A stretch of 64,000 nt of DNA, the filler included, from Globobulimina sp. (Eukaryota): assembly GCA_003354225.1 (NCBI GenBank). It is 14 parts of 14 records of this genome, joined end to end, with 100 filler letters (N's around TTAATTAATTAA, not from the genome) between each part and the next. Parts side by side here need not be neighbours in the genome. Positions count along the whole stretch, not along the records: positions 1 to 4,494 come from PIVH01001190.1; positions 4,595 to 9,086 come from PIVH01001191.1; positions 9,187 to 13,677 come from PIVH01001192.1; positions 13,778 to 18,267 come from PIVH01001193.1; positions 18,368 to 22,851 come from PIVH01001194.1; positions 22,952 to 27,434 come from PIVH01001195.1; positions 27,535 to 32,017 come from PIVH01001196.1; positions 32,118 to 36,599 come from PIVH01001197.1; 6 more parts are not named here. One strand, written 5' to 3'. Shown piece by piece: positions 1 through 64,000 of the stretch (its first letter is position 1; the number at the start of each line of letters is the position of its first letter). A program made the position numbers and the translations under genes. The notes beneath the pieces are model-generated. The model worked only from the letters and a program-made list of their open reading frames with translations, made no database searches and had not been told where the DNA came from.

Positions 1-261
1 GCAAACATTAATGGCACAGAATATTCCAATTACAGAGCAGTTGGAAATCACGGATATAATAATTCTAATAAAGAAATGCTTGGTATATTATTTGCTGCCG
101 GACCTTCTTTTAAATCTGGCTATCAAATGGAGCATAAAATTGAATCAATAGATTTATATCCTCTGTTTTGTGAGCTGTTGTGTGTGGAACCAAATATAAA
201 TGCAAATGGGTCCATTAAATTCACCCAACAGATGTTGTCAACATCAATGTCAAACAACTAA
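1..261 (+). CDS. Nucleotide pyrophosphatase/phosphodiesterase (alkaline phosphatase superfamily), 3' fragment
   Basis: Frame open from base 1: GNHGYNNSNKEMLGILFAAGPSFK...IESIDLYPLFCELL...NANGS matches the GxHGY...M..F.A.GP.F...NG C-terminal NPP signature. Confidence 0.85.
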   Translation, partial: ANINGTEYSNYRAVGNHGYNNSNKEMLGILFAAGPSFKSGYQMEHKIESIDLYPLFCELLCVEPNINANGSIKFTQQMLSTSMSNN

Positions 262-354
262 CTCTAAACACTTTTCACTTAAACATTTCCTCTCATTCAA
301 CCCTTTCCTTTACAAACTTCTCATATTTTCTTTTAATTTCTCACTACTATAATC

Positions 355-1503
355 ATGAATATTCGATTATCATCACTCGCCTTCTTATCAGTATTATTGC
401 TATATTTTGCCAGTGCTACACCGTGCCCGTATCGTTGTGGCAAAGATTGGACGGATGCCGCGAATAAATGTGGGCAATGTTGCACCGCGCCAGCAGATTG
501 CACAGAAGACCCACTCGACACCAATTGTTATGCTGGTTTGACGCAGGACCCATGCGACACCCAACCAACTGCGCCCACCACAGCTGCGCCTGCGCCCACA
601 ACAAAAGCACCCACTGCACCCACCACAACCACAAAAACACCCACCTCAGCTGCGCCCACGACGGCTGTCCCAACTGCACCGACTGTCTCTCCTCCCCCTC
701 CTCCTCCGAATGACGCGCTCCTCCCAAACCCCGCGGATTATCGTATATCGACATTGAGCGGCTGTGGTACCGGGAAAAGAGTCTCGTTGACCTTCGATGA
801 TGGCCCCGCAGAATTTGGAGAGACTGAGGGTGTATTAGCTACATTGGCCGAGTATGGCATTAAAGCAACGTTTTATGTGTCGCCGGCAGCGTGGGGAGAT
901 CACCAACCTGCATTAGACGCGCGATGTGCTTTACTTTCGCAGATTGTGGCAGCTGGACACGAGGTACAAAGTCATTCGTGGAGTCATCCGGATTTCAGTG
1001 ACGGTATTCCTGTGCTGTCCTTTGCTGACATTGATTATCAATTAAGTATGACTGCGGAGTGGATCATTGCGTGTGGCGGCACTGCACCGACAATATTTCG
1101 ACCTCCCTTTGGCCATTTGAGCACAGAGCAGGCGCAGTATATTGTAGATTTAGGATATGTCATTTCTTTATGGAATTTGGACTCAAAAGATTATTGGCAG
1201 CCGAACAATGCACAATGGACAGTAAGTCAACTTGTGTTGGATGAGTATGATCCGGCGATCACGAGTATTAATTTGTTAATGCATGATCGAACTACGTATC
1301 TCATTTTAGATGCGATTCTTGATAAATTTATAGATGCCGGGTATGAGTTTATTTCACAAAGTGAATGTTGGGCAGACTGTGATACGAGGGATGCAGAGGG
1401 TGTTTGTATGGATGAGACCGTTTCTGAAATTGATCCAAATTGGTTTCCACATAATCAACAATGTCTTAGTTATCTCTGGCCTGACACTTGGAGATATCCA
1501 TAA
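355..1503 (+). CDS. Secreted polysaccharide/chitin deacetylase (CE4, NodB domain) with Cys-rich N-terminal module and Thr/Pro linker
   Basis: Signal peptide; CGKDWTDAANKCGQCC Cys module; TTAAP/PTT linker; CE4 motifs TFDDGP, HSWSH, FRPPFG, DSKDY and LLMHD. Confidence 0.92.
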   Translation: MNIRLSSLAFLSVLLLYFASATPCPYRCGKDWTDAANKCGQCCTAPADCTEDPLDTNCYAGLTQDPCDTQPTAPTTAAPAPTTKAPTAPTTTTKTPTSAAPTTAVPTAPTVSPPPPPPNDALLPNPADYRISTLSGCGTGKRVSLTFDDGPAEFGETEGVLATLAEYGIKATFYVSPAAWGDHQPALDARCALLSQIVAAGHEVQSHSWSHPDFSDGIPVLSFADIDYQLSMTAEWIIACGGTAPTIFRPPFGHLSTEQAQYIVDLGYVISLWNLDSKDYWQPNNAQWTVSQLVLDEYDPAITSINLLMHDRTTYLILDAILDKFIDAGYEFISQSECWADCDTRDAEGVCMDETVSEIDPNWFPHNQQCLSYLWPDTWRYP

Positions 1504-1894
1504 TTATTACGCTTTTATTCTATCTTTATATTTTATATATACATATGTTTTTTTTATCTACTCTCATATATTTTATCTTGTTTTGTTGTTTTGTTTTAAA
1601 ATTAATTTACTTTTTGTTCGACGCATTTGAATAATATTCCATAACAGTTGCAAAGAGGTTCTTTTTCAATCCTCGCACATAAAGGAATGTTCCAACAAAT
1701 CCCGGAATGTTCCAAAATAAACGGAAATAATACCGGAATGTTTTTGTGGAGTGACATTTATATCGGAAAATCGCAAGTAACTGATCGCCATCGATCGTGA
1801 TGAAAAGGCTTTTTTTATTTTCGCGATCAGCACCATTTTTCGGGTCTATATACAAAATACATATAAATATAACTGAGATAACTGCCTGAAAATA

Positions 1895-2090
1895 TAGACT
1901 TTTAATAGTACTCTCAAATAATAGTACTCTTTAATAGATACTGGGTATACACTAGATATATAATGGGTATATATATGGTATACATAAGGTATATAATTGT
2001 AAATACATAGGTATACATATGGTATACACCAGGTATATATAAGATATACAGTAGGTATATAAGAACATATTATTAATATTTATACCTATT
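1895..2090. repeat. Degenerate AT-rich tandem repeat (GGTATATA/GGTATACA-like units)
   Basis: Repeated ggtata(t/c)a units and duplicated taatagtactct, lying between two convergent genes. Confidence 0.6.
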
Positions 2091-2200
2091 TTGAAGCTAA
2101 GATCGGAGTCAAAGATTGTATATAAAAAAAAAGACGGATTTTGTCAAGTTAATAAAAGTTAGATATCATTATGTGTCAAGAAATATTTTGCTTCGATTAA

Positions 2201-3988
2201 TTACCCCTGATATGTCATTTGTGGATCCTCATCATCCGATTCATCCGTTGAACCTATTGCGGATACAACAGTAGCATTTTTTTCTTGTGGATGTCCAATC
2301 CCTAAATCATCATCGTAAGAATCTTCATCCTCGTCATCTATATATTTGTAGTATATAATAACATTTTGAAATAATTAAAAACTGTATATCAACTTAACTA
2401 ATTTTAGCGCCAATAAACTCATCATTATCTCTAACATGTTTTCTCCTTTTTGAACTGCGTCTTGTTTTATAAATAACAATAATAATAACACATATGACAT
2501 AAATTATAAATCCAAAAATAACACCATATACAACTGGCGCATTTGAGTTTGCTTTATCTTCAAATTCATCCAATATAGTTTCAATCACACTGCTACTATT
2601 TGTTGGACTTACTGTTGGTGTGAGACTACTTGAGCTAATACTTAATGTTGGAGATATTGTTGGTGCTAATGTAGGTGTTGTTGTTGTGGTGGTTGTTGTG
2701 GTGGTTGTTGTGGTGGTGGTGGTGGGTGGCGTGGTGGTGGAGGTTGTTGTGCTGGAGGTGCTTGCGGAGGAATTGGTTGTTGTAGTTGGAGCAGCAAATG
2801 TATAGCGGGCAACACCATCTTGAATAATTGGGGCACATACAATATCAGCAGATATCTTTGAAGTTCCAGCCACAATGGTTTGTCCACCAAAAAGACACAC
2901 AAAACTATCATTGTATAATGTATCCATTTGAAAGTCAGTGAGTTGCACAGGCAAATCAGGTCCAACATACATATCATCAATTCGACAATCAAAAATATCA
3001 ACATTTGATGAATATTGATTGACACTGTATTGACCACCGGCAAGTATTATAATGTCGTTATTAACAGCTGTTGCTCGCGAATATCGAACATTATTATATG
3101 CAATATCTAATATTGTGCATGTATCAAATCCGGTGTTGAATAAATCGCATTTTTGTATTATTCCGGTATAAGATTGCGAATTATTTGCGGAATTGCTACC
3201 TATGTCACCACCAAATGTATATAAATGATCTCCGCAAACTGCACAACTCTGATATGTTTGACCTATGGCTAATACACCAAATGGATTTATAAACCATTCA
3301 TCATTTTCCATTGAATATACCTGGAAAATGCATTATTTTTAATGCAACAAAAATGCGCGGATAATTGGTACGGAGTTTATGTACATACATTTATCTGTGT
3401 TGACGTGGTAACATCGGATGGATTTATGCCACCAATAATATATAGATATTGTGCCTCGCGAGCAATGCATGGTTGTCGAGAGGTTAAATGTTGCGTCGAT
3501 TCAAATGAACAAACTTGAGTTTCCACATCACATTTTAAAAAATAATGTTCATCCGGGTTTGCTGCATAAATCGGTTCGATGATATAAATGTTATCATCAT
3601 AAAATCCCGCCGATTGTTGTTTGCCGTGCCATGCACTTAATGACCAATTTAATCCTAATTCAGATGCATATAAATTATGTACATGTTCTGATGTGCTATG
3701 TAAAGTTAAAACGTTTATGTAAAGTAAAAACGTTGTGACATACGCACTTAACATTGCTAGTGTGTCATCCTGAATATTAAATGTAACAGTTTCAACAAGA
3801 TTTGTTGCTTCTTTGGCAGATATTAATCCTCCGGTAACATATGCAGTGCTTGTTTTTGGATCCACGGTGCCATAAAATTGTGTCGTGGCTAGGTTTAATG
3901 TACCAATAATATCCCAATCACCCAACGAATACTGCTGTGCTTGCGATATTGCACAAAATCCCAATAAGATAAGCAAACTAGTTTTCAT
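2201..3988 (-). CDS. Type I membrane protein with kelch-like propeller ectodomain, Thr-rich stalk and acidic tail (at least 3 exons)
   Basis: Signal MKTSLLILLGFCAISQA; kelch GG motifs (YVTGG, YIIGG, YTFGG, ILAGG, LFGG); poly-T stalk; TM VVYGVIFGFIIYVICVIIIVIY. Introns 3321-3388 and 2338-2398 restore the frame. Confidence 0.8.
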
Positions 3989-4494
3989 TATATTATAACA
4001 AATTGTCACTAAGACTCACTCACTTTTTTTTTTCAACAATCGTTTTTGATGTTTGTTTTGAGGGTTAACCTGTATTCTATTTCCGGTGAATTTTATACGA
4101 GTTTTTTTTTTTTGAAGGAGAACCACTGAAAACTATGGAATCTATAATTTAATTAAATAGATTTGCCTCAAATCACAATCACAATGTCAACAAATTGGTC
4201 ATAAAAGAAAAGAAAACAACAAATGTTCTGACACACAAAACAAAGTAATTGGTCAACCCAAATATAGAATAAATAGTTAAATACATAATATTTGATTCAA
4301 TGATTTAAATGATTTAAAATTGTTTCTTTCACAAACTATCCTTAATTTAATTGATTATCATTATTGTATATTGAATAATGATGCAATAATGAAACTGCAT
4401 TCGCTTTATTCAGATTTGCTGATATTATTTCAAAACAATATCCAGTCGAACTGGATACTTCTTCATTGATTGTAGCGGCCCTCAATTTGGCGAC

Positions 4495-4594
4495 NNNNNN
4501 NNNNNNNNNNNNNNNNNNNNNNNNNNNNNNNNNNNNNNTTAATTAATTAANNNNNNNNNNNNNNNNNNNNNNNNNNNNNNNNNNNNNNNNNNNN
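4495..4594. other. Artificial contig linker (first of 13)
   Basis: 44 N + TTAATTAATTAA (stops in all six frames) + 44 N. Identical linkers start at 9087, 13678, 18268, 22852, 27435, 32018, 36600, 41182, 45763, 50343, 54921 and 59499. Internal contig lengths decrease or stay equal from 4492 to 4478, so the contigs are size-sorted and not neighbours. Confidence 0.99.
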
Positions 4595-4790
4595 TAAAAA
4601 TAAGTTGAAATGTTCAATAAGTGGATGTTGGAAAGATGAGAAGAATAAAAAAGATGGTAAACAAAGTTGGATTTATTATCAATATTCGGCATCACCCATT
4701 AAATCATCATCATCATTTACAGCCACATTGGAGAGTTATATTGAAAGCAGTGGACATTATAATGATTTATTAACATTTGAATCAGTATGA
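4595..4790 (+). CDS. 3' fragment of an unknown protein
   Basis: Short ORF at contig start followed by a T-rich 3'-UTR-like tract; no family recognised. Confidence 0.35.
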
Positions 4791-4935
4791 AATCATAAAA
4801 ACATAATCATATGCTATTTATTATACTTTTTGTTGCTTTTTTTTATTTTATTTTGTTTGTATATTTTACAGTTTGCGATGATAATAAACAAAGAAAACAC
4901 AGTCTATAAACAATCAAAATCAAATCAATTTTGAA

Positions 4936-7900
4936 TTAAATGCCGAGATCAGCAATATTAACATCTTCGAGATTTAAGACAGTTTTGGCTTTGTTTTTGT
5001 TTTCTGGATTTAAATGGATTGCGGCCGGCTCGTGATCAGTGAAAAGAAAATCCATTTTAGCCTGTCCGACATGCCATGATTGCGCTTCTTTTCTGTCATT
5101 TTGGTCATCAAAGTCAACAAAAGGTCGGCTCACTTGGTCGATCATCATATCACCACACAAAGCACATTGATTTGCCGCATATTTGAATAAATCCGCCTGA
5201 CACTCAAAAAAGGGCTCTTTTGCGCCAATCTGTTTCTTGTATTCAAAGATGCGCTTTTTTAAGGCATCCAATCTGAAAATGTGCGTACATGGAAATAATA
5301 TGAAGTGCGTATTCAAAATGGCTTTCTGCGATAAGTCGCATTTCCGATTCGATGTAATCATCGATGAGCGCAGCAATAATTGTTTTGTGTCCTTCCTGAT
5401 TTCCTGCGCATTGTCCGTGTAATTATCCATTTCCTTTTGCAACTTTTGGATTTGCTGCGAGTACTTCTCCAGAGACTGTTTGATGTCTTTTTTGAAGGGC
5501 CCAATCTCTGTGAAATCCTTTAAATGCGGCAAGATGTCCTCGATGGACAAGCAGTCGGACTCGGAAATGATGCGTAAAACTTGATTGATTTGGTCGCTCT
5601 CCAACTTATCCACCACATGGCGCGCAATGATGAGCCACAGCCGCTTCTCCTCGCTCTTATTGCCGTGGATGGAATACGCGATTTTCTTGGCTAACTCGTA
5701 GTGGTTATACGGGATGGTCAGCGCCAAACGGATGGCCTCCTCGAACAGCCTCAGAATGACGTACAGCTCGACGCAGCTCCGGTTCTTCCTTTCTTGGTGA
5801 CAGAGTCGCAGCGCATACTTGACGTCGAACAGCGGCTTCTTTTTGTTGAGCTCAATGAACCGCAACAGCTCCTTCTCGGACTTCTGTTTGCAATACAAAC
5901 TGATCAAATAATTGTGGATCGCCGCATCCTTCGACTTTTCGTGTCCTTTCTCGATGCAATGCACTAAGTACCGGATGGCCTGATTGCGGTGTTCCAGCTC
6001 CTCGCGATGCCCCATCTCATTCTTGTTATTGTTATTATTATTATTCTGATTGTCGTGGTGCTGCCTCGCCGCACTCTGACTGCTGTTGCTATGGTCGTAC
6101 CTCATCAGCGCAGGGATCAGTTTCTTGGGGTCCAAGCTCGCGATTTTGATTAACATATCCACCGTATCCGACGGGTTGGAATACATCAAAATGGGCGCGA
6201 ACTCATAGTACAACTCCTCGTTTTGCGACGGTTTCTGCAACGTCGCCAGCACTCGAATGGCCATTTTGTACTCATGGTTGTGGACATAATGGTTGATGAC
6301 CCATTTGTAGTCTTGTTGGATGCGCGCAAACTCCACCAACTGTTTGCTGCGGCCATGCGACGCAATCAAATCGAAGACGACCTGCTTGCAGTTGGCCAAT
6401 GTGTTGCGATATGACTTCAGAAAGTCCTCGAACGCCGTCACCGCCATCAGCTCGTCCTCGTTGTCGGCACTCTGCGCCGCGAACTGGTTCATTTGACTCA
6501 AATGCATCTCCGTCAGCCACGTCGCTAAGATGACCCGCTGCGTCTTGTCCTCATTGTGCATCCGGTTCAGTTTCTGCCGCAAAAACGTCATCAACGCGTC
6601 GGTGGCGCCCACATTCAGGAACTTCAGCGCAATTTCTTCGAACGACACGTCCAGCCACAGGCCGCCGAGGTTCGCCTCTTTGTCCTCTTCGATGTCCGAC
6701 AGCTCCACGTATTTCAACGCCGCTTCGTTGAAGCGGTCGGTCTCGAAATAATACTCGGCTTCGCACCGCAAAATCTTTGACTTTTGCCAGTTGTTTCTGG
6801 CGTACTTCTTGGCGTTGGCGAAGTCTTTGTTTGACAGAAATAGTTGCCACACATCGCGCGATTCGTCGACGGCGCGGATTTGGAAGATTTGCGACAGCGA
6901 CATGACGTAAATAAAATTGTCGGCGATGGCGATGTCCACCACGCTCTCGTTGGCTTTGCACGGCATTTTCTCGAAATTGACGCATTTGGAATTCAAGCGA
7001 TTGATTACGAGATAGCAGTCGCTGTACACCAATATGATATGGAATTGCGTCACGGCGAAGGAAGTGGGCACAGTGTGTTGCAATCCGTGCCAGTCGTCGT
7101 CCATTACATTGCTGTTATTGTCGCTAAACTGCTGGTCGCCGCCATACGCAATGATGTTTTCGTGGATATTGTTGCCAATCACACCCGTTTTGGGGGTCAC
7201 ATGCGAGCCAAATACAGGACGGCATAATACGATGCCGGGCTCAGTTAACCAGCCGATGGCTTCCGCCATTTGATTGTGCGGCTTATACACGCATAATTTG
7301 GTATGTTTGAGGGATCCTTATTGTTATACAGATTATATATATGAGTGCAAGGATGGATATATTTACATATATTAAATGCATATTTCATACCAGGTATTTC
7401 CTTGAATATATCCTGTTTATCATCATAAAATTTGAACACATCGTCATAGGTCGGACCGCCAATAAATTCAAATATCTTCGAGGGAATCACAGCAATGATA
7501 TAGAAGCGTTTGGCTTCGTTGTCTTTATCGCGTTTCTTGTCGCGTTTATGGGCTTTGTCCCGAGCGTTGTTTACGAATCCCAAGGATTTCAAGGCTTGGA
7601 TTTGTTGGTCTTTGTCGTCTTTGTATTCGAGGATGGAATTAATAGAAATCGGGTTGGCATTGTTGTCATCGTCGTGCTCTTTGGCAACGTTTAAATATTC
7701 GATGTGGAGGCCGCAGACACGGAAACAAGTGGATTCTGAGTGGTTTATATGCGCCGCCGAGGAGGAGGAGGACGGAGAGGTATTGCCATAGGATCCGGTT
7801 TTGAGATCGTATAATTTGTTGAAGATCTTCTCTTTGCCGTCGCTGATTTGCAAGGAATAGATGCATCCGTTGCTGGTGCCGCATAAACATAACCCGGTGC

Positions 7901-8369
7901 TGTCTCTGTAGGCGGTTTTGTTCCATACCATGGATTCGATGGTGATGCCTTTGACTTTGGACAAGGCGGTTTGCGTTTGTTTGCGTCGGCTGCCGCTATG
8001 CGTGGAGGTCAGATTGATGTAAAAGTTCAAACCGTTTTTCATAGTCACAATCAAGTGGTTTGCATCCGTATCGACAAAGAGATTATGGATCAAATCTTCT
8101 TTCTTGCCGACTACAAATAATTGCGGCTCGCAATCCACTTTTAATAATATCACCACCCGCTTATCTGTGCCGACTATGATGGTGTCGCGGCCCACGGCAA
8201 TGCCCACTAATTTTCCCTGAGTGCGGGTCGGTTCCCAGGCTAATTGTTCCAATACAAATAAATCGTCATTTTCTTCCGAGTATTCCGACTCGTCGTCGGC
8301 CCCTAAGATCTCGGGTAAGTCTGCATCGCTGTCCACGTCGTTAATGGCACTGAAAGGATTCATGGCCAT
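4936..8369 (-). CDS. VPS18: Vacuolar protein sorting 18 (Pep3), HOPS/CORVET subunit, 2 exons
   Basis: N-terminal propeller; DESRDVWQLFL, SFEEIALKFL, LATWLTEMHL, LDPKKLIPALMRY, AIHNYLISLY, DVKYALRLC, LSIEDILP; degenerate C-terminal RING (FPCTHIF...CALCG). Intron 7317-7390 joins the two ORFs in frame. Confidence 0.95.
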
Positions 8370-8429
8370 GGTTGTCAGTGAAGTATTAATGCTTTTTAAC
8401 CACAAACATCACAAAAAAACCCGAAGAAC

Positions 8430-9086
8430 ATGTCAACGAATCCGGATGGAACTGTCGAACTTACAAACCACGAAGCAGAAGAAGAAGAAATCAAAGTCAA
8501 AGATGAGCCTAATTTGGAAGAAAAAGACAAAGACTTAATTGAAGCAGCCGCGCTTTTTGAATTTGAAAAATCTGTGTTCCATAAAAAAATAGAAGCAGAT
8601 GTTCAAAGCGTATTGGATGAAAACATTGGTTGGCGATTACTCGACGAAAAATATAAAACCGTTCGCAAACTTCGTCAAAAATTCCCCAAACTAAACGACG
8701 AAGACATGATGGATTTATGTAATATGGGCTTCGCAGATTTATCCAACGCATACAGCAACAAATCGGCTTTGGATGATCAAGAATTAACAAATTTAGTTCG
8801 CCGAGCTTCCGATCGAAAATTGATAAAAAAGAAGCATCCTTTGCCCGTATTTTCTAACCGAACCTGGAAATTAAGCACCAACTCTGACGGCTGTTTGTTC
8901 GTAGAGTTGATCTTTGAATTTATATTCCTTCCATGTTACTTATTCGCGCAAACCATATTTATGTTTTGTTATTTGGTTCGCGGCGAATTGCCAGTCTCCG
9001 GGACCACTGATTTGGTGTTAAACGACCATTTTGATGTAACCATAAGAGGAACGCATAAGGAAAACAGCGAAAAACGCAAAGACAGC
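8430..9086 (+). CDS. Hypothetical protein, 3'-truncated, with one hydrophobic segment
   Basis: ORF of about 219 aa, divergent from VPS18 (60 bp apart), running into the linker. Confidence 0.6.
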
Positions 9087-9186
9087 NNNNNNNNNNNNNN
9101 NNNNNNNNNNNNNNNNNNNNNNNNNNNNNNTTAATTAATTAANNNNNNNNNNNNNNNNNNNNNNNNNNNNNNNNNNNNNNNNNNNN

Positions 9187-9433
9187 CCAAATTGGTCACC
9201 ATGGCTTTGTTGAAATATTTGCTCCGTAATAATGCGGTCATGGACTGTTTTTTTTTCTCCATTTGATAATAAAAGTTATCCAACATGCTGTCACCGAGCA
9301 AGATTATGTATGACGGGTTGTTGACTGAACCATCCGCCAATGCTTTAAACTCTATTGTTTGGGCATAATTTTCTTTCAACTCTTCGTCGTTGTTTTTGTT
9401 TCTGTTTTTGTCATCCTTGGCTTCTGACGCCAT
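9187..9433 (-). CDS. SGNH/GDSL-like hydrolase, 5' fragment
   Basis: YIILLGDSMLDN resembles the GDS block I motif; truncated by the linker. Confidence 0.6.
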
Positions 9434-9473
9434 GTCCAAGAACTGGCAAGTTTTTTTTTTTGGAAAAACAATT

Positions 9474-11461
9474 TTATTCTTTTTGACATTCAGTGAGTAT
9501 GTAATTTGTCAACAAGCGGACACCATATCCCGTGGCACCAATACTTGACTGTTCGTGGCCTTTTTTATGGCTCCAGACAGGCCCTGCAATGTCCATATGA
9601 GCCCAACTCGGTATCTTTTTATTATTCGACGTATTTTCCACAAACCGTTTCAAAAACAATGCCGCTGTGATGGCGCCGCCATGTCCGCCCTTTTCCGCAT
9701 TTTGTAAATCAGCAATCTCCGAATCCATAGCGTTGCTATAACTATTTTCTCCATTATCAAAAGCACAGTCATCAAATAACGGCATTCTCCATAACCTCTC
9801 GCCCGATAAATACGCGCTTGACAACAAATCATTTGCTAACTTATCATCATTGCAAAAGAGGCCCGCAATTTTATTCCCGGCGGCTACTTTGATGGCACCC
9901 GTCAACGTGGCCAAATCGATGAGAATGTCCGCACCAATTTGATTGCGTCCATACCAAATGGCATCGGCCAAAGTCAACCTGCCTTCCGCGTCGGTATTGG
10001 TCACCTCAACGGTTAAGCCTTCCGCTGACTGTATAATATCGCCTGGATGCAGCGCATTTTGCTGTTATACATTGAAAATAATATATTGACTGTTTTATGT
10101 ACAACTTAACTTTGCCAGATATCATATTCTCGATTCTCGCAAGCAGCCACAAGGCCATGTATTTCATACTTATTTAGAATGTGCGTTGCCAGCAATGGGT
10201 TGGCAGCAAAGTGCCGAGATAAGGCAGCAAACGTCGCAATGACTGCAGCAGAGGCAGCCATGTCATATTTCATATGTTCAATCATCGAAATTGCGCCAGT
10301 TTTGATATTATAACCACCAGAATCGAAGCATACGCCCTTTCCAACTAAGACAATTTTCTTTTTATTAATGTCGGCGTCGACAGAGAGATGAGGAGCGGTT
10401 AGATTTAAATGTATGAAATACGGCGAGTTATTTGAGCACGCTGCGACAGCTAAAAATGAATGCATATGTAAGTCAGCACATTGCTGTTCATTTAAAATGT
10501 CGATATTCACAAAATTAGATTGCAAGGATTGCGCAGAAATTGCTAATTGTTGAGGTGTCAGTATATTTGCGGGCGCGTTTACTAATTCTCGCGCATAGCC
10601 AATGCCGCTACTTATGCATTCACCTAATTTCATATCATATTCATTTTGCTCTTCGTTGCCTGTTTTATCGCATAATATGGTCACATTGTATTTGCTATCA
10701 TTATTGGCGCCATTTGGCTCATTTTTGTTGGATTTAAATCGAGCGTCTTTATGACAGCAAATATTTAGCGATTCGACTAATGCTTGAATTTGTAAATTAC
10801 ATTTTGATGCAATGTAAATGGAACAGGATTTGAATGATTTATTTTCACACATAACATTATTTATAATTGTTGAAAGTCCACGGCTTTGTTGTAATGCATC
10901 AGGAACCAAATTGTTTCCGTTTTGCAATGTTTGTGAGCTATCTTTGCCCAGTGATACAAGCAATATTTTTTTAGGGAACGAATACGGTAATTCATCGCCA
11001 CAAATCCGAGCAATAACATATTTATATTTTGATTCATTTTTTAGGATTTCTGATTCTGTCAATAATTTTGATAAAATGTTGCCATGTTTTTGATTTAAAC
11101 GAATTGCTTCAAAGTCAAACAATTGAGATAGATTTAAAAGTGGTAATTCAGGCTCTTTTTCATCTGTATTGCTTGCAATGCGTTGTGGTTCCGATGAAAT
11201 AATCATTTGTGGCGTATGCTTGTTTGTGTCATGATAGATTGGTAAAACAATTAAATCACTTTCTAGTTCTGTTAAACGTGGTGCATTCTCTCCTGAATTG
11301 ATAATTTTATATTCAATCGGACAGAAATGTTCATAGTTTGTACGATATTGATTCAATTTGAATGATGTTGCTAGGGAACTAAAGTGTCGATAGTAATAAT
11401 GCTTGAATAAGCTGGATGTTGGCTGGTAATATTTGGGAAATAGTCTCAAATAGTTTGTCAT
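9474..11461 (-). CDS. M17 leucyl aminopeptidase with mitochondrial-like presequence; frameshifted in this assembly
   Basis: RELVNAPANILTP, LVGKGVCFDSGG, MKYDM, NTDAEGRL, IDLATLTGA, WAHMDIAG. Intron 10062-10110. A 7-nt tandem duplication at 10126-10139 breaks the frame. Confidence 0.92.
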
Positions 11462-11499
11462 TTTCAGTTTATAAAAACTTATAATTTACAAACAAAACT

Positions 11500-13677
11500 T
11501 CATGATTTAAAATATATTGCAACTCTTAAAGTCAATGTTTCTAAATCTTTTAATAATTTCTGCTCAAAGAATCTAATATTTGCATCATTTCCAACCGATA
11601 AACGATAAAATGGCCAGTCATTTTTGATATAATTAATGTCATCAATAACTATACTAAATTGACCATCAATTGATCGCAATGGCATACTATTAATTTGTAA
11701 TTTAAATGATGTATATTCATCTGATGATTTTGTACGTATTCCAAATGAAAATTGAATAGTTTTTGTTTCTGTCAATTTATAACTAAATTCTTGTTCCGAT
11801 ATAATATATTTATCTTTTGGTCCCATTGTTAATGCTTTAAATTGATTCTCATTCAATACCCAAATATATTCATCCATAAATACAATATTTGAGATATTTA
11901 TTAATGAATTCAAAAATCCACTTAATACCATTTTATTTTCCATTTTAGATTTATCAAATAATATCAACTCATTTTGTAATGCATCCGATAACAATAAATA
12001 TTCAGATTCAATAATAAATATTTGTTTATTTTCTTGTTTTCCGAATTCATTCACCAAATTCCAAAACATTTGTTGTACGTAAAGAGGAATTTGAATATTA
12101 TCAATGATATCCTTTCCATTTCGAACATTATTATTAAAATTATAGTTAAATATCAATAAAAGTAATGCTCTCTCTCTCTTCTTTCTGTTTTTTGATTGTA
12201 AATATAATGTAAAATAATGGCCAGAAAATAATGACGACCATAAATTAAATGATAATATGAATAATGAAATATTAAAAACCTTTGAACCACCAAAATATTG
12301 TAAATCTATTATCTGTAAACCTCGAGCATATGCAAATAATCTCTCTCTTTCCTGTGGATAGTTTGATAACCATTCAACATTCATATATGAATCAGATTCG
12401 CCAGAAATCCCTTGCATTTTTAAGATAATGCCATCGCCGTCTTGACTAAATTGGTGACCTATTCTGTGCTCCACTGTTGTACTGATTGGACATAAAAACC
12501 ATGGTCTGAACGTATCAAATAATAATCGGATATTTAAACCGGTATAAAAAACATCTGTTTCTTTTGTAAATGTTCCATAAAATAATATACATTCATAAAA
12601 TAATTTATACCAATTACCAATTTCTTGATTTCTTTTTTTAAATTCATTAAATGACTCGTTATTTGTTAATGTTCTGCATCCATATTTTTTATATTTATAT
12701 TGTAATTTGGAATAATTGCAATACATTAAAAGTACTGCAATATGCGAGCATGATAATGGTAAACTAACTGGAATTTCATATCTATTATTTTCATTTCCAG
12801 CATTCATAGCTTTTAATTTTTTACCTTTTGATGAATTTTTTAATAAATATGCATTGGTAATAATTTGATTAAAAATATGTAATTCAATTTTATGAAACTT
12901 ATTATTTAAACATTCCTCTTTTAAATTGCTATATGATGCTCTTTCTACATATTCTCTATATCCTTTTGCACATTTCCAATAATATAACAGCCATTTCCCA
13001 AATGAAAACTTTGTAATATGGTCATTATCATTGCCAGTCACTCCAAAATTGTTTTTAATAATTTTAAGATAAAATTTGTTTTTATCAAATATATGTTGAA
13101 ATAAGTTTGAATTTTGAAGGGAATGACTTATATCTTGAACAAGTGCATCTGAATCATATTCTTGCTCTTTCAACGCAGTTAAACCAGCTTCAATTTCCAT
13201 AATTTGCATTTTTGATAAATTATTTTCTTTAAATTTGTCAAACAAATCATTCATTGAACGAGGTTCACTTTCTTTTTCTTTTTTATTTTCAGTGATTTCA
13301 TTTATAAATTTATTATATTTTCGATATTTCAATGAACGAATCTTAACCTTTTTCTTTTTATTTTCATGATTCAATATTTCAACTCTTTCATGATTGATAT
13401 AATTGTGAATTTTGCAGCATATATTTATTATTTCTGACTCTCTGTCATCCAATTTATTCAAATAAATATCTAACACATTATTATCACTCTTCTTCTCTTC
13501 GTTGTTATCGCGATAATTTGTCATCAATTTATTAATGCAAACCTCTCCATCTTCGGCCTCTTCATTATCATTTTTGCACACTTTTAAATATTGCAAATCC
13601 TTTATAGTTAATTCTAAATTTTTCATTTCAAAATAATCATTTAATAAATCCAAACAATTATAATTTTTCAATGAATG
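11500..13677 (-). CDS. Large 5'-truncated protein with an ADP-ribosyltransferase-like core and a MATH/TRAF-like C-terminus
   Basis: Intronless ORF of over 720 aa. FYTG...PISTT...GIIL...LSNYPQERERLF follows ART-fold motif order. The beta-rich C-terminal region (EYIWVL...SFKLQI...LTLRVAI) is MATH-like. Domain calls are inference. Confidence 0.65.
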   Translation of the reverse strand, partial: HSLKNYNCLDLLNDYFEMKNLELTIKDLQYLKVCKNDNEEAEDGEVCINKLMTNYRDNNEEKKSDNNVLDIYLNKLDDRESEIINICCKIHNYINHERVEILNHENKKKKVKIRSLKYRKYNKFINEITENKKEKESEPRSMNDLFDKFKENNLSKMQIMEIEAGLTALKEQEYDSDALVQDISHSLQNSNLFQHIFDKNKFYLKIIKNNFGVTGNDNDHITKFSFGKWLLYYWKCAKGYREYVERASYSNLKEECLNNKFHKIELHIFNQIITNAYLLKNSSKGKKLKAMNAGNENNRYEIPVSLPLSCSHIAVLLMYCNYSKLQYKYKKYGCRTLTNNESFNEFKKRNQEIGNWYKLFYECILFYGTFTKETDVFYTGLNIRLLFDTFRPWFLCPISTTVEHRIGHQFSQDGDGIILKMQGISGESDSYMNVEWLSNYPQERERLFAYARGLQIIDLQYFGGSKVFNISLFILSFNLWSSLFSGHYFTLYLQSKNRKKRERALLLLIFNYNFNNNVRNGKDIIDNIQIPLYVQQMFWNLVNEFGKQENKQIFIIESEYLLLSDALQNELILFDKSKMENKMVLSGFLNSLINISNIVFMDEYIWVLNENQFKALTMGPKDKYIISEQEFSYKLTETKTIQFSFGIRTKSSDEYTSFKLQINSMPLRSIDGQFSIVIDDINYIKNDWPFYRLSVGNDANIRFFEQKLLKDLETLTLRVAIYFKS

Positions 13678-13863
13678 NNNNNNNNNNNNNNNNNNNNNNN
13701 NNNNNNNNNNNNNNNNNNNNNTTAATTAATTAANNNNNNNNNNNNNNNNNNNNNNNNNNNNNNNNNNNNNNNNNNNNCATGAGCAAGCTGGAGAAGGCGG
13801 GCTATGTCGAGGTCGAGAAGGAGTTTGTGGACAAAAAACAGTGTCTTTGGCAGTCAAACTGAA

Positions 13864-14418
13864 ATGGGTTGTTTTTTGTCTAACACAGGAACTGAAAGCG
13901 ATGGTTATGATCAAGTTGCAACCGTTAGTACTCCTCCTGTTGATGAAGAAATTGAAATGAAGTATGATAAATTACAAATAGAATATGAAAATAAATGTAA
14001 AGAGTATGATATATTGGAAAGGAAATGTGACTTATATAATGAAAACAATTTATTACAAAATGAATCAAACGTTGTAGAAAAATATTCGTCTTTAAAGAGT
14101 GATTATGATGAAGTGTTAACTCAATTCGAGGAACTTAAATCAATGGACGCTACTCGTTCGCACAAATTAGAGAAAATATATCAAAAGGAATATGAAAAAT
14201 TACTTCAAGAATTTACAGAATATAAACAAACACAAACACAAACAGACAATGATAAAGGAAATAAAATTGAAGAGTTAGAGATGCAAGAATTAAAAAAAAA
14301 TAATGAGTTTTTGAAAAAGAATCAATCTCAAATGCAGGAAATATATGAGGGAGAATACGAGAAATTATTAAACGAGTTTCAAGAATACAAACAACAATTT
14401 CCTGCTAATCAAACTTAA
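13864..14418 (+). CDS. Predicted myristoylated/palmitoylated coiled-coil protein
   Basis: Starts MGCFLS; heptad-rich; internal repeat IYQKEYEKLLQEFTEYKQ / IYEGEYEKLLNEFQEYKQ. Confidence 0.7.
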   Translation: MGCFLSNTGTESDGYDQVATVSTPPVDEEIEMKYDKLQIEYENKCKEYDILERKCDLYNENNLLQNESNVVEKYSSLKSDYDEVLTQFEELKSMDATRSHKLEKIYQKEYEKLLQEFTEYKQTQTQTDNDKGNKIEELEMQELKKNNEFLKKNQSQMQEIYEGEYEKLLNEFQEYKQQFPANQT

Positions 14419-14634
14419 TTCTGTTTATAATTATAAATTAATGTCAATTGTATCTACTTTTATATCTAATTAATAACGCAGCGAAATTCCATTATAAATC
14501 AGAGTGTTTTTTCTGTATATTCAGATCTGTTTATGTACAAAGCTTTGAACTGGATCAAAGCAGAAGACGAGATCATGATATTTAGACGTACGTATAATGT
14601 TAAATAAATAAACTAACTTTCTCATTCAATTAGT

Positions 14635-16281
14635 TCAATATACTCGAAAATTAAATGTTTTGACATAGGTCAATTGTTTCTGATTTTTTACTTGCTTGAT
14701 TTTATCATTGACATATTTTGTAATACTCACTGCTTTTGAGGACCAGGAGCCTTTACCGAACTCAAATTCTCCACCGGGACAAGACAATACAATGTGAATC
14801 ACGTCGCCTTCATCATCTTTCAAAAAATTAAAAATTTCCTGAATCACTACCTTTTGTCCTTCACAGAGAGGATTGAGCACTGCTTGCGATTTCACCATAA
14901 AATCATTAAAATTAAAAACACACTGAATCACTGCATCACAAATAATATCTCTTACTGTATCAGGCAATAAATCAAATTGATTCTCTGCAAATGGAGTAAA
15001 ATACAAAAGAGTCATCTTATTATTATTGGCAAACAATTCCATCAACATTTTCCAAATATTTTCAACTTCAATCGACTCAAATTCTACCCAGCCACACCTA
15101 AAAAATTCTATCTGTTTACATTTGCGATTTATTATTTTCACCAATTTCTTCAAATCATCTAAACACCAACAAACATATCCATCCAAGGTAATAAATTCTA
15201 CTCTTTTCTGAGCTGCAATCAACGCCAATAAATCATCGGTTTTCCCAAATGCTTCTCGATCAGGTCTCATTTCGTGACCTTCTATGCTTAATTGCTGCAA
15301 ATGTTTTACTTTATTTGCTAGTCCTCTCAGTAACGCATTTTGCAGTGCTGGAGTGAATATTCGTTGTTCAAGACGCACACAATAAAGATCAGATTGTGAG
15401 GTTATAACATTATGCAATAATTCAAACAACATATCAGAAAAAGGTTCATCTATAACATCAATATAATGCTGCAAACAATCACCAATACCAAACGCTAATC
15501 GCTCAATAGAGAGTCCTTTGCTATCCCTCAATGAAATACATGTTAACAAATGCTTAGTGGCCTCCAAATAGGACCTCATTTGACTATCATTAGCCACATA
15601 CTGATAAGGACCCCAATATCTTAAATTTACATCGACATCTCTGATCTTGCACGCATTCTCAATGAAGGATGAAAATCCAGAGTAGTCGAATGATGAATAA
15701 AATACATCGTCAATTGGGATAAACAACACAGTCAATGCTTGATATGTATCAGCTTGAAAGGACTCAATGTAACCCTTTCTAATATTAAATGTCTGTGGGT
15801 ACACTCTTCCTCCGTCCATATCTTCAATGCGAAATTCTGTCAGTTTTGGTAATTTGGATGCTACATAAAAAAAATTGCGAATAATTGCAGCAGATATTGG
15901 TTTTTCATTTTTCGATGGAATAAACACAATAACAATGGATAGCACGCTCCAAAATGTCAATGGAGAGAGTAAAATATCCGTTAATAATTCGAGCATTGCT
16001 CCAGATGGAATACATTGCGTGTTGGTAATGGATGAGTATGCGTTGCGATGACTAAAATGCTGGCGAATTTCTTTTATGTTTTGCTTCTTAATTTGGTGTT
16101 TCTCGATTTTGTTCATGTCAACATTCAGTGCAACGGGAATAGTTATTTTTCGTTGACATTGAGATTTATGGTATTTCCAACCTGATCTTTGACAGTTGGC
16201 ATTGCAATAATAAGCATCTCTACATCGACTGCATTTCAATTTTACGTTGTTTGCCTTGCAGTGATTGCAAACATTTGCCAT
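14635..16281 (-). CDS. MYND zinc-finger protein with LRR-like C-terminal region
   Basis: CNHC...CSRC...YYCNANCQRSGWKYHKSQC is a MYND finger; LxxLxL-like repeats follow. Confidence 0.88.
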   Translation of the reverse strand: MANVCNHCKANNVKLKCSRCRDAYYCNANCQRSGWKYHKSQCQRKITIPVALNVDMNKIEKHQIKKQNIKEIRQHFSHRNAYSSITNTQCIPSGAMLELLTDILLSPLTFWSVLSIVIVFIPSKNEKPISAAIIRNFFYVASKLPKLTEFRIEDMDGGRVYPQTFNIRKGYIESFQADTYQALTVLFIPIDDVFYSSFDYSGFSSFIENACKIRDVDVNLRYWGPYQYVANDSQMRSYLEATKHLLTCISLRDSKGLSIERLAFGIGDCLQHYIDVIDEPFSDMLFELLHNVITSQSDLYCVRLEQRIFTPALQNALLRGLANKVKHLQQLSIEGHEMRPDREAFGKTDDLLALIAAQKRVEFITLDGYVCWCLDDLKKLVKIINRKCKQIEFFRCGWVEFESIEVENIWKMLMELFANNNKMTLLYFTPFAENQFDLLPDTVRDIICDAVIQCVFNFNDFMVKSQAVLNPLCEGQKVVIQEIFNFLKDDEGDVIHIVLSCPGGEFEFGKGSWSSKAVSITKYVNDKIKQVKNQKQLTYVKTFNFRVY

Positions 16282-16481
16282 GGCTAGCGACTGTAACTAA
16301 TAGTTTTTTGAAGAGATTTAGTGGAGTCCTAAACTGAAATAATACCGTCGTGGTGAAATGCAGTTTGCATTATAGTTCACCATTTAATGGAATAATCATT
16401 ATCCATTAAAAAACTCTGGTGATTTGATAATTATTTTCCAATAAGACGCGAATTTGCGCACAGCTCACAATAACAAATCAA

Positions 16482-18267
16482 ATGAATATACATTTATTCA
16501 ATATATTATTATCAATATCATTATGTACCATTACTACATCCACCATAACTAACAACCAATTAATCAAAGACTATACATATTATTTCGAAACCCATCGATA
16601 CAATTTCCACTTTGATTTTGATTATGATTTATCTGCCGATAACAATATAATTTCAAATCAAGACCTAAATAGCAACAAAATCGATATTTCTCTCGACAAC
16701 ATAATCATAAACGTACTATTCTTCGTCAATACCTCTTCATACATCTTCAATATAAACAGCAACCTCTCCTTAAACTATGATTACGATCCGGATTGGAATG
16801 AAATACAAACTTTAGTACTAACATCCCCTTCAAAACAGAATCTAAACCCAACAGACAACCACAACGACTATGAATATGTACCTCTAGATTTAAATCATAT
16901 CAATGATGAATACACCGACAACCCTTCACATTCAAATATGACTTCACGTCGCCGACTCTACCAACAAAGCACTAAACATGGCCGATTCATCGGGGTGAAG
17001 CATCCCAGGCAGTTCCACGACGCCGAGCGAGTCTGTCGCCATAGATACGGTGGCGAATTAGCCGCTGTTCGTAACTCGCGCGAGAATATACAATTATACT
17101 CACTATGCAAGGTGTTATCGCGTGGGCGAAGGAGAGCGTGTTGGATTGGTTTACGTCGGCCATACAAACAATGGACGGATGGGAGAAGCGTATCCTATAA
17201 AAAATGGTCGCGAGGCCAGCCTGACAACGCAGGCCGGAAAGAATCGTGTACGGAGATGTGGGGCGGTGGCCGATGGAACGATAATCGCTGTCGAGTGACC
17301 AGTCCATTTATCTGTGAAACTGCCAGAATTCGAAAGAAAAATAAGTTTGTCGCAGTTGGCATGGCATTGGACTGGGACAATGCCAATGAATATTGTCATC
17401 GACGCTTTGGTATACTAAAAAATACATATTTTGCCATAAAAACGCGTTTTCACGCTATATAACAATATATACACAGGCACTGAGTTAGCCACTGTGACCT
17501 CGTCACGGCATAACAGCGATGTTCGTACCGCGTGCAATAGAGTGGCACGTCGCGGATCGTGCTGGGTTGGCTTAGAAAGGTACTGTATACCGCACATAGT
17601 GCACACTTATAACTGTATACAATTTGTAATGTTTTAGACCATTTAAGAAGTGGCAGGATGGGAAGAAAGTACGTTATAAATATTGGCAACGGGGCGAACC
17701 AAACAACGCAGGCACCGGCGAATCGTGCACGGAAATCTATCACACGCGGCGTTGGAACGACTTGCCGTGTCGTATTGGCAGGTTTTTCGTGTGTAACTAC
17801 AAAGGCACAGACAACCACAACAAACGGCGTACGCGTCGGCGTAGTAAAAGTAGCAAACCATACAAATGGAAAGGCTGCTATAAGGACACAGGGCGCCGTG
17901 CGTTGCGCCATGGTCCTCATAACTGGCATTACAGCGTAGATAAATGTTACCGTACCTGCAAGAGCAAAAAGTACAAATACTTTGCATTGCAAGCCGGTTC
18001 GTGGTGTTCTTGTGAGAACAGCTGGTCACATGCCACTAAATACGGGCGCGGTGGAGGCTGTCCACGGTCGCGTAAAGGCGCTGGATGGAGGAACGATGTA
18101 TTTGAGATCCGATCGCGACGCAGGAAAAAACGACGCCGACCTTCACGACGCTCAAAAAAGCGACGCAAACGTAAGCGTTCACGGCCACGGTCACGGTCTA
18201 AACGGTCTCGTAAGCGGCGTAGACGTAGACGGGAGCGATGGAAATGCAGTAGATTGAGTTTTGCGGA
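16482..18267 (+). CDS. Secreted protein with two C-type lectin domains, a WSC domain and an Arg/Ser-rich tail (3'-truncated, 3 exons)
   Basis: Signal peptide; CWIGL...GQPDN...ESC...WND and CWVGL...GEPNN...ESC...WND; WSC motif GCYKD...CYRTC...YFALQAGSWCSC. Introns 17410-17476 and 17580-17637 keep the frame. Confidence 0.88.
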
Positions 18268-18479
18268 NNNNNNNNNNNNNNNNNNNNNNNNNNNNNNNNN
18301 NNNNNNNNNNNTTAATTAATTAANNNNNNNNNNNNNNNNNNNNNNNNNNNNNNNNNNNNNNNNNNNNGAGGCAATAGAGTGAGGACTATTTATTAATCCA
18401 CGCTGCTGGCAAGCAATCCTCTTAGACATAAGTAGACTTGAAATGTAACGGTCTCGAAAAAAACTTAGTTGGGCATAGT

Positions 18480-18932
18480 CTAATGTTGACAACATATCAT
18501 CACTTTGCCATCGCGCAATAATCTGTTTTTCATATAGCCGTCAATATCAATATCTTCAGCAGGAATTTCAATGTTTTCGAAAGGAGTCAAAAAATTACCA
18601 CCAGCAAATTTAATTTGGTGATCATGCATTGAGTACGAGCTGTCAATTTTTCCTAAAACACTGATTGAACCAGTCTCCCAATAATGAATAATTGTTTCTG
18701 ATAGTAATGGCGGTGCCGGCGATGTTAATAAATCTCTGTTAATTGCATAAATATCAGATTTACTGATTGCAAATACAAAGCAACTCAAACCAATGAGTGA
18801 AATGATTGCAATTGAAATGATTGAAATGAGCAATGTAATTCGACCACGTCTTACTTGTTTCAGTTTTTCTTTATCTGCGTTTTTTGCAATTGATAAATCT
18901 GAAATTGATAAAATGGTATCTTTTTCTGTCAT
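18480..18932 (-). CDS. Type II membrane protein, 3' end uncertain
   Basis: 150-aa ORF with one TM (LLISIISIAIISLIGLSCFVFAI) near the contig edge. Confidence 0.55.
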   Translation of the reverse strand: MTEKDTILSISDLSIAKNADKEKLKQVRRGRITLLISIISIAIISLIGLSCFVFAISKSDIYAINRDLLTSPAPPLLSETIIHYWETGSISVLGKIDSSYSMHDHQIKFAGGNFLTPFENIEIPAEDIDIDGYMKNRLLRDGKVMICCQH

Positions 18933-19172
18933 TATTTTGTTTGTTTCAATTAAATGATCGTTTGTATAACGTTTGACACAAAAAGGAAAGAGATTAAATT
19001 AAAGTGATTGATATTTTTAGTAATGATTTTTATAAAAAAATATAAAAGCGTTGATTCTGAGATTATGAATTGATTTGATACCAATAACTCATATTCGATG
19101 ACATGGATTTTCTGGTACCACCATATAAAATATATTTACGTTATAAAATCGAGATTCATTGCATGTGTGCAA

Positions 19173-19359
19173 ATCTGTCTGCTCTTTTGTGTGGGGTGGG
19201 CTCTGTCTGCTTTTTTGTCTGTGGTGTGGGGTGTGTTCTGGCGTCAAAAAGTGATTACACATATGTACGAGTCAACCAATCAGAAAAAAGCATATGTACG
19301 AGTCACATATGTTATTTTTAGAGTTTAGGTTAGACGACACACACAAAAGCAGACAGAGC
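19173..19359. repeat. Composite inverted/direct repeat, possibly MITE-like
   Basis: 15-bp inverted repeat GCTCTGTCTGCTTTT (19200-19214 and 19345-19359), an extra direct copy at about 19174, and an internal duplicate CATATGTACGAGTCA. Confidence 0.6.
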
Positions 19360-19518
19360 ATTTTATGTACATTGCAGTAGAATTCTACAATACATTTATT
19401 GATGGCTGAATTTCACGAATAAATCCAAATATTAACAACTGTTCTCTGACATGCTCACCGTGCGACATTAACAAGAGTCTAGAGTCAGAACTTCAAAACA
19501 TTACTTTTTCGCAAAACC

Positions 19519-21382
19519 ATGTATCCCAATCAAATACACAACAACAACAACAAGTTTCAAGAGGAAGAAGAGGAACCATCTTTACAATATGTTGTCCAAT
19601 CTGACGCATCTCCTTTGCCAGAGCCAGAAGAGCATGCATCGATTGAAATAAGTGTTGAAGCAGCTGTTGAAATATCTGATCACTTTGATTTACCAAAAAA
19701 TATATCAAATAATACAATCGTAATAAATGAGGTTCCATATCATAAATCTGTACCTAATCAATGGCGGAAACAATGCAAAAAACACGTTAATATATCTTAT
19801 TTTTTAATCTTTAACGTTGTAAACCTGCACAGTTTGAAGAGTTTTGGAGGGATTATTTTTATATGTTATTCGATGATTTGAATTCAAAATACCATCAACG
19901 ATTTGTCGAGCTACAACTTGATGATATTCGTTGTATACCTTTTCTGAACGAAAAACATTTATTAATGTTTGTCCATATGATCACCAGCGACGCGCAGAGA
20001 GCCATGCAACTGATCCAAAGATTCAATCAAAATAAAGACATAGTTTCGTTTATTTTTCTATTATTGAGCATGCAAACAACTTTATACATGTTTTTGTGCA
20101 TTTGTATACACTCAGTTTTTTGGCTGGGTATCAAACACATGTCAATGTCCCAAATATGTTTCCAATTTTGCAGATGCCGGCATTTTAACATGGAACATCT
20201 TTGCAAAAGAAATCGTAGCTAAGTCCGATTTAAACGATATTATTCCAGAAAATCAAAAGAATAATAACTTTGATAGGAAAATGTTGTGGAGGAATGTACC
20301 CAAAGATGTGTGGGATTATTATCAAATCGATCGGAAGAGTACAATCAGTAAACGACACGAATTGGCATCCTTTTCGCCGTCGCCGTTGTCGATTAAAACC
20401 GACAATTTGGCGCCTGATATTTCGTGGAATAAAAGCAATGAAACACCGCAGAGGTTTGTGGAAATATTGTGGATTTTTTTTATTATATTGTTACTGATAT
20501 TTGATATTGTGGTTGCTGTACTAATCGGTTATATTTATTTTATTGATGCTGATGTTCCCAAAGAACTGGATATTATGCCATATCTACTGAGCAATGTGCT
20601 GAATCCGATGCATTTTATGATACAGTTATTGTTGATATTAGCATGGATGGAATGGGTAGTATTTGTTAAACATAATAAATGCACAAAATACATACGATGG
20701 GTTATCGTCGTGGTGTTACTCGTGGCTGTTTTCATTGTAATTTTCTTTTTAATGTTTGATGTTTTTATACATTTTACACAGTCAAACCATAGGTTTATTT
20801 TGTATATTGATGAGATTCAAAGAAGTAAATTGTATCACAATGCATGGCTTATTTTGAATGGTGCTGCATTTGTGATTATATTAATTGTTATTGGCTGCAT
20901 GTCAGCCTTTAAAATAATGAAAAAAAACATTAAACATTTGGCCTTACTAAAAGTGGGAGAAAAAACAATTGTGACAAACCTGGAGAAAAATAGTGGTGTA
21001 TGTTGCTGTAAATTGTTTAGTTATTTGTCGTTGACTGTTGTAAAATATTTGTTATTGACGATATTGATCAGTATGTTAATGTTTACGCAAACTGCAATAT
21101 GGTTATATTTGAGATATATCAAAAGTGCAAAAACGATAAATTATGAAATCATTATTTTTGCTTCAGATATGTTATGTGTTTTATTTGGCATTTTATTAGT
21201 ATGTTATTTGAAAAAACAAAGAACAAATTATGAAAAAATTGAAGAAATGCATCACAGCAAAAGAAGATTCAGTCCACAGCTATCTGAGGTACGTATTTTG
21301 TTTTTATATATCTGACAATGGTCAAATATTAAAACGTTAACAGGACGGATCTGGTTTCTTTAATAATACACCAATGTTATAA
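19519..21382 (+). CDS. Multi-pass membrane protein with N-terminal SAM-like repeats (4 exons)
   Basis: Introns 19786-19832, 20043-20115 and 21289-21343 join three ORFs and a terminal exon in frame. YHQRFVELQLDDIRCI and YVSNFADAGILT are SAM-like; about 6 hydrophobic helices follow. Confidence 0.7.
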
Positions 21383-21728
21383 TTATAAATTATTGTAAAT
21401 TATTCGTTAATGGAGAGACAATTGTAAAATTTAAATTTTTGTGATGGTAAAGTTTATTGAAATGTATTATTAAATGAATTAATTATATAAAAGTATATTA
21501 AGTGTTTCATTCAAATGCAACAAACATGGCAAGTTTCGAACAAATATTAACATAAACATTCAATTTGCTTAATTTAACTTTGACGAATACGGTATTTATA
21601 TAGATATCCTGTGTTTGGATGGAAACATCACAATTTTGAATTGAAGTTTGTCTTATTTTAATTTTTATCAAAATGCAAAAACTTTATCTTCAAAACTTTT
21701 TCTTCGACACATTCTCTAATCGACAACA

Positions 21729-22429
21729 ATGGCTACAGACGCTACAGACGCTGCAGATATTGTGGCAATCGATGGAGTGCAACCTCATCTGCAAGGTCTA
21801 GATCTGCAACACGAGCAAGGTCAGCAATTTACTCCAAAACAATTGTGTTTTATGCAAATATGCTGTGCGCTGCTTGGTAACGTCGTGTATGTGCATGTTC
21901 ATATTGGATACTTATATATATATCGTACTGTGCAAGGATAACAACGTTTGGATACATATAAAATAGCAACATCTGCGCATTGGTGTTTATAAACGAGACT
22001 GAAAAGGATAATGAGTGCCCCCTTGAAGATGATATATGTTCCATGGACTGTCCAGGGGCCAATTATTTGATGGATCCAACTTTATTTATTCAAATTGGCT
22101 CATACTCAATGATGGCAATATCACTTGTTAGCTTATTTACACATTTTGTAGTTTGTCCACCAGAGCCAGAATACCCTCAGGTTCCCACACCAAAGCAATT
22201 AATGTTAAGATCATTTGTTGTGATTTTCTCAATTATGTGGTCGGCCATCGGTTTAGTAATTAATGGACAATTAATAAATGAATGCAAAAACACTCCAAAA
22301 GGTAAAATGGTATTTGCTTGGTCTATTATACAATGCGTTAATGGCATTCTTAGATATTGCGGAGTGTGCACTAAAATCAATGCAAGAAGACTCATAAATC
22401 GCGACACTGAAATTCAAGCACCAGTTTGA
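21729..22429 (+). CDS. Small multi-pass membrane protein (about 4 TM, 2 exons)
   Basis: Intron 21887-21966 restores the frame; hydrophobic helices with Cys-containing loops. Confidence 0.65.
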
Positions 22430-22662
22430 TGTCTGTGTGTTTTGTCACTTTTGTGTTTGTGAATAATTAATTGTAGAGTTGCAAAAAATATGTATTCAAT
22501 TTTGAATTTTCTCCATTTTTTGATTGATTTGGCTCTATTCGTAAAAACGAAAACGTTTTTTACACGAAAATTAGTGACGTGAAACATTATTGGGTAAATG
22601 TAGAGTTGATATAAAAAAAAAGGGATAAAAAAATCTGTTCAGTTCAGTTCAGTTCAGTTCTA

Positions 22663-22851
22663 TCATTGTTGAGCGAGCTGAATTGTTTCCTTCAATGCTA
22701 AAATAATATCAATTATTTGTTGTTTCTGTAAGTGTTGATTTGCTCTGATTACTTCCGTATGTTCTTTCATAATAATCGCATTTTCCAAATCAGATTGAGG
22801 CAAATTACTCGGCTCAATATTAAGAGATTTGATTTCATTTAACACCACTTT
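22663..22851 (-). CDS. 3' fragment of an unknown protein
   Basis: ORF open from the linker. Confidence 0.35.
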   Translation of the reverse strand, partial: KVVLNEIKSLNIEPSNLPQSDLENAIIMKEHTEVIRANQHLQKQQIIDIILALKETIQLAQQ

Positions 22852-22951
22852 NNNNNNNNNNNNNNNNNNNNNNNNNNNNNNNNNNNNNNNNNNNNTTAAT
22901 TAATTAANNNNNNNNNNNNNNNNNNNNNNNNNNNNNNNNNNNNNNNNNNNN

Positions 22952-23612
22952 TACATATAAAGTGATGCTTCCAATGACAAGATCTTCCAGACCAATGGAG
23001 ACTGCGGCCGCTTTCACACATAAACTATTCGTTGCATTTTCTGAAAACAATGTGCATATTTCATAAACGTTTCCATTAAAATACCAATGGCCTTCGAGAA
23101 CGGACGGAATCACATTGTATGCCCAAAATGAGAGGGAAACCAAGAAATTCACAGTAAATATAAGTAAAAATGTATATAAATGACCGGTGGACATTTCGCA
23201 GTGGGAACCGCGGAATGTGACATAAATTCGGTAAATATATAGATAATGAAGCCTATATAGTATGTATTATAGATTTTGTAGAGGAATATATTTTATAATA
23301 TATATATATAAGATACCAATATTTGGCAATAAAATAACACATGAAATTTGAGGAATATATGGCTGAGCATAATTTACGATTTAAAGTGAATACAATATTA
23401 GTCCGAAGGAATAACCATTCAAAACATGCAAAACCATTGAAAACATAAACTAAAATGCATGCTAAAATAAATATTTTGCCTTTAGTTGAATCTAACACTT
23501 CTGATTTGTAATAACGAATTATACTCAAAACAAATGCAACATGGGCCAATAAACCTATTGCTCCGCATATTATCATAGCTAATGTCCATTCTGTTGGAAT
23601 AATGGGTGACAT
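22952..23612 (-). CDS. GPCR-like multi-pass membrane protein, 3'-truncated
   Basis: TM1-4 with a Cys before TM3 and YRIYVTF after TM3; intron 23253-23316 is in frame. Confidence 0.65.
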
Positions 23613-23695
23613 TTGTGGAACTAAACTTAAGCTAATTAGTAGCTAAATGAAAATATATAAATGACGTGCTTACATATACATAACATGTCATCAAA

Positions 23696-25158
23696 TCAAA
23701 AATGTAGAGTCCATAGTCCCAAAGTAAAAGCTAAATAGGTTAATGTGGGCAACACAAACAATGCGACTAAAAGCGGAGGGCCCCATGGATCATGAAACGG
23801 ATCTTGAAAATTCCTATCGATCAACATTTTTAGTCTTATCCTATACATCCAATATGATCGGAACAATATAATCATGCTAAAAATAATCAGCACAGAGCCA
23901 GTGACCGGTTCATATTGAAAACCCAACAAACCCAAACCAACAAACAACGCCAAAAAGCACATTCGAACCCATTTCAGCAATGTCCTTTCGTTGGCCATAA
24001 ACTCCCTCGGTTCCACCCGTGTGGGGATGCTTATATTCTCTTCGATTTCCCACTTTGGTAACTTATCCATTCCAAACCATTCCTGTCCTTTCCTGGCTAA
24101 CTCGACTTCCATTAAGGTTTTCACCGCAGCAATCCATGAGGGAACACGATGTATTTTGCCTAGATTCATCACACTGATCCCAGTGCAATATTTGCTGAAC
24201 TTATCCACTTGAATGATGAGCCCCGCATTTTGCATGCCATAGATCCACGACGGCAATTCCAAAGAATCAATCTCCTCAAACTTCTCAAACGCTAATTTCA
24301 CCTCCAATACACCAATGGGAAAACAAAATGTTTTGACACTGGCGACTGCAACGGATGGGTCCAATGCTTCTGCCAAGGTCAATCCGCTCACGTCTTTCAA
24401 CGAAATGTCCTCATCAAAGCTCATACGCACTTCTGCGCCGTTGTTTTCTTGGTACACTGTGCGCCGATATTCTGTGCGTAGAGTGTGCTTCAATTTGCTT
24501 CCCCATTTCTGCATATCCCTTAATTAAATTGATATATATATATATATAAATATGCACTGATTATGCATACACTAAACTGATGCATCTGTTCTATAAATGG
24601 TTGCTTAACGGGGACGATCCCGGCGCCATTTTTAAAAAATAAGCGTACTAATTTGGGGTCCAACTGAAACCTCTGTTTGATGGAAGCTTCCCCTCTCCAG
24701 GCTTCTCGACGGATTTTCTGTTCCATGAAACCCATTTTGCATTTGGCATTGCCATACCAGCGGTATCTGAATAGCATGGATTGGTCAACTTGCAATATGC
24801 GTTTATTATACAATGCTAAATTATCAGTGTCCCAATAGACAGACTCGCAAAAAGAACCACTGTCTTCTAATGATGGCGACACTTTGCCATCGTATCTCCA
24901 TTCTGGGATATGTCGGAGTATGCGACGTTTAACTGCGGTGAAGTTGGATGGCAATACCCAGAATTTTAAGGTTTTGCGTAAAAAGGTATCCACGAATTGA
25001 TTCTCTGACATTTGTTTTATTGTTTGCTGATAGACCTGGTGTTTCCCAAATGAATCATATGCTAAATGTTTACTGAAACGACTGTCCGCATTCATTTCAT
25101 TTATCGTCTGATCATTAAACGAGAGTAACGAGTGTGACTCGCCTTTGCCTTTCGACAT
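23696..25158 (-). CDS. VTC4: VTC-family polyphosphate polymerase (VTC catalytic domain + DUF202 3-TM domain), no SPX domain
   Basis: FLRKTLKFWV, SVYWD, FRYRWYG, SIKQRF, YRRT, VRMSFD, FPIGVLEVKL, KFSKY, RVEPREFMANERTLLKW; intron 24519-24577. VTC4 rather than VTC2/3 is inferred from the retained basic tunnel residues. Confidence 0.85.
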
Positions 25159-25771
25159 TGTCCGACCGCAAAAGTTTTCAAATCACAACAAAAACTATAA
25201 AGTGATCATCACAAAAAATAAATTAAACACTCGATCATCACAAGTAGAACCATGCAAATTGTTTAACCACATGATCATGCCATAATTGCCATTCTTCATT
25301 GGTGAATGTACCAACCATACCATTTTCAATTGTTTTTTGTACATCCATTAAATCATCCAAATGTTAATAATTTTGATTCGCTTCCATTATTTGTCTTTAT
25401 TTATGCATTTTTTATATTTATTGGCACTCCTTTTGCTGCTAATTTATCCTCCAATGATTCTTTTTTTATTTATTCCGACCAAATTATAACCAATATTTTA
25501 ACTCTTAATTGCAGGTTATCGTGTTACATTATGTTTGATTTCTGTTGATATTGGATTCCGGCTTACATGCCGGGTGTATGCCTGTATGGGGTGGAGTTAT
25601 ATTAATTAGAATTGTTTGTTGTTTTTGTCAACTGTGAAAATGAAAACCTTCTTCATATCTGTGATCGAGCTTATGACATTCTCACATCGATCCTATATTA
25701 AGCAATGAATTTGATGATGTTATTATTGCTCATAATATCTCCTCATATTTATTCTACAAAAGTGTGAAAAT

Positions 25772-27375
25772 ATGATATTTCAAAGACACAAATGTTGCTC
25801 TCATGTAACAACGAAAAGAAATTATACAAATCGGAAAACGTCGTTGACACCAAACAAGTTTGAAATCCAAAAATTAAAAAATCATCCAATATTACTAACA
25901 TCAACATCAACATCGACTTATCAGCAACGTATACAAATAAGTGAAATAACACCGAAACAAAAACTAAACCTATTGTCACGAAGTTTATCTGTGACTCAAC
26001 TTGAGGTGAATCGTCATGTTCGACTAACAAATGAAACACGTCCATCATCTGCACCATCTGCAAAATATACACATCCCACATTTATAGCTAATGAAAATAA
26101 AATCCGTTTGAAAAAACTAAAATGGAAAAAATATAAGAAACAGAAACATAAAGAAACACCAATTATAAAGACAGCAAAACAACTTTTAATCGATTCAATA
26201 CATAATAGAATTACCAAACCGATCACAGTCGTCACTACAAAAACGGCTAAGGGGGCATTCATGATACAAACACACCAAAATATATCCAAACCAAATGTAA
26301 TAAAACAGAGAAAAAAAAGAAAACGAAAACGACCATCATCCGCACATCATATAATCCTCAAACATCAAAAACGAGAATCGCCAACAAAATCAAATCAAAA
26401 AATGAAACTGTTACGTATTTTTTTATTTTATTTGATTTTGTTAAAAATTATTGCAAAATAATTTAATTATAATATTTAAGTATCGAACACGTTTATTATG
26501 TCGAAAAAAGACCGATTAAGTTCGAGTTTAAAGATTCAGACTCGAGCTCGACCAAAAACGATATGGTAAACCTGAAAAACAGGACAGACTCAATGTGGAA
26601 ATTAATGATGAAAAATGGTCAACAAACAAGTGATAATTCGCGATATATATCGACTGCAATGATGATAAAAAACAGAAAGCAGAAACAAAAAGAATTCGAA
26701 ATGAATAATATTATAAAATTGAGATCGAATTTGATCGGAGAAATGTTTGTCAGACATCATTCACCAAAATTTAATAAAACACAGAATAATAAATTTTCAT
26801 TTTATAATGCAACCGGTACCAATCAGATTGATAATACACAAAATGATAAATGTGCATTTCCAACCAATTGCAATCAAATTGATGTAGAAAATAATAATAT
26901 TAATAATAAGAATAATACATTGAATATTATTAATAATAAAAAATCAAATACAATGATTGGGGCATCATTTGTGTTGTTAATGACAGCAAAATTGCGAATT
27001 AGGCAGAAAAAGGCGTTACAAAAATTAAAGAGTGAAATGTTGACAAAATATGAGAAAAATACACCGTCAATGATACATCCGGACGAATATATAAAGCCAA
27101 TCCTGAAAAAATCTGCGGAAAATCAAACAAAAATAAGTGAGTGTTTGTCAATTGTCGGTCGTAAAAGAATGAGAATTTTAACATATATTTTTAAGCATAT
27201 TGATTTTGATAAAATTGGAGAAATATCATTTGATTCGGTAATGCAGTTCGATTTATTGTTAATACCTGAAGCAACCAAGCAAATGATAATGGAAGATGCA
27301 AATTTATTTTTTAATTTTAGTGGATTGAAAGACACGCCGTCGCCGTATATGAATATGTTGGATTGGGGGGGGTAG
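25772..27375 (+). CDS. Basic low-complexity protein with an EF-hand-like motif (ends uncertain)
   Basis: Intron 26410-26480 joins two ORFs in frame; IFKHIDFDKIGEISFD is EF-hand-like. Confidence 0.6.
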
Positions 27376-27879
27376 CCGCCAGACCCACCCAGGAAATCTA
27401 TAATATCGTGTGCGAAATACGAAGTAATATCCCTNNNNNNNNNNNNNNNNNNNNNNNNNNNNNNNNNNNNNNNNNNNNTTAATTAATTAANNNNNNNNNN
27501 NNNNNNNNNNNNNNNNNNNNNNNNNNNNNNNNNNCAGACTCAGCAGACGAATTTTAGAAAGAGGAGGAAATGATAGGAGGTTAACTAGAAAACGTTTTGG
27601 TAAAAAAATCAGAAAAACATTTTTCCGCTACAATATTTTCATATATATGTGCAAGGATATGCAACATTTTGTTGTTATTAAAGTATGCAGATGAACAAAA
27701 AATGCCGCAATTACAAACTCAACAAAACAAATTACAAATAAACAGCATAAAACGATTCACAAAACATCATCACAAAACAGATTACAAAACACGACAAAAC
27801 ACAAAACATGTTTTATAAATCTCATTAAAACTCGACAAAGAACATATATTTCATCTATTAATAGTATTAGTATTAATAA

Positions 27880-28731
27880 TCAATAACCAAAATTTGGTTC
27901 ATGTTCCATTAATCGTGTAATAAATATCTCCTTTTCTTCATCGCCAAACGGCAAAAACAAATTATGTTTCTTCAACCAATTTACATCCGTTTCACCATTG
28001 ATGTTAATAACGTGTAAGTGCCCATGTCCTTTCTCATAAATATTATTAATATCAAACATGATTCCAATTACATTCAAATCGCCATTTCGAACACTTCGCG
28101 ATAGCCTGGCATCCCCCATCAATGCATTTATTTGAAAATCGACATTAATCTCAGCATAAACGTTCCATTTTTTATCATGTGGCATTGAGTGTAATTTGTA
28201 AACATTGGCTAAAGAATCCGCATAATGGATGACTCGAACCAATGAGGCAATCTCTTGAACAATGGTATGATGATAATTGTAATCAGAATCCATCGCAGCT
28301 CGTATTGCCCTGCAATTTGTATGTCCCATAATAATGGCATATGGCGTCTGTAACACATCTAAGCCAAAATGAGTTGAACCGCATGAATTTGAATATTGAT
28401 TTCCTATGTTTCGAACAGAAAACGTTGCGTTGATAAAATCCATTCCCAACACAGAGATTGGTACTCTGTTATCACAACATGATAATAAGGACACTTCCGG
28501 ATGTGGGGCGTCTGCTGAATGTTCTTCATAATCTTTTGTCACATTTTCCGTCAACCATTCGTTATTTCCATCATATACGTTCCGTAAAAATCCATCTCCA
28601 AAATGGTGTTCATGACATTTATTTGATTCTTGTCGATTCAATGTTGTTACAGTTGTTGTTTTTGGTGCTTGTGTTGTGCAAAACAATCTAGTGCACCTTG
28701 TACATGATTTTCCAAACGTTTTCAGCAACAT
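27880..28731 (-). CDS. Beta-carbonic anhydrase with mitochondrial-like presequence
   Basis: Zn ligands in LSCCDNRV and MGHTNC, plus RNIGN and EINV; intronless. Confidence 0.9.
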   Translation of the reverse strand: MLLKTFGKSCTRCTRLFCTTQAPKTTTVTTLNRQESNKCHEHHFGDGFLRNVYDGNNEWLTENVTKDYEEHSADAPHPEVSLLSCCDNRVPISVLGMDFINATFSVRNIGNQYSNSCGSTHFGLDVLQTPYAIIMGHTNCRAIRAAMDSDYNYHHTIVQEIASLVRVIHYADSLANVYKLHSMPHDKKWNVYAEINVDFQINALMGDARLSRSVRNGDLNVIGIMFDINNIYEKGHGHLHVININGETDVNWLKKHNLFLPFGDEEKEIFITRLMEHEPNFGY

Positions 28732-28826
28732 GATTTTAAGGTTTTTTATCTAGTGTTAAATGTAGTGACTTTTATTATAAAACAACTCAAAACAAGCATA
28801 TTTATTCAACCAACTACAACGGAATT

Positions 28827-31076
28827 CTAAGCCTGCAAACATTTTTGTAAGCTGCCTACTTTTTTCTCATGCTTTTCTGTCCGATAACAACGCATAAATG
28901 TTTTAAATTGAGGGGTTATTTTATCTTTGTCAATGCATGAATCATATAATTCAAATAGTGTTTCTCCTACACCATGACATTTCTTTTGTAGATTAGATTT
29001 GCATTGAATATGATGTACTGTGCCAGTATGCACATCAAACTTTGGAATCGGATCTAAATCGGGTATTATTGTGGTTGCAATACGAGATAATAAATCAATA
29101 TTAATATTGAATTTCTGACTCGACCAAACCAAACCAGCATTAGAAATACCAATTGTTCTCACATTTAAGTTTGAATATTTCTCCTTTAACATAGCACCAA
29201 CAATATGCGACACTGATCCTCCCAATGAGTGCCCAGCAACAATTAACTCAATATCAGATCCATTCAGTTTACTTATATTATTCTCAATGTACTGATTAAT
29301 TCCTTTGTGATGCCGATTTGCTACTTCTTTAAAAATAATACCTTCAGTAACACTCATTGTTTTGATCAAATATTTAATTAGCGATTGTGGCATTAATTCT
29401 GTGATAGGAAAGAATTTCGAAAAGCCACTCAGTGCTGCAATCTCAGAGTATAATGTAAAATCTTCATAAAAATCCCGCTTGTCCTGTGTCCCACGAATGA
29501 TAATCATATGTTGTTGCTTGTGCTCGTGCTGCAGGTGTAAAAAAATTGGAGTTGTCTCGTGAGCAGCAATAATCCGCCATGGATTTGGTTCCTTATAAAA
29601 TCCTTCAAAATATAAATTTATAGAGTCTTTCAGTGAATCTCTTGGTGTCATACGATAAACCATATTCGATAGGAATGTGACATCAAATAATACATTCCGT
29701 TCTTGCTCAATCATACAAAGCGGATATTTCATTCTTGAGGTGGCTGGATATCTGTCTTGAGGTGGCTGGATAGCAGAATCATCATCCTTTGCATATCTGT
29801 CTTCAATGTCGATGTATTCTGCCACAAAAAATTGAGTACCGCTGAATATTACTCCCAGAATAGCCCATACACTCAATAATATTTTCATAATCGAGGGTCC
29901 TTTGGATGCAGATTTCCAACCGGATAAATACTGAAACAATTTAATTTGACACGCATCAATCAATAATATATAATAACATAAAATCGGCAATAAAGAGCAT
30001 GAAAATAAAAATTGCCGTCCACGATCCTTTTTATACACAATCAAAAGTTGAACCACATACCAAATGACTGCAGCTACTCTTAATATTATTGAAAACGTTG
30101 TGTAGCTCTGTCCCGTATTCTGTTTTTGTTGCTTTGTAATGAGTTTAATTTCTGTTAAGTCATCAAATTCTGATAAGTCATCAAATTTCTTTTTTAATGC
30201 TTGATTTGTTTGATGTTTTTTTAGTTTCTCTTTCATTTCATTACAAATTGAATTGTTTAAACCTAATGCTTGATTTGCGTTTGACCACACATTCAAATCA
30301 ATTTTGTACATTAAAAGGAAAAATCTTTTCATCTGTTGCAGGTCCATTATGCAGGTGAATATGATCCAATTTCTCCATAAAAACCCCGCAATGATGTAAG
30401 ATATTGACAAAATGCCACCAGCGTACATTGAGACTAATGTTAAATTTTTGAAGATGACAAAATCATCAATTTGTATCAATAAATCGATAGACTGGGTTTC
30501 GATGATTGTTTGGCGAACAGCAAAACCAATAATGGATAGAAACACTATCAATCGAAAGATGTTTCCGGCAGAAATAGAGCATACATTACAAAAATGTACA
30601 TGATATTGGTCATATTTTACAAACCATATTAAAATACATACTTTCCAACATTGATGAGTTATCTTCCAACATATTGTTAATGTGATAATAAATTGTGGGA
30701 AATACACAATTAAACTTTCAATTTTATCCAATATGACATCACTTTCAGTCAAAGCATCGAATATAAATAATACTATTTCTATGGTTATATTCACGATAAA
30801 CATGAACGCGACACACAAAAACATCATTGATGCATAAGACATCACTATTTTCATCATGAAGTCTAAGATTTTCGTTGCCAATTTTATTACTTTCATTTTG
30901 GAAAACTGCTCTTTTGGTTTATTTTCATGTATTGTCATTATTTGCTGGTGTTTTAATTTGACAGTCAAACCAGACAAAACCGATCCTTTTGAGTCACATG
31001 AATCTCTTTTTGTAGGCTTCGCCGTTTCCAGATTATCATTATTTTCATAAATATTAATTTCGAAGGTGTCGGACAT
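28827..31076 (-). CDS. Membrane-anchored class-3 lipase
   Basis: Several N-terminal TM helices; IRGT, AGHSLGG nucleophile elbow, DLDPIP and CHG. Confidence 0.88.
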   Translation of the reverse strand: MSDTFEINIYENNDNLETAKPTKRDSCDSKGSVLSGLTVKLKHQQIMTIHENKPKEQFSKMKVIKLATKILDFMMKIVMSYASMMFLCVAFMFIVNITIEIVLFIFDALTESDVILDKIESLIVYFPQFIITLTICWKITHQCWKVCILIWFVKYDQYHVHFCNVCSISAGNIFRLIVFLSIIGFAVRQTIIETQSIDLLIQIDDFVIFKNLTLVSMYAGGILSISYIIAGFLWRNWIIFTCIMDLQQMKRFFLLMYKIDLNVWSNANQALGLNNSICNEMKEKLKKHQTNQALKKKFDDLSEFDDLTEIKLITKQQKQNTGQSYTTFSIILRVAAVIWYVVQLLIVYKKDRGRQFLFSCSLLPILCYYILLIDACQIKLFQYLSGWKSASKGPSIMKILLSVWAILGVIFSGTQFFVAEYIDIEDRYAKDDDSAIQPPQDRYPATSRMKYPLCMIEQERNVLFDVTFLSNMVYRMTPRDSLKDSINLYFEGFYKEPNPWRIIAAHETTPIFLHLQHEHKQQHMIIIRGTQDKRDFYEDFTLYSEIAALSGFSKFFPITELMPQSLIKYLIKTMSVTEGIIFKEVANRHHKGINQYIENNISKLNGSDIELIVAGHSLGGSVSHIVGAMLKEKYSNLNVRTIGISNAGLVWSSQKFNINIDLLSRIATTIIPDLDPIPKFDVHTGTVHHIQCKSNLQKKCHGVGETLFELYDSCIDKDKITPQFKTFMRCYRTEKHEKKVGSLQKCLQA

Positions 31077-31253
31077 GTTGGTTTTTTTTTTACATCGCCG
31101 CATTGCGAATTATCGTTAATTATACGTAAATTGACACTGTAGCAGCTGCATATTTCATCAGATGTCATGATGTGGTTAGTTTCACATTTTGTTACTTAGA
31201 GTCAACACTTCAAAATCTTTTCCACTTTCATCTAACACTGCTAGAAGCACAAC

Positions 31254-32017
<764 letters not shown>

Positions 32018-32352
32018 NNNNNNNNNNNNNNNNNNNNNNNNNNNNNNNNNNNNNNNNNNNNTTAATTAATTAANNNNNNNNNNNNNNNNNNNNNNNNNNN
32101 NNNNNNNNNNNNNNNNNCTGTGCTATATCTATTTGTCTCTCTATACCTTCAACGATCGAATGTTTATTTTGTACACTAAACAACGATAAGTTATTAAACC
32201 ATGAACTTAGTCCTCGGCCCATACTCACTCCACTTCTTTAGTAATATTTTCCGAGTCAAACCACAAAAATCATCAAATAATAAATGAATATTGTTTCGCA
32301 GTAAATATTATTATTTGATAAAATTACAATATGTTTGACGGAAAATATCATA

Positions 32353-33081
32353 TTATTTTAACTTTTCGCTCTTTTTTTTTCTCTGTTCTGCGAGCTGTTT
32401 TTTATCGCGAATGTTTTTGATATTTTTGCTAAAATTACAACAATAATATGGATGCACTGATAAACGCCACGAATAAAATGTGCGCAATGAACATCTGTTC
32501 AACATTGATGTGCTATACATATCGCTGTGTGAATATTGAATATATAATTTCTGCGCAGCACACCATCCGTAATGCAATGCATTGCCAGTTAGTATTTGTT
32601 TGCCATAAAACTCAAAATCCACACCTTTCTGCAACAAATGTGACCCACCGTGAGCTGAACATACTGCAACACCACGAATATACCTCTTTGCATCGGCATG
32701 TAACGCACATTGCAATGCTACATTTCCGCCCATTGATAAACCTACAATGTACACCCGATGTGCATTGAACTCATTCAGTTCAGCTTTGGAATCGCTATTT
32801 GTTGAGGTTGACGCGTTAATTTTGCCACATTCAGCATCGATATCTATTTTTTTATCAGCAAATAATTTCTTTACCACATCCATAATATCATTGGCATATT
32901 GTTCCCCAGTATAAAATTCATGATTTGTTTGTGGGCCTACTCCTGTTTCACCAATGCCGCGGTAATCAATAACTATCACATTCCGGCCATATTGAGACAA
33001 TACATGTGCCAAATGGTCGTAATCTTCTTTCATATTACTCCATCCGCCTAATAATATAATCGACGATTTCTTTGGGTTCAA
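32353..33081 (-). pseudogene. Alpha/beta-hydrolase fragment, probably chimeric or decayed
   Basis: IILLGGW, DYRGIGET and VGLSMGG are clear, but there is no in-frame ATG before them (TAG upstream) and the C-terminus loses similarity. Confidence 0.55.
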
Positions 33082-33234
33082 TATACGCGGCGATGGCCCA
33101 AAACAGAATATGTTCGGTGCTATACAGGTTTTATATGGCTTCGCCGGCCACCACTATGTACATCATGCAAATTGTCAAAAATGTATAAGTTTTTGCTGTA
33201 TCTATACAATCCGCAGAAAATTGTACATCATGCA

Positions 33235-33960
33235 TCATAATAATCTGTACATATCAACAAAAGTTAAAAATAACTTAACTGAATAAAACATTTCTAATTT
33301 ATCAGTATTAACAATGACTGACTGCGATGTAGGCTGTTCATCGCGGTCAGCGTCAGCTATATGCAAACACAAAAAAACAATATAATATATACCCGGATAC
33401 ACAAATAGGCAAAGATTTAGTTCACCGGAATCACAGAAACCATACAACAGCCAATAAATTGTCAAAACAGTAATAATAACCGGAGCTACTTTATTATTAT
33501 AAAACTCCTTCGACAAATATACGGCTTGCAATGTCAACACAACACTCAAAAAAGCTCTCGTGACAATGGTTACTATGCCATTTTGATAATGAGAATGCGG
33601 AAATTGCCACCTCGACATCAACCAATCATGTTTGTAATAAAATAAATTATTATATTGCACCACATGCACAGCATACCATAGCACGGTAAATGTCAGCGAT
33701 CCAATGCCGAAAATATACAAAGCCATGAAGAAAAAGTGCACATTTTGGTGTCTTTTGTTGTTATCATAAACTGTCTTAGGTTTGGCGAAGGTACACACCG
33801 CTTTGTCCTTTGTGTGTTGGTATACTGCGTCAGCATACTTTTCCTCTTCAGTTTGCTCGAAATCTGCATGTTTGCTGTTTGGTTTTATGTTCAACTCAAC
33901 TCCATTTGCATACAATTGTGCAGGATTACGATCCGATGTAATGTTGTTATCAGTATTCAT
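33235..33960 (-). CDS. Multi-pass membrane protein fragment
   Basis: 241-aa ORF with 4-5 hydrophobic helices; continuation unclear. Confidence 0.5.
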   Translation of the reverse strand: MNTDNNITSDRNPAQLYANGVELNIKPNSKHADFEQTEEEKYADAVYQHTKDKAVCTFAKPKTVYDNNKRHQNVHFFFMALYIFGIGSLTFTVLWYAVHVVQYNNLFYYKHDWLMSRWQFPHSHYQNGIVTIVTRAFLSVVLTLQAVYLSKEFYNNKVAPVIITVLTIYWLLYGFCDSGELNLCLFVYPGIYYIVFLCLHIADADRDEQPTSQSVIVNTDKLEMFYSVKLFLTFVDMYRLL

Positions 33961-34649
33961 TTTGTATGGAGCATAGCGTTTGAACTTGAGTGAGAATGCT
34001 AGAAATATTACAGATAGACTCCAGACAATATTATAAAAATAAAATTCGATATAAAATGCATATTTGAAATATTTGCTTGTTTTTGCTGTTTCTGGGTCGA
34101 TAATGCATGAATATAAATGTAAGAGATTGGTAAATAAGTTCCAGATTAAGATTACTTTTGTATTCGTGTATGTATATATATATATATTGATTGATGCTTT
34201 TCTATTTTGGTGATATCATAGAATACACAATTTTAACTGAAAAATAGCATGAATCGAACGAGTGTTAATGGGAGCGGTGATTTTAGCGTATATTGTATTC
34301 GTTGGAGCACAATTATCATTAGATAGAAACCCAGCAACATGTAACATATAAAAAGCGTTATTGCCCCAATGTTTAAGTCATCAGATATTGCCATGATGTT
34401 GACGGAAGTTTTAGTGTCGGAAAACAACAGAAACATCATCAACCATGTTGCTTGTCATCATAACCATTCATAAGTGGCGTACTTATTACTGTGCATATTT
34501 TACTGTCCATTCTATTGCAGTACGTATGAATTTTTCCCTATCATTCCAATAATAGTGGGATAGTATTCAACCGGATCGAAATCAGGACCATGCTCACCGA
34601 TTGCTTATACATTCTGGAGGCAATCATAAAAGAAATGGAAGAAAAGAAG

Positions 34650-36455
34650 ATGTGCGGTATGTATTGATGTTTCTGTAATAATATATTTGAAGGATATGCT
34701 TATAGTGTGAGAGAAACTGCGCTGTGGAATGATTTTGTGATGGTAGCCCAACATGGATTGACTTGTTTGTTGGCCTTCGGTAGAGTTCAATGCATGTTTG
34801 GTCAAACTTTTTCCAGTTTGGTTTATATTTTATATATCCGCCATAAAAAATTCTAAATATATACTTATAAGTTTCGTTTTTTGACATTCAGTTTCCACCA
34901 GAAATTCATTATTAGGATTTAGGAGTTCGACCGTTTCAGTCGTTTTTGGTTGGTATGATGTTTGCAGCTTATTATTAGAGTCCGTATACACTTTGCTTTA
35001 TATTTGGAAGCATGGATAAAGTTTGGCCATTATGTGTTGCAGGTTACTCGGGAGATCGACAAGGATCGTGGCATTGGGTCTATTATTGCTGGCTTACTGC
35101 AGTGCTCGTGCATTATATCCACATTGTTTGCAAATCCTAGAATAAATATTTACACTCTCTTTGCATACTTTGTAACAATTTGTTACTCACAAAACCATAC
35201 ATTCGCTATACAGATTGATAATTGTTGTGGTTATTCTCTTTATTGAATGAATATTCACGTTCACAGTCACCAGATACATATTTATTGCAGATTCATAAAC
35301 GTTTTTAAACCGCAAACAAAGCCGGTTGGAGTATGAAAGTATGGAGTATGATGGACATATAACACTCAACAAATATGTGCAAATATGGCGCATTTGTGTA
35401 ATATAATATTAATGTATTTGTGTGCATTTTGAATTTTTCTTTGTGTTCTTCTTTGTTTCAGTTCGCCACAATGGTTTCATTACGATTGTGCTTTTCATCT
35501 CCAAACTGCTGTTCCAAGTGATCCAAGAGTTAAAAGAAAAACCTTCCAACAACATCTTCCACCAATTTATCTTAATCCTATAAAGTCTATGATAAAGAAT
35601 AAACAAAACAGAAATTCAAGAAGTAATTCACGTTCGCAGTCACCAGATCGCAATTCATCCTCCAGATCTCGTTCAAGATCAAGAGATAAGAAAAAAGAAG
35701 AAAAAAAATCAGAACATCATGATGTATGATGTACATATTTCTTGCATCATAATTTATAAACGTTTTTGAGTATACATATTTAATAAACCCTAAACAAAGC
35801 CGGTGAAAGTATGGAACACAGAAATGGATGAAAAGAAGATAAGTCGACGACATACAACACTCAACAAATGTGCCGTATGTATTGGTGTCTCTGTAATAAT
35901 ATATTTGAAGGATATGCTTATAATATGCGAGAAATAGCTCTGTGGAATGATTTTGTGATGCTAGCCTAACATGGATCACCTGTCTAGTTGGCCTTTGGTA
36001 GAGTCCAATGCATGTTTGGCCAAACTGTTTCCAGTTTAGTTTATATGCCATAAAAAATTACAATTATATAAAATTCGTTTTTTTACATTTAGTTCCCACC
36101 GTATTAAGTTGGAATTTGTACCTGGAATTTATTATAAATTATTAGGAGTGCTTCGACCGTTTCAATCGTTTTTGGTTTGTATGATGTTTGCAGCTTATTA
36201 TTATAGTACGTATACAATTAATTTGCTTTAATTATAATTGGGAAGCATGGAGACAGTTTGGCCATTATGTGTTGCAGGTTACTAAGGAGATAGCCAGGGG
36301 TCGTGGCATTAGGTCTATCTTACGGGCTTACTGCAGTGCTCATTATATCCATATTATTCGCATATCCTACAATATACATTTACACTCTCTTTGCATACTT
36401 TGTAACAACGTGTTACTCACAAAAGCATACCTTCTTTATACAGATTAATAATTGC
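34650..36455 (+). repeat. Diverged tandem duplication of decayed coding-like sequence
   Basis: About 34655-35224 aligns with about 35872-36454 (period about 1.2 kb); further partial copies at about 35255-35390 and 35626-35875. Confidence 0.85.
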
Positions 36456-36699
36456 AGCGCTGCATTTAAATCCAATTTCAAATGGTATTATCAATCTGCA
36501 AAGGTTTGTTTTGGTTCAGAAGGATATTTTGAAGAATTGCCGCCATTGTATGTTGATGGTATCGGGATTGGTGTTCGTGTATTCCCCAATTATCAAAATN
36601 NNNNNNNNNNNNNNNNNNNNNNNNNNNNNNNNNNNNNNNNNNNTTAATTAATTAANNNNNNNNNNNNNNNNNNNNNNNNNNNNNNNNNNNNNNNNNNNN

Positions 36700-37775
36700 T
36701 TATATGCATCATTTAAGCATGGCGATGACCGTTGAACAGGAGAGCCAGCGATAAGAAATCCGCCTGGTTTTAACAACTTGAAACATTTTTTTATTGCTTC
36801 AACACCAACAATACCATTAATTGGCGCTTGCCACAAAACATCGGAGGCAATAATAATATCATACAGCCCATCATTCGCTTGTTTCGAAACATAATCTTCC
36901 ATAAATTCACTATCATCAATATCACCTAAAAATATTTCATTATATTGATTCAAATATTTCGCATATTTGGCTTTACCATATTCCAATGATCGAACTGAAT
37001 GATCAAAACCATACAAATTAAATGTGTCATCAAAACCATTTCCATCTTTATTTCCAAAATGCTCTTTTAAAGCATCAAAATATGGATAAAAATGAGCTAT
37101 GGATTGTCCAATTAAACCAACACCGCATCCAATATCCAATATATTTAATTTATTCTCGTTTGTTTTAATGTTTTCTAAAAACGAATTGTTTACGAGATTA
37201 TCATATTTGTTCTCATTCGCTAGATCTTTTATAATATCTGTCAAAGTATGAAATAATACAAAAACAACGTTCTGCGCACATGCCATGGATGAATTTGGTA
37301 TACGTAGTAATTGGTACATATCCCAGTAAGCATTATCAATATTTATTGCTATTTCAGAATCCTCCGTATCAGAGGTTTCTGCCTCATTTAAAGCATATTG
37401 TTTCTTTAAATTATTTTGAGTTTTGGTAATACTTTTACATTCATCAATAAATGCGGCGGCGGCATTTACTTTTTGACCGTGCATAATATAATCATTTATC
37501 CATTTCCTTTCAGCCGCAACAGATTCTTGAATAATAACTTGTTGCTTATCCTTATGAACGCAGGACTCGAAAGCTTCCAAAAAATCAATCATATCGGATT
37601 TACTGCTAAACGCTTTGGATGTTATATGAAAATGATCTTGTAAATATCTGGCTAAATCAACAAATGACATTGAATCCCATTTCTCTTTTTCATATATTAC
37701 TAAGCCAGCGCCTAAACAATATGGGGAACATGGCAATAGTCTTTGTGACAATAAACGACCAACTTTGGCCCACAT
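36700..37775 (-). CDS. Class I SAM-dependent methyltransferase, 3'-truncated
   Basis: ILDIGCGVG, LYGFD, YDIIIASDV, LLKPGGFL; basic N-terminal presequence. Confidence 0.88.
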
Positions 37776-37889
37776 CGAATCTCAAATAGTGCTCCTCTGA
37801 CCAAAATAGTCAACGTATTAGTATCTTTAGAGCTTTCTGTCGTCACTATTAGGAAACAGCAAAAAAACTTTACTCAACACATAAATATC

Positions 37890-39031
37890 ATGCAGTTTGC
37901 AATAGCAGTTGCCAAAGTGATTGGTACTGGGGGAGCATGGGTAATTGGAAGCAAATTATTCGGTCATGGTCTAGATAAATCATCCAAACAATGGCAAAAA
38001 CTGACAGCAAAGCCACAAGATTGGCAACAAGTCATTTTAAACATTGGTATATTATATAATACAAACTATATTTACTGAAATTTGAAATAAAATAAGAAAC
38101 GCATAATTTACATGATTATAAAGGCGGAGTTAGATATCCAACATCGAGAAAAACAGTACTAACATCACCTAAGTTATCATCACTGATTCATAACACAGAG
38201 TACAACAAATCAAAAGAGATAAAATACTTTGACAAAGATCAATTTTGGCATGAAATAAATGACAATCCATTGGAATTTTTTATTGACAGAGATCCAACAC
38301 ATTTTCGCTATATTTTGAATTATATTCGAAACAATAAACACACGATTTTGCCAATTGATGCTATGATTCGTAAAGAATTAAGCATCGAAGCAAATTTCTA
38401 CGAATTGCATGACTTAGTCACACAATTAAATTATAATAAAGAAAGTGGTGCTATCCACAAGAGATTGCAGATTGCATCAAATTTAATTACAAAACATGAA
38501 GCACATTTATTAAGGACATGGATTGAAGAAAACGATAATGATAACACAAATGAATTATATTGCATTGATTTATTATACAGAGCATCAGATTATGATTTTA
38601 GTGCAAAAATGTTTCATGATTTGTGTGATAATAAAGGTAGAACATTGGTACTGGTACAAGCAGAGAATGGATATATTTTTGGTTATTATCACAATTATGT
38701 GCGGCAGAATGGATTTATATTCTTATTGAGATCATATGGAAGCGAGGACACTGAATTAAGAAAATGGAGTTTGAATAGAATTCATATGCATGGCGATATT
38801 GAAAAGGAAATTGAACAACATCGTGATTATGGACCATGTTTTACAGATTCAATCACAATTTTAGACAAATGTAATAATACTGATAAAAATGAAGCTTATA
38901 TTGGTGAAAAATTTAATGAAGCACCCAGTGAAAAGGCAACATTGTCGGGAACCGTTAACTTTAAAGTGTCGGAATATGAGGTTTTTGAAGTGAATAAAGT
39001 TAATGACTATAAAGTATTGAAGTACTACTAA
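37890..39031 (+). CDS. BTB/POZ (KCTD-type) plus TLDc domain protein (2 exons)
   Basis: Intron 38047-38123 yields LNIGGVRYPTS; FIDRDPTHFRYILNYIR; TLDc motifs LLYRAS...FHDLCDNKG, YGPCF and EYEVF. Confidence 0.92.
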
Positions 39032-39315
39032 TGCTATTACTCATTACTCATTAAAGAAAGCAAACAGTGTTATATATATAGATAGATAACTTTTATTCAA
39101 AAAAACCATTTACGCGTAGCACATTTAATCTATCCCCAAAATCAGAATTGCATCAATACATTTCTGTTTAATAGTTATATCACGTACAAACAAAAAAAGA
39201 AAGCCAAAAAAAAACAAAAAGCTTTGACATTAATAATTATAAAAATAAACTGATCATTACCAACACGCAACAAATGAAATGATTGAAAGATTCCCGTTTG
39301 ATAAAAACATTGTAT

Positions 39316-40047
39316 TCATAATATGGTGCAACATCTATTCATTTTTTTTGATTTTTTATAAAACATTCTCGACGTATTACTCAAATCGTTACTTTTCTCC
39401 ACCAAATCATCCAATTTTTCCATATTTTCCATAACTTTTTCAATTGATTGAACAACAATTTTTTTTGATTTCTCAATCTCTGATTGAATTTCCTCAATTT
39501 TATCATCTGCATATTATTACAAACACGCGCAATATCGCATTGCATTCATTTGTTTGAACATAGTATAAATTATGTATGGTAAGTTGTAACTGGGTGGGTC
39601 TTGATAGACAGTCAACATTTGCGCTAATCTCGCCCATCTCATTTGAAAATCGCCTGCATTTTTCCATTCTTCTTCTTTTTTCTGTGTTTGAAATTCTTTT
39701 AACACACAACGAACTAAGCCGTGTGCAGCGCGCGGCGGATAATTATCGTCCGTTATTACGCAAACACACAAACTATTCTGTTGCTTAAACGCATGGCAAA
39801 TATTACCTTTATATTCTAAAGATTTCATAGTTAATACTTCAATTCGTGATGATATTTCCCGACAAATAAATGTTGCCATTTCCTTCATTGAACCTTTGCC
39901 AATCCATAGTTTCGATGTATCAGTCTCTTGGCATAATATTATTGACTCACTCTCAGATTCCTTTTCTTTTGACTCAGACTTGTCAACACGTACAACCGCT
40001 ATTGACAATAGCTGCATTTTTGCTTTTTTGGGGTTCCTAGCACTCAT
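39316..40047 (-). CDS. YKT6: YKT6-family longin SNARE (2 exons)
   Basis: Longin DNYPPRAAH and YQDP; exon 2 after intron 39507-39590 gives EKLDDLVEKSNDL...FYKKSKKMNRCCTIL with a CCaaX prenylation end. Confidence 0.92.
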
Positions 40048-40180
40048 ATTGCCAACACAAAAAGGCTACGTGATCGTTACGTGGTGCAAATGCGTCAAGT
40101 TTAAGATGTTTAACTAGAACTTTTTAAAAAAATCATCAAAATAACAATGTCAACTTTGCAAAGGTAGCACACAATAACAT

Positions 40181-41181
40181 ATGTCAAAGAAAAAAGTGAA
40201 AAAAAAGAAGAACCAAACAAAACATGATGACAGCAACGATTACACATTAGCGTCACATCACATCCGCGGGGATTATAAACGTAGTCAACAACAACAACTA
40301 GATGCATTACCTGTGAATGATCCGGACTCTGTTCATTTCGATGAACGTAAATATGATAAAACTGAATATGTGCGGCAATCAATGGAGTGGATAGATTATG
40401 ATACATCCAGTCGATTGCAAGAAAAATACTCACCAACATTATCTCAACAATTCCAACAATATTCAATGGAAAACGCGCCATTTGAAGAACAAACTAAACA
40501 TACATATTATGCAGAAAATGCTTATAAATCAATACAAACAGAAATACCACATATTGAAGGCGGTAATTATGGCGACACCATTGATACCAATCGACAACCC
40601 GCAAAATCGCCATTTGCCAACGTATATACCACAACAGACCCAAATCCAAATAATAATGATAATAATTATGACGATGACGATGAAATATCGGATTTACATC
40701 CATCATCAGGCGGTGACCCACGTAAATTCATTGAGCATCAATTAAAACAACAACAATCGCATTATAAACAATGGAAAGAACTGGCTGACGATGATAACCA
40801 GCCACCGATATGGAACAATGCATTGGCGGACACCTATCAGCATAAAAATAATTGGTGGAACCTATCGAGTAAATATAAATATGATATGCCACATCAAGCA
40901 TTGCATGGAGGTGTCGATAACTTCGACGATGAATCCGATATTCCACTCAATTCATACTGGCATAAATCGACTGTTTCGCCTGAATCATGGAATATGTTAT
41001 GTTGTATAATATTTTCTAGAAATTTCATTGTCAATTATATGTAACATGTTATATAGAATGAAAACGAGATATCGCGAGAATATGAGGCCAGGAAGCGAGG
41101 AATGGAATAAATGGGCTTTTCGATCTGATATAGAACGCAAAACATTGAAGTGGTGGCCCGCCAGTGGTAAGACATGGTTTT
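40181..41181 (+). CDS. Hypothetical hydrophilic protein, 3'-truncated
   Basis: Intron 40996-41056 joins two ORFs in frame; divergent from YKT6. Confidence 0.6.
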
Positions 41182-41454
41182 NNNNNNNNNNNNNNNNNNN
41201 NNNNNNNNNNNNNNNNNNNNNNNNNTTAATTAATTAANNNNNNNNNNNNNNNNNNNNNNNNNNNNNNNNNNNNNNNNNNNNTCCTACTTGCATTACTCTG
41301 ACGTGTCGACCGCGATTTTGATCGAACCTTTCGCTCCGAAGCGGCTTTCTTTTTTTTTTTTACGCGATCCCACAGCAGAATCATCGCTTAATTGTTGCTG
41401 ATGTCATATGCATGCCATTTAAATGTTGCTTGTTATGGAGAAATATATTTTGTA

Positions 41455-43479
41455 TCAGACCTGATGTAAAAGGGGAGGTACAATGTCTTGCTGTTCATAA
41501 AAATCGGTATCTGTATAAGGAGAGTTTGGTAATGGCGGTACATTTATGGATGGCACTTTGGACGAAATATTGTTAATAATCACCGGTTTTTCTGCCGCTA
41601 TATTCAAACTACTCTGCGTTCTGTTGCTATTTGGCGGAGTTTCCATATTATTCCCGGACTTATTCATATTGTTCGCATCGAAGCGGATCGCATTCGGTTT
41701 AAAGTATAATTGTTGGCTGTAATAATTCCTGTGTTTGCTTTTGTTTTTGTTCATATGATAGACACCGAATGGAATGTTATGCGTTTTGTTATTTAATATG
41801 TTATTTGTCTCAGGGAACGCGACTCGAACCGCCGCAGCTGAGTTTAGTGAGGTGGTACGACTCAAACTTTGCGGCGCGGACTTTATCGTAAATGTAGACT
41901 CAGATCCGATGCTCGCGGCATCTGGCAACGGATTTAAATTATTTTCGTCGTAATCGACCAAACGACTGATGCTGATTTTGGGTGAATCGAATTTCTCCAT
42001 TTCTGTTTTCAGCTTTTCTTCTTTTTTTTGATTATTAATTTCGATCTGGAAATTGTTCTTCCCCTCACCTTTAATTGTGGGCGGCCGCAACAATACGCCT
42101 TTTGGTGGATGTTTGGTGGTTTTATGCGGTTTCAAACCATGTGAGACGCCGTCCAATTTAACATTGGGTGAACTGGGCAATTTCGCCGAAATATCGACTG
42201 AAATGTCATCAAATTCCAGACCATTTTCAATGGAAACACTGCGTGGGACTGGTTTCAAACTATTATGGCCGTCCAATGTGTAATGCGAATCAGTATGACT
42301 CACATTGATAGGTTCAGTTTGAAACTGATCCCCATCCCTTTCTCGAATACACTCATTGTCACTGCCAATATCATCCATTTTATCATCATCGCAGTCCGTG
42401 GCCATATGCGTATTTTCATTATGCGCCATTTTCAAACCGATATTGGTGGATTGCTGAGGAAGAATATACAAGTCCTCACTGTCAAATTTCTGGTGTTTCT
42501 GGTTCGAAACAGACAGACTCAGAGGTTTCGTTTTTGAAAAGCCTTCGTGTTGCACTTCAGTGTGAGTCTGACTCTCCTCCTTATTATCACTATGCGTCTC
42601 TGTCTCCGTCTCATCATCGTTGATTTCTGGAATGTCCACAAGTGTCTGTTCTGTGTGGCAATTGGTTTGTGGCTGTGGCTGTGGCATAACCTCATCTTTT
42701 TCATCCTCGCTCAGCATGACAGAGCCATCCGTTTCATACGATTTATTGTGATGTGATCGCCACGATAAGTATGAGCCGCGTGCTTCAGATTTAATGTCAA
42801 TTGCTTCGCTCGATAAAAAGGATATTTTTCGAGTGCTTGGGTTCGTTTTTAGTTCGGATAACTTTTTTAATTCTTGATTCATATGTTTTTGCTTCTTTTT
42901 CTCGCCAAAATATAAGCCGATAAAACATAACGCGACTACTAACACGCAAAAACAACAGAGGATTATCACGAAAAAACCGGAAAAAAACACGACTAATAAA
43001 GATTGGTCCACTGAATAGTTATTATCGTTGCTCGCAAAATTAATGTTAGTCTTTGAATTGCCGTTATTTGCTGTTTGGTTTGTATATATATTTGCATTTT
43101 GATATCATATCACAACTAAACTCGTAATTGATGTCGGTGGACAGCCATCACCTTCGCATTCACAAATTGCGTGGTTTGCGTTTGTGTTGCAAGTTAATGT
43201 TGAATTTAGGCATGAAGAATATGAGCAGGATAATAGACATTTATTTGCATTTCCAATACAAAATACGTTGATATTTGTACAGGAGGACTGTGAGTGACAG
43301 TTAATTAATGTGTTGTTGGATGATGAATATATTTGGATGTTGTCACAATTAGAATCAGTACAGTCAATGGTACATCGATTTTCCGAGATGTCACATACGA
43401 TATCCTCACCTTTGCCTATAATAATCTGCCCATTTACAGCAGCGATAAAAAATATGAAAACAACCAATAATGGTGACAT
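41455..43479 (-). CDS. Type I membrane protein with Cys-rich ectodomain and long disordered cytoplasmic tail (2 exons)
   Basis: Signal MSPLLVVFIFFIAAVNG; CxxxxSC repeats; intron 43071-43121; Cys-containing TM; tail of about 480 aa. Confidence 0.8.
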
Positions 43480-43536
43480 GTTTTTGTTAATGAAAAAAAC
43501 CCACCTAACTAAAAAAAACATTTATGTGGATCACCA

Positions 43537-44860
43537 ATGACTGCTGTATATTTGTGGTACTTTTATGTGATAATATGTGCGATGAATATCGGTGTCAATT
43601 CAGCAAGTTTGTGTCCATTATAAATTTGAGAAATTATTTGTGCCAACAAACTGTTTTTAACGTGTATATACAGATGATACGGTAATAAATAACGAGAATG
43701 CAAATCAAGTGGTTATTTCAACTCCAATATTTCATCTTTTTATTGGCATTTGTTTGAGTGCCATCATTTGTTGTGCCTGTGCATTATTCGGTGGTTGTTT
43801 TTTAATTTGTTATTATTATTCTCCATCCAGAATGAATAAAAATAATAAGCTCGAGCTCAATCCCCAAAACGAACTGACATTCAAACAAGTTCAGTCCGGT
43901 TCGCAAACCGCATATCCATCAATGCGAAATAACGCATCTGACCATAAATTACTTTCAATGGATTCATATGAATCCACTCCCACAAAATCAACCAATGACT
44001 CTGACAAAAAACAATTAGAAAAAAGCAATAAAAATAATGATTTACCACCAGTCAACAGCCATAAATATAACAGATCCCAATCGATGCCAATTGCAATGAA
44101 TCTACAAAGCGGTAAAAGTGGCGAACGTAATCAATTAGAAAACTATACAGAGAAACAGCGCAGAATAACCTCAGGAGGGCCTGATATAAATCACAAAAGG
44201 TTTAATTCAGAGGAATTATATGATATTACATCTCCCAAATCGGAGACTCCATTTGGAAACACTCCAAATCAGCATAACAATGTAAAATGTGAGCATTCTG
44301 CAGCTGATTCGCATTCTGTGTCCACTTTAACATTAAAAACTGCTGCCATTCCGCTGGTGAATCCAAATAAAAATAATGGTGAAATGCATATGAATGATAA
44401 TGAAGGGAATACAATAAATAGATTAGATTCTGAAGGTGATAAAATGACAGAAATGGAGAAATTAAACAAATTAAAATACGAAGCGAGGCATTCAAAATAT
44501 AAACAATATGAAATGAATGAAAATCATATACCGGATATAAGAGAGGGAAGTGATTTGGATGTTGCATGTGATTCATACGAGGATGATTGTAAAACTATAC
44601 ATCATGACACGGTGATAAAACATAAAAAAAAGAATAAAAAACATAAGAAACGGAAAAAATATGATGAAAATAAAAATAAATTAGGTGATAGAGATGCTGA
44701 TGATGTGTTATTTGGAATTGGACCGCAATCGCCGTTTCAGAAACATATAGCAAATTATCATTATCACACTCAACCAAATTTGAAATATGTACCAAAACAA
44801 ACATCACAACCACCATTTATTGTTGACGCTAAAAATAAAAATTCTACTGTTCATAGATGA
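43537..44860 (+). CDS. Type I membrane protein with minimal ectodomain and long tail (2 exons)
   Basis: Signal MTAVYLWYFYVIICAMNIGVNS; intron 43607-43673 in frame; TM with CC; disordered tail. Confidence 0.78.
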
Positions 44861-45235
44861 TATAAGCTTACTGTTTTTTTTTTGACTTTCTTTCAATCTT
44901 TTTTTCATATTCTTTCTTTCATTTTAGTATTAGTATTAGTATTATATATATCACTAAAACCACATCCTCAATCTACTTTCATCCAAATTTATCATATAAA
45001 TGGATAAATATATCATTATAAAAAGCGGTCTACATTGCAATATATATATATATATTGGATGAAGTTAAATAGGCTCGGATCTTATGATGATGTGGAATTA
45101 TTTGCTGAAACTCATGCATACAAAATGTTGGATTGTGTCCAGTTATTTAATCCTAAGAAGTAACTGCAATTCTTGGAGAAAAAAAAACAAGCATACAATT
45201 CAAGTGTTGTGTGCTCTTATTTTATAGCACTATAA

Positions 45236-45762
45236 TTATTGATAGGTTTTGATGATTTTTTCAATCTTACATCGACAAATAGGACATGTCGCATTATCAT
45301 TACCATCATAATTCTCTTCTTTACATTGCCGACAAAAACAAATATGTCCACATGGTACTACCACACAATCTTTTTCATTTTCAATACAAAAAAAACATAA
45401 TTTACTGTCATCAATAATATTAATTATTGGAGTATCTTTTTGATTGATTTTATATATTAATTGAATTTCAAACAAATTCCGTTCTTCATTTAAATGTGGA
45501 TGGGATAATATGACATGATTTTGATTTTGACTTCCTTTGGTATCATTTGATACAAATATATATTCTTTATATTGTGGATTATATATTGTATATAAAAAAT
45601 CTTTTTGTTGTTGAAAAATAAAGCAATTACGTTTCTCTTTTAAATATGGATGTGATTCAACAATATGATCCGAATCAGATTTATCATTTGAGACAAAAAT
45701 ATATCCACCAGACTCGCTGTGATATAATGCATATCCATTCCAATTTGTACCATCAATTTTCT
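45236..45762 (-). CDS. RING-HC (IAP/C3HC4_3-type) E3 ligase, 5'-truncated
   Basis: CFFC...VVPCGHICFCRQC...CPICR; the upstream frame reads open to the linker with a repeated YIFVSND motif. Confidence 0.85.
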
Positions 45763-45869
45763 NNNNNNNNNNNNNNNNNNNNNNNNNNNNNNNNNNNNNN
45801 NNNNNNTTAATTAATTAANNNNNNNNNNNNNNNNNNNNNNNNNNNNNNNNNNNNNNNNNNNNGCAAATT

Positions 45870-46628
45870 ATGTGGCATTACCTATCTCTTATCATCATTC
45901 TCTCGCTGCCATATATAGTTTAGTATCATATATATATATATATATTTCTATCTTATGGTACAACATAAAACAAAAACAATTAGACTTTATCACAAAACTT
46001 CGAGAATACCCGTATGTATTTAATTTGATCGAATGGTGTTTTTGTAATATAATTTAAATTGCTATACAGAGGAAACAACATTATTATGGACATTGATATC
46101 AACAAACCAAAATATGCAATTGCATGGATTTATAATCGAACATCCATCAGTTTTAATGCTCCGATCGGCCGATGGTCGAGGTGCGATTTGGTGGGCCTGG
46201 GAGTATAAAAACGCAGAGGCATTGGCCATATTGGCGGTAAACGGCGTTGATTTACATTATTCACAAACCGATAATGATGGAAAGAAACCGTTTGAATTAT
46301 GTGACAGTTATGATGTTACTTTGCAGGAAGCGCAATCTATGATTGATTCCAAAAGAAGTGAAAAGGAAAAATTTAAAGAACAGATTCGCTTAGAAAAAGA
46401 AAAAATGTTTTTAAATGAAGATGACGCAGAAGACGATGACGATGATGATTTGGAAGATGATGATGATGATATGGACGATGATGATGACTTTAGTGGCTCT
46501 GGAAACGATGATGACGATGTTAAGTATTTTTATAATATATTTGTTTTGAGTGCGAGGATATGTTATAAATTTCTTGAAATTACAATATATAGAATGATGA
46601 TGATGAGTTCTTCCGCGATGAATTGTAA
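45870..46628 (+). CDS. ER-luminal ankyrin-repeat protein with acidic tail and RDEL signal (4 exons)
   Basis: Introns 45918-45983, 46012-46069 and 46519-46592 give a signal peptide, an ankyrin-like RSADGRGAIWWAWEY...DNDGKKP, poly-D and a terminal FFRDEL*. Confidence 0.82.
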
Positions 46629-46825
46629 AACAATATTCGTTTTTGTCTTTTTGATAAAGTAATAGTGACATTTGATGTAACATTAATTTGACATTTTGTA
46701 GCTTAGAGTTTTATTATTTATTCAACACAAATATTACAGAATTTACAAGTGAAGTGTCCAACATGTTCAATGTCTGAGCTCTGAACACATTCCGGTCCTT
46801 AGTCAGTCAGAGCTAGTCTTAAACC

Positions 46826-47284
46826 ATGCCAGTATTTGCAACTAAGTCAACGTTTGAGAGGTTGAGATTAAAGAACAAAAATATTGTTAAAGTTGATGTG
46901 GAATCAGAGGTAAATTATTCAAGGTACATTATTTGACAATTATACACGTTATGTATGTAGGAATTTGATGTGGAATACAATCGTCAAATGAGATTATTTA
47001 CAAATTATAAGTGGACCTTAGCATCCATACCAAATGGCATCATATTGACATATTTAATTCCATCGAGGTACCCAATGACAATTCGTGGGTCGCTCGGATA
47101 TATTGTTATAATGTTAGGATGGTGGGGACATAAAAGAACTGCACACAATCGAAGTGTCGAAGCATTTAAAAAGCGATTAATTATGGATCATTATGAAAAA
47201 ACATCGGAACCTGATCCAATCGAACGCGAACGAGCAAAGAAATTGTTATTTGGTGAACAGTACAATTCTAATTTTAAGCAATAA
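46826..47284 (+). CDS. Small 2-TM protein (2 exons)
   Basis: Intron 46910-46960 is in frame; about 135 aa. Confidence 0.65.
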
Positions 47285-47502
47285 CTTTTTGTTTTTGTAA
47301 TAACTTCATTGATAGAGAAGGAAGGCTAAAATATATGTAAAAAAAAAAGAGGCATCAAGAAATATATATGTTTAACGACCATAGAGCCATAAAAAAATAA
47401 CATAAAACAAACCCACAAATAAAAAAACTTTACTATAACTAAACACACACAAAAATAACAGTACATTTTACAGAAAACGATTACATAAATAATAATATAT
47501 AT

Positions 47503-50342
47503 TCATTGCAAAATAGAATTATATTCCTTTTCAAACTCATCTTTATCCAACAAATGTACTTTTGAATTTCGTTTTTTGTTCTGATAATAATTATATTGTT
47601 CTTGATTAAAATCAATATATTCATTCTTTCCTCCATCCTCTTCCTCGTCCTCATCCTCATCCTCCTCCACATCCACCTCATCATTGTCATACATATTAGC
47701 ATTATTTCCATGTTGTCCTTCTTCATTATCACTATCAATAATCACATGTCCTTGATTTATATCATCAGAATCACTGTCATTCTTATATTGATATAGTTTC
47801 CTCCTCTGTTTTACTCTAGTTTTTCGATGATATGTCGACGTCGCTTCCTCTTCCTCTTCTTCCTCATCATCATCTTCATCTATATTCGCTTGGGGTATCT
47901 CCATATCATCGTCCATATCATCCATATCATCATCGTATATTTGCGGATCAGAATTTGTATTGTTATTACTCGTACTCGTACTGGATGTGGTTGTCGATGG
48001 ATCCGTATATCTGTTCTTATTCTTTAATCTGCGTAGAAACCTCTTACGACGCAGAAATTTACTGCTGTCATACTGCATTGGTTGAGACTCTTTCCTCGCT
48101 GCACCCGCATGTCGGTGCGCATATAAATCACTCTCATCCCCTACCAACAAGTCATCATCTTCTACCATGCCATCATGCTCTTCCTCCTCTTCATCGTCAG
48201 ACATCGATGATTGATCAGATACATCCTCCAATACATCCTCCTCTTCTTCATCCTCATCCTCATCATCCTCATCCTCTTCATTTGGTTGTTGTTCGTGTTC
48301 ATCGCCAAGATCTAATGAATCGATCCTAGTCATCAATGATTTGTTGTGTTTTGGACTGGATGGCAATGATATGCTCCGTCGGGGTTTCATCGCGAAGCTT
48401 GGCTGTTTATTAAATACTAAGTCGACATCATATGAGTCTTTATTCTGCCGTTCCATCGCCAACTTATCATGATATTTGCTGAAAGTCGTCTGCGTGGTCA
48501 TCCATTCAAACTGCTTACGGAAATTCGTGGATTGCGATGATTTGTTATGACTGCCCCTGGCATTGGCATTGGTATTGGTATTGGTATACGCCTTATTCTC
48601 GCGTACCATTTGTTGCATTTCATGGCTGTTTTCATTGTATGAACGTCCCCGTTTTCGCAACAATGGTTTACTATGAAACTTTGTAAAATTATGCCCATTG
48701 CTGGCCACAGGCGCAGAGGGGTTGGCATTGCCGTTTTTACTCTCAAATTTATGTATCGCTTCCTGTAATTTCTCATCCATTCGTTTCAAAAAAGCGTCCC
48801 TGTTCTTGCGAAAAATGGATGTCGGTTTCAATGGTTTTGTATTATTTGCCGCAAATTGATACGGATTGTTATTCGTCGTTATATTATCAAACGTGTCATG
48901 CACCGCCGCACTGCGCGCCCCATCCATGTAATATTTACCATCGCCATGCTTCCGCGTGTTATGACTCAATGAAGTATTTAATTTGGGTAAATATGGCAAA
49001 CCATTGGCGTTATGTGGCAATGCGTTGTGATTGGCGCTGAAAATAAATTCATTTTCATATCTCCGCGGTGATGTTGGTTGTGAGCGACTGAATCTTTTCG
49101 GGAGTCTGAAAAAAAAGAAATTTTATATTTCTTCAGTTTGGAACTGGCAAATATAGAAACATATACCTTTGGGTTGGTATGACCGGTACATTATTGTGGG
49201 TGTTGCCAATGGAGGTATTGAACTTTTCGCTGATCTCTACAAAATATTCATCGCTCAACAACTCATCGTCGGACACCTTCGGTGGCAATGGTCGGATGGG
49301 CATATTTTGTTGTTGTTGCATAATTTGCTTAGACTTTGCTTTAATTTCCTTCCGCAATCTCTTGGCTGCTTCTTCGACATTGGACTTCCGGTGTTTTGAT
49401 TTGCGTTTTTTGCTTTTGCTGTGCGAATGAGAGTGACTCTGTGTCTGTGTCTGCGAGGATTGCGAGTGAGAAGAGTTTGAATGATGACTTAAGGAATGCG
49501 AATGATGCGACGATATGGGACTGACCGACCGGGGCATCACAGGCATGGGCGGCATGGACATCGGGATGTGGATGCTTTGGAAGCCCAACTGTTCATTACT
49601 AAAATCACGCGAATGCTTATTTTTTCGCTTTCGTCTGTTGTGCGAGTGAGAATTGCTGTGCGTGTGTGTGGGATCCTTTTTTTTTGCTTTGGCTTTGATT
49701 TGTTGATAATCATACAAGGCATCGTTGATTTGCTTGCCGCGATGAAGGATCACTTCTCGATTTAGAGGGTAGTCGTATAAATGGTGCGTGTATTCGTTCA
49801 AAAATGAACCCCGTCGTGACGGCGGACGGGATCGTGGTTTTTTATGTGGCTCATCCGATAAATCTGATGTGTCGTCCTCATCGTCGTCGTCGTCCTCCTC
49901 CTCATCGTCAGTGGACTCGTCAGAGGAGGTATTTTGATCAGGTGTTTGTGGTTTGGATTCGCGATGTGATGTTTGGTTTTTCTGTGTCGGAAGCATTGTG
50001 TAATTTGTGTTTAGGTTATGATTGCGATTACGATTGCGATTACGATTCATATTATCGATATCATCCATGATGTCGTCATCAAATTCAATGGAATTTTCCT
50101 CAGTGATTGCTTCTGCGGGCAACATATCTATGCCATCGTCATCCACATCAACTACATCTGCGTATTTATGCGATTTTGCGTAAAAACCATTAATTAAATA
50201 TATATTATATATATTATACAATATACTAAACTGTGCCGAGGGAGGGAGCGTACATTGAAATTATTGGAGTGGATGGTGTTAAATTGGGAGGAGAGAGGTT
50301 GTTGTTGGTATTTTAATTTTTTGTGGTGTTTATATTTTGGTT
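47503..50342 (-). CDS. Large low-complexity acidic, Ser/His-rich protein, 5'-truncated
   Basis: Introns 49106-49166 and 50158-50231 link the ORFs in frame; D/E tracts, SH repeats and basic clusters. Confidence 0.75.
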
Positions 50343-50614
50343 NNNNNNNNNNNNNNNNNNNNNNNNNNNNNNNNNNNNNNNNNNNNTTAATTAATTAANN
50401 NNNNNNNNNNNNNNNNNNNNNNNNNNNNNNNNNNNNNNNNNNTTTTTGGTTTGCCCACTCTTTAAAAATATAGCTTATAACTGACTGTATTGGCTTAACG
50501 ATTGGCTTAACGATTGGGTTATCTTTTGGAATATATCGTTTAACGATATCTAACAAGGGGGTGGGTTATGTATCAAACCTAATCGTGTAGCCAAAAAAAA
50601 CGCTGCGTCGCGTC

Positions 50615-51916
50615 ATGTCTTGGACATGCAGTCTATGCGGCATATTAAACAAAAACAACCATGAAATCTGCCAAGCATGTTTTACAAATGTCGGACAATT
50701 TAATTTATATTATGAACCTACCACAAATCAGCCAACACAGCCACAAACCAAAAAACAAATCAACTATATCTCAATGAAAACACCTCCGTTTATATATCAA
50801 AATGAAGATTCAAAATCAATTTTTTATTATTATGCCAAAACAACTGAGAAACATTACATCATATTTTATATCAATTACAATAAACACATACCGCTATTGC
50901 ATGAGTTTCCGGCCCATTTGTCAAACAAAGCTGTATTCCATGCATACGACATAGAGATGAATAATTATTTTGAACTCACACAGCTTCCTTTTGAGTTACC
51001 ACAGCAATTATTAATAACAATTGTTCTCAATACTGACAGGAATGACATTTGTTTATTTGTTGGAAGTGATCGTTTATTAGCAACCTTTAACATTGATAAC
51101 AAAAAATGGCATATTTCAAAATCTTGTTTAAAAACAGTTAGTGGCGGAAGTAACAGCTCCGATGCTATCACTATTCGTTACATATCCGCAGTGAAACAAT
51201 TTTGTATCAATGATGGTAATGTGTGGAAAAAATATAAGGAAAATAAAAAGTATGCGATAATATCATCAGGCGAGCTGCAGAAAAATGACACTTTGTTAAA
51301 GTTCAAATTGAGGCATGTTCCCACGTTAAAAATGGTGTTACTGTTTGGAGGGGAATATGAAAATGATGACGAATGGGATATGGATTCTGATATTACTGAG
51401 ATGGCATTGAATGAGCAGATGTTTTTTATTAAAACGGACAAAATGAAGAATGATAGGGAACGATGGAAACGATATAAAACATTGAAATTGCCAAAGAAAA
51501 AATGGGTTTATCATGAATTGCTGGCGTTGGGTTATATATTAATTGTGTTTGTGATTGATCTGAATGGACACAGGGATGATATGGAAATATGGTGTTTGGA
51601 TTTATTATTTACCCATAAATGGTTTAAATGTGATAAATGTTTGCGTATAGGGCTAACTCTAACAATTCCGGATAGAGTATGTCTAACAAAATATGATTAT
51701 GTTTATGCAATGATGGCACATGAAAAGTACAGTAAATATATGATAAAGTTTCATGTTTCGGAAGTAATTCCGAGTAAATTGGCAAAACTTTATATGTCGC
51801 ATTTTTCTAAGTTTGTATGTGGTTATATTCGAGCAGAGATCGAAAAGAAAATTAATATGCACGTTCCAATGGATTTGAAACAGACTGTTTTTGCTTATTA
51901 TTATCCTTTGACTTAA
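50615..51916 (+). CDS. RanBP2-type zinc finger plus degenerate kelch-like protein
   Basis: WTCSLCGILN...CQAC; LLFGG; C-terminal VPMDLKQTVFAYY box-like helix. Confidence 0.78.
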   Translation: MSWTCSLCGILNKNNHEICQACFTNVGQFNLYYEPTTNQPTQPQTKKQINYISMKTPPFIYQNEDSKSIFYYYAKTTEKHYIIFYINYNKHIPLLHEFPAHLSNKAVFHAYDIEMNNYFELTQLPFELPQQLLITIVLNTDRNDICLFVGSDRLLATFNIDNKKWHISKSCLKTVSGGSNSSDAITIRYISAVKQFCINDGNVWKKYKENKKYAIISSGELQKNDTLLKFKLRHVPTLKMVLLFGGEYENDDEWDMDSDITEMALNEQMFFIKTDKMKNDRERWKRYKTLKLPKKKWVYHELLALGYILIVFVIDLNGHRDDMEIWCLDLLFTHKWFKCDKCLRIGLTLTIPDRVCLTKYDYVYAMMAHEKYSKYMIKFHVSEVIPSKLAKLYMSHFSKFVCGYIRAEIEKKINMHVPMDLKQTVFAYYYPLT

Positions 51917-51947
51917 ATTTAATTTACAAAAACTTTAGTTTTGCTTC

Positions 51948-53873
51948 ATGGCAGCTCAAAATAAGTTGAGCATATCAATGGAAGCAATTAAAAAACGAAT
52001 ATTCGAAAGTGCGACAAACCAACCCACCACAATCGATAATTTGAGTCATTCCCTTATCGATAGATCTAGAGTGCGCCTACATACGCCAGACATAGTCCAT
52101 GCCACATCAATCCAAACCCTTGTCGATAATCCATCAACTCCATCAGCTGCAGCTCAAGCCACAAATCATACTCTCGTTCTCACATCAACTACAATTCAGA
52201 TAATACCACCGCCCAAACCAGACACTCCAAGCCCATACATGGGCACCCAAATATGGCCAAACACCGTTACAACACCACCCACAGTTACATCTACATCCAC
52301 CTCCACACCGCCACAGACCACAGAAATAGCCACATTGCCCACCCCATACACCACCAAATATTTAACCGAGATCAATAAACACAAAATCCCCTCCAATTCT
52401 GACGGAAAAGCCATGTCATTGACCATACATTTGTGTGGCTGCAAATCTATCCATATCAGAATCTTCCACATCTCCTGGATCACGTTGTTCAGTGCATGGT
52501 TTTGCTTATTTAGTTTGCATGGTTTTGCTTACAATCAATCCGATTTACATTCAGACCCAACGAGTTTATCCATAGCGACTGGGGTGAGATCAGTGTCCAC
52601 CCTGTTATTTAGCGTATTTTTTGGCGACTTATGTGACAAAGTTGGTGCCCGCTATGCATACTGTTGCTTATTAACAGTCTCTTTCTTCTGTTTCATTGTC
52701 ACCATACTCGCCTCATACAACAGTGTCTCGTTTATAATCTTCTCTTTCTTGACGGGCATAATCGGCGCAGCCTTTGTGATCACACAATACCATATCACCT
52801 CCTTCTTCTCCTCCAAATGTGTGGGCGTTGCCAATGGTTTAAGTGCGGGATTGGCTTCTTTTATGTCCATGTTTGCGGCGTCCAATCTCCATTTAATTAG
52901 TCGTGCTGTTGGCAGTCAAGCAAATATTTCTGAAACGATGTCGTGGAAACTTACCTTATTACTTCCGGCATTGTTGCTGTTTCTGATGATATTTGTTTAT
53001 TATTTTTATACCATTGACTCACCGAAAGGCAACATCTCAAAGGAACGGATCACGAAAAGATTAATATTTACGTTCCAGAAATATAAATGGAAGCGAATTG
53101 CGTCCGATTATCGCATATGGATTTTGGCTCTGTCATATTGCATTTCGTGCGGAATTCGAATGACTGTTTTAAACTACTTTGTTGATTTTATAATGGAGAC
53201 GTTTTCAGCTGAAAGGAATTATGCGCAGTATATGTTGGTCGTGCTTTATATGACAAGTTTATTCGACCGAGGCTTTGGTGGGTATTTATCGGATTTGCTG
53301 TATTTGAAATATGGAATTCAAGGTCGAATCTACTGTTTATTCTTTGCGTTATTGTTTGAAGCTGCGTTTTTATTTTTGTTTACAATGAGTGCGTTTCATT
53401 TTGGTTTTACTATATTGATGGTAACGTTCTTTATTATTTATGTTCAGATTGCTGAAGGTATGTAAATGTGTTTTGTTATGTTTGTTCTGTTTGTGTCGGA
53501 GCTGTGTATCTGAGATTTGTTAATTGTTATTGTCGCAGGTATTGTGTTTGCGATCGTGCCCAATTTACCGCATCAAAAGTATATTGGTTTATGTATGGGG
53601 ATAGTAGCAGGCGGAGGCAATTTTGGTGCACTGTTTGGGAGTTTTTTGTTTGTGCAGGTTCCGGGCTCTGTTTCTTATAAAACTGCCTGGCTCATTTGCA
53701 GCGTGTTTGTGTTGGTTGCATCGTTTGCTGTGTTATTTGTTAAATTTACGAGAATGGAAATACAAAATGATTTGAAAAATACAGCTACCGATTTTTGGAC
53801 ATGTATGGGGACGGAATTTAAACCCGTTAAGCAAGACGGAGGTAAAGGTACGGTCGGATTTGTCATACATTAA
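51948..53873 (+). CDS. NRT2: Nitrate/nitrite porter family (NRT2/NarK-like MFS) transporter, divergent (2 exons)
   Basis: HIRIFHISW, GDLCDKVGAR, GAAFVITQYHITSFFSSKCVGVANG, DSPKGN, RGFGGYLSD, AEGIVFAIVP, GIVAGGGNFG; intron 53458-53538. Confidence 0.88.
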
Positions 53874-55020
53874 TGATGCTTATTTTTTTTGATATAGTTC
53901 TAATTTGTCGAACACTAAAAACGTGTTATTCTTCCAAAAAATCTGTTTTTTTGTCAATTTTTTTTGTCAATTGTGTGTTCTGGTTGAGTTTGATTGTGAT
54001 TGTTTGCAATTTTTGATAAAATTAATCTCGAAGTTTTTTGTGTGCTTGCTTCTTCTCTTTATTTTTTTAAACGTTAAATTCTTCCGTCTTTATTGTCAAC
54101 TGCTTATTAGTAATATTAATGTATTAATCAGTAATAATTAATTTCTTAGAAGTTTTTGAAGAATTTCTTAGTTTTTTGAAGAAACGATTGCGATATATGG
54201 CAGCTTAGTATAGGATAGGATAGTATAGGTCAGAAAAAAACAATCATGCATTCTTCAAAACTGTTGCATCATGGCATTATTCTGTCATTTCCTAGTCTCA
54301 AATCAGAAGATACATTCAATCGATAAACCCGGGCAAACAACTCGTAACGGAGAAGCTAATATTTATCTCTGTGCCATTCAGACATTATCGTTTTCGATCC
54401 TGTGGATAGGGAAATGATTTCTTACGGGTTAATGTGTAAAGGGTTAATTCCTCTACATTTTTTGATAAAGAAATGCAATATAAGAGGATGTTTTGTCGAC
54501 GTCTGTGCTGTGCATTGAAAGGGATTGATGACATTCCATTATTCCCATAAAGTAAACTCAAAAAAAATAAATTATAGATACAGTGCGCAATATTCAGTAA
54601 AAAAAGTTTGTGTTTTGGTAAATGAGAGAAATGAGTAAATCCATATAAAATTTAGCAATACTCCGCAGCTGCTGACTTTCAGCGTGAATTCGCAAAACGG
54701 AACATTAATAATAAAGTTATCTCGCGACAAACAAATTAATTACAAATGATGTCTTTTAGCAAGAAGGAGCCTGGTAATGTTAATCCGAAATACATAGAAA
54801 GACATGAATGGAGAATGTCCAATGTAGATAAAATACATTCCATTCAAGAAGCATATATATCCATATCAATTTTTCGTAAGTCCAGTATTTAAATTACATC
54901 ATCTCAAATGGTATAAAAATNNNNNNNNNNNNNNNNNNNNNNNNNNNNNNNNNNNNNNNNNNNNTTAATTAATTAANNNNNNNNNNNNNNNNNNNNNNNN
55001 NNNNNNNNNNNNNNNNNNNN

Positions 55021-56046
55021 ATTGCGACAATTATTGGATTGCGTGATGATGATAAGTCTAAATACAATATGAAGTATGACTTATTCGCCAAAGCATTGAA
55101 TGTATTTAATGATTATGAGCTATGTGCTTTATTTCGATTATATATCAGACAAAAAATGATAAAGTCCGCTGCCGATGCCGCAGATATGATTGATATGAAT
55201 ATGATAATTAAATTTATATATTACCGTTTTCCGAAAAAATCACAAAAATTTAATGATGAAGATTTTCTCAAAATATTTAAAATCGGTTTTTGTAATAAAT
55301 TCATTGGACACAATTCAATATTAAATAAATTAAATAAAAAATATCATATTTTAATAGATATTCGAAATGTACAATGTTGGCTGGTTGCTATCGTAATGAA
55401 AATGAATCAATATTTTAGGAAATATGAAACATGCCATTCCATATTTTGTATCAGATTTTTGCCACAATTGATTTATATAAACAATGATAATCATAATCAT
55501 AATGAGGATAATTTATACACGAAAATAGAAAAAGCATTTAAAATGTTGGAGGATATCGAGATAAATAAAAGTGATTATTGTTGGACATTTATTATTGATT
55601 TGAATTCAATTTCAATTTCAAATGAGCCAGAAATATATTTTGAATCAATTGAGTTGTATGATGATGAAATTATTTGTGGCGAGGAATACAATAAAAAGTA
55701 TTCACAAAATCAATTCTATCATTTGAAAAAATTGGATTATTTAGTTTGTAAACGAAATGATAACATCACAAGAATGGCTTTACAAGTTTCCTTCCACAAA
55801 TATAAAAATAATAAAATGGAAAACCAATGTGTTTCATGGTTAACACATAGTTCTGGGCATATTCCGTTTTTTGAGAGTGATATCATTTCTGTGATACCAA
55901 AATTATTCAAAAAATGTGATAATGCAATTCAAGCTGATGAATGGCAACAAATTATAGATAATAATAAAATTATGCCACTAAAATGTATGGATGCAACATA
56001 TTGTGAATTAGAACAAAGTTACATAAATTTTATGAAATTGCATTAA
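55021..56046 (+). CDS. Hypothetical protein, 5'-truncated
   Basis: AT-rich ORF of about 340 aa; its stop overlaps the stop of the convergent TPR gene. Confidence 0.65.
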   Translation: MATIIGLRDDDKSKYNMKYDLFAKALNVFNDYELCALFRLYIRQKMIKSAADAADMIDMNMIIKFIYYRFPKKSQKFNDEDFLKIFKIGFCNKFIGHNSILNKLNKKYHILIDIRNVQCWLVAIVMKMNQYFRKYETCHSIFCIRFLPQLIYINNDNHNHNEDNLYTKIEKAFKMLEDIEINKSDYCWTFIIDLNSISISNEPEIYFESIELYDDEIICGEEYNKKYSQNQFYHLKKLDYLVCKRNDNITRMALQVSFHKYKNNKMENQCVSWLTHSSGHIPFFESDIISVIPKLFKKCDNAIQADEWQQIIDNNKIMPLKCMDATYCELEQSYINFMKLH

Positions 56047-56582
56047 TTAATTTTATTTTGACACAGTTTCATTTTTTTCAAACAAAATGCATAATTGTTG
56101 GTCTCACAGATATTTATTTTAGTCAACGCTTTACAATATGCATCATATGCTTTTTGATAATTTCCAAGCTTAAAATAAGCCAAACCAGCCCGAATATATG
56201 ATTTTACATAATTTGCATCAATATGCATACTTATATGACTGTCCCTGATGGCATCAGTATATTTCCCCAAATATATATAGGCAGCAGCTCTGTTGGCATA
56301 ATAGATTGCGTTGTTCGGGTTTAAATGTATAGATTTTGTGTATGAGTCAGCTGCTTTGCTATATTTCTTTTGTTTCATAAACTTATTTCCATTTTCTTTC
56401 AACAGTTCAGCGAGGTGGCGATTCGAATCATAATATTCTTCTAGAACAAGATTTACATCGCCAGCATATAATTCCAATAGTTTTAAGGATTTCTGTTTTT
56501 CTGTAAAACCTAGTTTCAACAGTTGTTCTGCTTGTAATTTATATTTTTGTTTTTGACGATTGGAACCAAACAAGCGATTCAT
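56043..56582 (-). CDS. UBA-like plus 3x TPR protein (co-chaperone-type TPR)
   Basis: QLLKLGF...GDVNLVL is UBA-like; LKENGNKFMK, YYANRAAAY and YVKSYIRAG are TPR motifs. Confidence 0.85.
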   Translation of the reverse strand: MNRLFGSNRQKQKYKLQAEQLLKLGFTEKQKSLKLLELYAGDVNLVLEEYYDSNRHLAELLKENGNKFMKQKKYSKAADSYTKSIHLNPNNAIYYANRAAAYIYLGKYTDAIRDSHISMHIDANYVKSYIRAGLAYFKLGNYQKAYDAYCKALTKINICETNNYAFCLKKMKLCQNKIN

Positions 56583-56649
56583 TACTGAGTAATAAATTAA
56601 TTCCCCCACTGACACTGCAGTTGTTGTGAAAGAAGCATTTTTGTACGTC

Positions 56650-57144
56650 ATGGCAGATGCAAAAAGAGAACAAGAACCGCTGCCAATTACAGAATTGCCA
56701 ATACAGTCATTACGGCAGTTACAACAGCAAGTTATAGATCAGTATGAATACATATCACGCAATCTCGCAACGTTAAAAATGGCTAGAAATAGATTTAATG
56801 GAAGTAAAGTGATATTAGATTCGTATACAGAATCAAATAATAATAAAGAAACATTGATACCATTGACAGATAGCTTGTATGTTGCTGGATATTTGCATAC
56901 AAAGAAGGTGTTAATTGATTTAGGTGTCGGTTATTTTGCAGAACGAACACCAAAGCAAGCACAAAAATATTTTGATAGGAAAGTAAAATTTGTACAAAAC
57001 AAAATCGATCAGTTGACACAGAAAATGAACGAAGCGCAAAATAGTAAAGAACAAATTGAAGTGGTACTGAGAGAAAAAATTAATTCAGAAATAAAGCGTC
57101 AACAACCACAAAAATCGGATGCCAATGCTTTTTTGACTAAATAA
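56650..57144 (+). CDS. PFDN5: Prefoldin subunit 5
   Basis: LIPLTDSLYVAG, VLIDLGVGYFAE and YFDRKV within a coiled coil. Confidence 0.93.
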   Translation: MADAKREQEPLPITELPIQSLRQLQQQVIDQYEYISRNLATLKMARNRFNGSKVILDSYTESNNNKETLIPLTDSLYVAGYLHTKKVLIDLGVGYFAERTPKQAQKYFDRKVKFVQNKIDQLTQKMNEAQNSKEQIEVVLREKINSEIKRQQPQKSDANAFLTK

Positions 57145-57295
57145 TCTTAATTACTTTAATTGTGCAAGGATGAATATTAAGATTCAAATCAAACATTTTA
57201 ATTCCACTCACAAAAAGATATTAAGATTAGGATTCAAACAAATGAACGAAAGAAAGTCAATATTTGATTTGATTTGATTTGTTTTTCTTTTTACA

Positions 57296-58466
57296 TTACA
57301 TAATTCCATTACGTTGTAAGGCAGCAACAACCACTGCATGTTGAACATCATGAAATACTTTTTGTACATTATGCGAGTCCGTGGCACAGGTAACATGTGA
57401 ATAAATCTGGCGGCTTAAATCAGCATTGCACGATACAAAAATCTCGGTAATATATTTCAATGCGGATTCTTTGTCATTATCTGGTCCATCAAAATCAGGG
57501 AAACAATCTTTTATTGATTTTGTTTGTATTTTGGTTTCAAACAAATCCCTTTTATTCAAAAATAATATCATCGAAGTCAACCGAAAATATCTGTTATTTA
57601 TTACCAAATCAAACAAACGTATACTTTCATGCATTGCATTGACATCTTCTTCTTCAAATAAGTTTTGGTCATAACACGATAAGGAGCACACAAATAATAC
57701 GGCGTCCACAATGGAGAATTGGTGCACCCACTTACTTCTTTCGTTTCTTTGCCCACCAACGTCGACAATGGTAAAATTGTTTTTTTCCACCCAAAAAGAT
57801 GCCGATCTGATGCCTTAGAATATTAATATTAATATTATATCAATATATATTCGCAAATTCGCATATGAATTGATACGGACCTGTTGTGGGTATGCGGACC
57901 AATAATATGTCTTCATCCGTTGGGATATATTTTGTATTTGCTATTCTATCAATGTCATCAAAGAAATGTGGCGCAGAATCAACCACTCCTAAATTGGTAC
58001 GTGTATTGAATGTGTGTTTAATGGACTCGTCCGTCCATAACATTGTGATTAAATTAGCAATCTCGTCCGTTATATCAATGCCACCGCGCGGTATCCTCGG
58101 CGACAATATATAATCGGCAGCATCTTGTATTTGTTTCGAGAAAGTATAATTATAATCATAATCATCAAAATCAATATCAATATCAATATGTTTTGTCTTA
58201 GTCTTATTTACATTCTCCTGACATTGTTCCACTAATTGCTTCATTTGATCAATGATACAATCATAGATGTTTTGCCTCGCTTGTTCTATATCTTGTTGTT
58301 GAAAGCCATTGCCGTGAATTTGACAGAGCTGTTTAAAGAATGTTGATTTACCGCTACTGCCTGCTCCTAACAACAATAATTTATGCTCTCTCATTTGAGC
58401 TCGTTTTGATGCATCAATTTCTTCCTGAACCTGCCTATCCCGAGCATCGCCACAACACTGTCCCAT
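57296..58466 (-). CDS. Heterotrimeric G-protein alpha subunit, divergent paralog (2 exons)
   Basis: MGQCC acylation start; GAGSSGKST, RIPTTG, DVGGQR, NKRD, TCATD; intron 57814-57880. Confidence 0.95.
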
Positions 58467-58670
58467 GTTCAGACAGAGTCAGACAGACAGAAAGACAGTT
58501 GAGTTGAGATTGGACAGTGCCACAATGGCTACTTTAGCAGTGGCAGTGGCAGTGATCATAATTTGACGTCATGATGAATATCTTGAGAGATCAGATTATT
58601 CAGATAATAAATTAATATATTCAACTAATTAATTAATTCATTCCAGTAATAGTAATATATTATATTAAAA

Positions 58671-59498
58671 ATGGGCGTCTGTACATCAATGACAGCAGAA
58701 GAGAAAATGCAATTAGCTGAACAAAAGAAATTGAATAAGGAGATTGAGAGAGAGCAGAATCAAGCAGCCGATTCGGATGAGGCATTAAAGAAATTATTGC
58801 TTTTAGGAGCGGGAGAATCGGGAAAATCGACATTATTTAAACAGATGGTGAGTTTATATGGAAAGGGTTATTCAGAGAAAGAAAGGAAATCTTTTCGTGC
58901 GGTGGTTTACAGCAATACGATAACTGCAATGAAATGTTTATTGGAGAATAGCGAGGAGTTATCCGCAGCGGGTATTGAGGGCACAAAAGTCGATGATGAG
59001 AATGCGAGCAAAGCAGAGTTAATCCGTAATTTAAGCGGCGATGAAGCATTAACTGAGGAGATATGCGAAGCGATCAATGTTTTATGGTCAAAAGACTGTG
59101 GAATCAAATGTACATTTGAGAATCGAGCAAAATTTCAATTTCCAGACAGCGGACCTTATTTTTTTGCTCGAATGGACGCGATGATTGCCGCCGATTATAT
59201 ACCGACCCAACAAGATGTGTTACGATCGCGTGTCCGCACCACCGGCATAGTCGAGACCAGTTTTGAAATCGAAGGGAATAATTTTAAAATGTTTGATGTT
59301 GGCGGACAGCGAAATGAACGTAAAAAATGGATCCATTGCTTTGAGAATGTGACATGTGTCATATTTGTGGCTGCCATCTCGGAGTATGACCAAGTCTTAT
59401 TTGAAGATGATAGCACCAATCGAGTCACTGAAGCATTGAATTTATTTGATGAGATTTGCAACAGTCGCTGGTTCACCGAGACCTCCATCATATTCTTC
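58671..59498 (+). CDS. Heterotrimeric G-protein alpha subunit, canonical, 3'-truncated
   Basis: MGVC start; GAGESGKST, RSRVRTTGIVE, DVGGQRNERKKWIHCFE. Confidence 0.96.
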
Positions 59499-60276
59499 NN
59501 NNNNNNNNNNNNNNNNNNNNNNNNNNNNNNNNNNNNNNNNNNTTAATTAATTAANNNNNNNNNNNNNNNNNNNNNNNNNNNNNNNNNNNNNNNNNNNNAA
59601 GAAGAAAAACTATCAATAATTATAGGTGGTGTTAAAGGAATATGCAATGCATTTGAATTACATAAAAAATAAGTGTGACATGAGCAATAATTGAGTGATA
59701 AAAATTCCATTTTATTTAACAATAATAAAAATAAAAATGAAAACAGTACCAATAAATATAAATTATGTAAATTGGTAAAAAATATTGCTTGATCTACATT
59801 TTTTAGGATATGATTTTCATTTTTATTACACAGAAATTGGTTATTTAATAAATATAAATCATTAAATATATTCACTAATAATGATATGAATATTATCACA
59901 GAACAAAATACTTTAAAATACAATAAAAGATGATGAAAATTACGTAATTTATGATGCAAATATACTAATTTTAAAACAGATTGGTAAGGACATTGGAAAT
60001 AGGAAAACTTTCCAGACATTTCAAGGAATGGATATTTGGAGGAGTCTCCACAATTTTGAGACTTTAGATTGTATTAAAATTTAATCTCCAAAATATTGTC
60101 AGATGTAAACAAATGGAAAGTAATAAATAAACAAGTTTCTTGTCAAGAACCGCGAAAATATGATTAAAGTGTGTAAATATTCATTGGTAATCGAACCATA
60201 ACATAATATTTGATATTTCCATTTTTTGTCATAAAAAGTACCAAAAAACCATTGCTAGTATGTTCAAAGTAGATGC

Positions 60277-61880
60277 TCAAATAATGGTGTTTTTCACAAC
60301 TGTGTGGATTGTTTCGTAATTTTCCATATTCATATCAGATTCAGCATAATTTTCGTCAACACTCTTATTTCCGTTCAATGATTGTGTATCAATCCCTTTC
60401 TGTGTCTCCATTTCATACACAATATCACTGTCTGTGTCTCCTTCAACATCCTGTATATGATGCTTATGATCATCGTCATACATAATCAAAGTTCCAGCAG
60501 TTATTTTTCTTCCCTGTGTTTGTTGCTGTTCCTGTTTCTGTGCTTTTGATAAATACATATCCTCACCTTTTGTGTTATGAATTTCTTCCAGTTGAGCTTT
60601 ACAAAAATAATGTCGCTGTGGCTGTTGTATCACATTCTTATCTATTTCTGTTAGTACCATTGGCGTTTGCTCCATTGGGTCAATATGATGCTGTGTGTTC
60701 ACTTCGAATTCCATTTCCAGTTTCTCTGTTAACTCTTTTTTCCCACCCAACTCTGGCACAGATTTAGTTTGCATTAATATTTTCCTCCATATTAACACTA
60801 TCAAACCACAAATTACACACAAAGTAACCAATGATAAGGCAATCACAATTACAATGGTAACTGTGCTCATTTCACTGTTCTGGTTTGGGTTTACTGATTC
60901 CTTTTGTTCTGTTGTTGCAATTAAAGTGGTGGTCATTTCAATGACTTGTCCATCTGTCACTGGATATGACGTCGGACTGCCAGTTGGCGCTCTTGTTTCT
61001 CCCTTAAATGTTGGAGACAATGATGGTGATGCAGTTGGATTGTGGCTTGGTGCCAATGTTGGTGCATCAGACGGAGTATTCGAAGGTGGCGATGTTGGCA
61101 TAGTGCTCGGTGCCAATGTTGGAGTACTTGATGGAGCTAAAAAATAAAAAAAAAAAAGATGTTTGGAAATTGTAGCAAATTTTTGCAATATACAAACATA
61201 AATGGTCTGGCTCTGAAATTATTTTAGTTATAAATTAATTGCAATATACCAGATGTCGGATTTTGTGTTGGCGATGCAGTTGGAATAAAGGTGGGTTGTG
61301 GTGTTGGATTGGTGGGGTTAAAGGTTGGTGTTTTAGTTGGATCGAATGTGGGAGAAATAGTAGGCGCAGCAAATGGCGGTGGGAAGGAAACAGGACAATT
61401 AGGGCCAGAACAGAGGAAATGAGAGGCTCCATTTATATCTACAGTCAAAGTGTGGCAGGTATTTGAGCCATTTTTGCATGTTACAGCACATGGCGCAGCT
61501 GCTTGACATTGGAAGTGTGCATTGCCAGAGCAAGCATTGGACCCAACACACGTTATATTTATAGAGGTGGCGTTATTTGGTATCAATTGCGAATCGGTGC
61601 ATGCTTGCGAGCCATCACAATTCAATGAACACGGATAGCCGGAGGCACAGCGCAAATTAAATCCTCCTTTGCACCAATCTGTACCAATACAACTGAGTAA
61701 ACAAACAGTACAACAAAAAGCGGATTAATTTGTATAAAATTCGCAGATATCGACATTTAACTTTAATAAACATGGCTCGGCAGCACGACAAATACAACTA
61801 GCTGCTTTCAGACATTCTATTGCATAAATTGAGTGATAAATTGTTGATAAGACGAAAAATAAAAAAAGCAACGCCATCAT
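60277..61880 (-). CDS. Type I membrane protein with Cys-rich repeats, PT-repeat stalk and Tyr-containing tail (3 exons)
   Basis: Signal MMALLFLFFVLSTIYHSIYA; introns 61693-61761 and 61137-61249; PTxxPT stalk; TM IVIVIALSLVTLCVICGLIVLIW. Confidence 0.82.
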
Positions 61881-61944
61881 TTTGAGTTGGAAGATTTTTA
61901 CTTTAAACTTTTCATTCAGATTCAGATCACAGTAATAAACAATT

Positions 61945-62568
61945 ATGCAGCCTATCTTTGAGGAAATGCTGGAATTGAAGCTTTTAGAAATGAGAGATAA
62001 TATGATCTATAAATTAGAATCGAGATACATGGATTATACCACTCAATTATTGCAACAAAAAAGTAAAATCTTAATTCAAATACACAATTTATTTGATGAG
62101 AAACTAATAAATATTCACCAAACATTACGACAAATAATTCTCAATAACCAACAAATGCATATTAATGCACCAATATTCTCCTCAAATAATCACCAAAATC
62201 AAAATGAGTCTCAACAGCTCAAAACGGACTGGCAACAAAATCAAATTATTTGCGAACCATTCATATTTCATCCAGAAAATAACGAGAATGAAACTGAAAT
62301 AATTCCCTTTTTATGTCTACCATTAAATGATAACAATGATAATGATACACCATCAATAACACCATCATTACAATCAAATAATAACCAAAAAGCATACAAA
62401 TGTACTGAATGTAACAAGAGATTTAAGAAAAAAAACACATTATACAATCACAAGAATGTTCACAGAAAAGAAAAGCATTTAAAATGTGGACATTGCAGCT
62501 TTGCCACAAAATGGAGGCATTCATTAAAAAGACATATTCGATCTCATTCTTTTCTGCAATCAAACTAA
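61945..62568 (+). CDS. C2H2 zinc-finger protein (2 fingers)
   Basis: YKCTECNKRF...HKNVH and KCGHCSF...HIRSH. Confidence 0.9.
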   Translation: MQPIFEEMLELKLLEMRDNMIYKLESRYMDYTTQLLQQKSKILIQIHNLFDEKLINIHQTLRQIILNNQQMHINAPIFSSNNHQNQNESQQLKTDWQQNQIICEPFIFHPENNENETEIIPFLCLPLNDNNDNDTPSITPSLQSNNNQKAYKCTECNKRFKKKNTLYNHKNVHRKEKHLKCGHCSFATKWRHSLKRHIRSHSFLQSN

Positions 62569-62633
62569 AATCAAAAATTATTTAAATTAATTAAAACTGC
62601 TTCACTTTGTCACGAATTGTTAGTACAGATTTA

Positions 62634-62879
62634 GATAGAATCCAGATTAAAATGTAGATTTAATTGACTTTTTAGATTCTTGAATGTATTGAATCTTGAT
62701 TCATGGCATATCGATAAGATTCTATGTTACTTTGAATCATATGGAATCAACATGAATCCTATACAGATAGATCCAGGATGATTCGTAGCTGCATTGATTT
62801 GGTATTCATAGATTTAGCATAGATTCACGCCAAATTCTCAAGAAACACATTAAATCTACATTTTAATCTGGATTCTATC
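62634..62879. mobile_element. MITE of 246 bp with 31-bp perfect TIRs and TTA target-site duplication
   Basis: GATAGAATCCAGATTAAAATGTAGATTTAAT (62634-62664) and its exact reverse complement (62849-62879); TTA at 62631-62633 and 62880-62882; non-coding interior. Confidence 0.8.
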
Positions 62880-62940
62880 TTATGCATAAATTATAATAAT
62901 TATTCTACAATTAAAAAATCGACAATGTTATGTGCAAAAA

Positions 62941-64000
62941 TCATAATTGCATAGAGACAATTGTATCTGTCCCACAATGAAATATAACCCTGTCCTCAAC
63001 CACAGTCACGCCACCTTTTATAAATTGATTATTTGGACATGACACCGTATGAATATATCTCCCATTGAATAAATTATGAATAAAGACATGACCACTCCAC
63101 GATGGAATAAATACTAAATCCCCCGAAATTGTCAGTGGTGCTATAAACAATGCCGAACCTGTCTCAAATTCACCAATCGGAGGTCGAACAACATTTCCTT
63201 CAATCACAGTTTCCGATGGAGGTCGAATATCATTTCCATCCATATCTCTCTCGCACTCTCTCACCACACTATATGCTAAATCAAAATATCTGTCATACAC
63301 ACTGTCATTGCAGTCATTAATTATGCCAAATGGATTCATGATTTGCCAAATGGTTTCTCCATTCTTTAAATCAATTCCATGGATGGAGCCAGCCTCTCCG
63401 CATATTTGTGTGCCATCAGCTAGAATTGTCTTATATCGTTGGTTTTGACTGCTTGGCTGACCGTTAAATTCTCGATTTGCTCCAGTTATGGTCACCACTG
63501 CAATCATATTCCTTTCATCCACACCAAGTCCAAATACACTGCCACCGCCAAAAGACCATCCACCCACTTTCTTTGCAATGACTACATCGCCGGATGGGAT
63601 CTTCACAAAAAATTGTAATCTTAAAAAATTGCCGTTTGTATATGCACATACCTTAAACACATAAAAATGTCCAGATTTTGGCGCAGCAATCCCATATAAT
63701 TCACCATCATTTGGATTTTTGAACGTTGCAACCGCAGCTAAGTCAGCGTCTGGTCCTTGAACTTGTATACAACCAGGCAATGAAAGATCATTTCGACAAA
63801 ATACGTCTTCGATATCAATCCCTTGCAAAGGAACAGCTGCTTCAATCTCAAATGTATGTTTATTTAATACGATAAAACTCGATGGATACACTCCTTTCTC
63901 TAAACATCTCCAATATTTTTCAAATGTGTCCTGTTGAGCTCTATCCACACCACACGGATCCATTGCATTTGCATTTTGTAGCGGCAATGCATCAAAATCA
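62941..64000 (-). CDS. PQQ-like beta-propeller protein (polyvinyl-alcohol-dehydrogenase-like), 5'-truncated
   Basis: GPDADL, KSGHFY, GIDLKNGETIWQ, SWSGHVF and KGGVTVV propeller motifs. Confidence 0.65.
   Translation of the reverse strand, partial: DFDALPLQNANAMDPCGVDRAQQDTFEKYWRCLEKGVYPSSFIVLNKHTFEIEAAVPLQGIDIEDVFCRNDLSLPGCIQVQGPDADLAAVATFKNPNDGELYGIAAPKSGHFYVFKVCAYTNGNFLRLQFFVKIPSGDVVIAKKVGGWSFGGGSVFGLGVDERNMIAVVTITGANREFNGQPSSQNQRYKTILADGTQICGEAGSIHGIDLKNGETIWQIMNPFGIINDCNDSVYDRYFDLAYSVVRECERDMDGNDIRPPSETVIEGNVVRPPIGEFETGSALFIAPLTISGDLVFIPSWSGHVFIHNLFNGRYIHTVSCPNNQFIKGGVTVVEDRVIFHCGTDTIVSMQL

Follow-up and report, generated by a model that had tools for sequence, protein, structure and literature searches.

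Introns that begin GTT(A/T)AGT, a rare form in humans, look routine in 14 contigs of the rhizarian Globobulimina sp.

At ordinary 5' splice sites an exonic G at -1 and an intronic G at +5 compensate each other, and a lineage-specific donor consensus with T at +3, GTTTGT, has been reported for Entamoeba. A human U1 register shifted by one base (+1) was reportedly first described by Roca and Krainer in 2009. The portion of Tan et al. 2016 (PMC4856993) drawn on here cites this register and describes human sites with shifted, bulge (+2/+3), and asymmetric-loop (+3/+4) U1 registers, supported by mutational and suppressor-U1 tests, and the first-pass annotation of this DNA had described such mammalian registers correctly. 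According to the same portion, the validated noncanonical registers together make up ∼1.5% of 201,541 human 5' splice sites; 68 bulge (+2/+3) and 349 asymmetric-loop (+3/+4) sites are predicted, and the asymmetric-loop model site is ACAG/GUUUAGUAUA, with GUUUAGU as the model sequence of the (+3/+4) register (PMC4856993).

The introns described here are best explained as ordinary U2-type GT-AG introns of a foraminifer-like rhizarian, very short and AT-rich (49 to 126 nt), and a large share have (A/T)/GUU(A/U)AGU 5' splice sites; cleavage is shown to be at the first GU, and the G-U usually located at +5/+6 sits at +6/+7. As in the human +1 shifted register, the sites are GUUAAGU-type, with A-G-U one base further in and cleavage at the first GU, and the first intron G is predicted to pair in the usual place of the exonic -1G. 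However, such sites are a small minority in humans, whereas here they account for four of the five homolog-verified introns (a biased sample, because the verified sites were picked for testing as GTT) and are tied to the absence of -1G. The arrangement recalls -1G/+5G compensation in that -1G donors tolerate weak intron positions and the others need strong intron pairing, but here the intron block that compensates lies one base away from its usual place instead of simply being stronger. Entamoeba is likewise an AT-rich protist with short introns that begin GTT, although its G-T is in the canonical register (+5/+6 rather than +6/+7). GUUUAGU is the very model sequence of human asymmetric-loop 1 (+3/+4), and GUUAAGU is equally drawable with a bulged U, as in the human bulge (+2/+3); in the cited portion of PMC4856993, however, the human examples keep -1G (CAG/ or AAG/) and their registers were tested experimentally, whereas the sites here follow A or T and their register is predicted.

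The window, the whole 64,000-nucleotide stretch analyzed, consists of 14 unrelated AT-rich contigs of ∼4.5 kb (4,402 to 4,494 nt each) joined by N44-TTAATTAATTAA-N44 spacers, and the earlier description of the sites as lying on independent contigs is therefore right. The named homologs of its genes suggest a foraminifer. All 10 GTTWHGT heptamers named in the first-pass annotation are present at their coordinates and strands, and as donors four of the 10 (10110-, 24577-, 45918+, and 46519+) are verified by colinearity with proteins of other species, three are plausible (2398-, 20043+, and 40996+), and three are weak or ambiguous (50231- is weak, 26410+ is ambiguous, and 43121- has in-frame rivals), with none refuted; 33279- and 3752- are further candidates. 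Judged by these homologs, a donor class with the conserved GT at +6/+7 is real and recurrent. Its description as a canonical donor plus one T has to be narrowed, as the verified motif is GTT(A/T)AGT, donors of the canonical type read GTATGT or GTATnn here, and there is no GTAAGT among the 23 donors tabulated. The variants with C or T at +5 (GTTTCGT, GTTATGT, and GTTACGT) are candidates only, all four verified donors being GTT(A/T)AGT.

Two of the verified introns are in genes coding for an M17 aminopeptidase and a polyphosphate polymerase-like VTC protein:
10062..10110, minus strand: M17 intron, 49 nt, a/GTTAAGT, acceptor AACAG, verified
24519..24577, minus strand: VTC intron, 59 nt, a/GTTTAGT, acceptor TTAAG, verified

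Splicing at 10110 gives a protein of the same length as the full-length ortholog P0122, and the model scores 2294, compared with 2230 and 2217 for two rival GT-AG pairs; in a relative, the genomic M17 ORF (P0121) ends with ENMISGKV and a stop. Two other junctions, proposed from ORF continuity, fare badly: the full-length M17 ortholog contradicts 9521- and probably also 11523-, and reading-frame continuity alone is thus, on this comparison, a source of false junctions. The 24577 splice joins both halves of the Pfam VTC domain, preserves the conserved M-x3-D-x3-WG spacing, and beats a rival using donor GTATGC (24570) with acceptor 24509 by 14 to 18 BLOSUM62 units in all five homologs. This rival was said to be out of frame but is in frame with that acceptor, and it is dropped because of homology, not frame.

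The other two verified shifted donors are in one gene (gene J), whose product, a conserved ER protein, carries a signal peptide and ends in FFRDEL:
45918..45983, plus strand: intron 1, 66 nt, a/GTTTAGT, acceptor ATTAG, verified
45984..46011, plus strand: microexon, 28 nt, encoding TLSQNFENT(Q)
46012..46069, plus strand: intron 2, 58 nt, canonical-register c/GTATGT, acceptor TACAG, verified
46519..46592, plus strand: intron 3, 74 nt, t/GTTAAGT, acceptor TATAG, verified

Exon 1 (MWHYLSLIIILSLPYI) and the microexon align gap-free with the 18-residue leader that P0398 and P0396 carry, transcript-derived orthologs (MMETSP, EukProt, and MERC) share the conserved SQNFENTQ, and 45918 is the only usable GT ahead of an in-frame stop. 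The three-intron model is better than a single 154-nt intron in seven of seven orthologs. Splicing at 46519 yields NDDDD/NDDDEFFRDEL and a stop, the conserved C terminus of the family, and outscores the unspliced reading in all seven; no other GT-AG pair reaching the downstream frame was found in this gene. In related contigs the genomic ORFs run past the acidic tract with V-K-Y (P0413), V-T-F (P0416), or V-stop (P0415), which, together with the GKV-stop end of P0121, is compatible with a noncanonical +5 base, and these run-on ORFs of foraminiferal relatives may reflect the same kind of donor. In two related contigs, however, this same gene runs on with V-C, which corresponds to GTNTGY and the canonical register.

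The candidate sites vary in the constraints on them:
2338..2398, minus strand: candidate intron in the cytoplasmic tail of a Kelch/TM protein, 61 nt, a/GTTAAGT, frame continuity
20043..20115, plus strand: candidate intron, 73 nt, a/GTTTCGT, the only GT-AG solution for its ORF pair
40996..41056, plus strand: candidate intron, 61 nt, t/GTTATGT, frame continuity only
33154..33279, minus strand: candidate intron from a multi-TM ORF to an alpha/beta-hydrolase ORF, 126 nt, a/GTTAAGT, outside the earlier list
43071..43121, minus strand: candidate intron from a signal-peptide/Cys-rich ectodomain to a TM and tail, 51 nt, a/GTTTAGT
26410..26480, plus strand: ambiguous intron, 71 nt, t/GTTACGT, rival GTATTT at 26415 with the same acceptor
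50158..50231, minus strand: weak candidate near a contig end, a/GTTTAGT
3696..3752, minus strand: candidate hidden in-frame intron in a Kelch-protein ORF, 57 nt, t/GTTAAGT to ACATAG

At 2398- every in-frame GT donor is GTT and the 57 codons downstream of the intron score as coding (18.3), the single in-frame rival of 40996+ (40973) is likewise GTT, and all three in-frame GT donors at 33279- are GTT; the alpha/beta-hydrolase ORF at the last site has no Met before its conserved core and therefore needs an upstream exon. The protein architecture requires a frame change at 43121-, but this site remains a candidate because a manual reading of the sequence, as distinct from scripted enumeration, gives in-frame rivals at 43115 and 43112 with an acceptor near 43050. 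The GTA site near 26410, also said to be out of frame, is in frame with another upstream ORF, and either 26410 or 26415 would be the donor according to which of the low-complexity ORFs upstream serves as the exon. At 50231- a 375-aa ORF reads straight through the putative intron. No Met is present in the upstream frame, and the earliest one in frame (MLPAEA) is downstream. The window has only six GTTAAGT; the one at 3752- lies on the sense strand, and its candidate intron ends in a typical acceptor.

GTTWHGT is not enriched across the window (68 matches on both strands versus 56.1 ± 6.6 expected, with 3 of 100 shuffles reaching 68), but its occurrence at intron starts departs strongly from chance. 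WHGT follows GTT at only 68 of 2,281 GTT sites (3.0%), and the chance probability is therefore ∼5e-13 for 10 of 14 GTT donors (the first-pass count) and ∼8e-7 for four of four verified ones. GTT(A/T)AGT occurs 21 times in 128 kb (both strands; 6 GTTAAGT and 15 GTTTAGT), nine of which are intron starts (four verified and five candidate), and five of the six GTTAAGT are sense-strand intron starts or candidates. Shifted donors form about half of the introns in genes with homology support, and the class makes up between about one-third and one-half of introns, a figure derived from few and partly selected introns.

The assertion that these donors never follow an exonic G holds in a re-derived set, where none of 12 GTTWHGT candidates has -1G (A in eight, T in four) and -1G is present in 8 of 10 non-GTT donors; the class and exonic -1G are mutually exclusive in this set. 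Most other donors are G/GUA or G/GUC, and the comparison introns include the following:
7317..7390, minus strand: intron in a Vps18 gene, 74 nt, g/GTATGA, -1G class, joining successive parts of the Pep3_Vps18 profile
53458..53538, plus strand: intron in an MFS transporter gene, 81 nt, g/GTATGT, downstream ORF weakly MFS_1 (E 4e-5)
49106..49166, minus strand: intron between two strongly coding ORFs, 61 nt, g/GTATAT
3321..3388, minus strand: intron in a Kelch-protein gene, 68 nt, t/GTATGT

Pairing with U1 was predicted by RNAduplex using the U1 5' 11-mer quoted in PMC4856993, a U1 end that is borrowed and not this organism's own. In this prediction, GTT(A/T)AGT sites pair with a conventional U1 5' end in a +1-shifted register, with C4 opposite +6 and A3 opposite +7 in all four verified sites and in eight of nine overall, 43121 being the sole exception; in non-GTT donors, C8 pairs with +1 in 10 of 10. 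Predicted energies of the GTT(A/T)AGT sites (-2.9 to -5.5 kcal/mol) are similar to those of canonical-class sites without +5G (-4.2 kcal/mol) and stronger than the mean of 2,280 background GTT sites (-1.3 kcal/mol), whereas GTTTCGT (-0.2), GTTATGT (+0.7), and GTTACGT (-1.4 kcal/mol) pair weakly with a conventional U1 in every register.

We consider it slightly better than an even prospect that these are ordinary U2-type introns whose GUU(A/U)AGU sites are read by a conventional U1 in the +1-shifted register. The U1 5' end (ACUUACCU) would recognize the sites one base over, with the intron +1G paired to the U1 C that usually faces exon -1G, U+3, A/U+4, A+5, G+6, and U+7 occupying the usual +2 to +6 places, and exon -1A able to contribute one more pair; this would amount to bulging a single base, or forming an asymmetric loop, at +2/+3, and U6, U5, and Prp8 would then set cleavage at the first GU. 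On this view, both classes of donor would represent ways to anchor one G on the same U1 cytidine, and GUU donors and exonic -1G would therefore exclude each other.

That either-or pattern (0 of 12 versus 8 of 10) also fits a changed U1 (or U6) snRNA in this lineage, which we regard as unlikely: one change at the U1 position usually opposite +1G would make CA/GUUAAGU fully complementary, leaving G/GUA donors as a mismatched class held by -1G. The preference for -1A (8 of 12) and the repeated use of GUUAAGU and GUUUAGU (four verified and five candidates), set against no GTAAGT among 23 donors, agree with such a change, but the core motif is already accounted for by a conventional U1, at pairing energies similar to those of other donors, and some canonical GTATGT donors in use lack -1G (46012, verified, and 3388). 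The U1 5' end is, moreover, among the most conserved RNA segments, and a search of the window for snRNA genes, at gathering score or at E ≤ 1, yielded none that could bear on the idea. It seems rather improbable that U1 pairing is minor and that the first GU is picked by intron definition with U6, U5, and Prp8, in which case A-G-U at +5 to +7 would reflect a protein contact or base pairing to the U6 ACAGA box with one base bulged out. Intron-spanning recognition is to be expected at lengths of 49 to 126 nt, the range found here, and many donors are almost unpaired beyond +3 (G/GUAUAA and G/GUAUAU, -4.2 kcal/mol), which makes complementarity to U1 generally low; according to the cited portion of PMC4856993, the part played by U1 is limited to marking the site, and cleavage is set by U6. 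However, both the exclusivity of -1G and GUU and the preference for -1A involve exon positions that are not read by U6, and the +3 to +7 block is an exact U1 complement in the shifted frame. A modeling artifact, in which AT-rich DNA simply abounds in GTT and the real junctions are elsewhere or the ORFs are separate genes, is very improbable. Frame logic does mislead (as at 9521 and probably 11523), 50231 and 26410 are doubtful, and the motif lacks window-wide enrichment, but the four verified junctions are fixed by transcript-derived or full-length homologs with every scored alternative worse, their shared WHGT is itself improbable by chance (∼8e-7), and for them homolog colinearity refutes an artifact.

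One further intron is in a gene coding for a Ykt6-type SNARE:
39507..39590, minus strand: intron, 84 nt, a/GTTACAAC, GTT donor without +6G/+7T

Its longin ORF corresponds to residues 14 to 135 of the Ykt6 chain and its SNARE ORF to residues 138 to 199, and 39590- is the only GT-AG solution of workable length, giving a linker one residue shorter than that of rat Ykt6; it is thus a probable GTT donor outside the +6G/+7T pattern.

The first-pass annotation had proposed a class of 5' splice sites reading GTTWHGT, in which the conserved GT lies at +6/+7 instead of +5/+6, and all ten heptamers that it named (2398-, 10110-, 20043+, 24577-, 26410+, 40996+, 43121-, 45918+, 46519+, and 50231-) sit at their listed positions. 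GTTWHGT is a common motif, with 68 copies on the two strands of the window where 56.1 ± 6.6 are expected; a count of 68 was reached in 3 of 100 shuffles. WHGT continues just 68 of the 2,281 GTT sites (3.0%), and its presence at 10 of 14 GTT donors (chance probability, ∼5e-13), or at all four of those verified with homologs (∼8e-7), is therefore far beyond chance. The verified donors have the core GTT(A/T)AGT, with 6 copies of GTTAAGT and 15 of GTTTAGT in the window, and 9 of these 21 are verified or candidate intron starts. For GTTAAGT the figure is five of six, with the sixth copy antisense to a lipase ORF. Judged from the sequence, donors of this class do exist, and where they lie is striking.

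Splice junctions were tested by colinearity with homologous proteins. In the M17 peptidase gene, removal of a 49-nt intron (GTTAAGT...AACAG) at 10110-, directly after ENMISGK, gives a reading across the junction equal in length to that of P0122, a full-length relative with 67% identity, and this model scores 2294 versus 2230 and 2217 for two other GT-AG pairs. In another relative, the genomic ORF P0121 ends with ..ENMISGKV and a stop, which places at the matching spot an intron that opens with GTN and then a stop codon. As assembled, the M17 gene of the window repeats CGAGAAT in tandem (a 7-nt duplication at 10126-10139, minus strand) within the conserved ..CENMISGK.. motif. This shifts the frame just upstream of the intron and could reflect a misassembly, a polymorphism, or a pseudogene. 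A frame-compatible "intron" at 9521 is rejected for M17, and one at 11523 probably does not belong to this gene either, because the ortholog sets both the end of the gene (stop at 9474-9476) and its start (inside a 459-codon ORF).

Two GT-AG pairs are in frame in the VTC gene, GTTTAGT(24577)/24519 and GTATGC(24570)/24509, both on the minus strand. The nearby GTA site had been described as out of frame, which holds only for an unchanged acceptor, and GTATGC at 24570 is in frame with the acceptor at 24509. The 24577 model scores 14 to 18 units above this rival with five of five homologs, by which the donor at 24570 is rejected, and it keeps the conserved M-x3-D-x3-WG...RTxYRRT spacing free of gaps.

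The third gene with verified junctions, gene J (45870-46628, plus strand), codes for a conserved foraminiferal protein of ∼185 aa without a Pfam family, with a signal peptide, a block reading DGRGAIWWAWEYKNAEALAILAVNGVDLHY, an acidic tract, and a C-terminal FFRDEL that resembles an ER-retention signal. A search gave 28 relatives, among which are foraminiferal transcripts from MMETSP (one carries the label Ammonia) and a protein of R. filosa; 27 were retrieved, many of them transcript derived and 80 to 90% identical. These relatives have an 18-residue leader followed by SQNFENTQETTLLW and end in (D/E)FFRDEL, and the window gene matches them only when three introns are removed.

Introns of gene J (a slash marks the exon-intron boundary)
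45918-45983, plus strand, intron 1, donor a/GTTTAGT
46012-46069, plus strand, intron 2, donor c/GTATGT
46519-46592, plus strand, intron 3, donor t/GTTAAGT

A 28-nt microexon separates introns 1 and 2. All seven orthologs scored favour the three-intron model over one long 5' intron of 154 nt and over leaving the 3' end (C-terminus) unspliced, and these alternatives are rejected. The donor at 45918 is the sole usable GT ahead of an in-frame stop, and no GT-AG pair other than 46519-46592 was found that reaches the FFRDEL frame. Scans for related loci gave 525 pattern matches in metagenome contigs and 203 in genome contigs, none of which was confirmed. Past the same acidic tract, run-on ORFs in other foraminiferal contigs read V-K-Y, V-T-F, or V-stop, which points to offset-compatible donors that are probably not confined to this assembly. 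Two further related contigs run on as V-C, i.e., GTNTGY in the canonical register, and the offset and canonical donor forms may interconvert.

All five introns verified with homologs, and all 16 other tabulated candidates, start with GT and end with AG, and intron removal restores a frame colinear with the homologs in M17, in VTC (5/5 homologs), and in gene J (7/7 orthologs). GT-AG ends together with a restored colinear frame are the features of U2-type (major) introns, the class to which these appear to belong. A U12-type (minor) identity would call for a /RTATCCTT donor and a branch site like TCCTTAAC, and is rejected, with ATCC at +3 to +6 in none of the 21 intron starts. Descent from an introner or transposon-derived family is likewise rejected, as no two of the 21 introns align locally with a score above 23, versus 19 for shuffled sequences, and (TA)n runs explain these top scores.

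The proposal that GTT donors never follow an exonic G holds in the set re-derived here, where position -1 is A eight times and T four times among 12 GTTWHGT candidates, and never G or C. Of 10 non-GTT donors, eight come after G and start with GTAT.. or GTC.., and the other two are H/GTATGT. No GTAAGT donor was seen, and the class is therefore not simply the local canonical donor with an added T, as had been suggested. Counting only introns in genes with homology or domain support (three in gene J, two in Kelch, and one each in M17, VTC, Ykt6, Vps18, and MFS), GTT(A/T)AGT accounts for five, another GTT for one, and GTA for four of 10, in a sample that is biased towards GTT sites.

Apart from the verified introns, the following named and newly found sites are of varied standing.

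Other candidate GTTWHGT donors
2398, minus strand, plausible; all in-frame GT donors are GTT
20043, plus strand, plausible; sole GT-AG solution
40996, plus strand, plausible; its single in-frame rival is likewise GTT
43121, minus strand, candidate requiring a frame change; in-frame rivals seen on reading by eye
26410, plus strand, ambiguous; rival GTATTT at 26415 suits another upstream ORF
50231, minus strand, weak; the ORF reads through, with no Met upstream
33279, minus strand, newly found candidate donor, a/GTTAAGT
3696-3752, minus strand, newly found possible hidden intron, t/GTTAAGT...ACATAG, 57 nt and in frame inside the Kelch-protein ORF

The 3696-3752 stretch may be an intron that is invisible to ORF logic. 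Pfam scans of six ORFs at relaxed thresholds were uninformative for 3752, 33279, 43121, 20043, and 40996. A Ykt6-type SNARE gene (39319-40065, minus strand), with a longin domain and a SNARE motif and ending in CCTIL, has a single intron whose probable donor at 39590, GTTACAAC, is a GTT donor without +6G/+7T.

Pairing with U1 was predicted using RNAduplex and the conventional U1 5'-end 11-mer quoted in PMC4856993, a sequence that may differ from the organism's own U1. With this borrowed 11-mer, the +1 register is predicted for eight of nine GTT(A/T)AGT sites, including all four that are verified, and the canonical register for 10 of 10 other donors. The predicted +1 register pairs C9 with +1G and A7 with +3U, and continues from +4 to +7. 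Its energies at GTT(A/T)AGT sites (-2.9 to -5.5 kcal/mol) are similar to those of G/GUAUAN donors (-4.2), and background GTT sites pair more weakly on average (-1.3 kcal/mol; n = 2,280). Pairing is weak for GTTTCGT (-0.2 kcal/mol), GTTATGT (+0.7), and GTTACGT (-1.4), and with the conventional 11-mer the +1 register is not the better one for the first two. Despite the predicted offset pairing, cleavage is at the first GU, as homologs fix the exon ends at 10110, 24577, 45918, and 46519.

These predictions support, without proving, a shifted or bulged U1 recognition of GTT(A/T)AGT donors. The donor class may also be read through a variant U1, or in a manner centred on U6. A more far-reaching and rather doubtful proposal is a re-registered donor code across Foraminifera, or at least in this lineage, in which the U1 5' end would differ from the universal ACUUACCU and GUUAAGU would therefore be the cognate site, with a single U1 cytidine taking up one G, from exon -1 or intron +1, in both donor classes; if true, this would be the first lineage with a +1-offset U1:5'ss helix by design in a large share of its major-type introns. 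For shifted or bulged recognition there are human precedents, and PMC4856993 describes a shifted register together with bulge(+2/+3) and asymmetric-loop(+3/+4) registers, with 68 and 349 predicted human sites for the latter two; all validated registers together make up 1.5% of 201,541 sites, and the only known offset registers are rare exceptions, established in human minigenes. PMC6783311 only calls the introns of one foraminiferal gene "canonical" in their splice sites, and PMC13746701 gives mean intron lengths for Rhizaria (87 bp in R. filosa, with ∼2 introns per gene). The literature searched nowhere describes the donor consensus of foraminifera, and an earlier report may exist.

Routine use of GUU(A/U)AGU donors in a lineage, if true, would mean that the register of U1:5'ss pairing can evolve genome-wide, and would provide a natural test bed for the way in which U1 pairing is uncoupled from cleavage-site choice by U6/Prp8. 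To our knowledge, the donor-site logos of animals, fungi, plants, and protists studied so far all have G at +5. Gene finders trained on +5G may mis-annotate foraminiferal genes, including features such as a 28-nt microexon and easily missed C-terminal exons.

The window is not a single locus and is composed of 14 contigs of 4,402 to 4,494 nt in descending size (GC, 32 to 44%), with N44-TTAATTAATTAA-N44 spacers between them, and ORFs that span the spacers (e.g., 8400-9134 and 9131-9508) are artefacts of the artificial joins. No tRNA genes are present in the window, and an Rfam search of it gave no match at the gathering score or at E ≤ 1. Domains in the long ORFs are ordinary eukaryotic ones (M17 peptidase, VTC, Vps18, Kelch, G-alpha, MFS, C-type lectin, and others), and the best named relatives of the G-alpha protein are from Reticulomyxa filosa and Spongospora. 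With the R. filosa and MMETSP relatives of gene J, these matches mark the organism as a rhizarian and most probably a foraminifer. After SEYDQ, the R. filosa G-alpha as annotated (P0021) carries seven extra residues (VSYVFQK), and a related genomic ORF, P0033, leaves G-alpha homology at the same point. The two thus seem to share an intron position, with the intron kept in one annotation; apart from this, the G-alpha run-on ORFs of relatives are too indirect for reading donors. The MFS transporter ORF has its ATG ∼31 nt past the stop of a 441-codon ORF on the same strand (51914-51950, plus strand), the N terminus of which resembles a RanBP2-type zinc finger; either the two genes lie extremely close together or the ORFs are joined by a 52-nt GTTTTTGC intron. 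A small T/G-rich repeat adjoining a carbonic-anhydrase gene contains GTTTTGT six times in 86 nt (27722-27807, minus strand).
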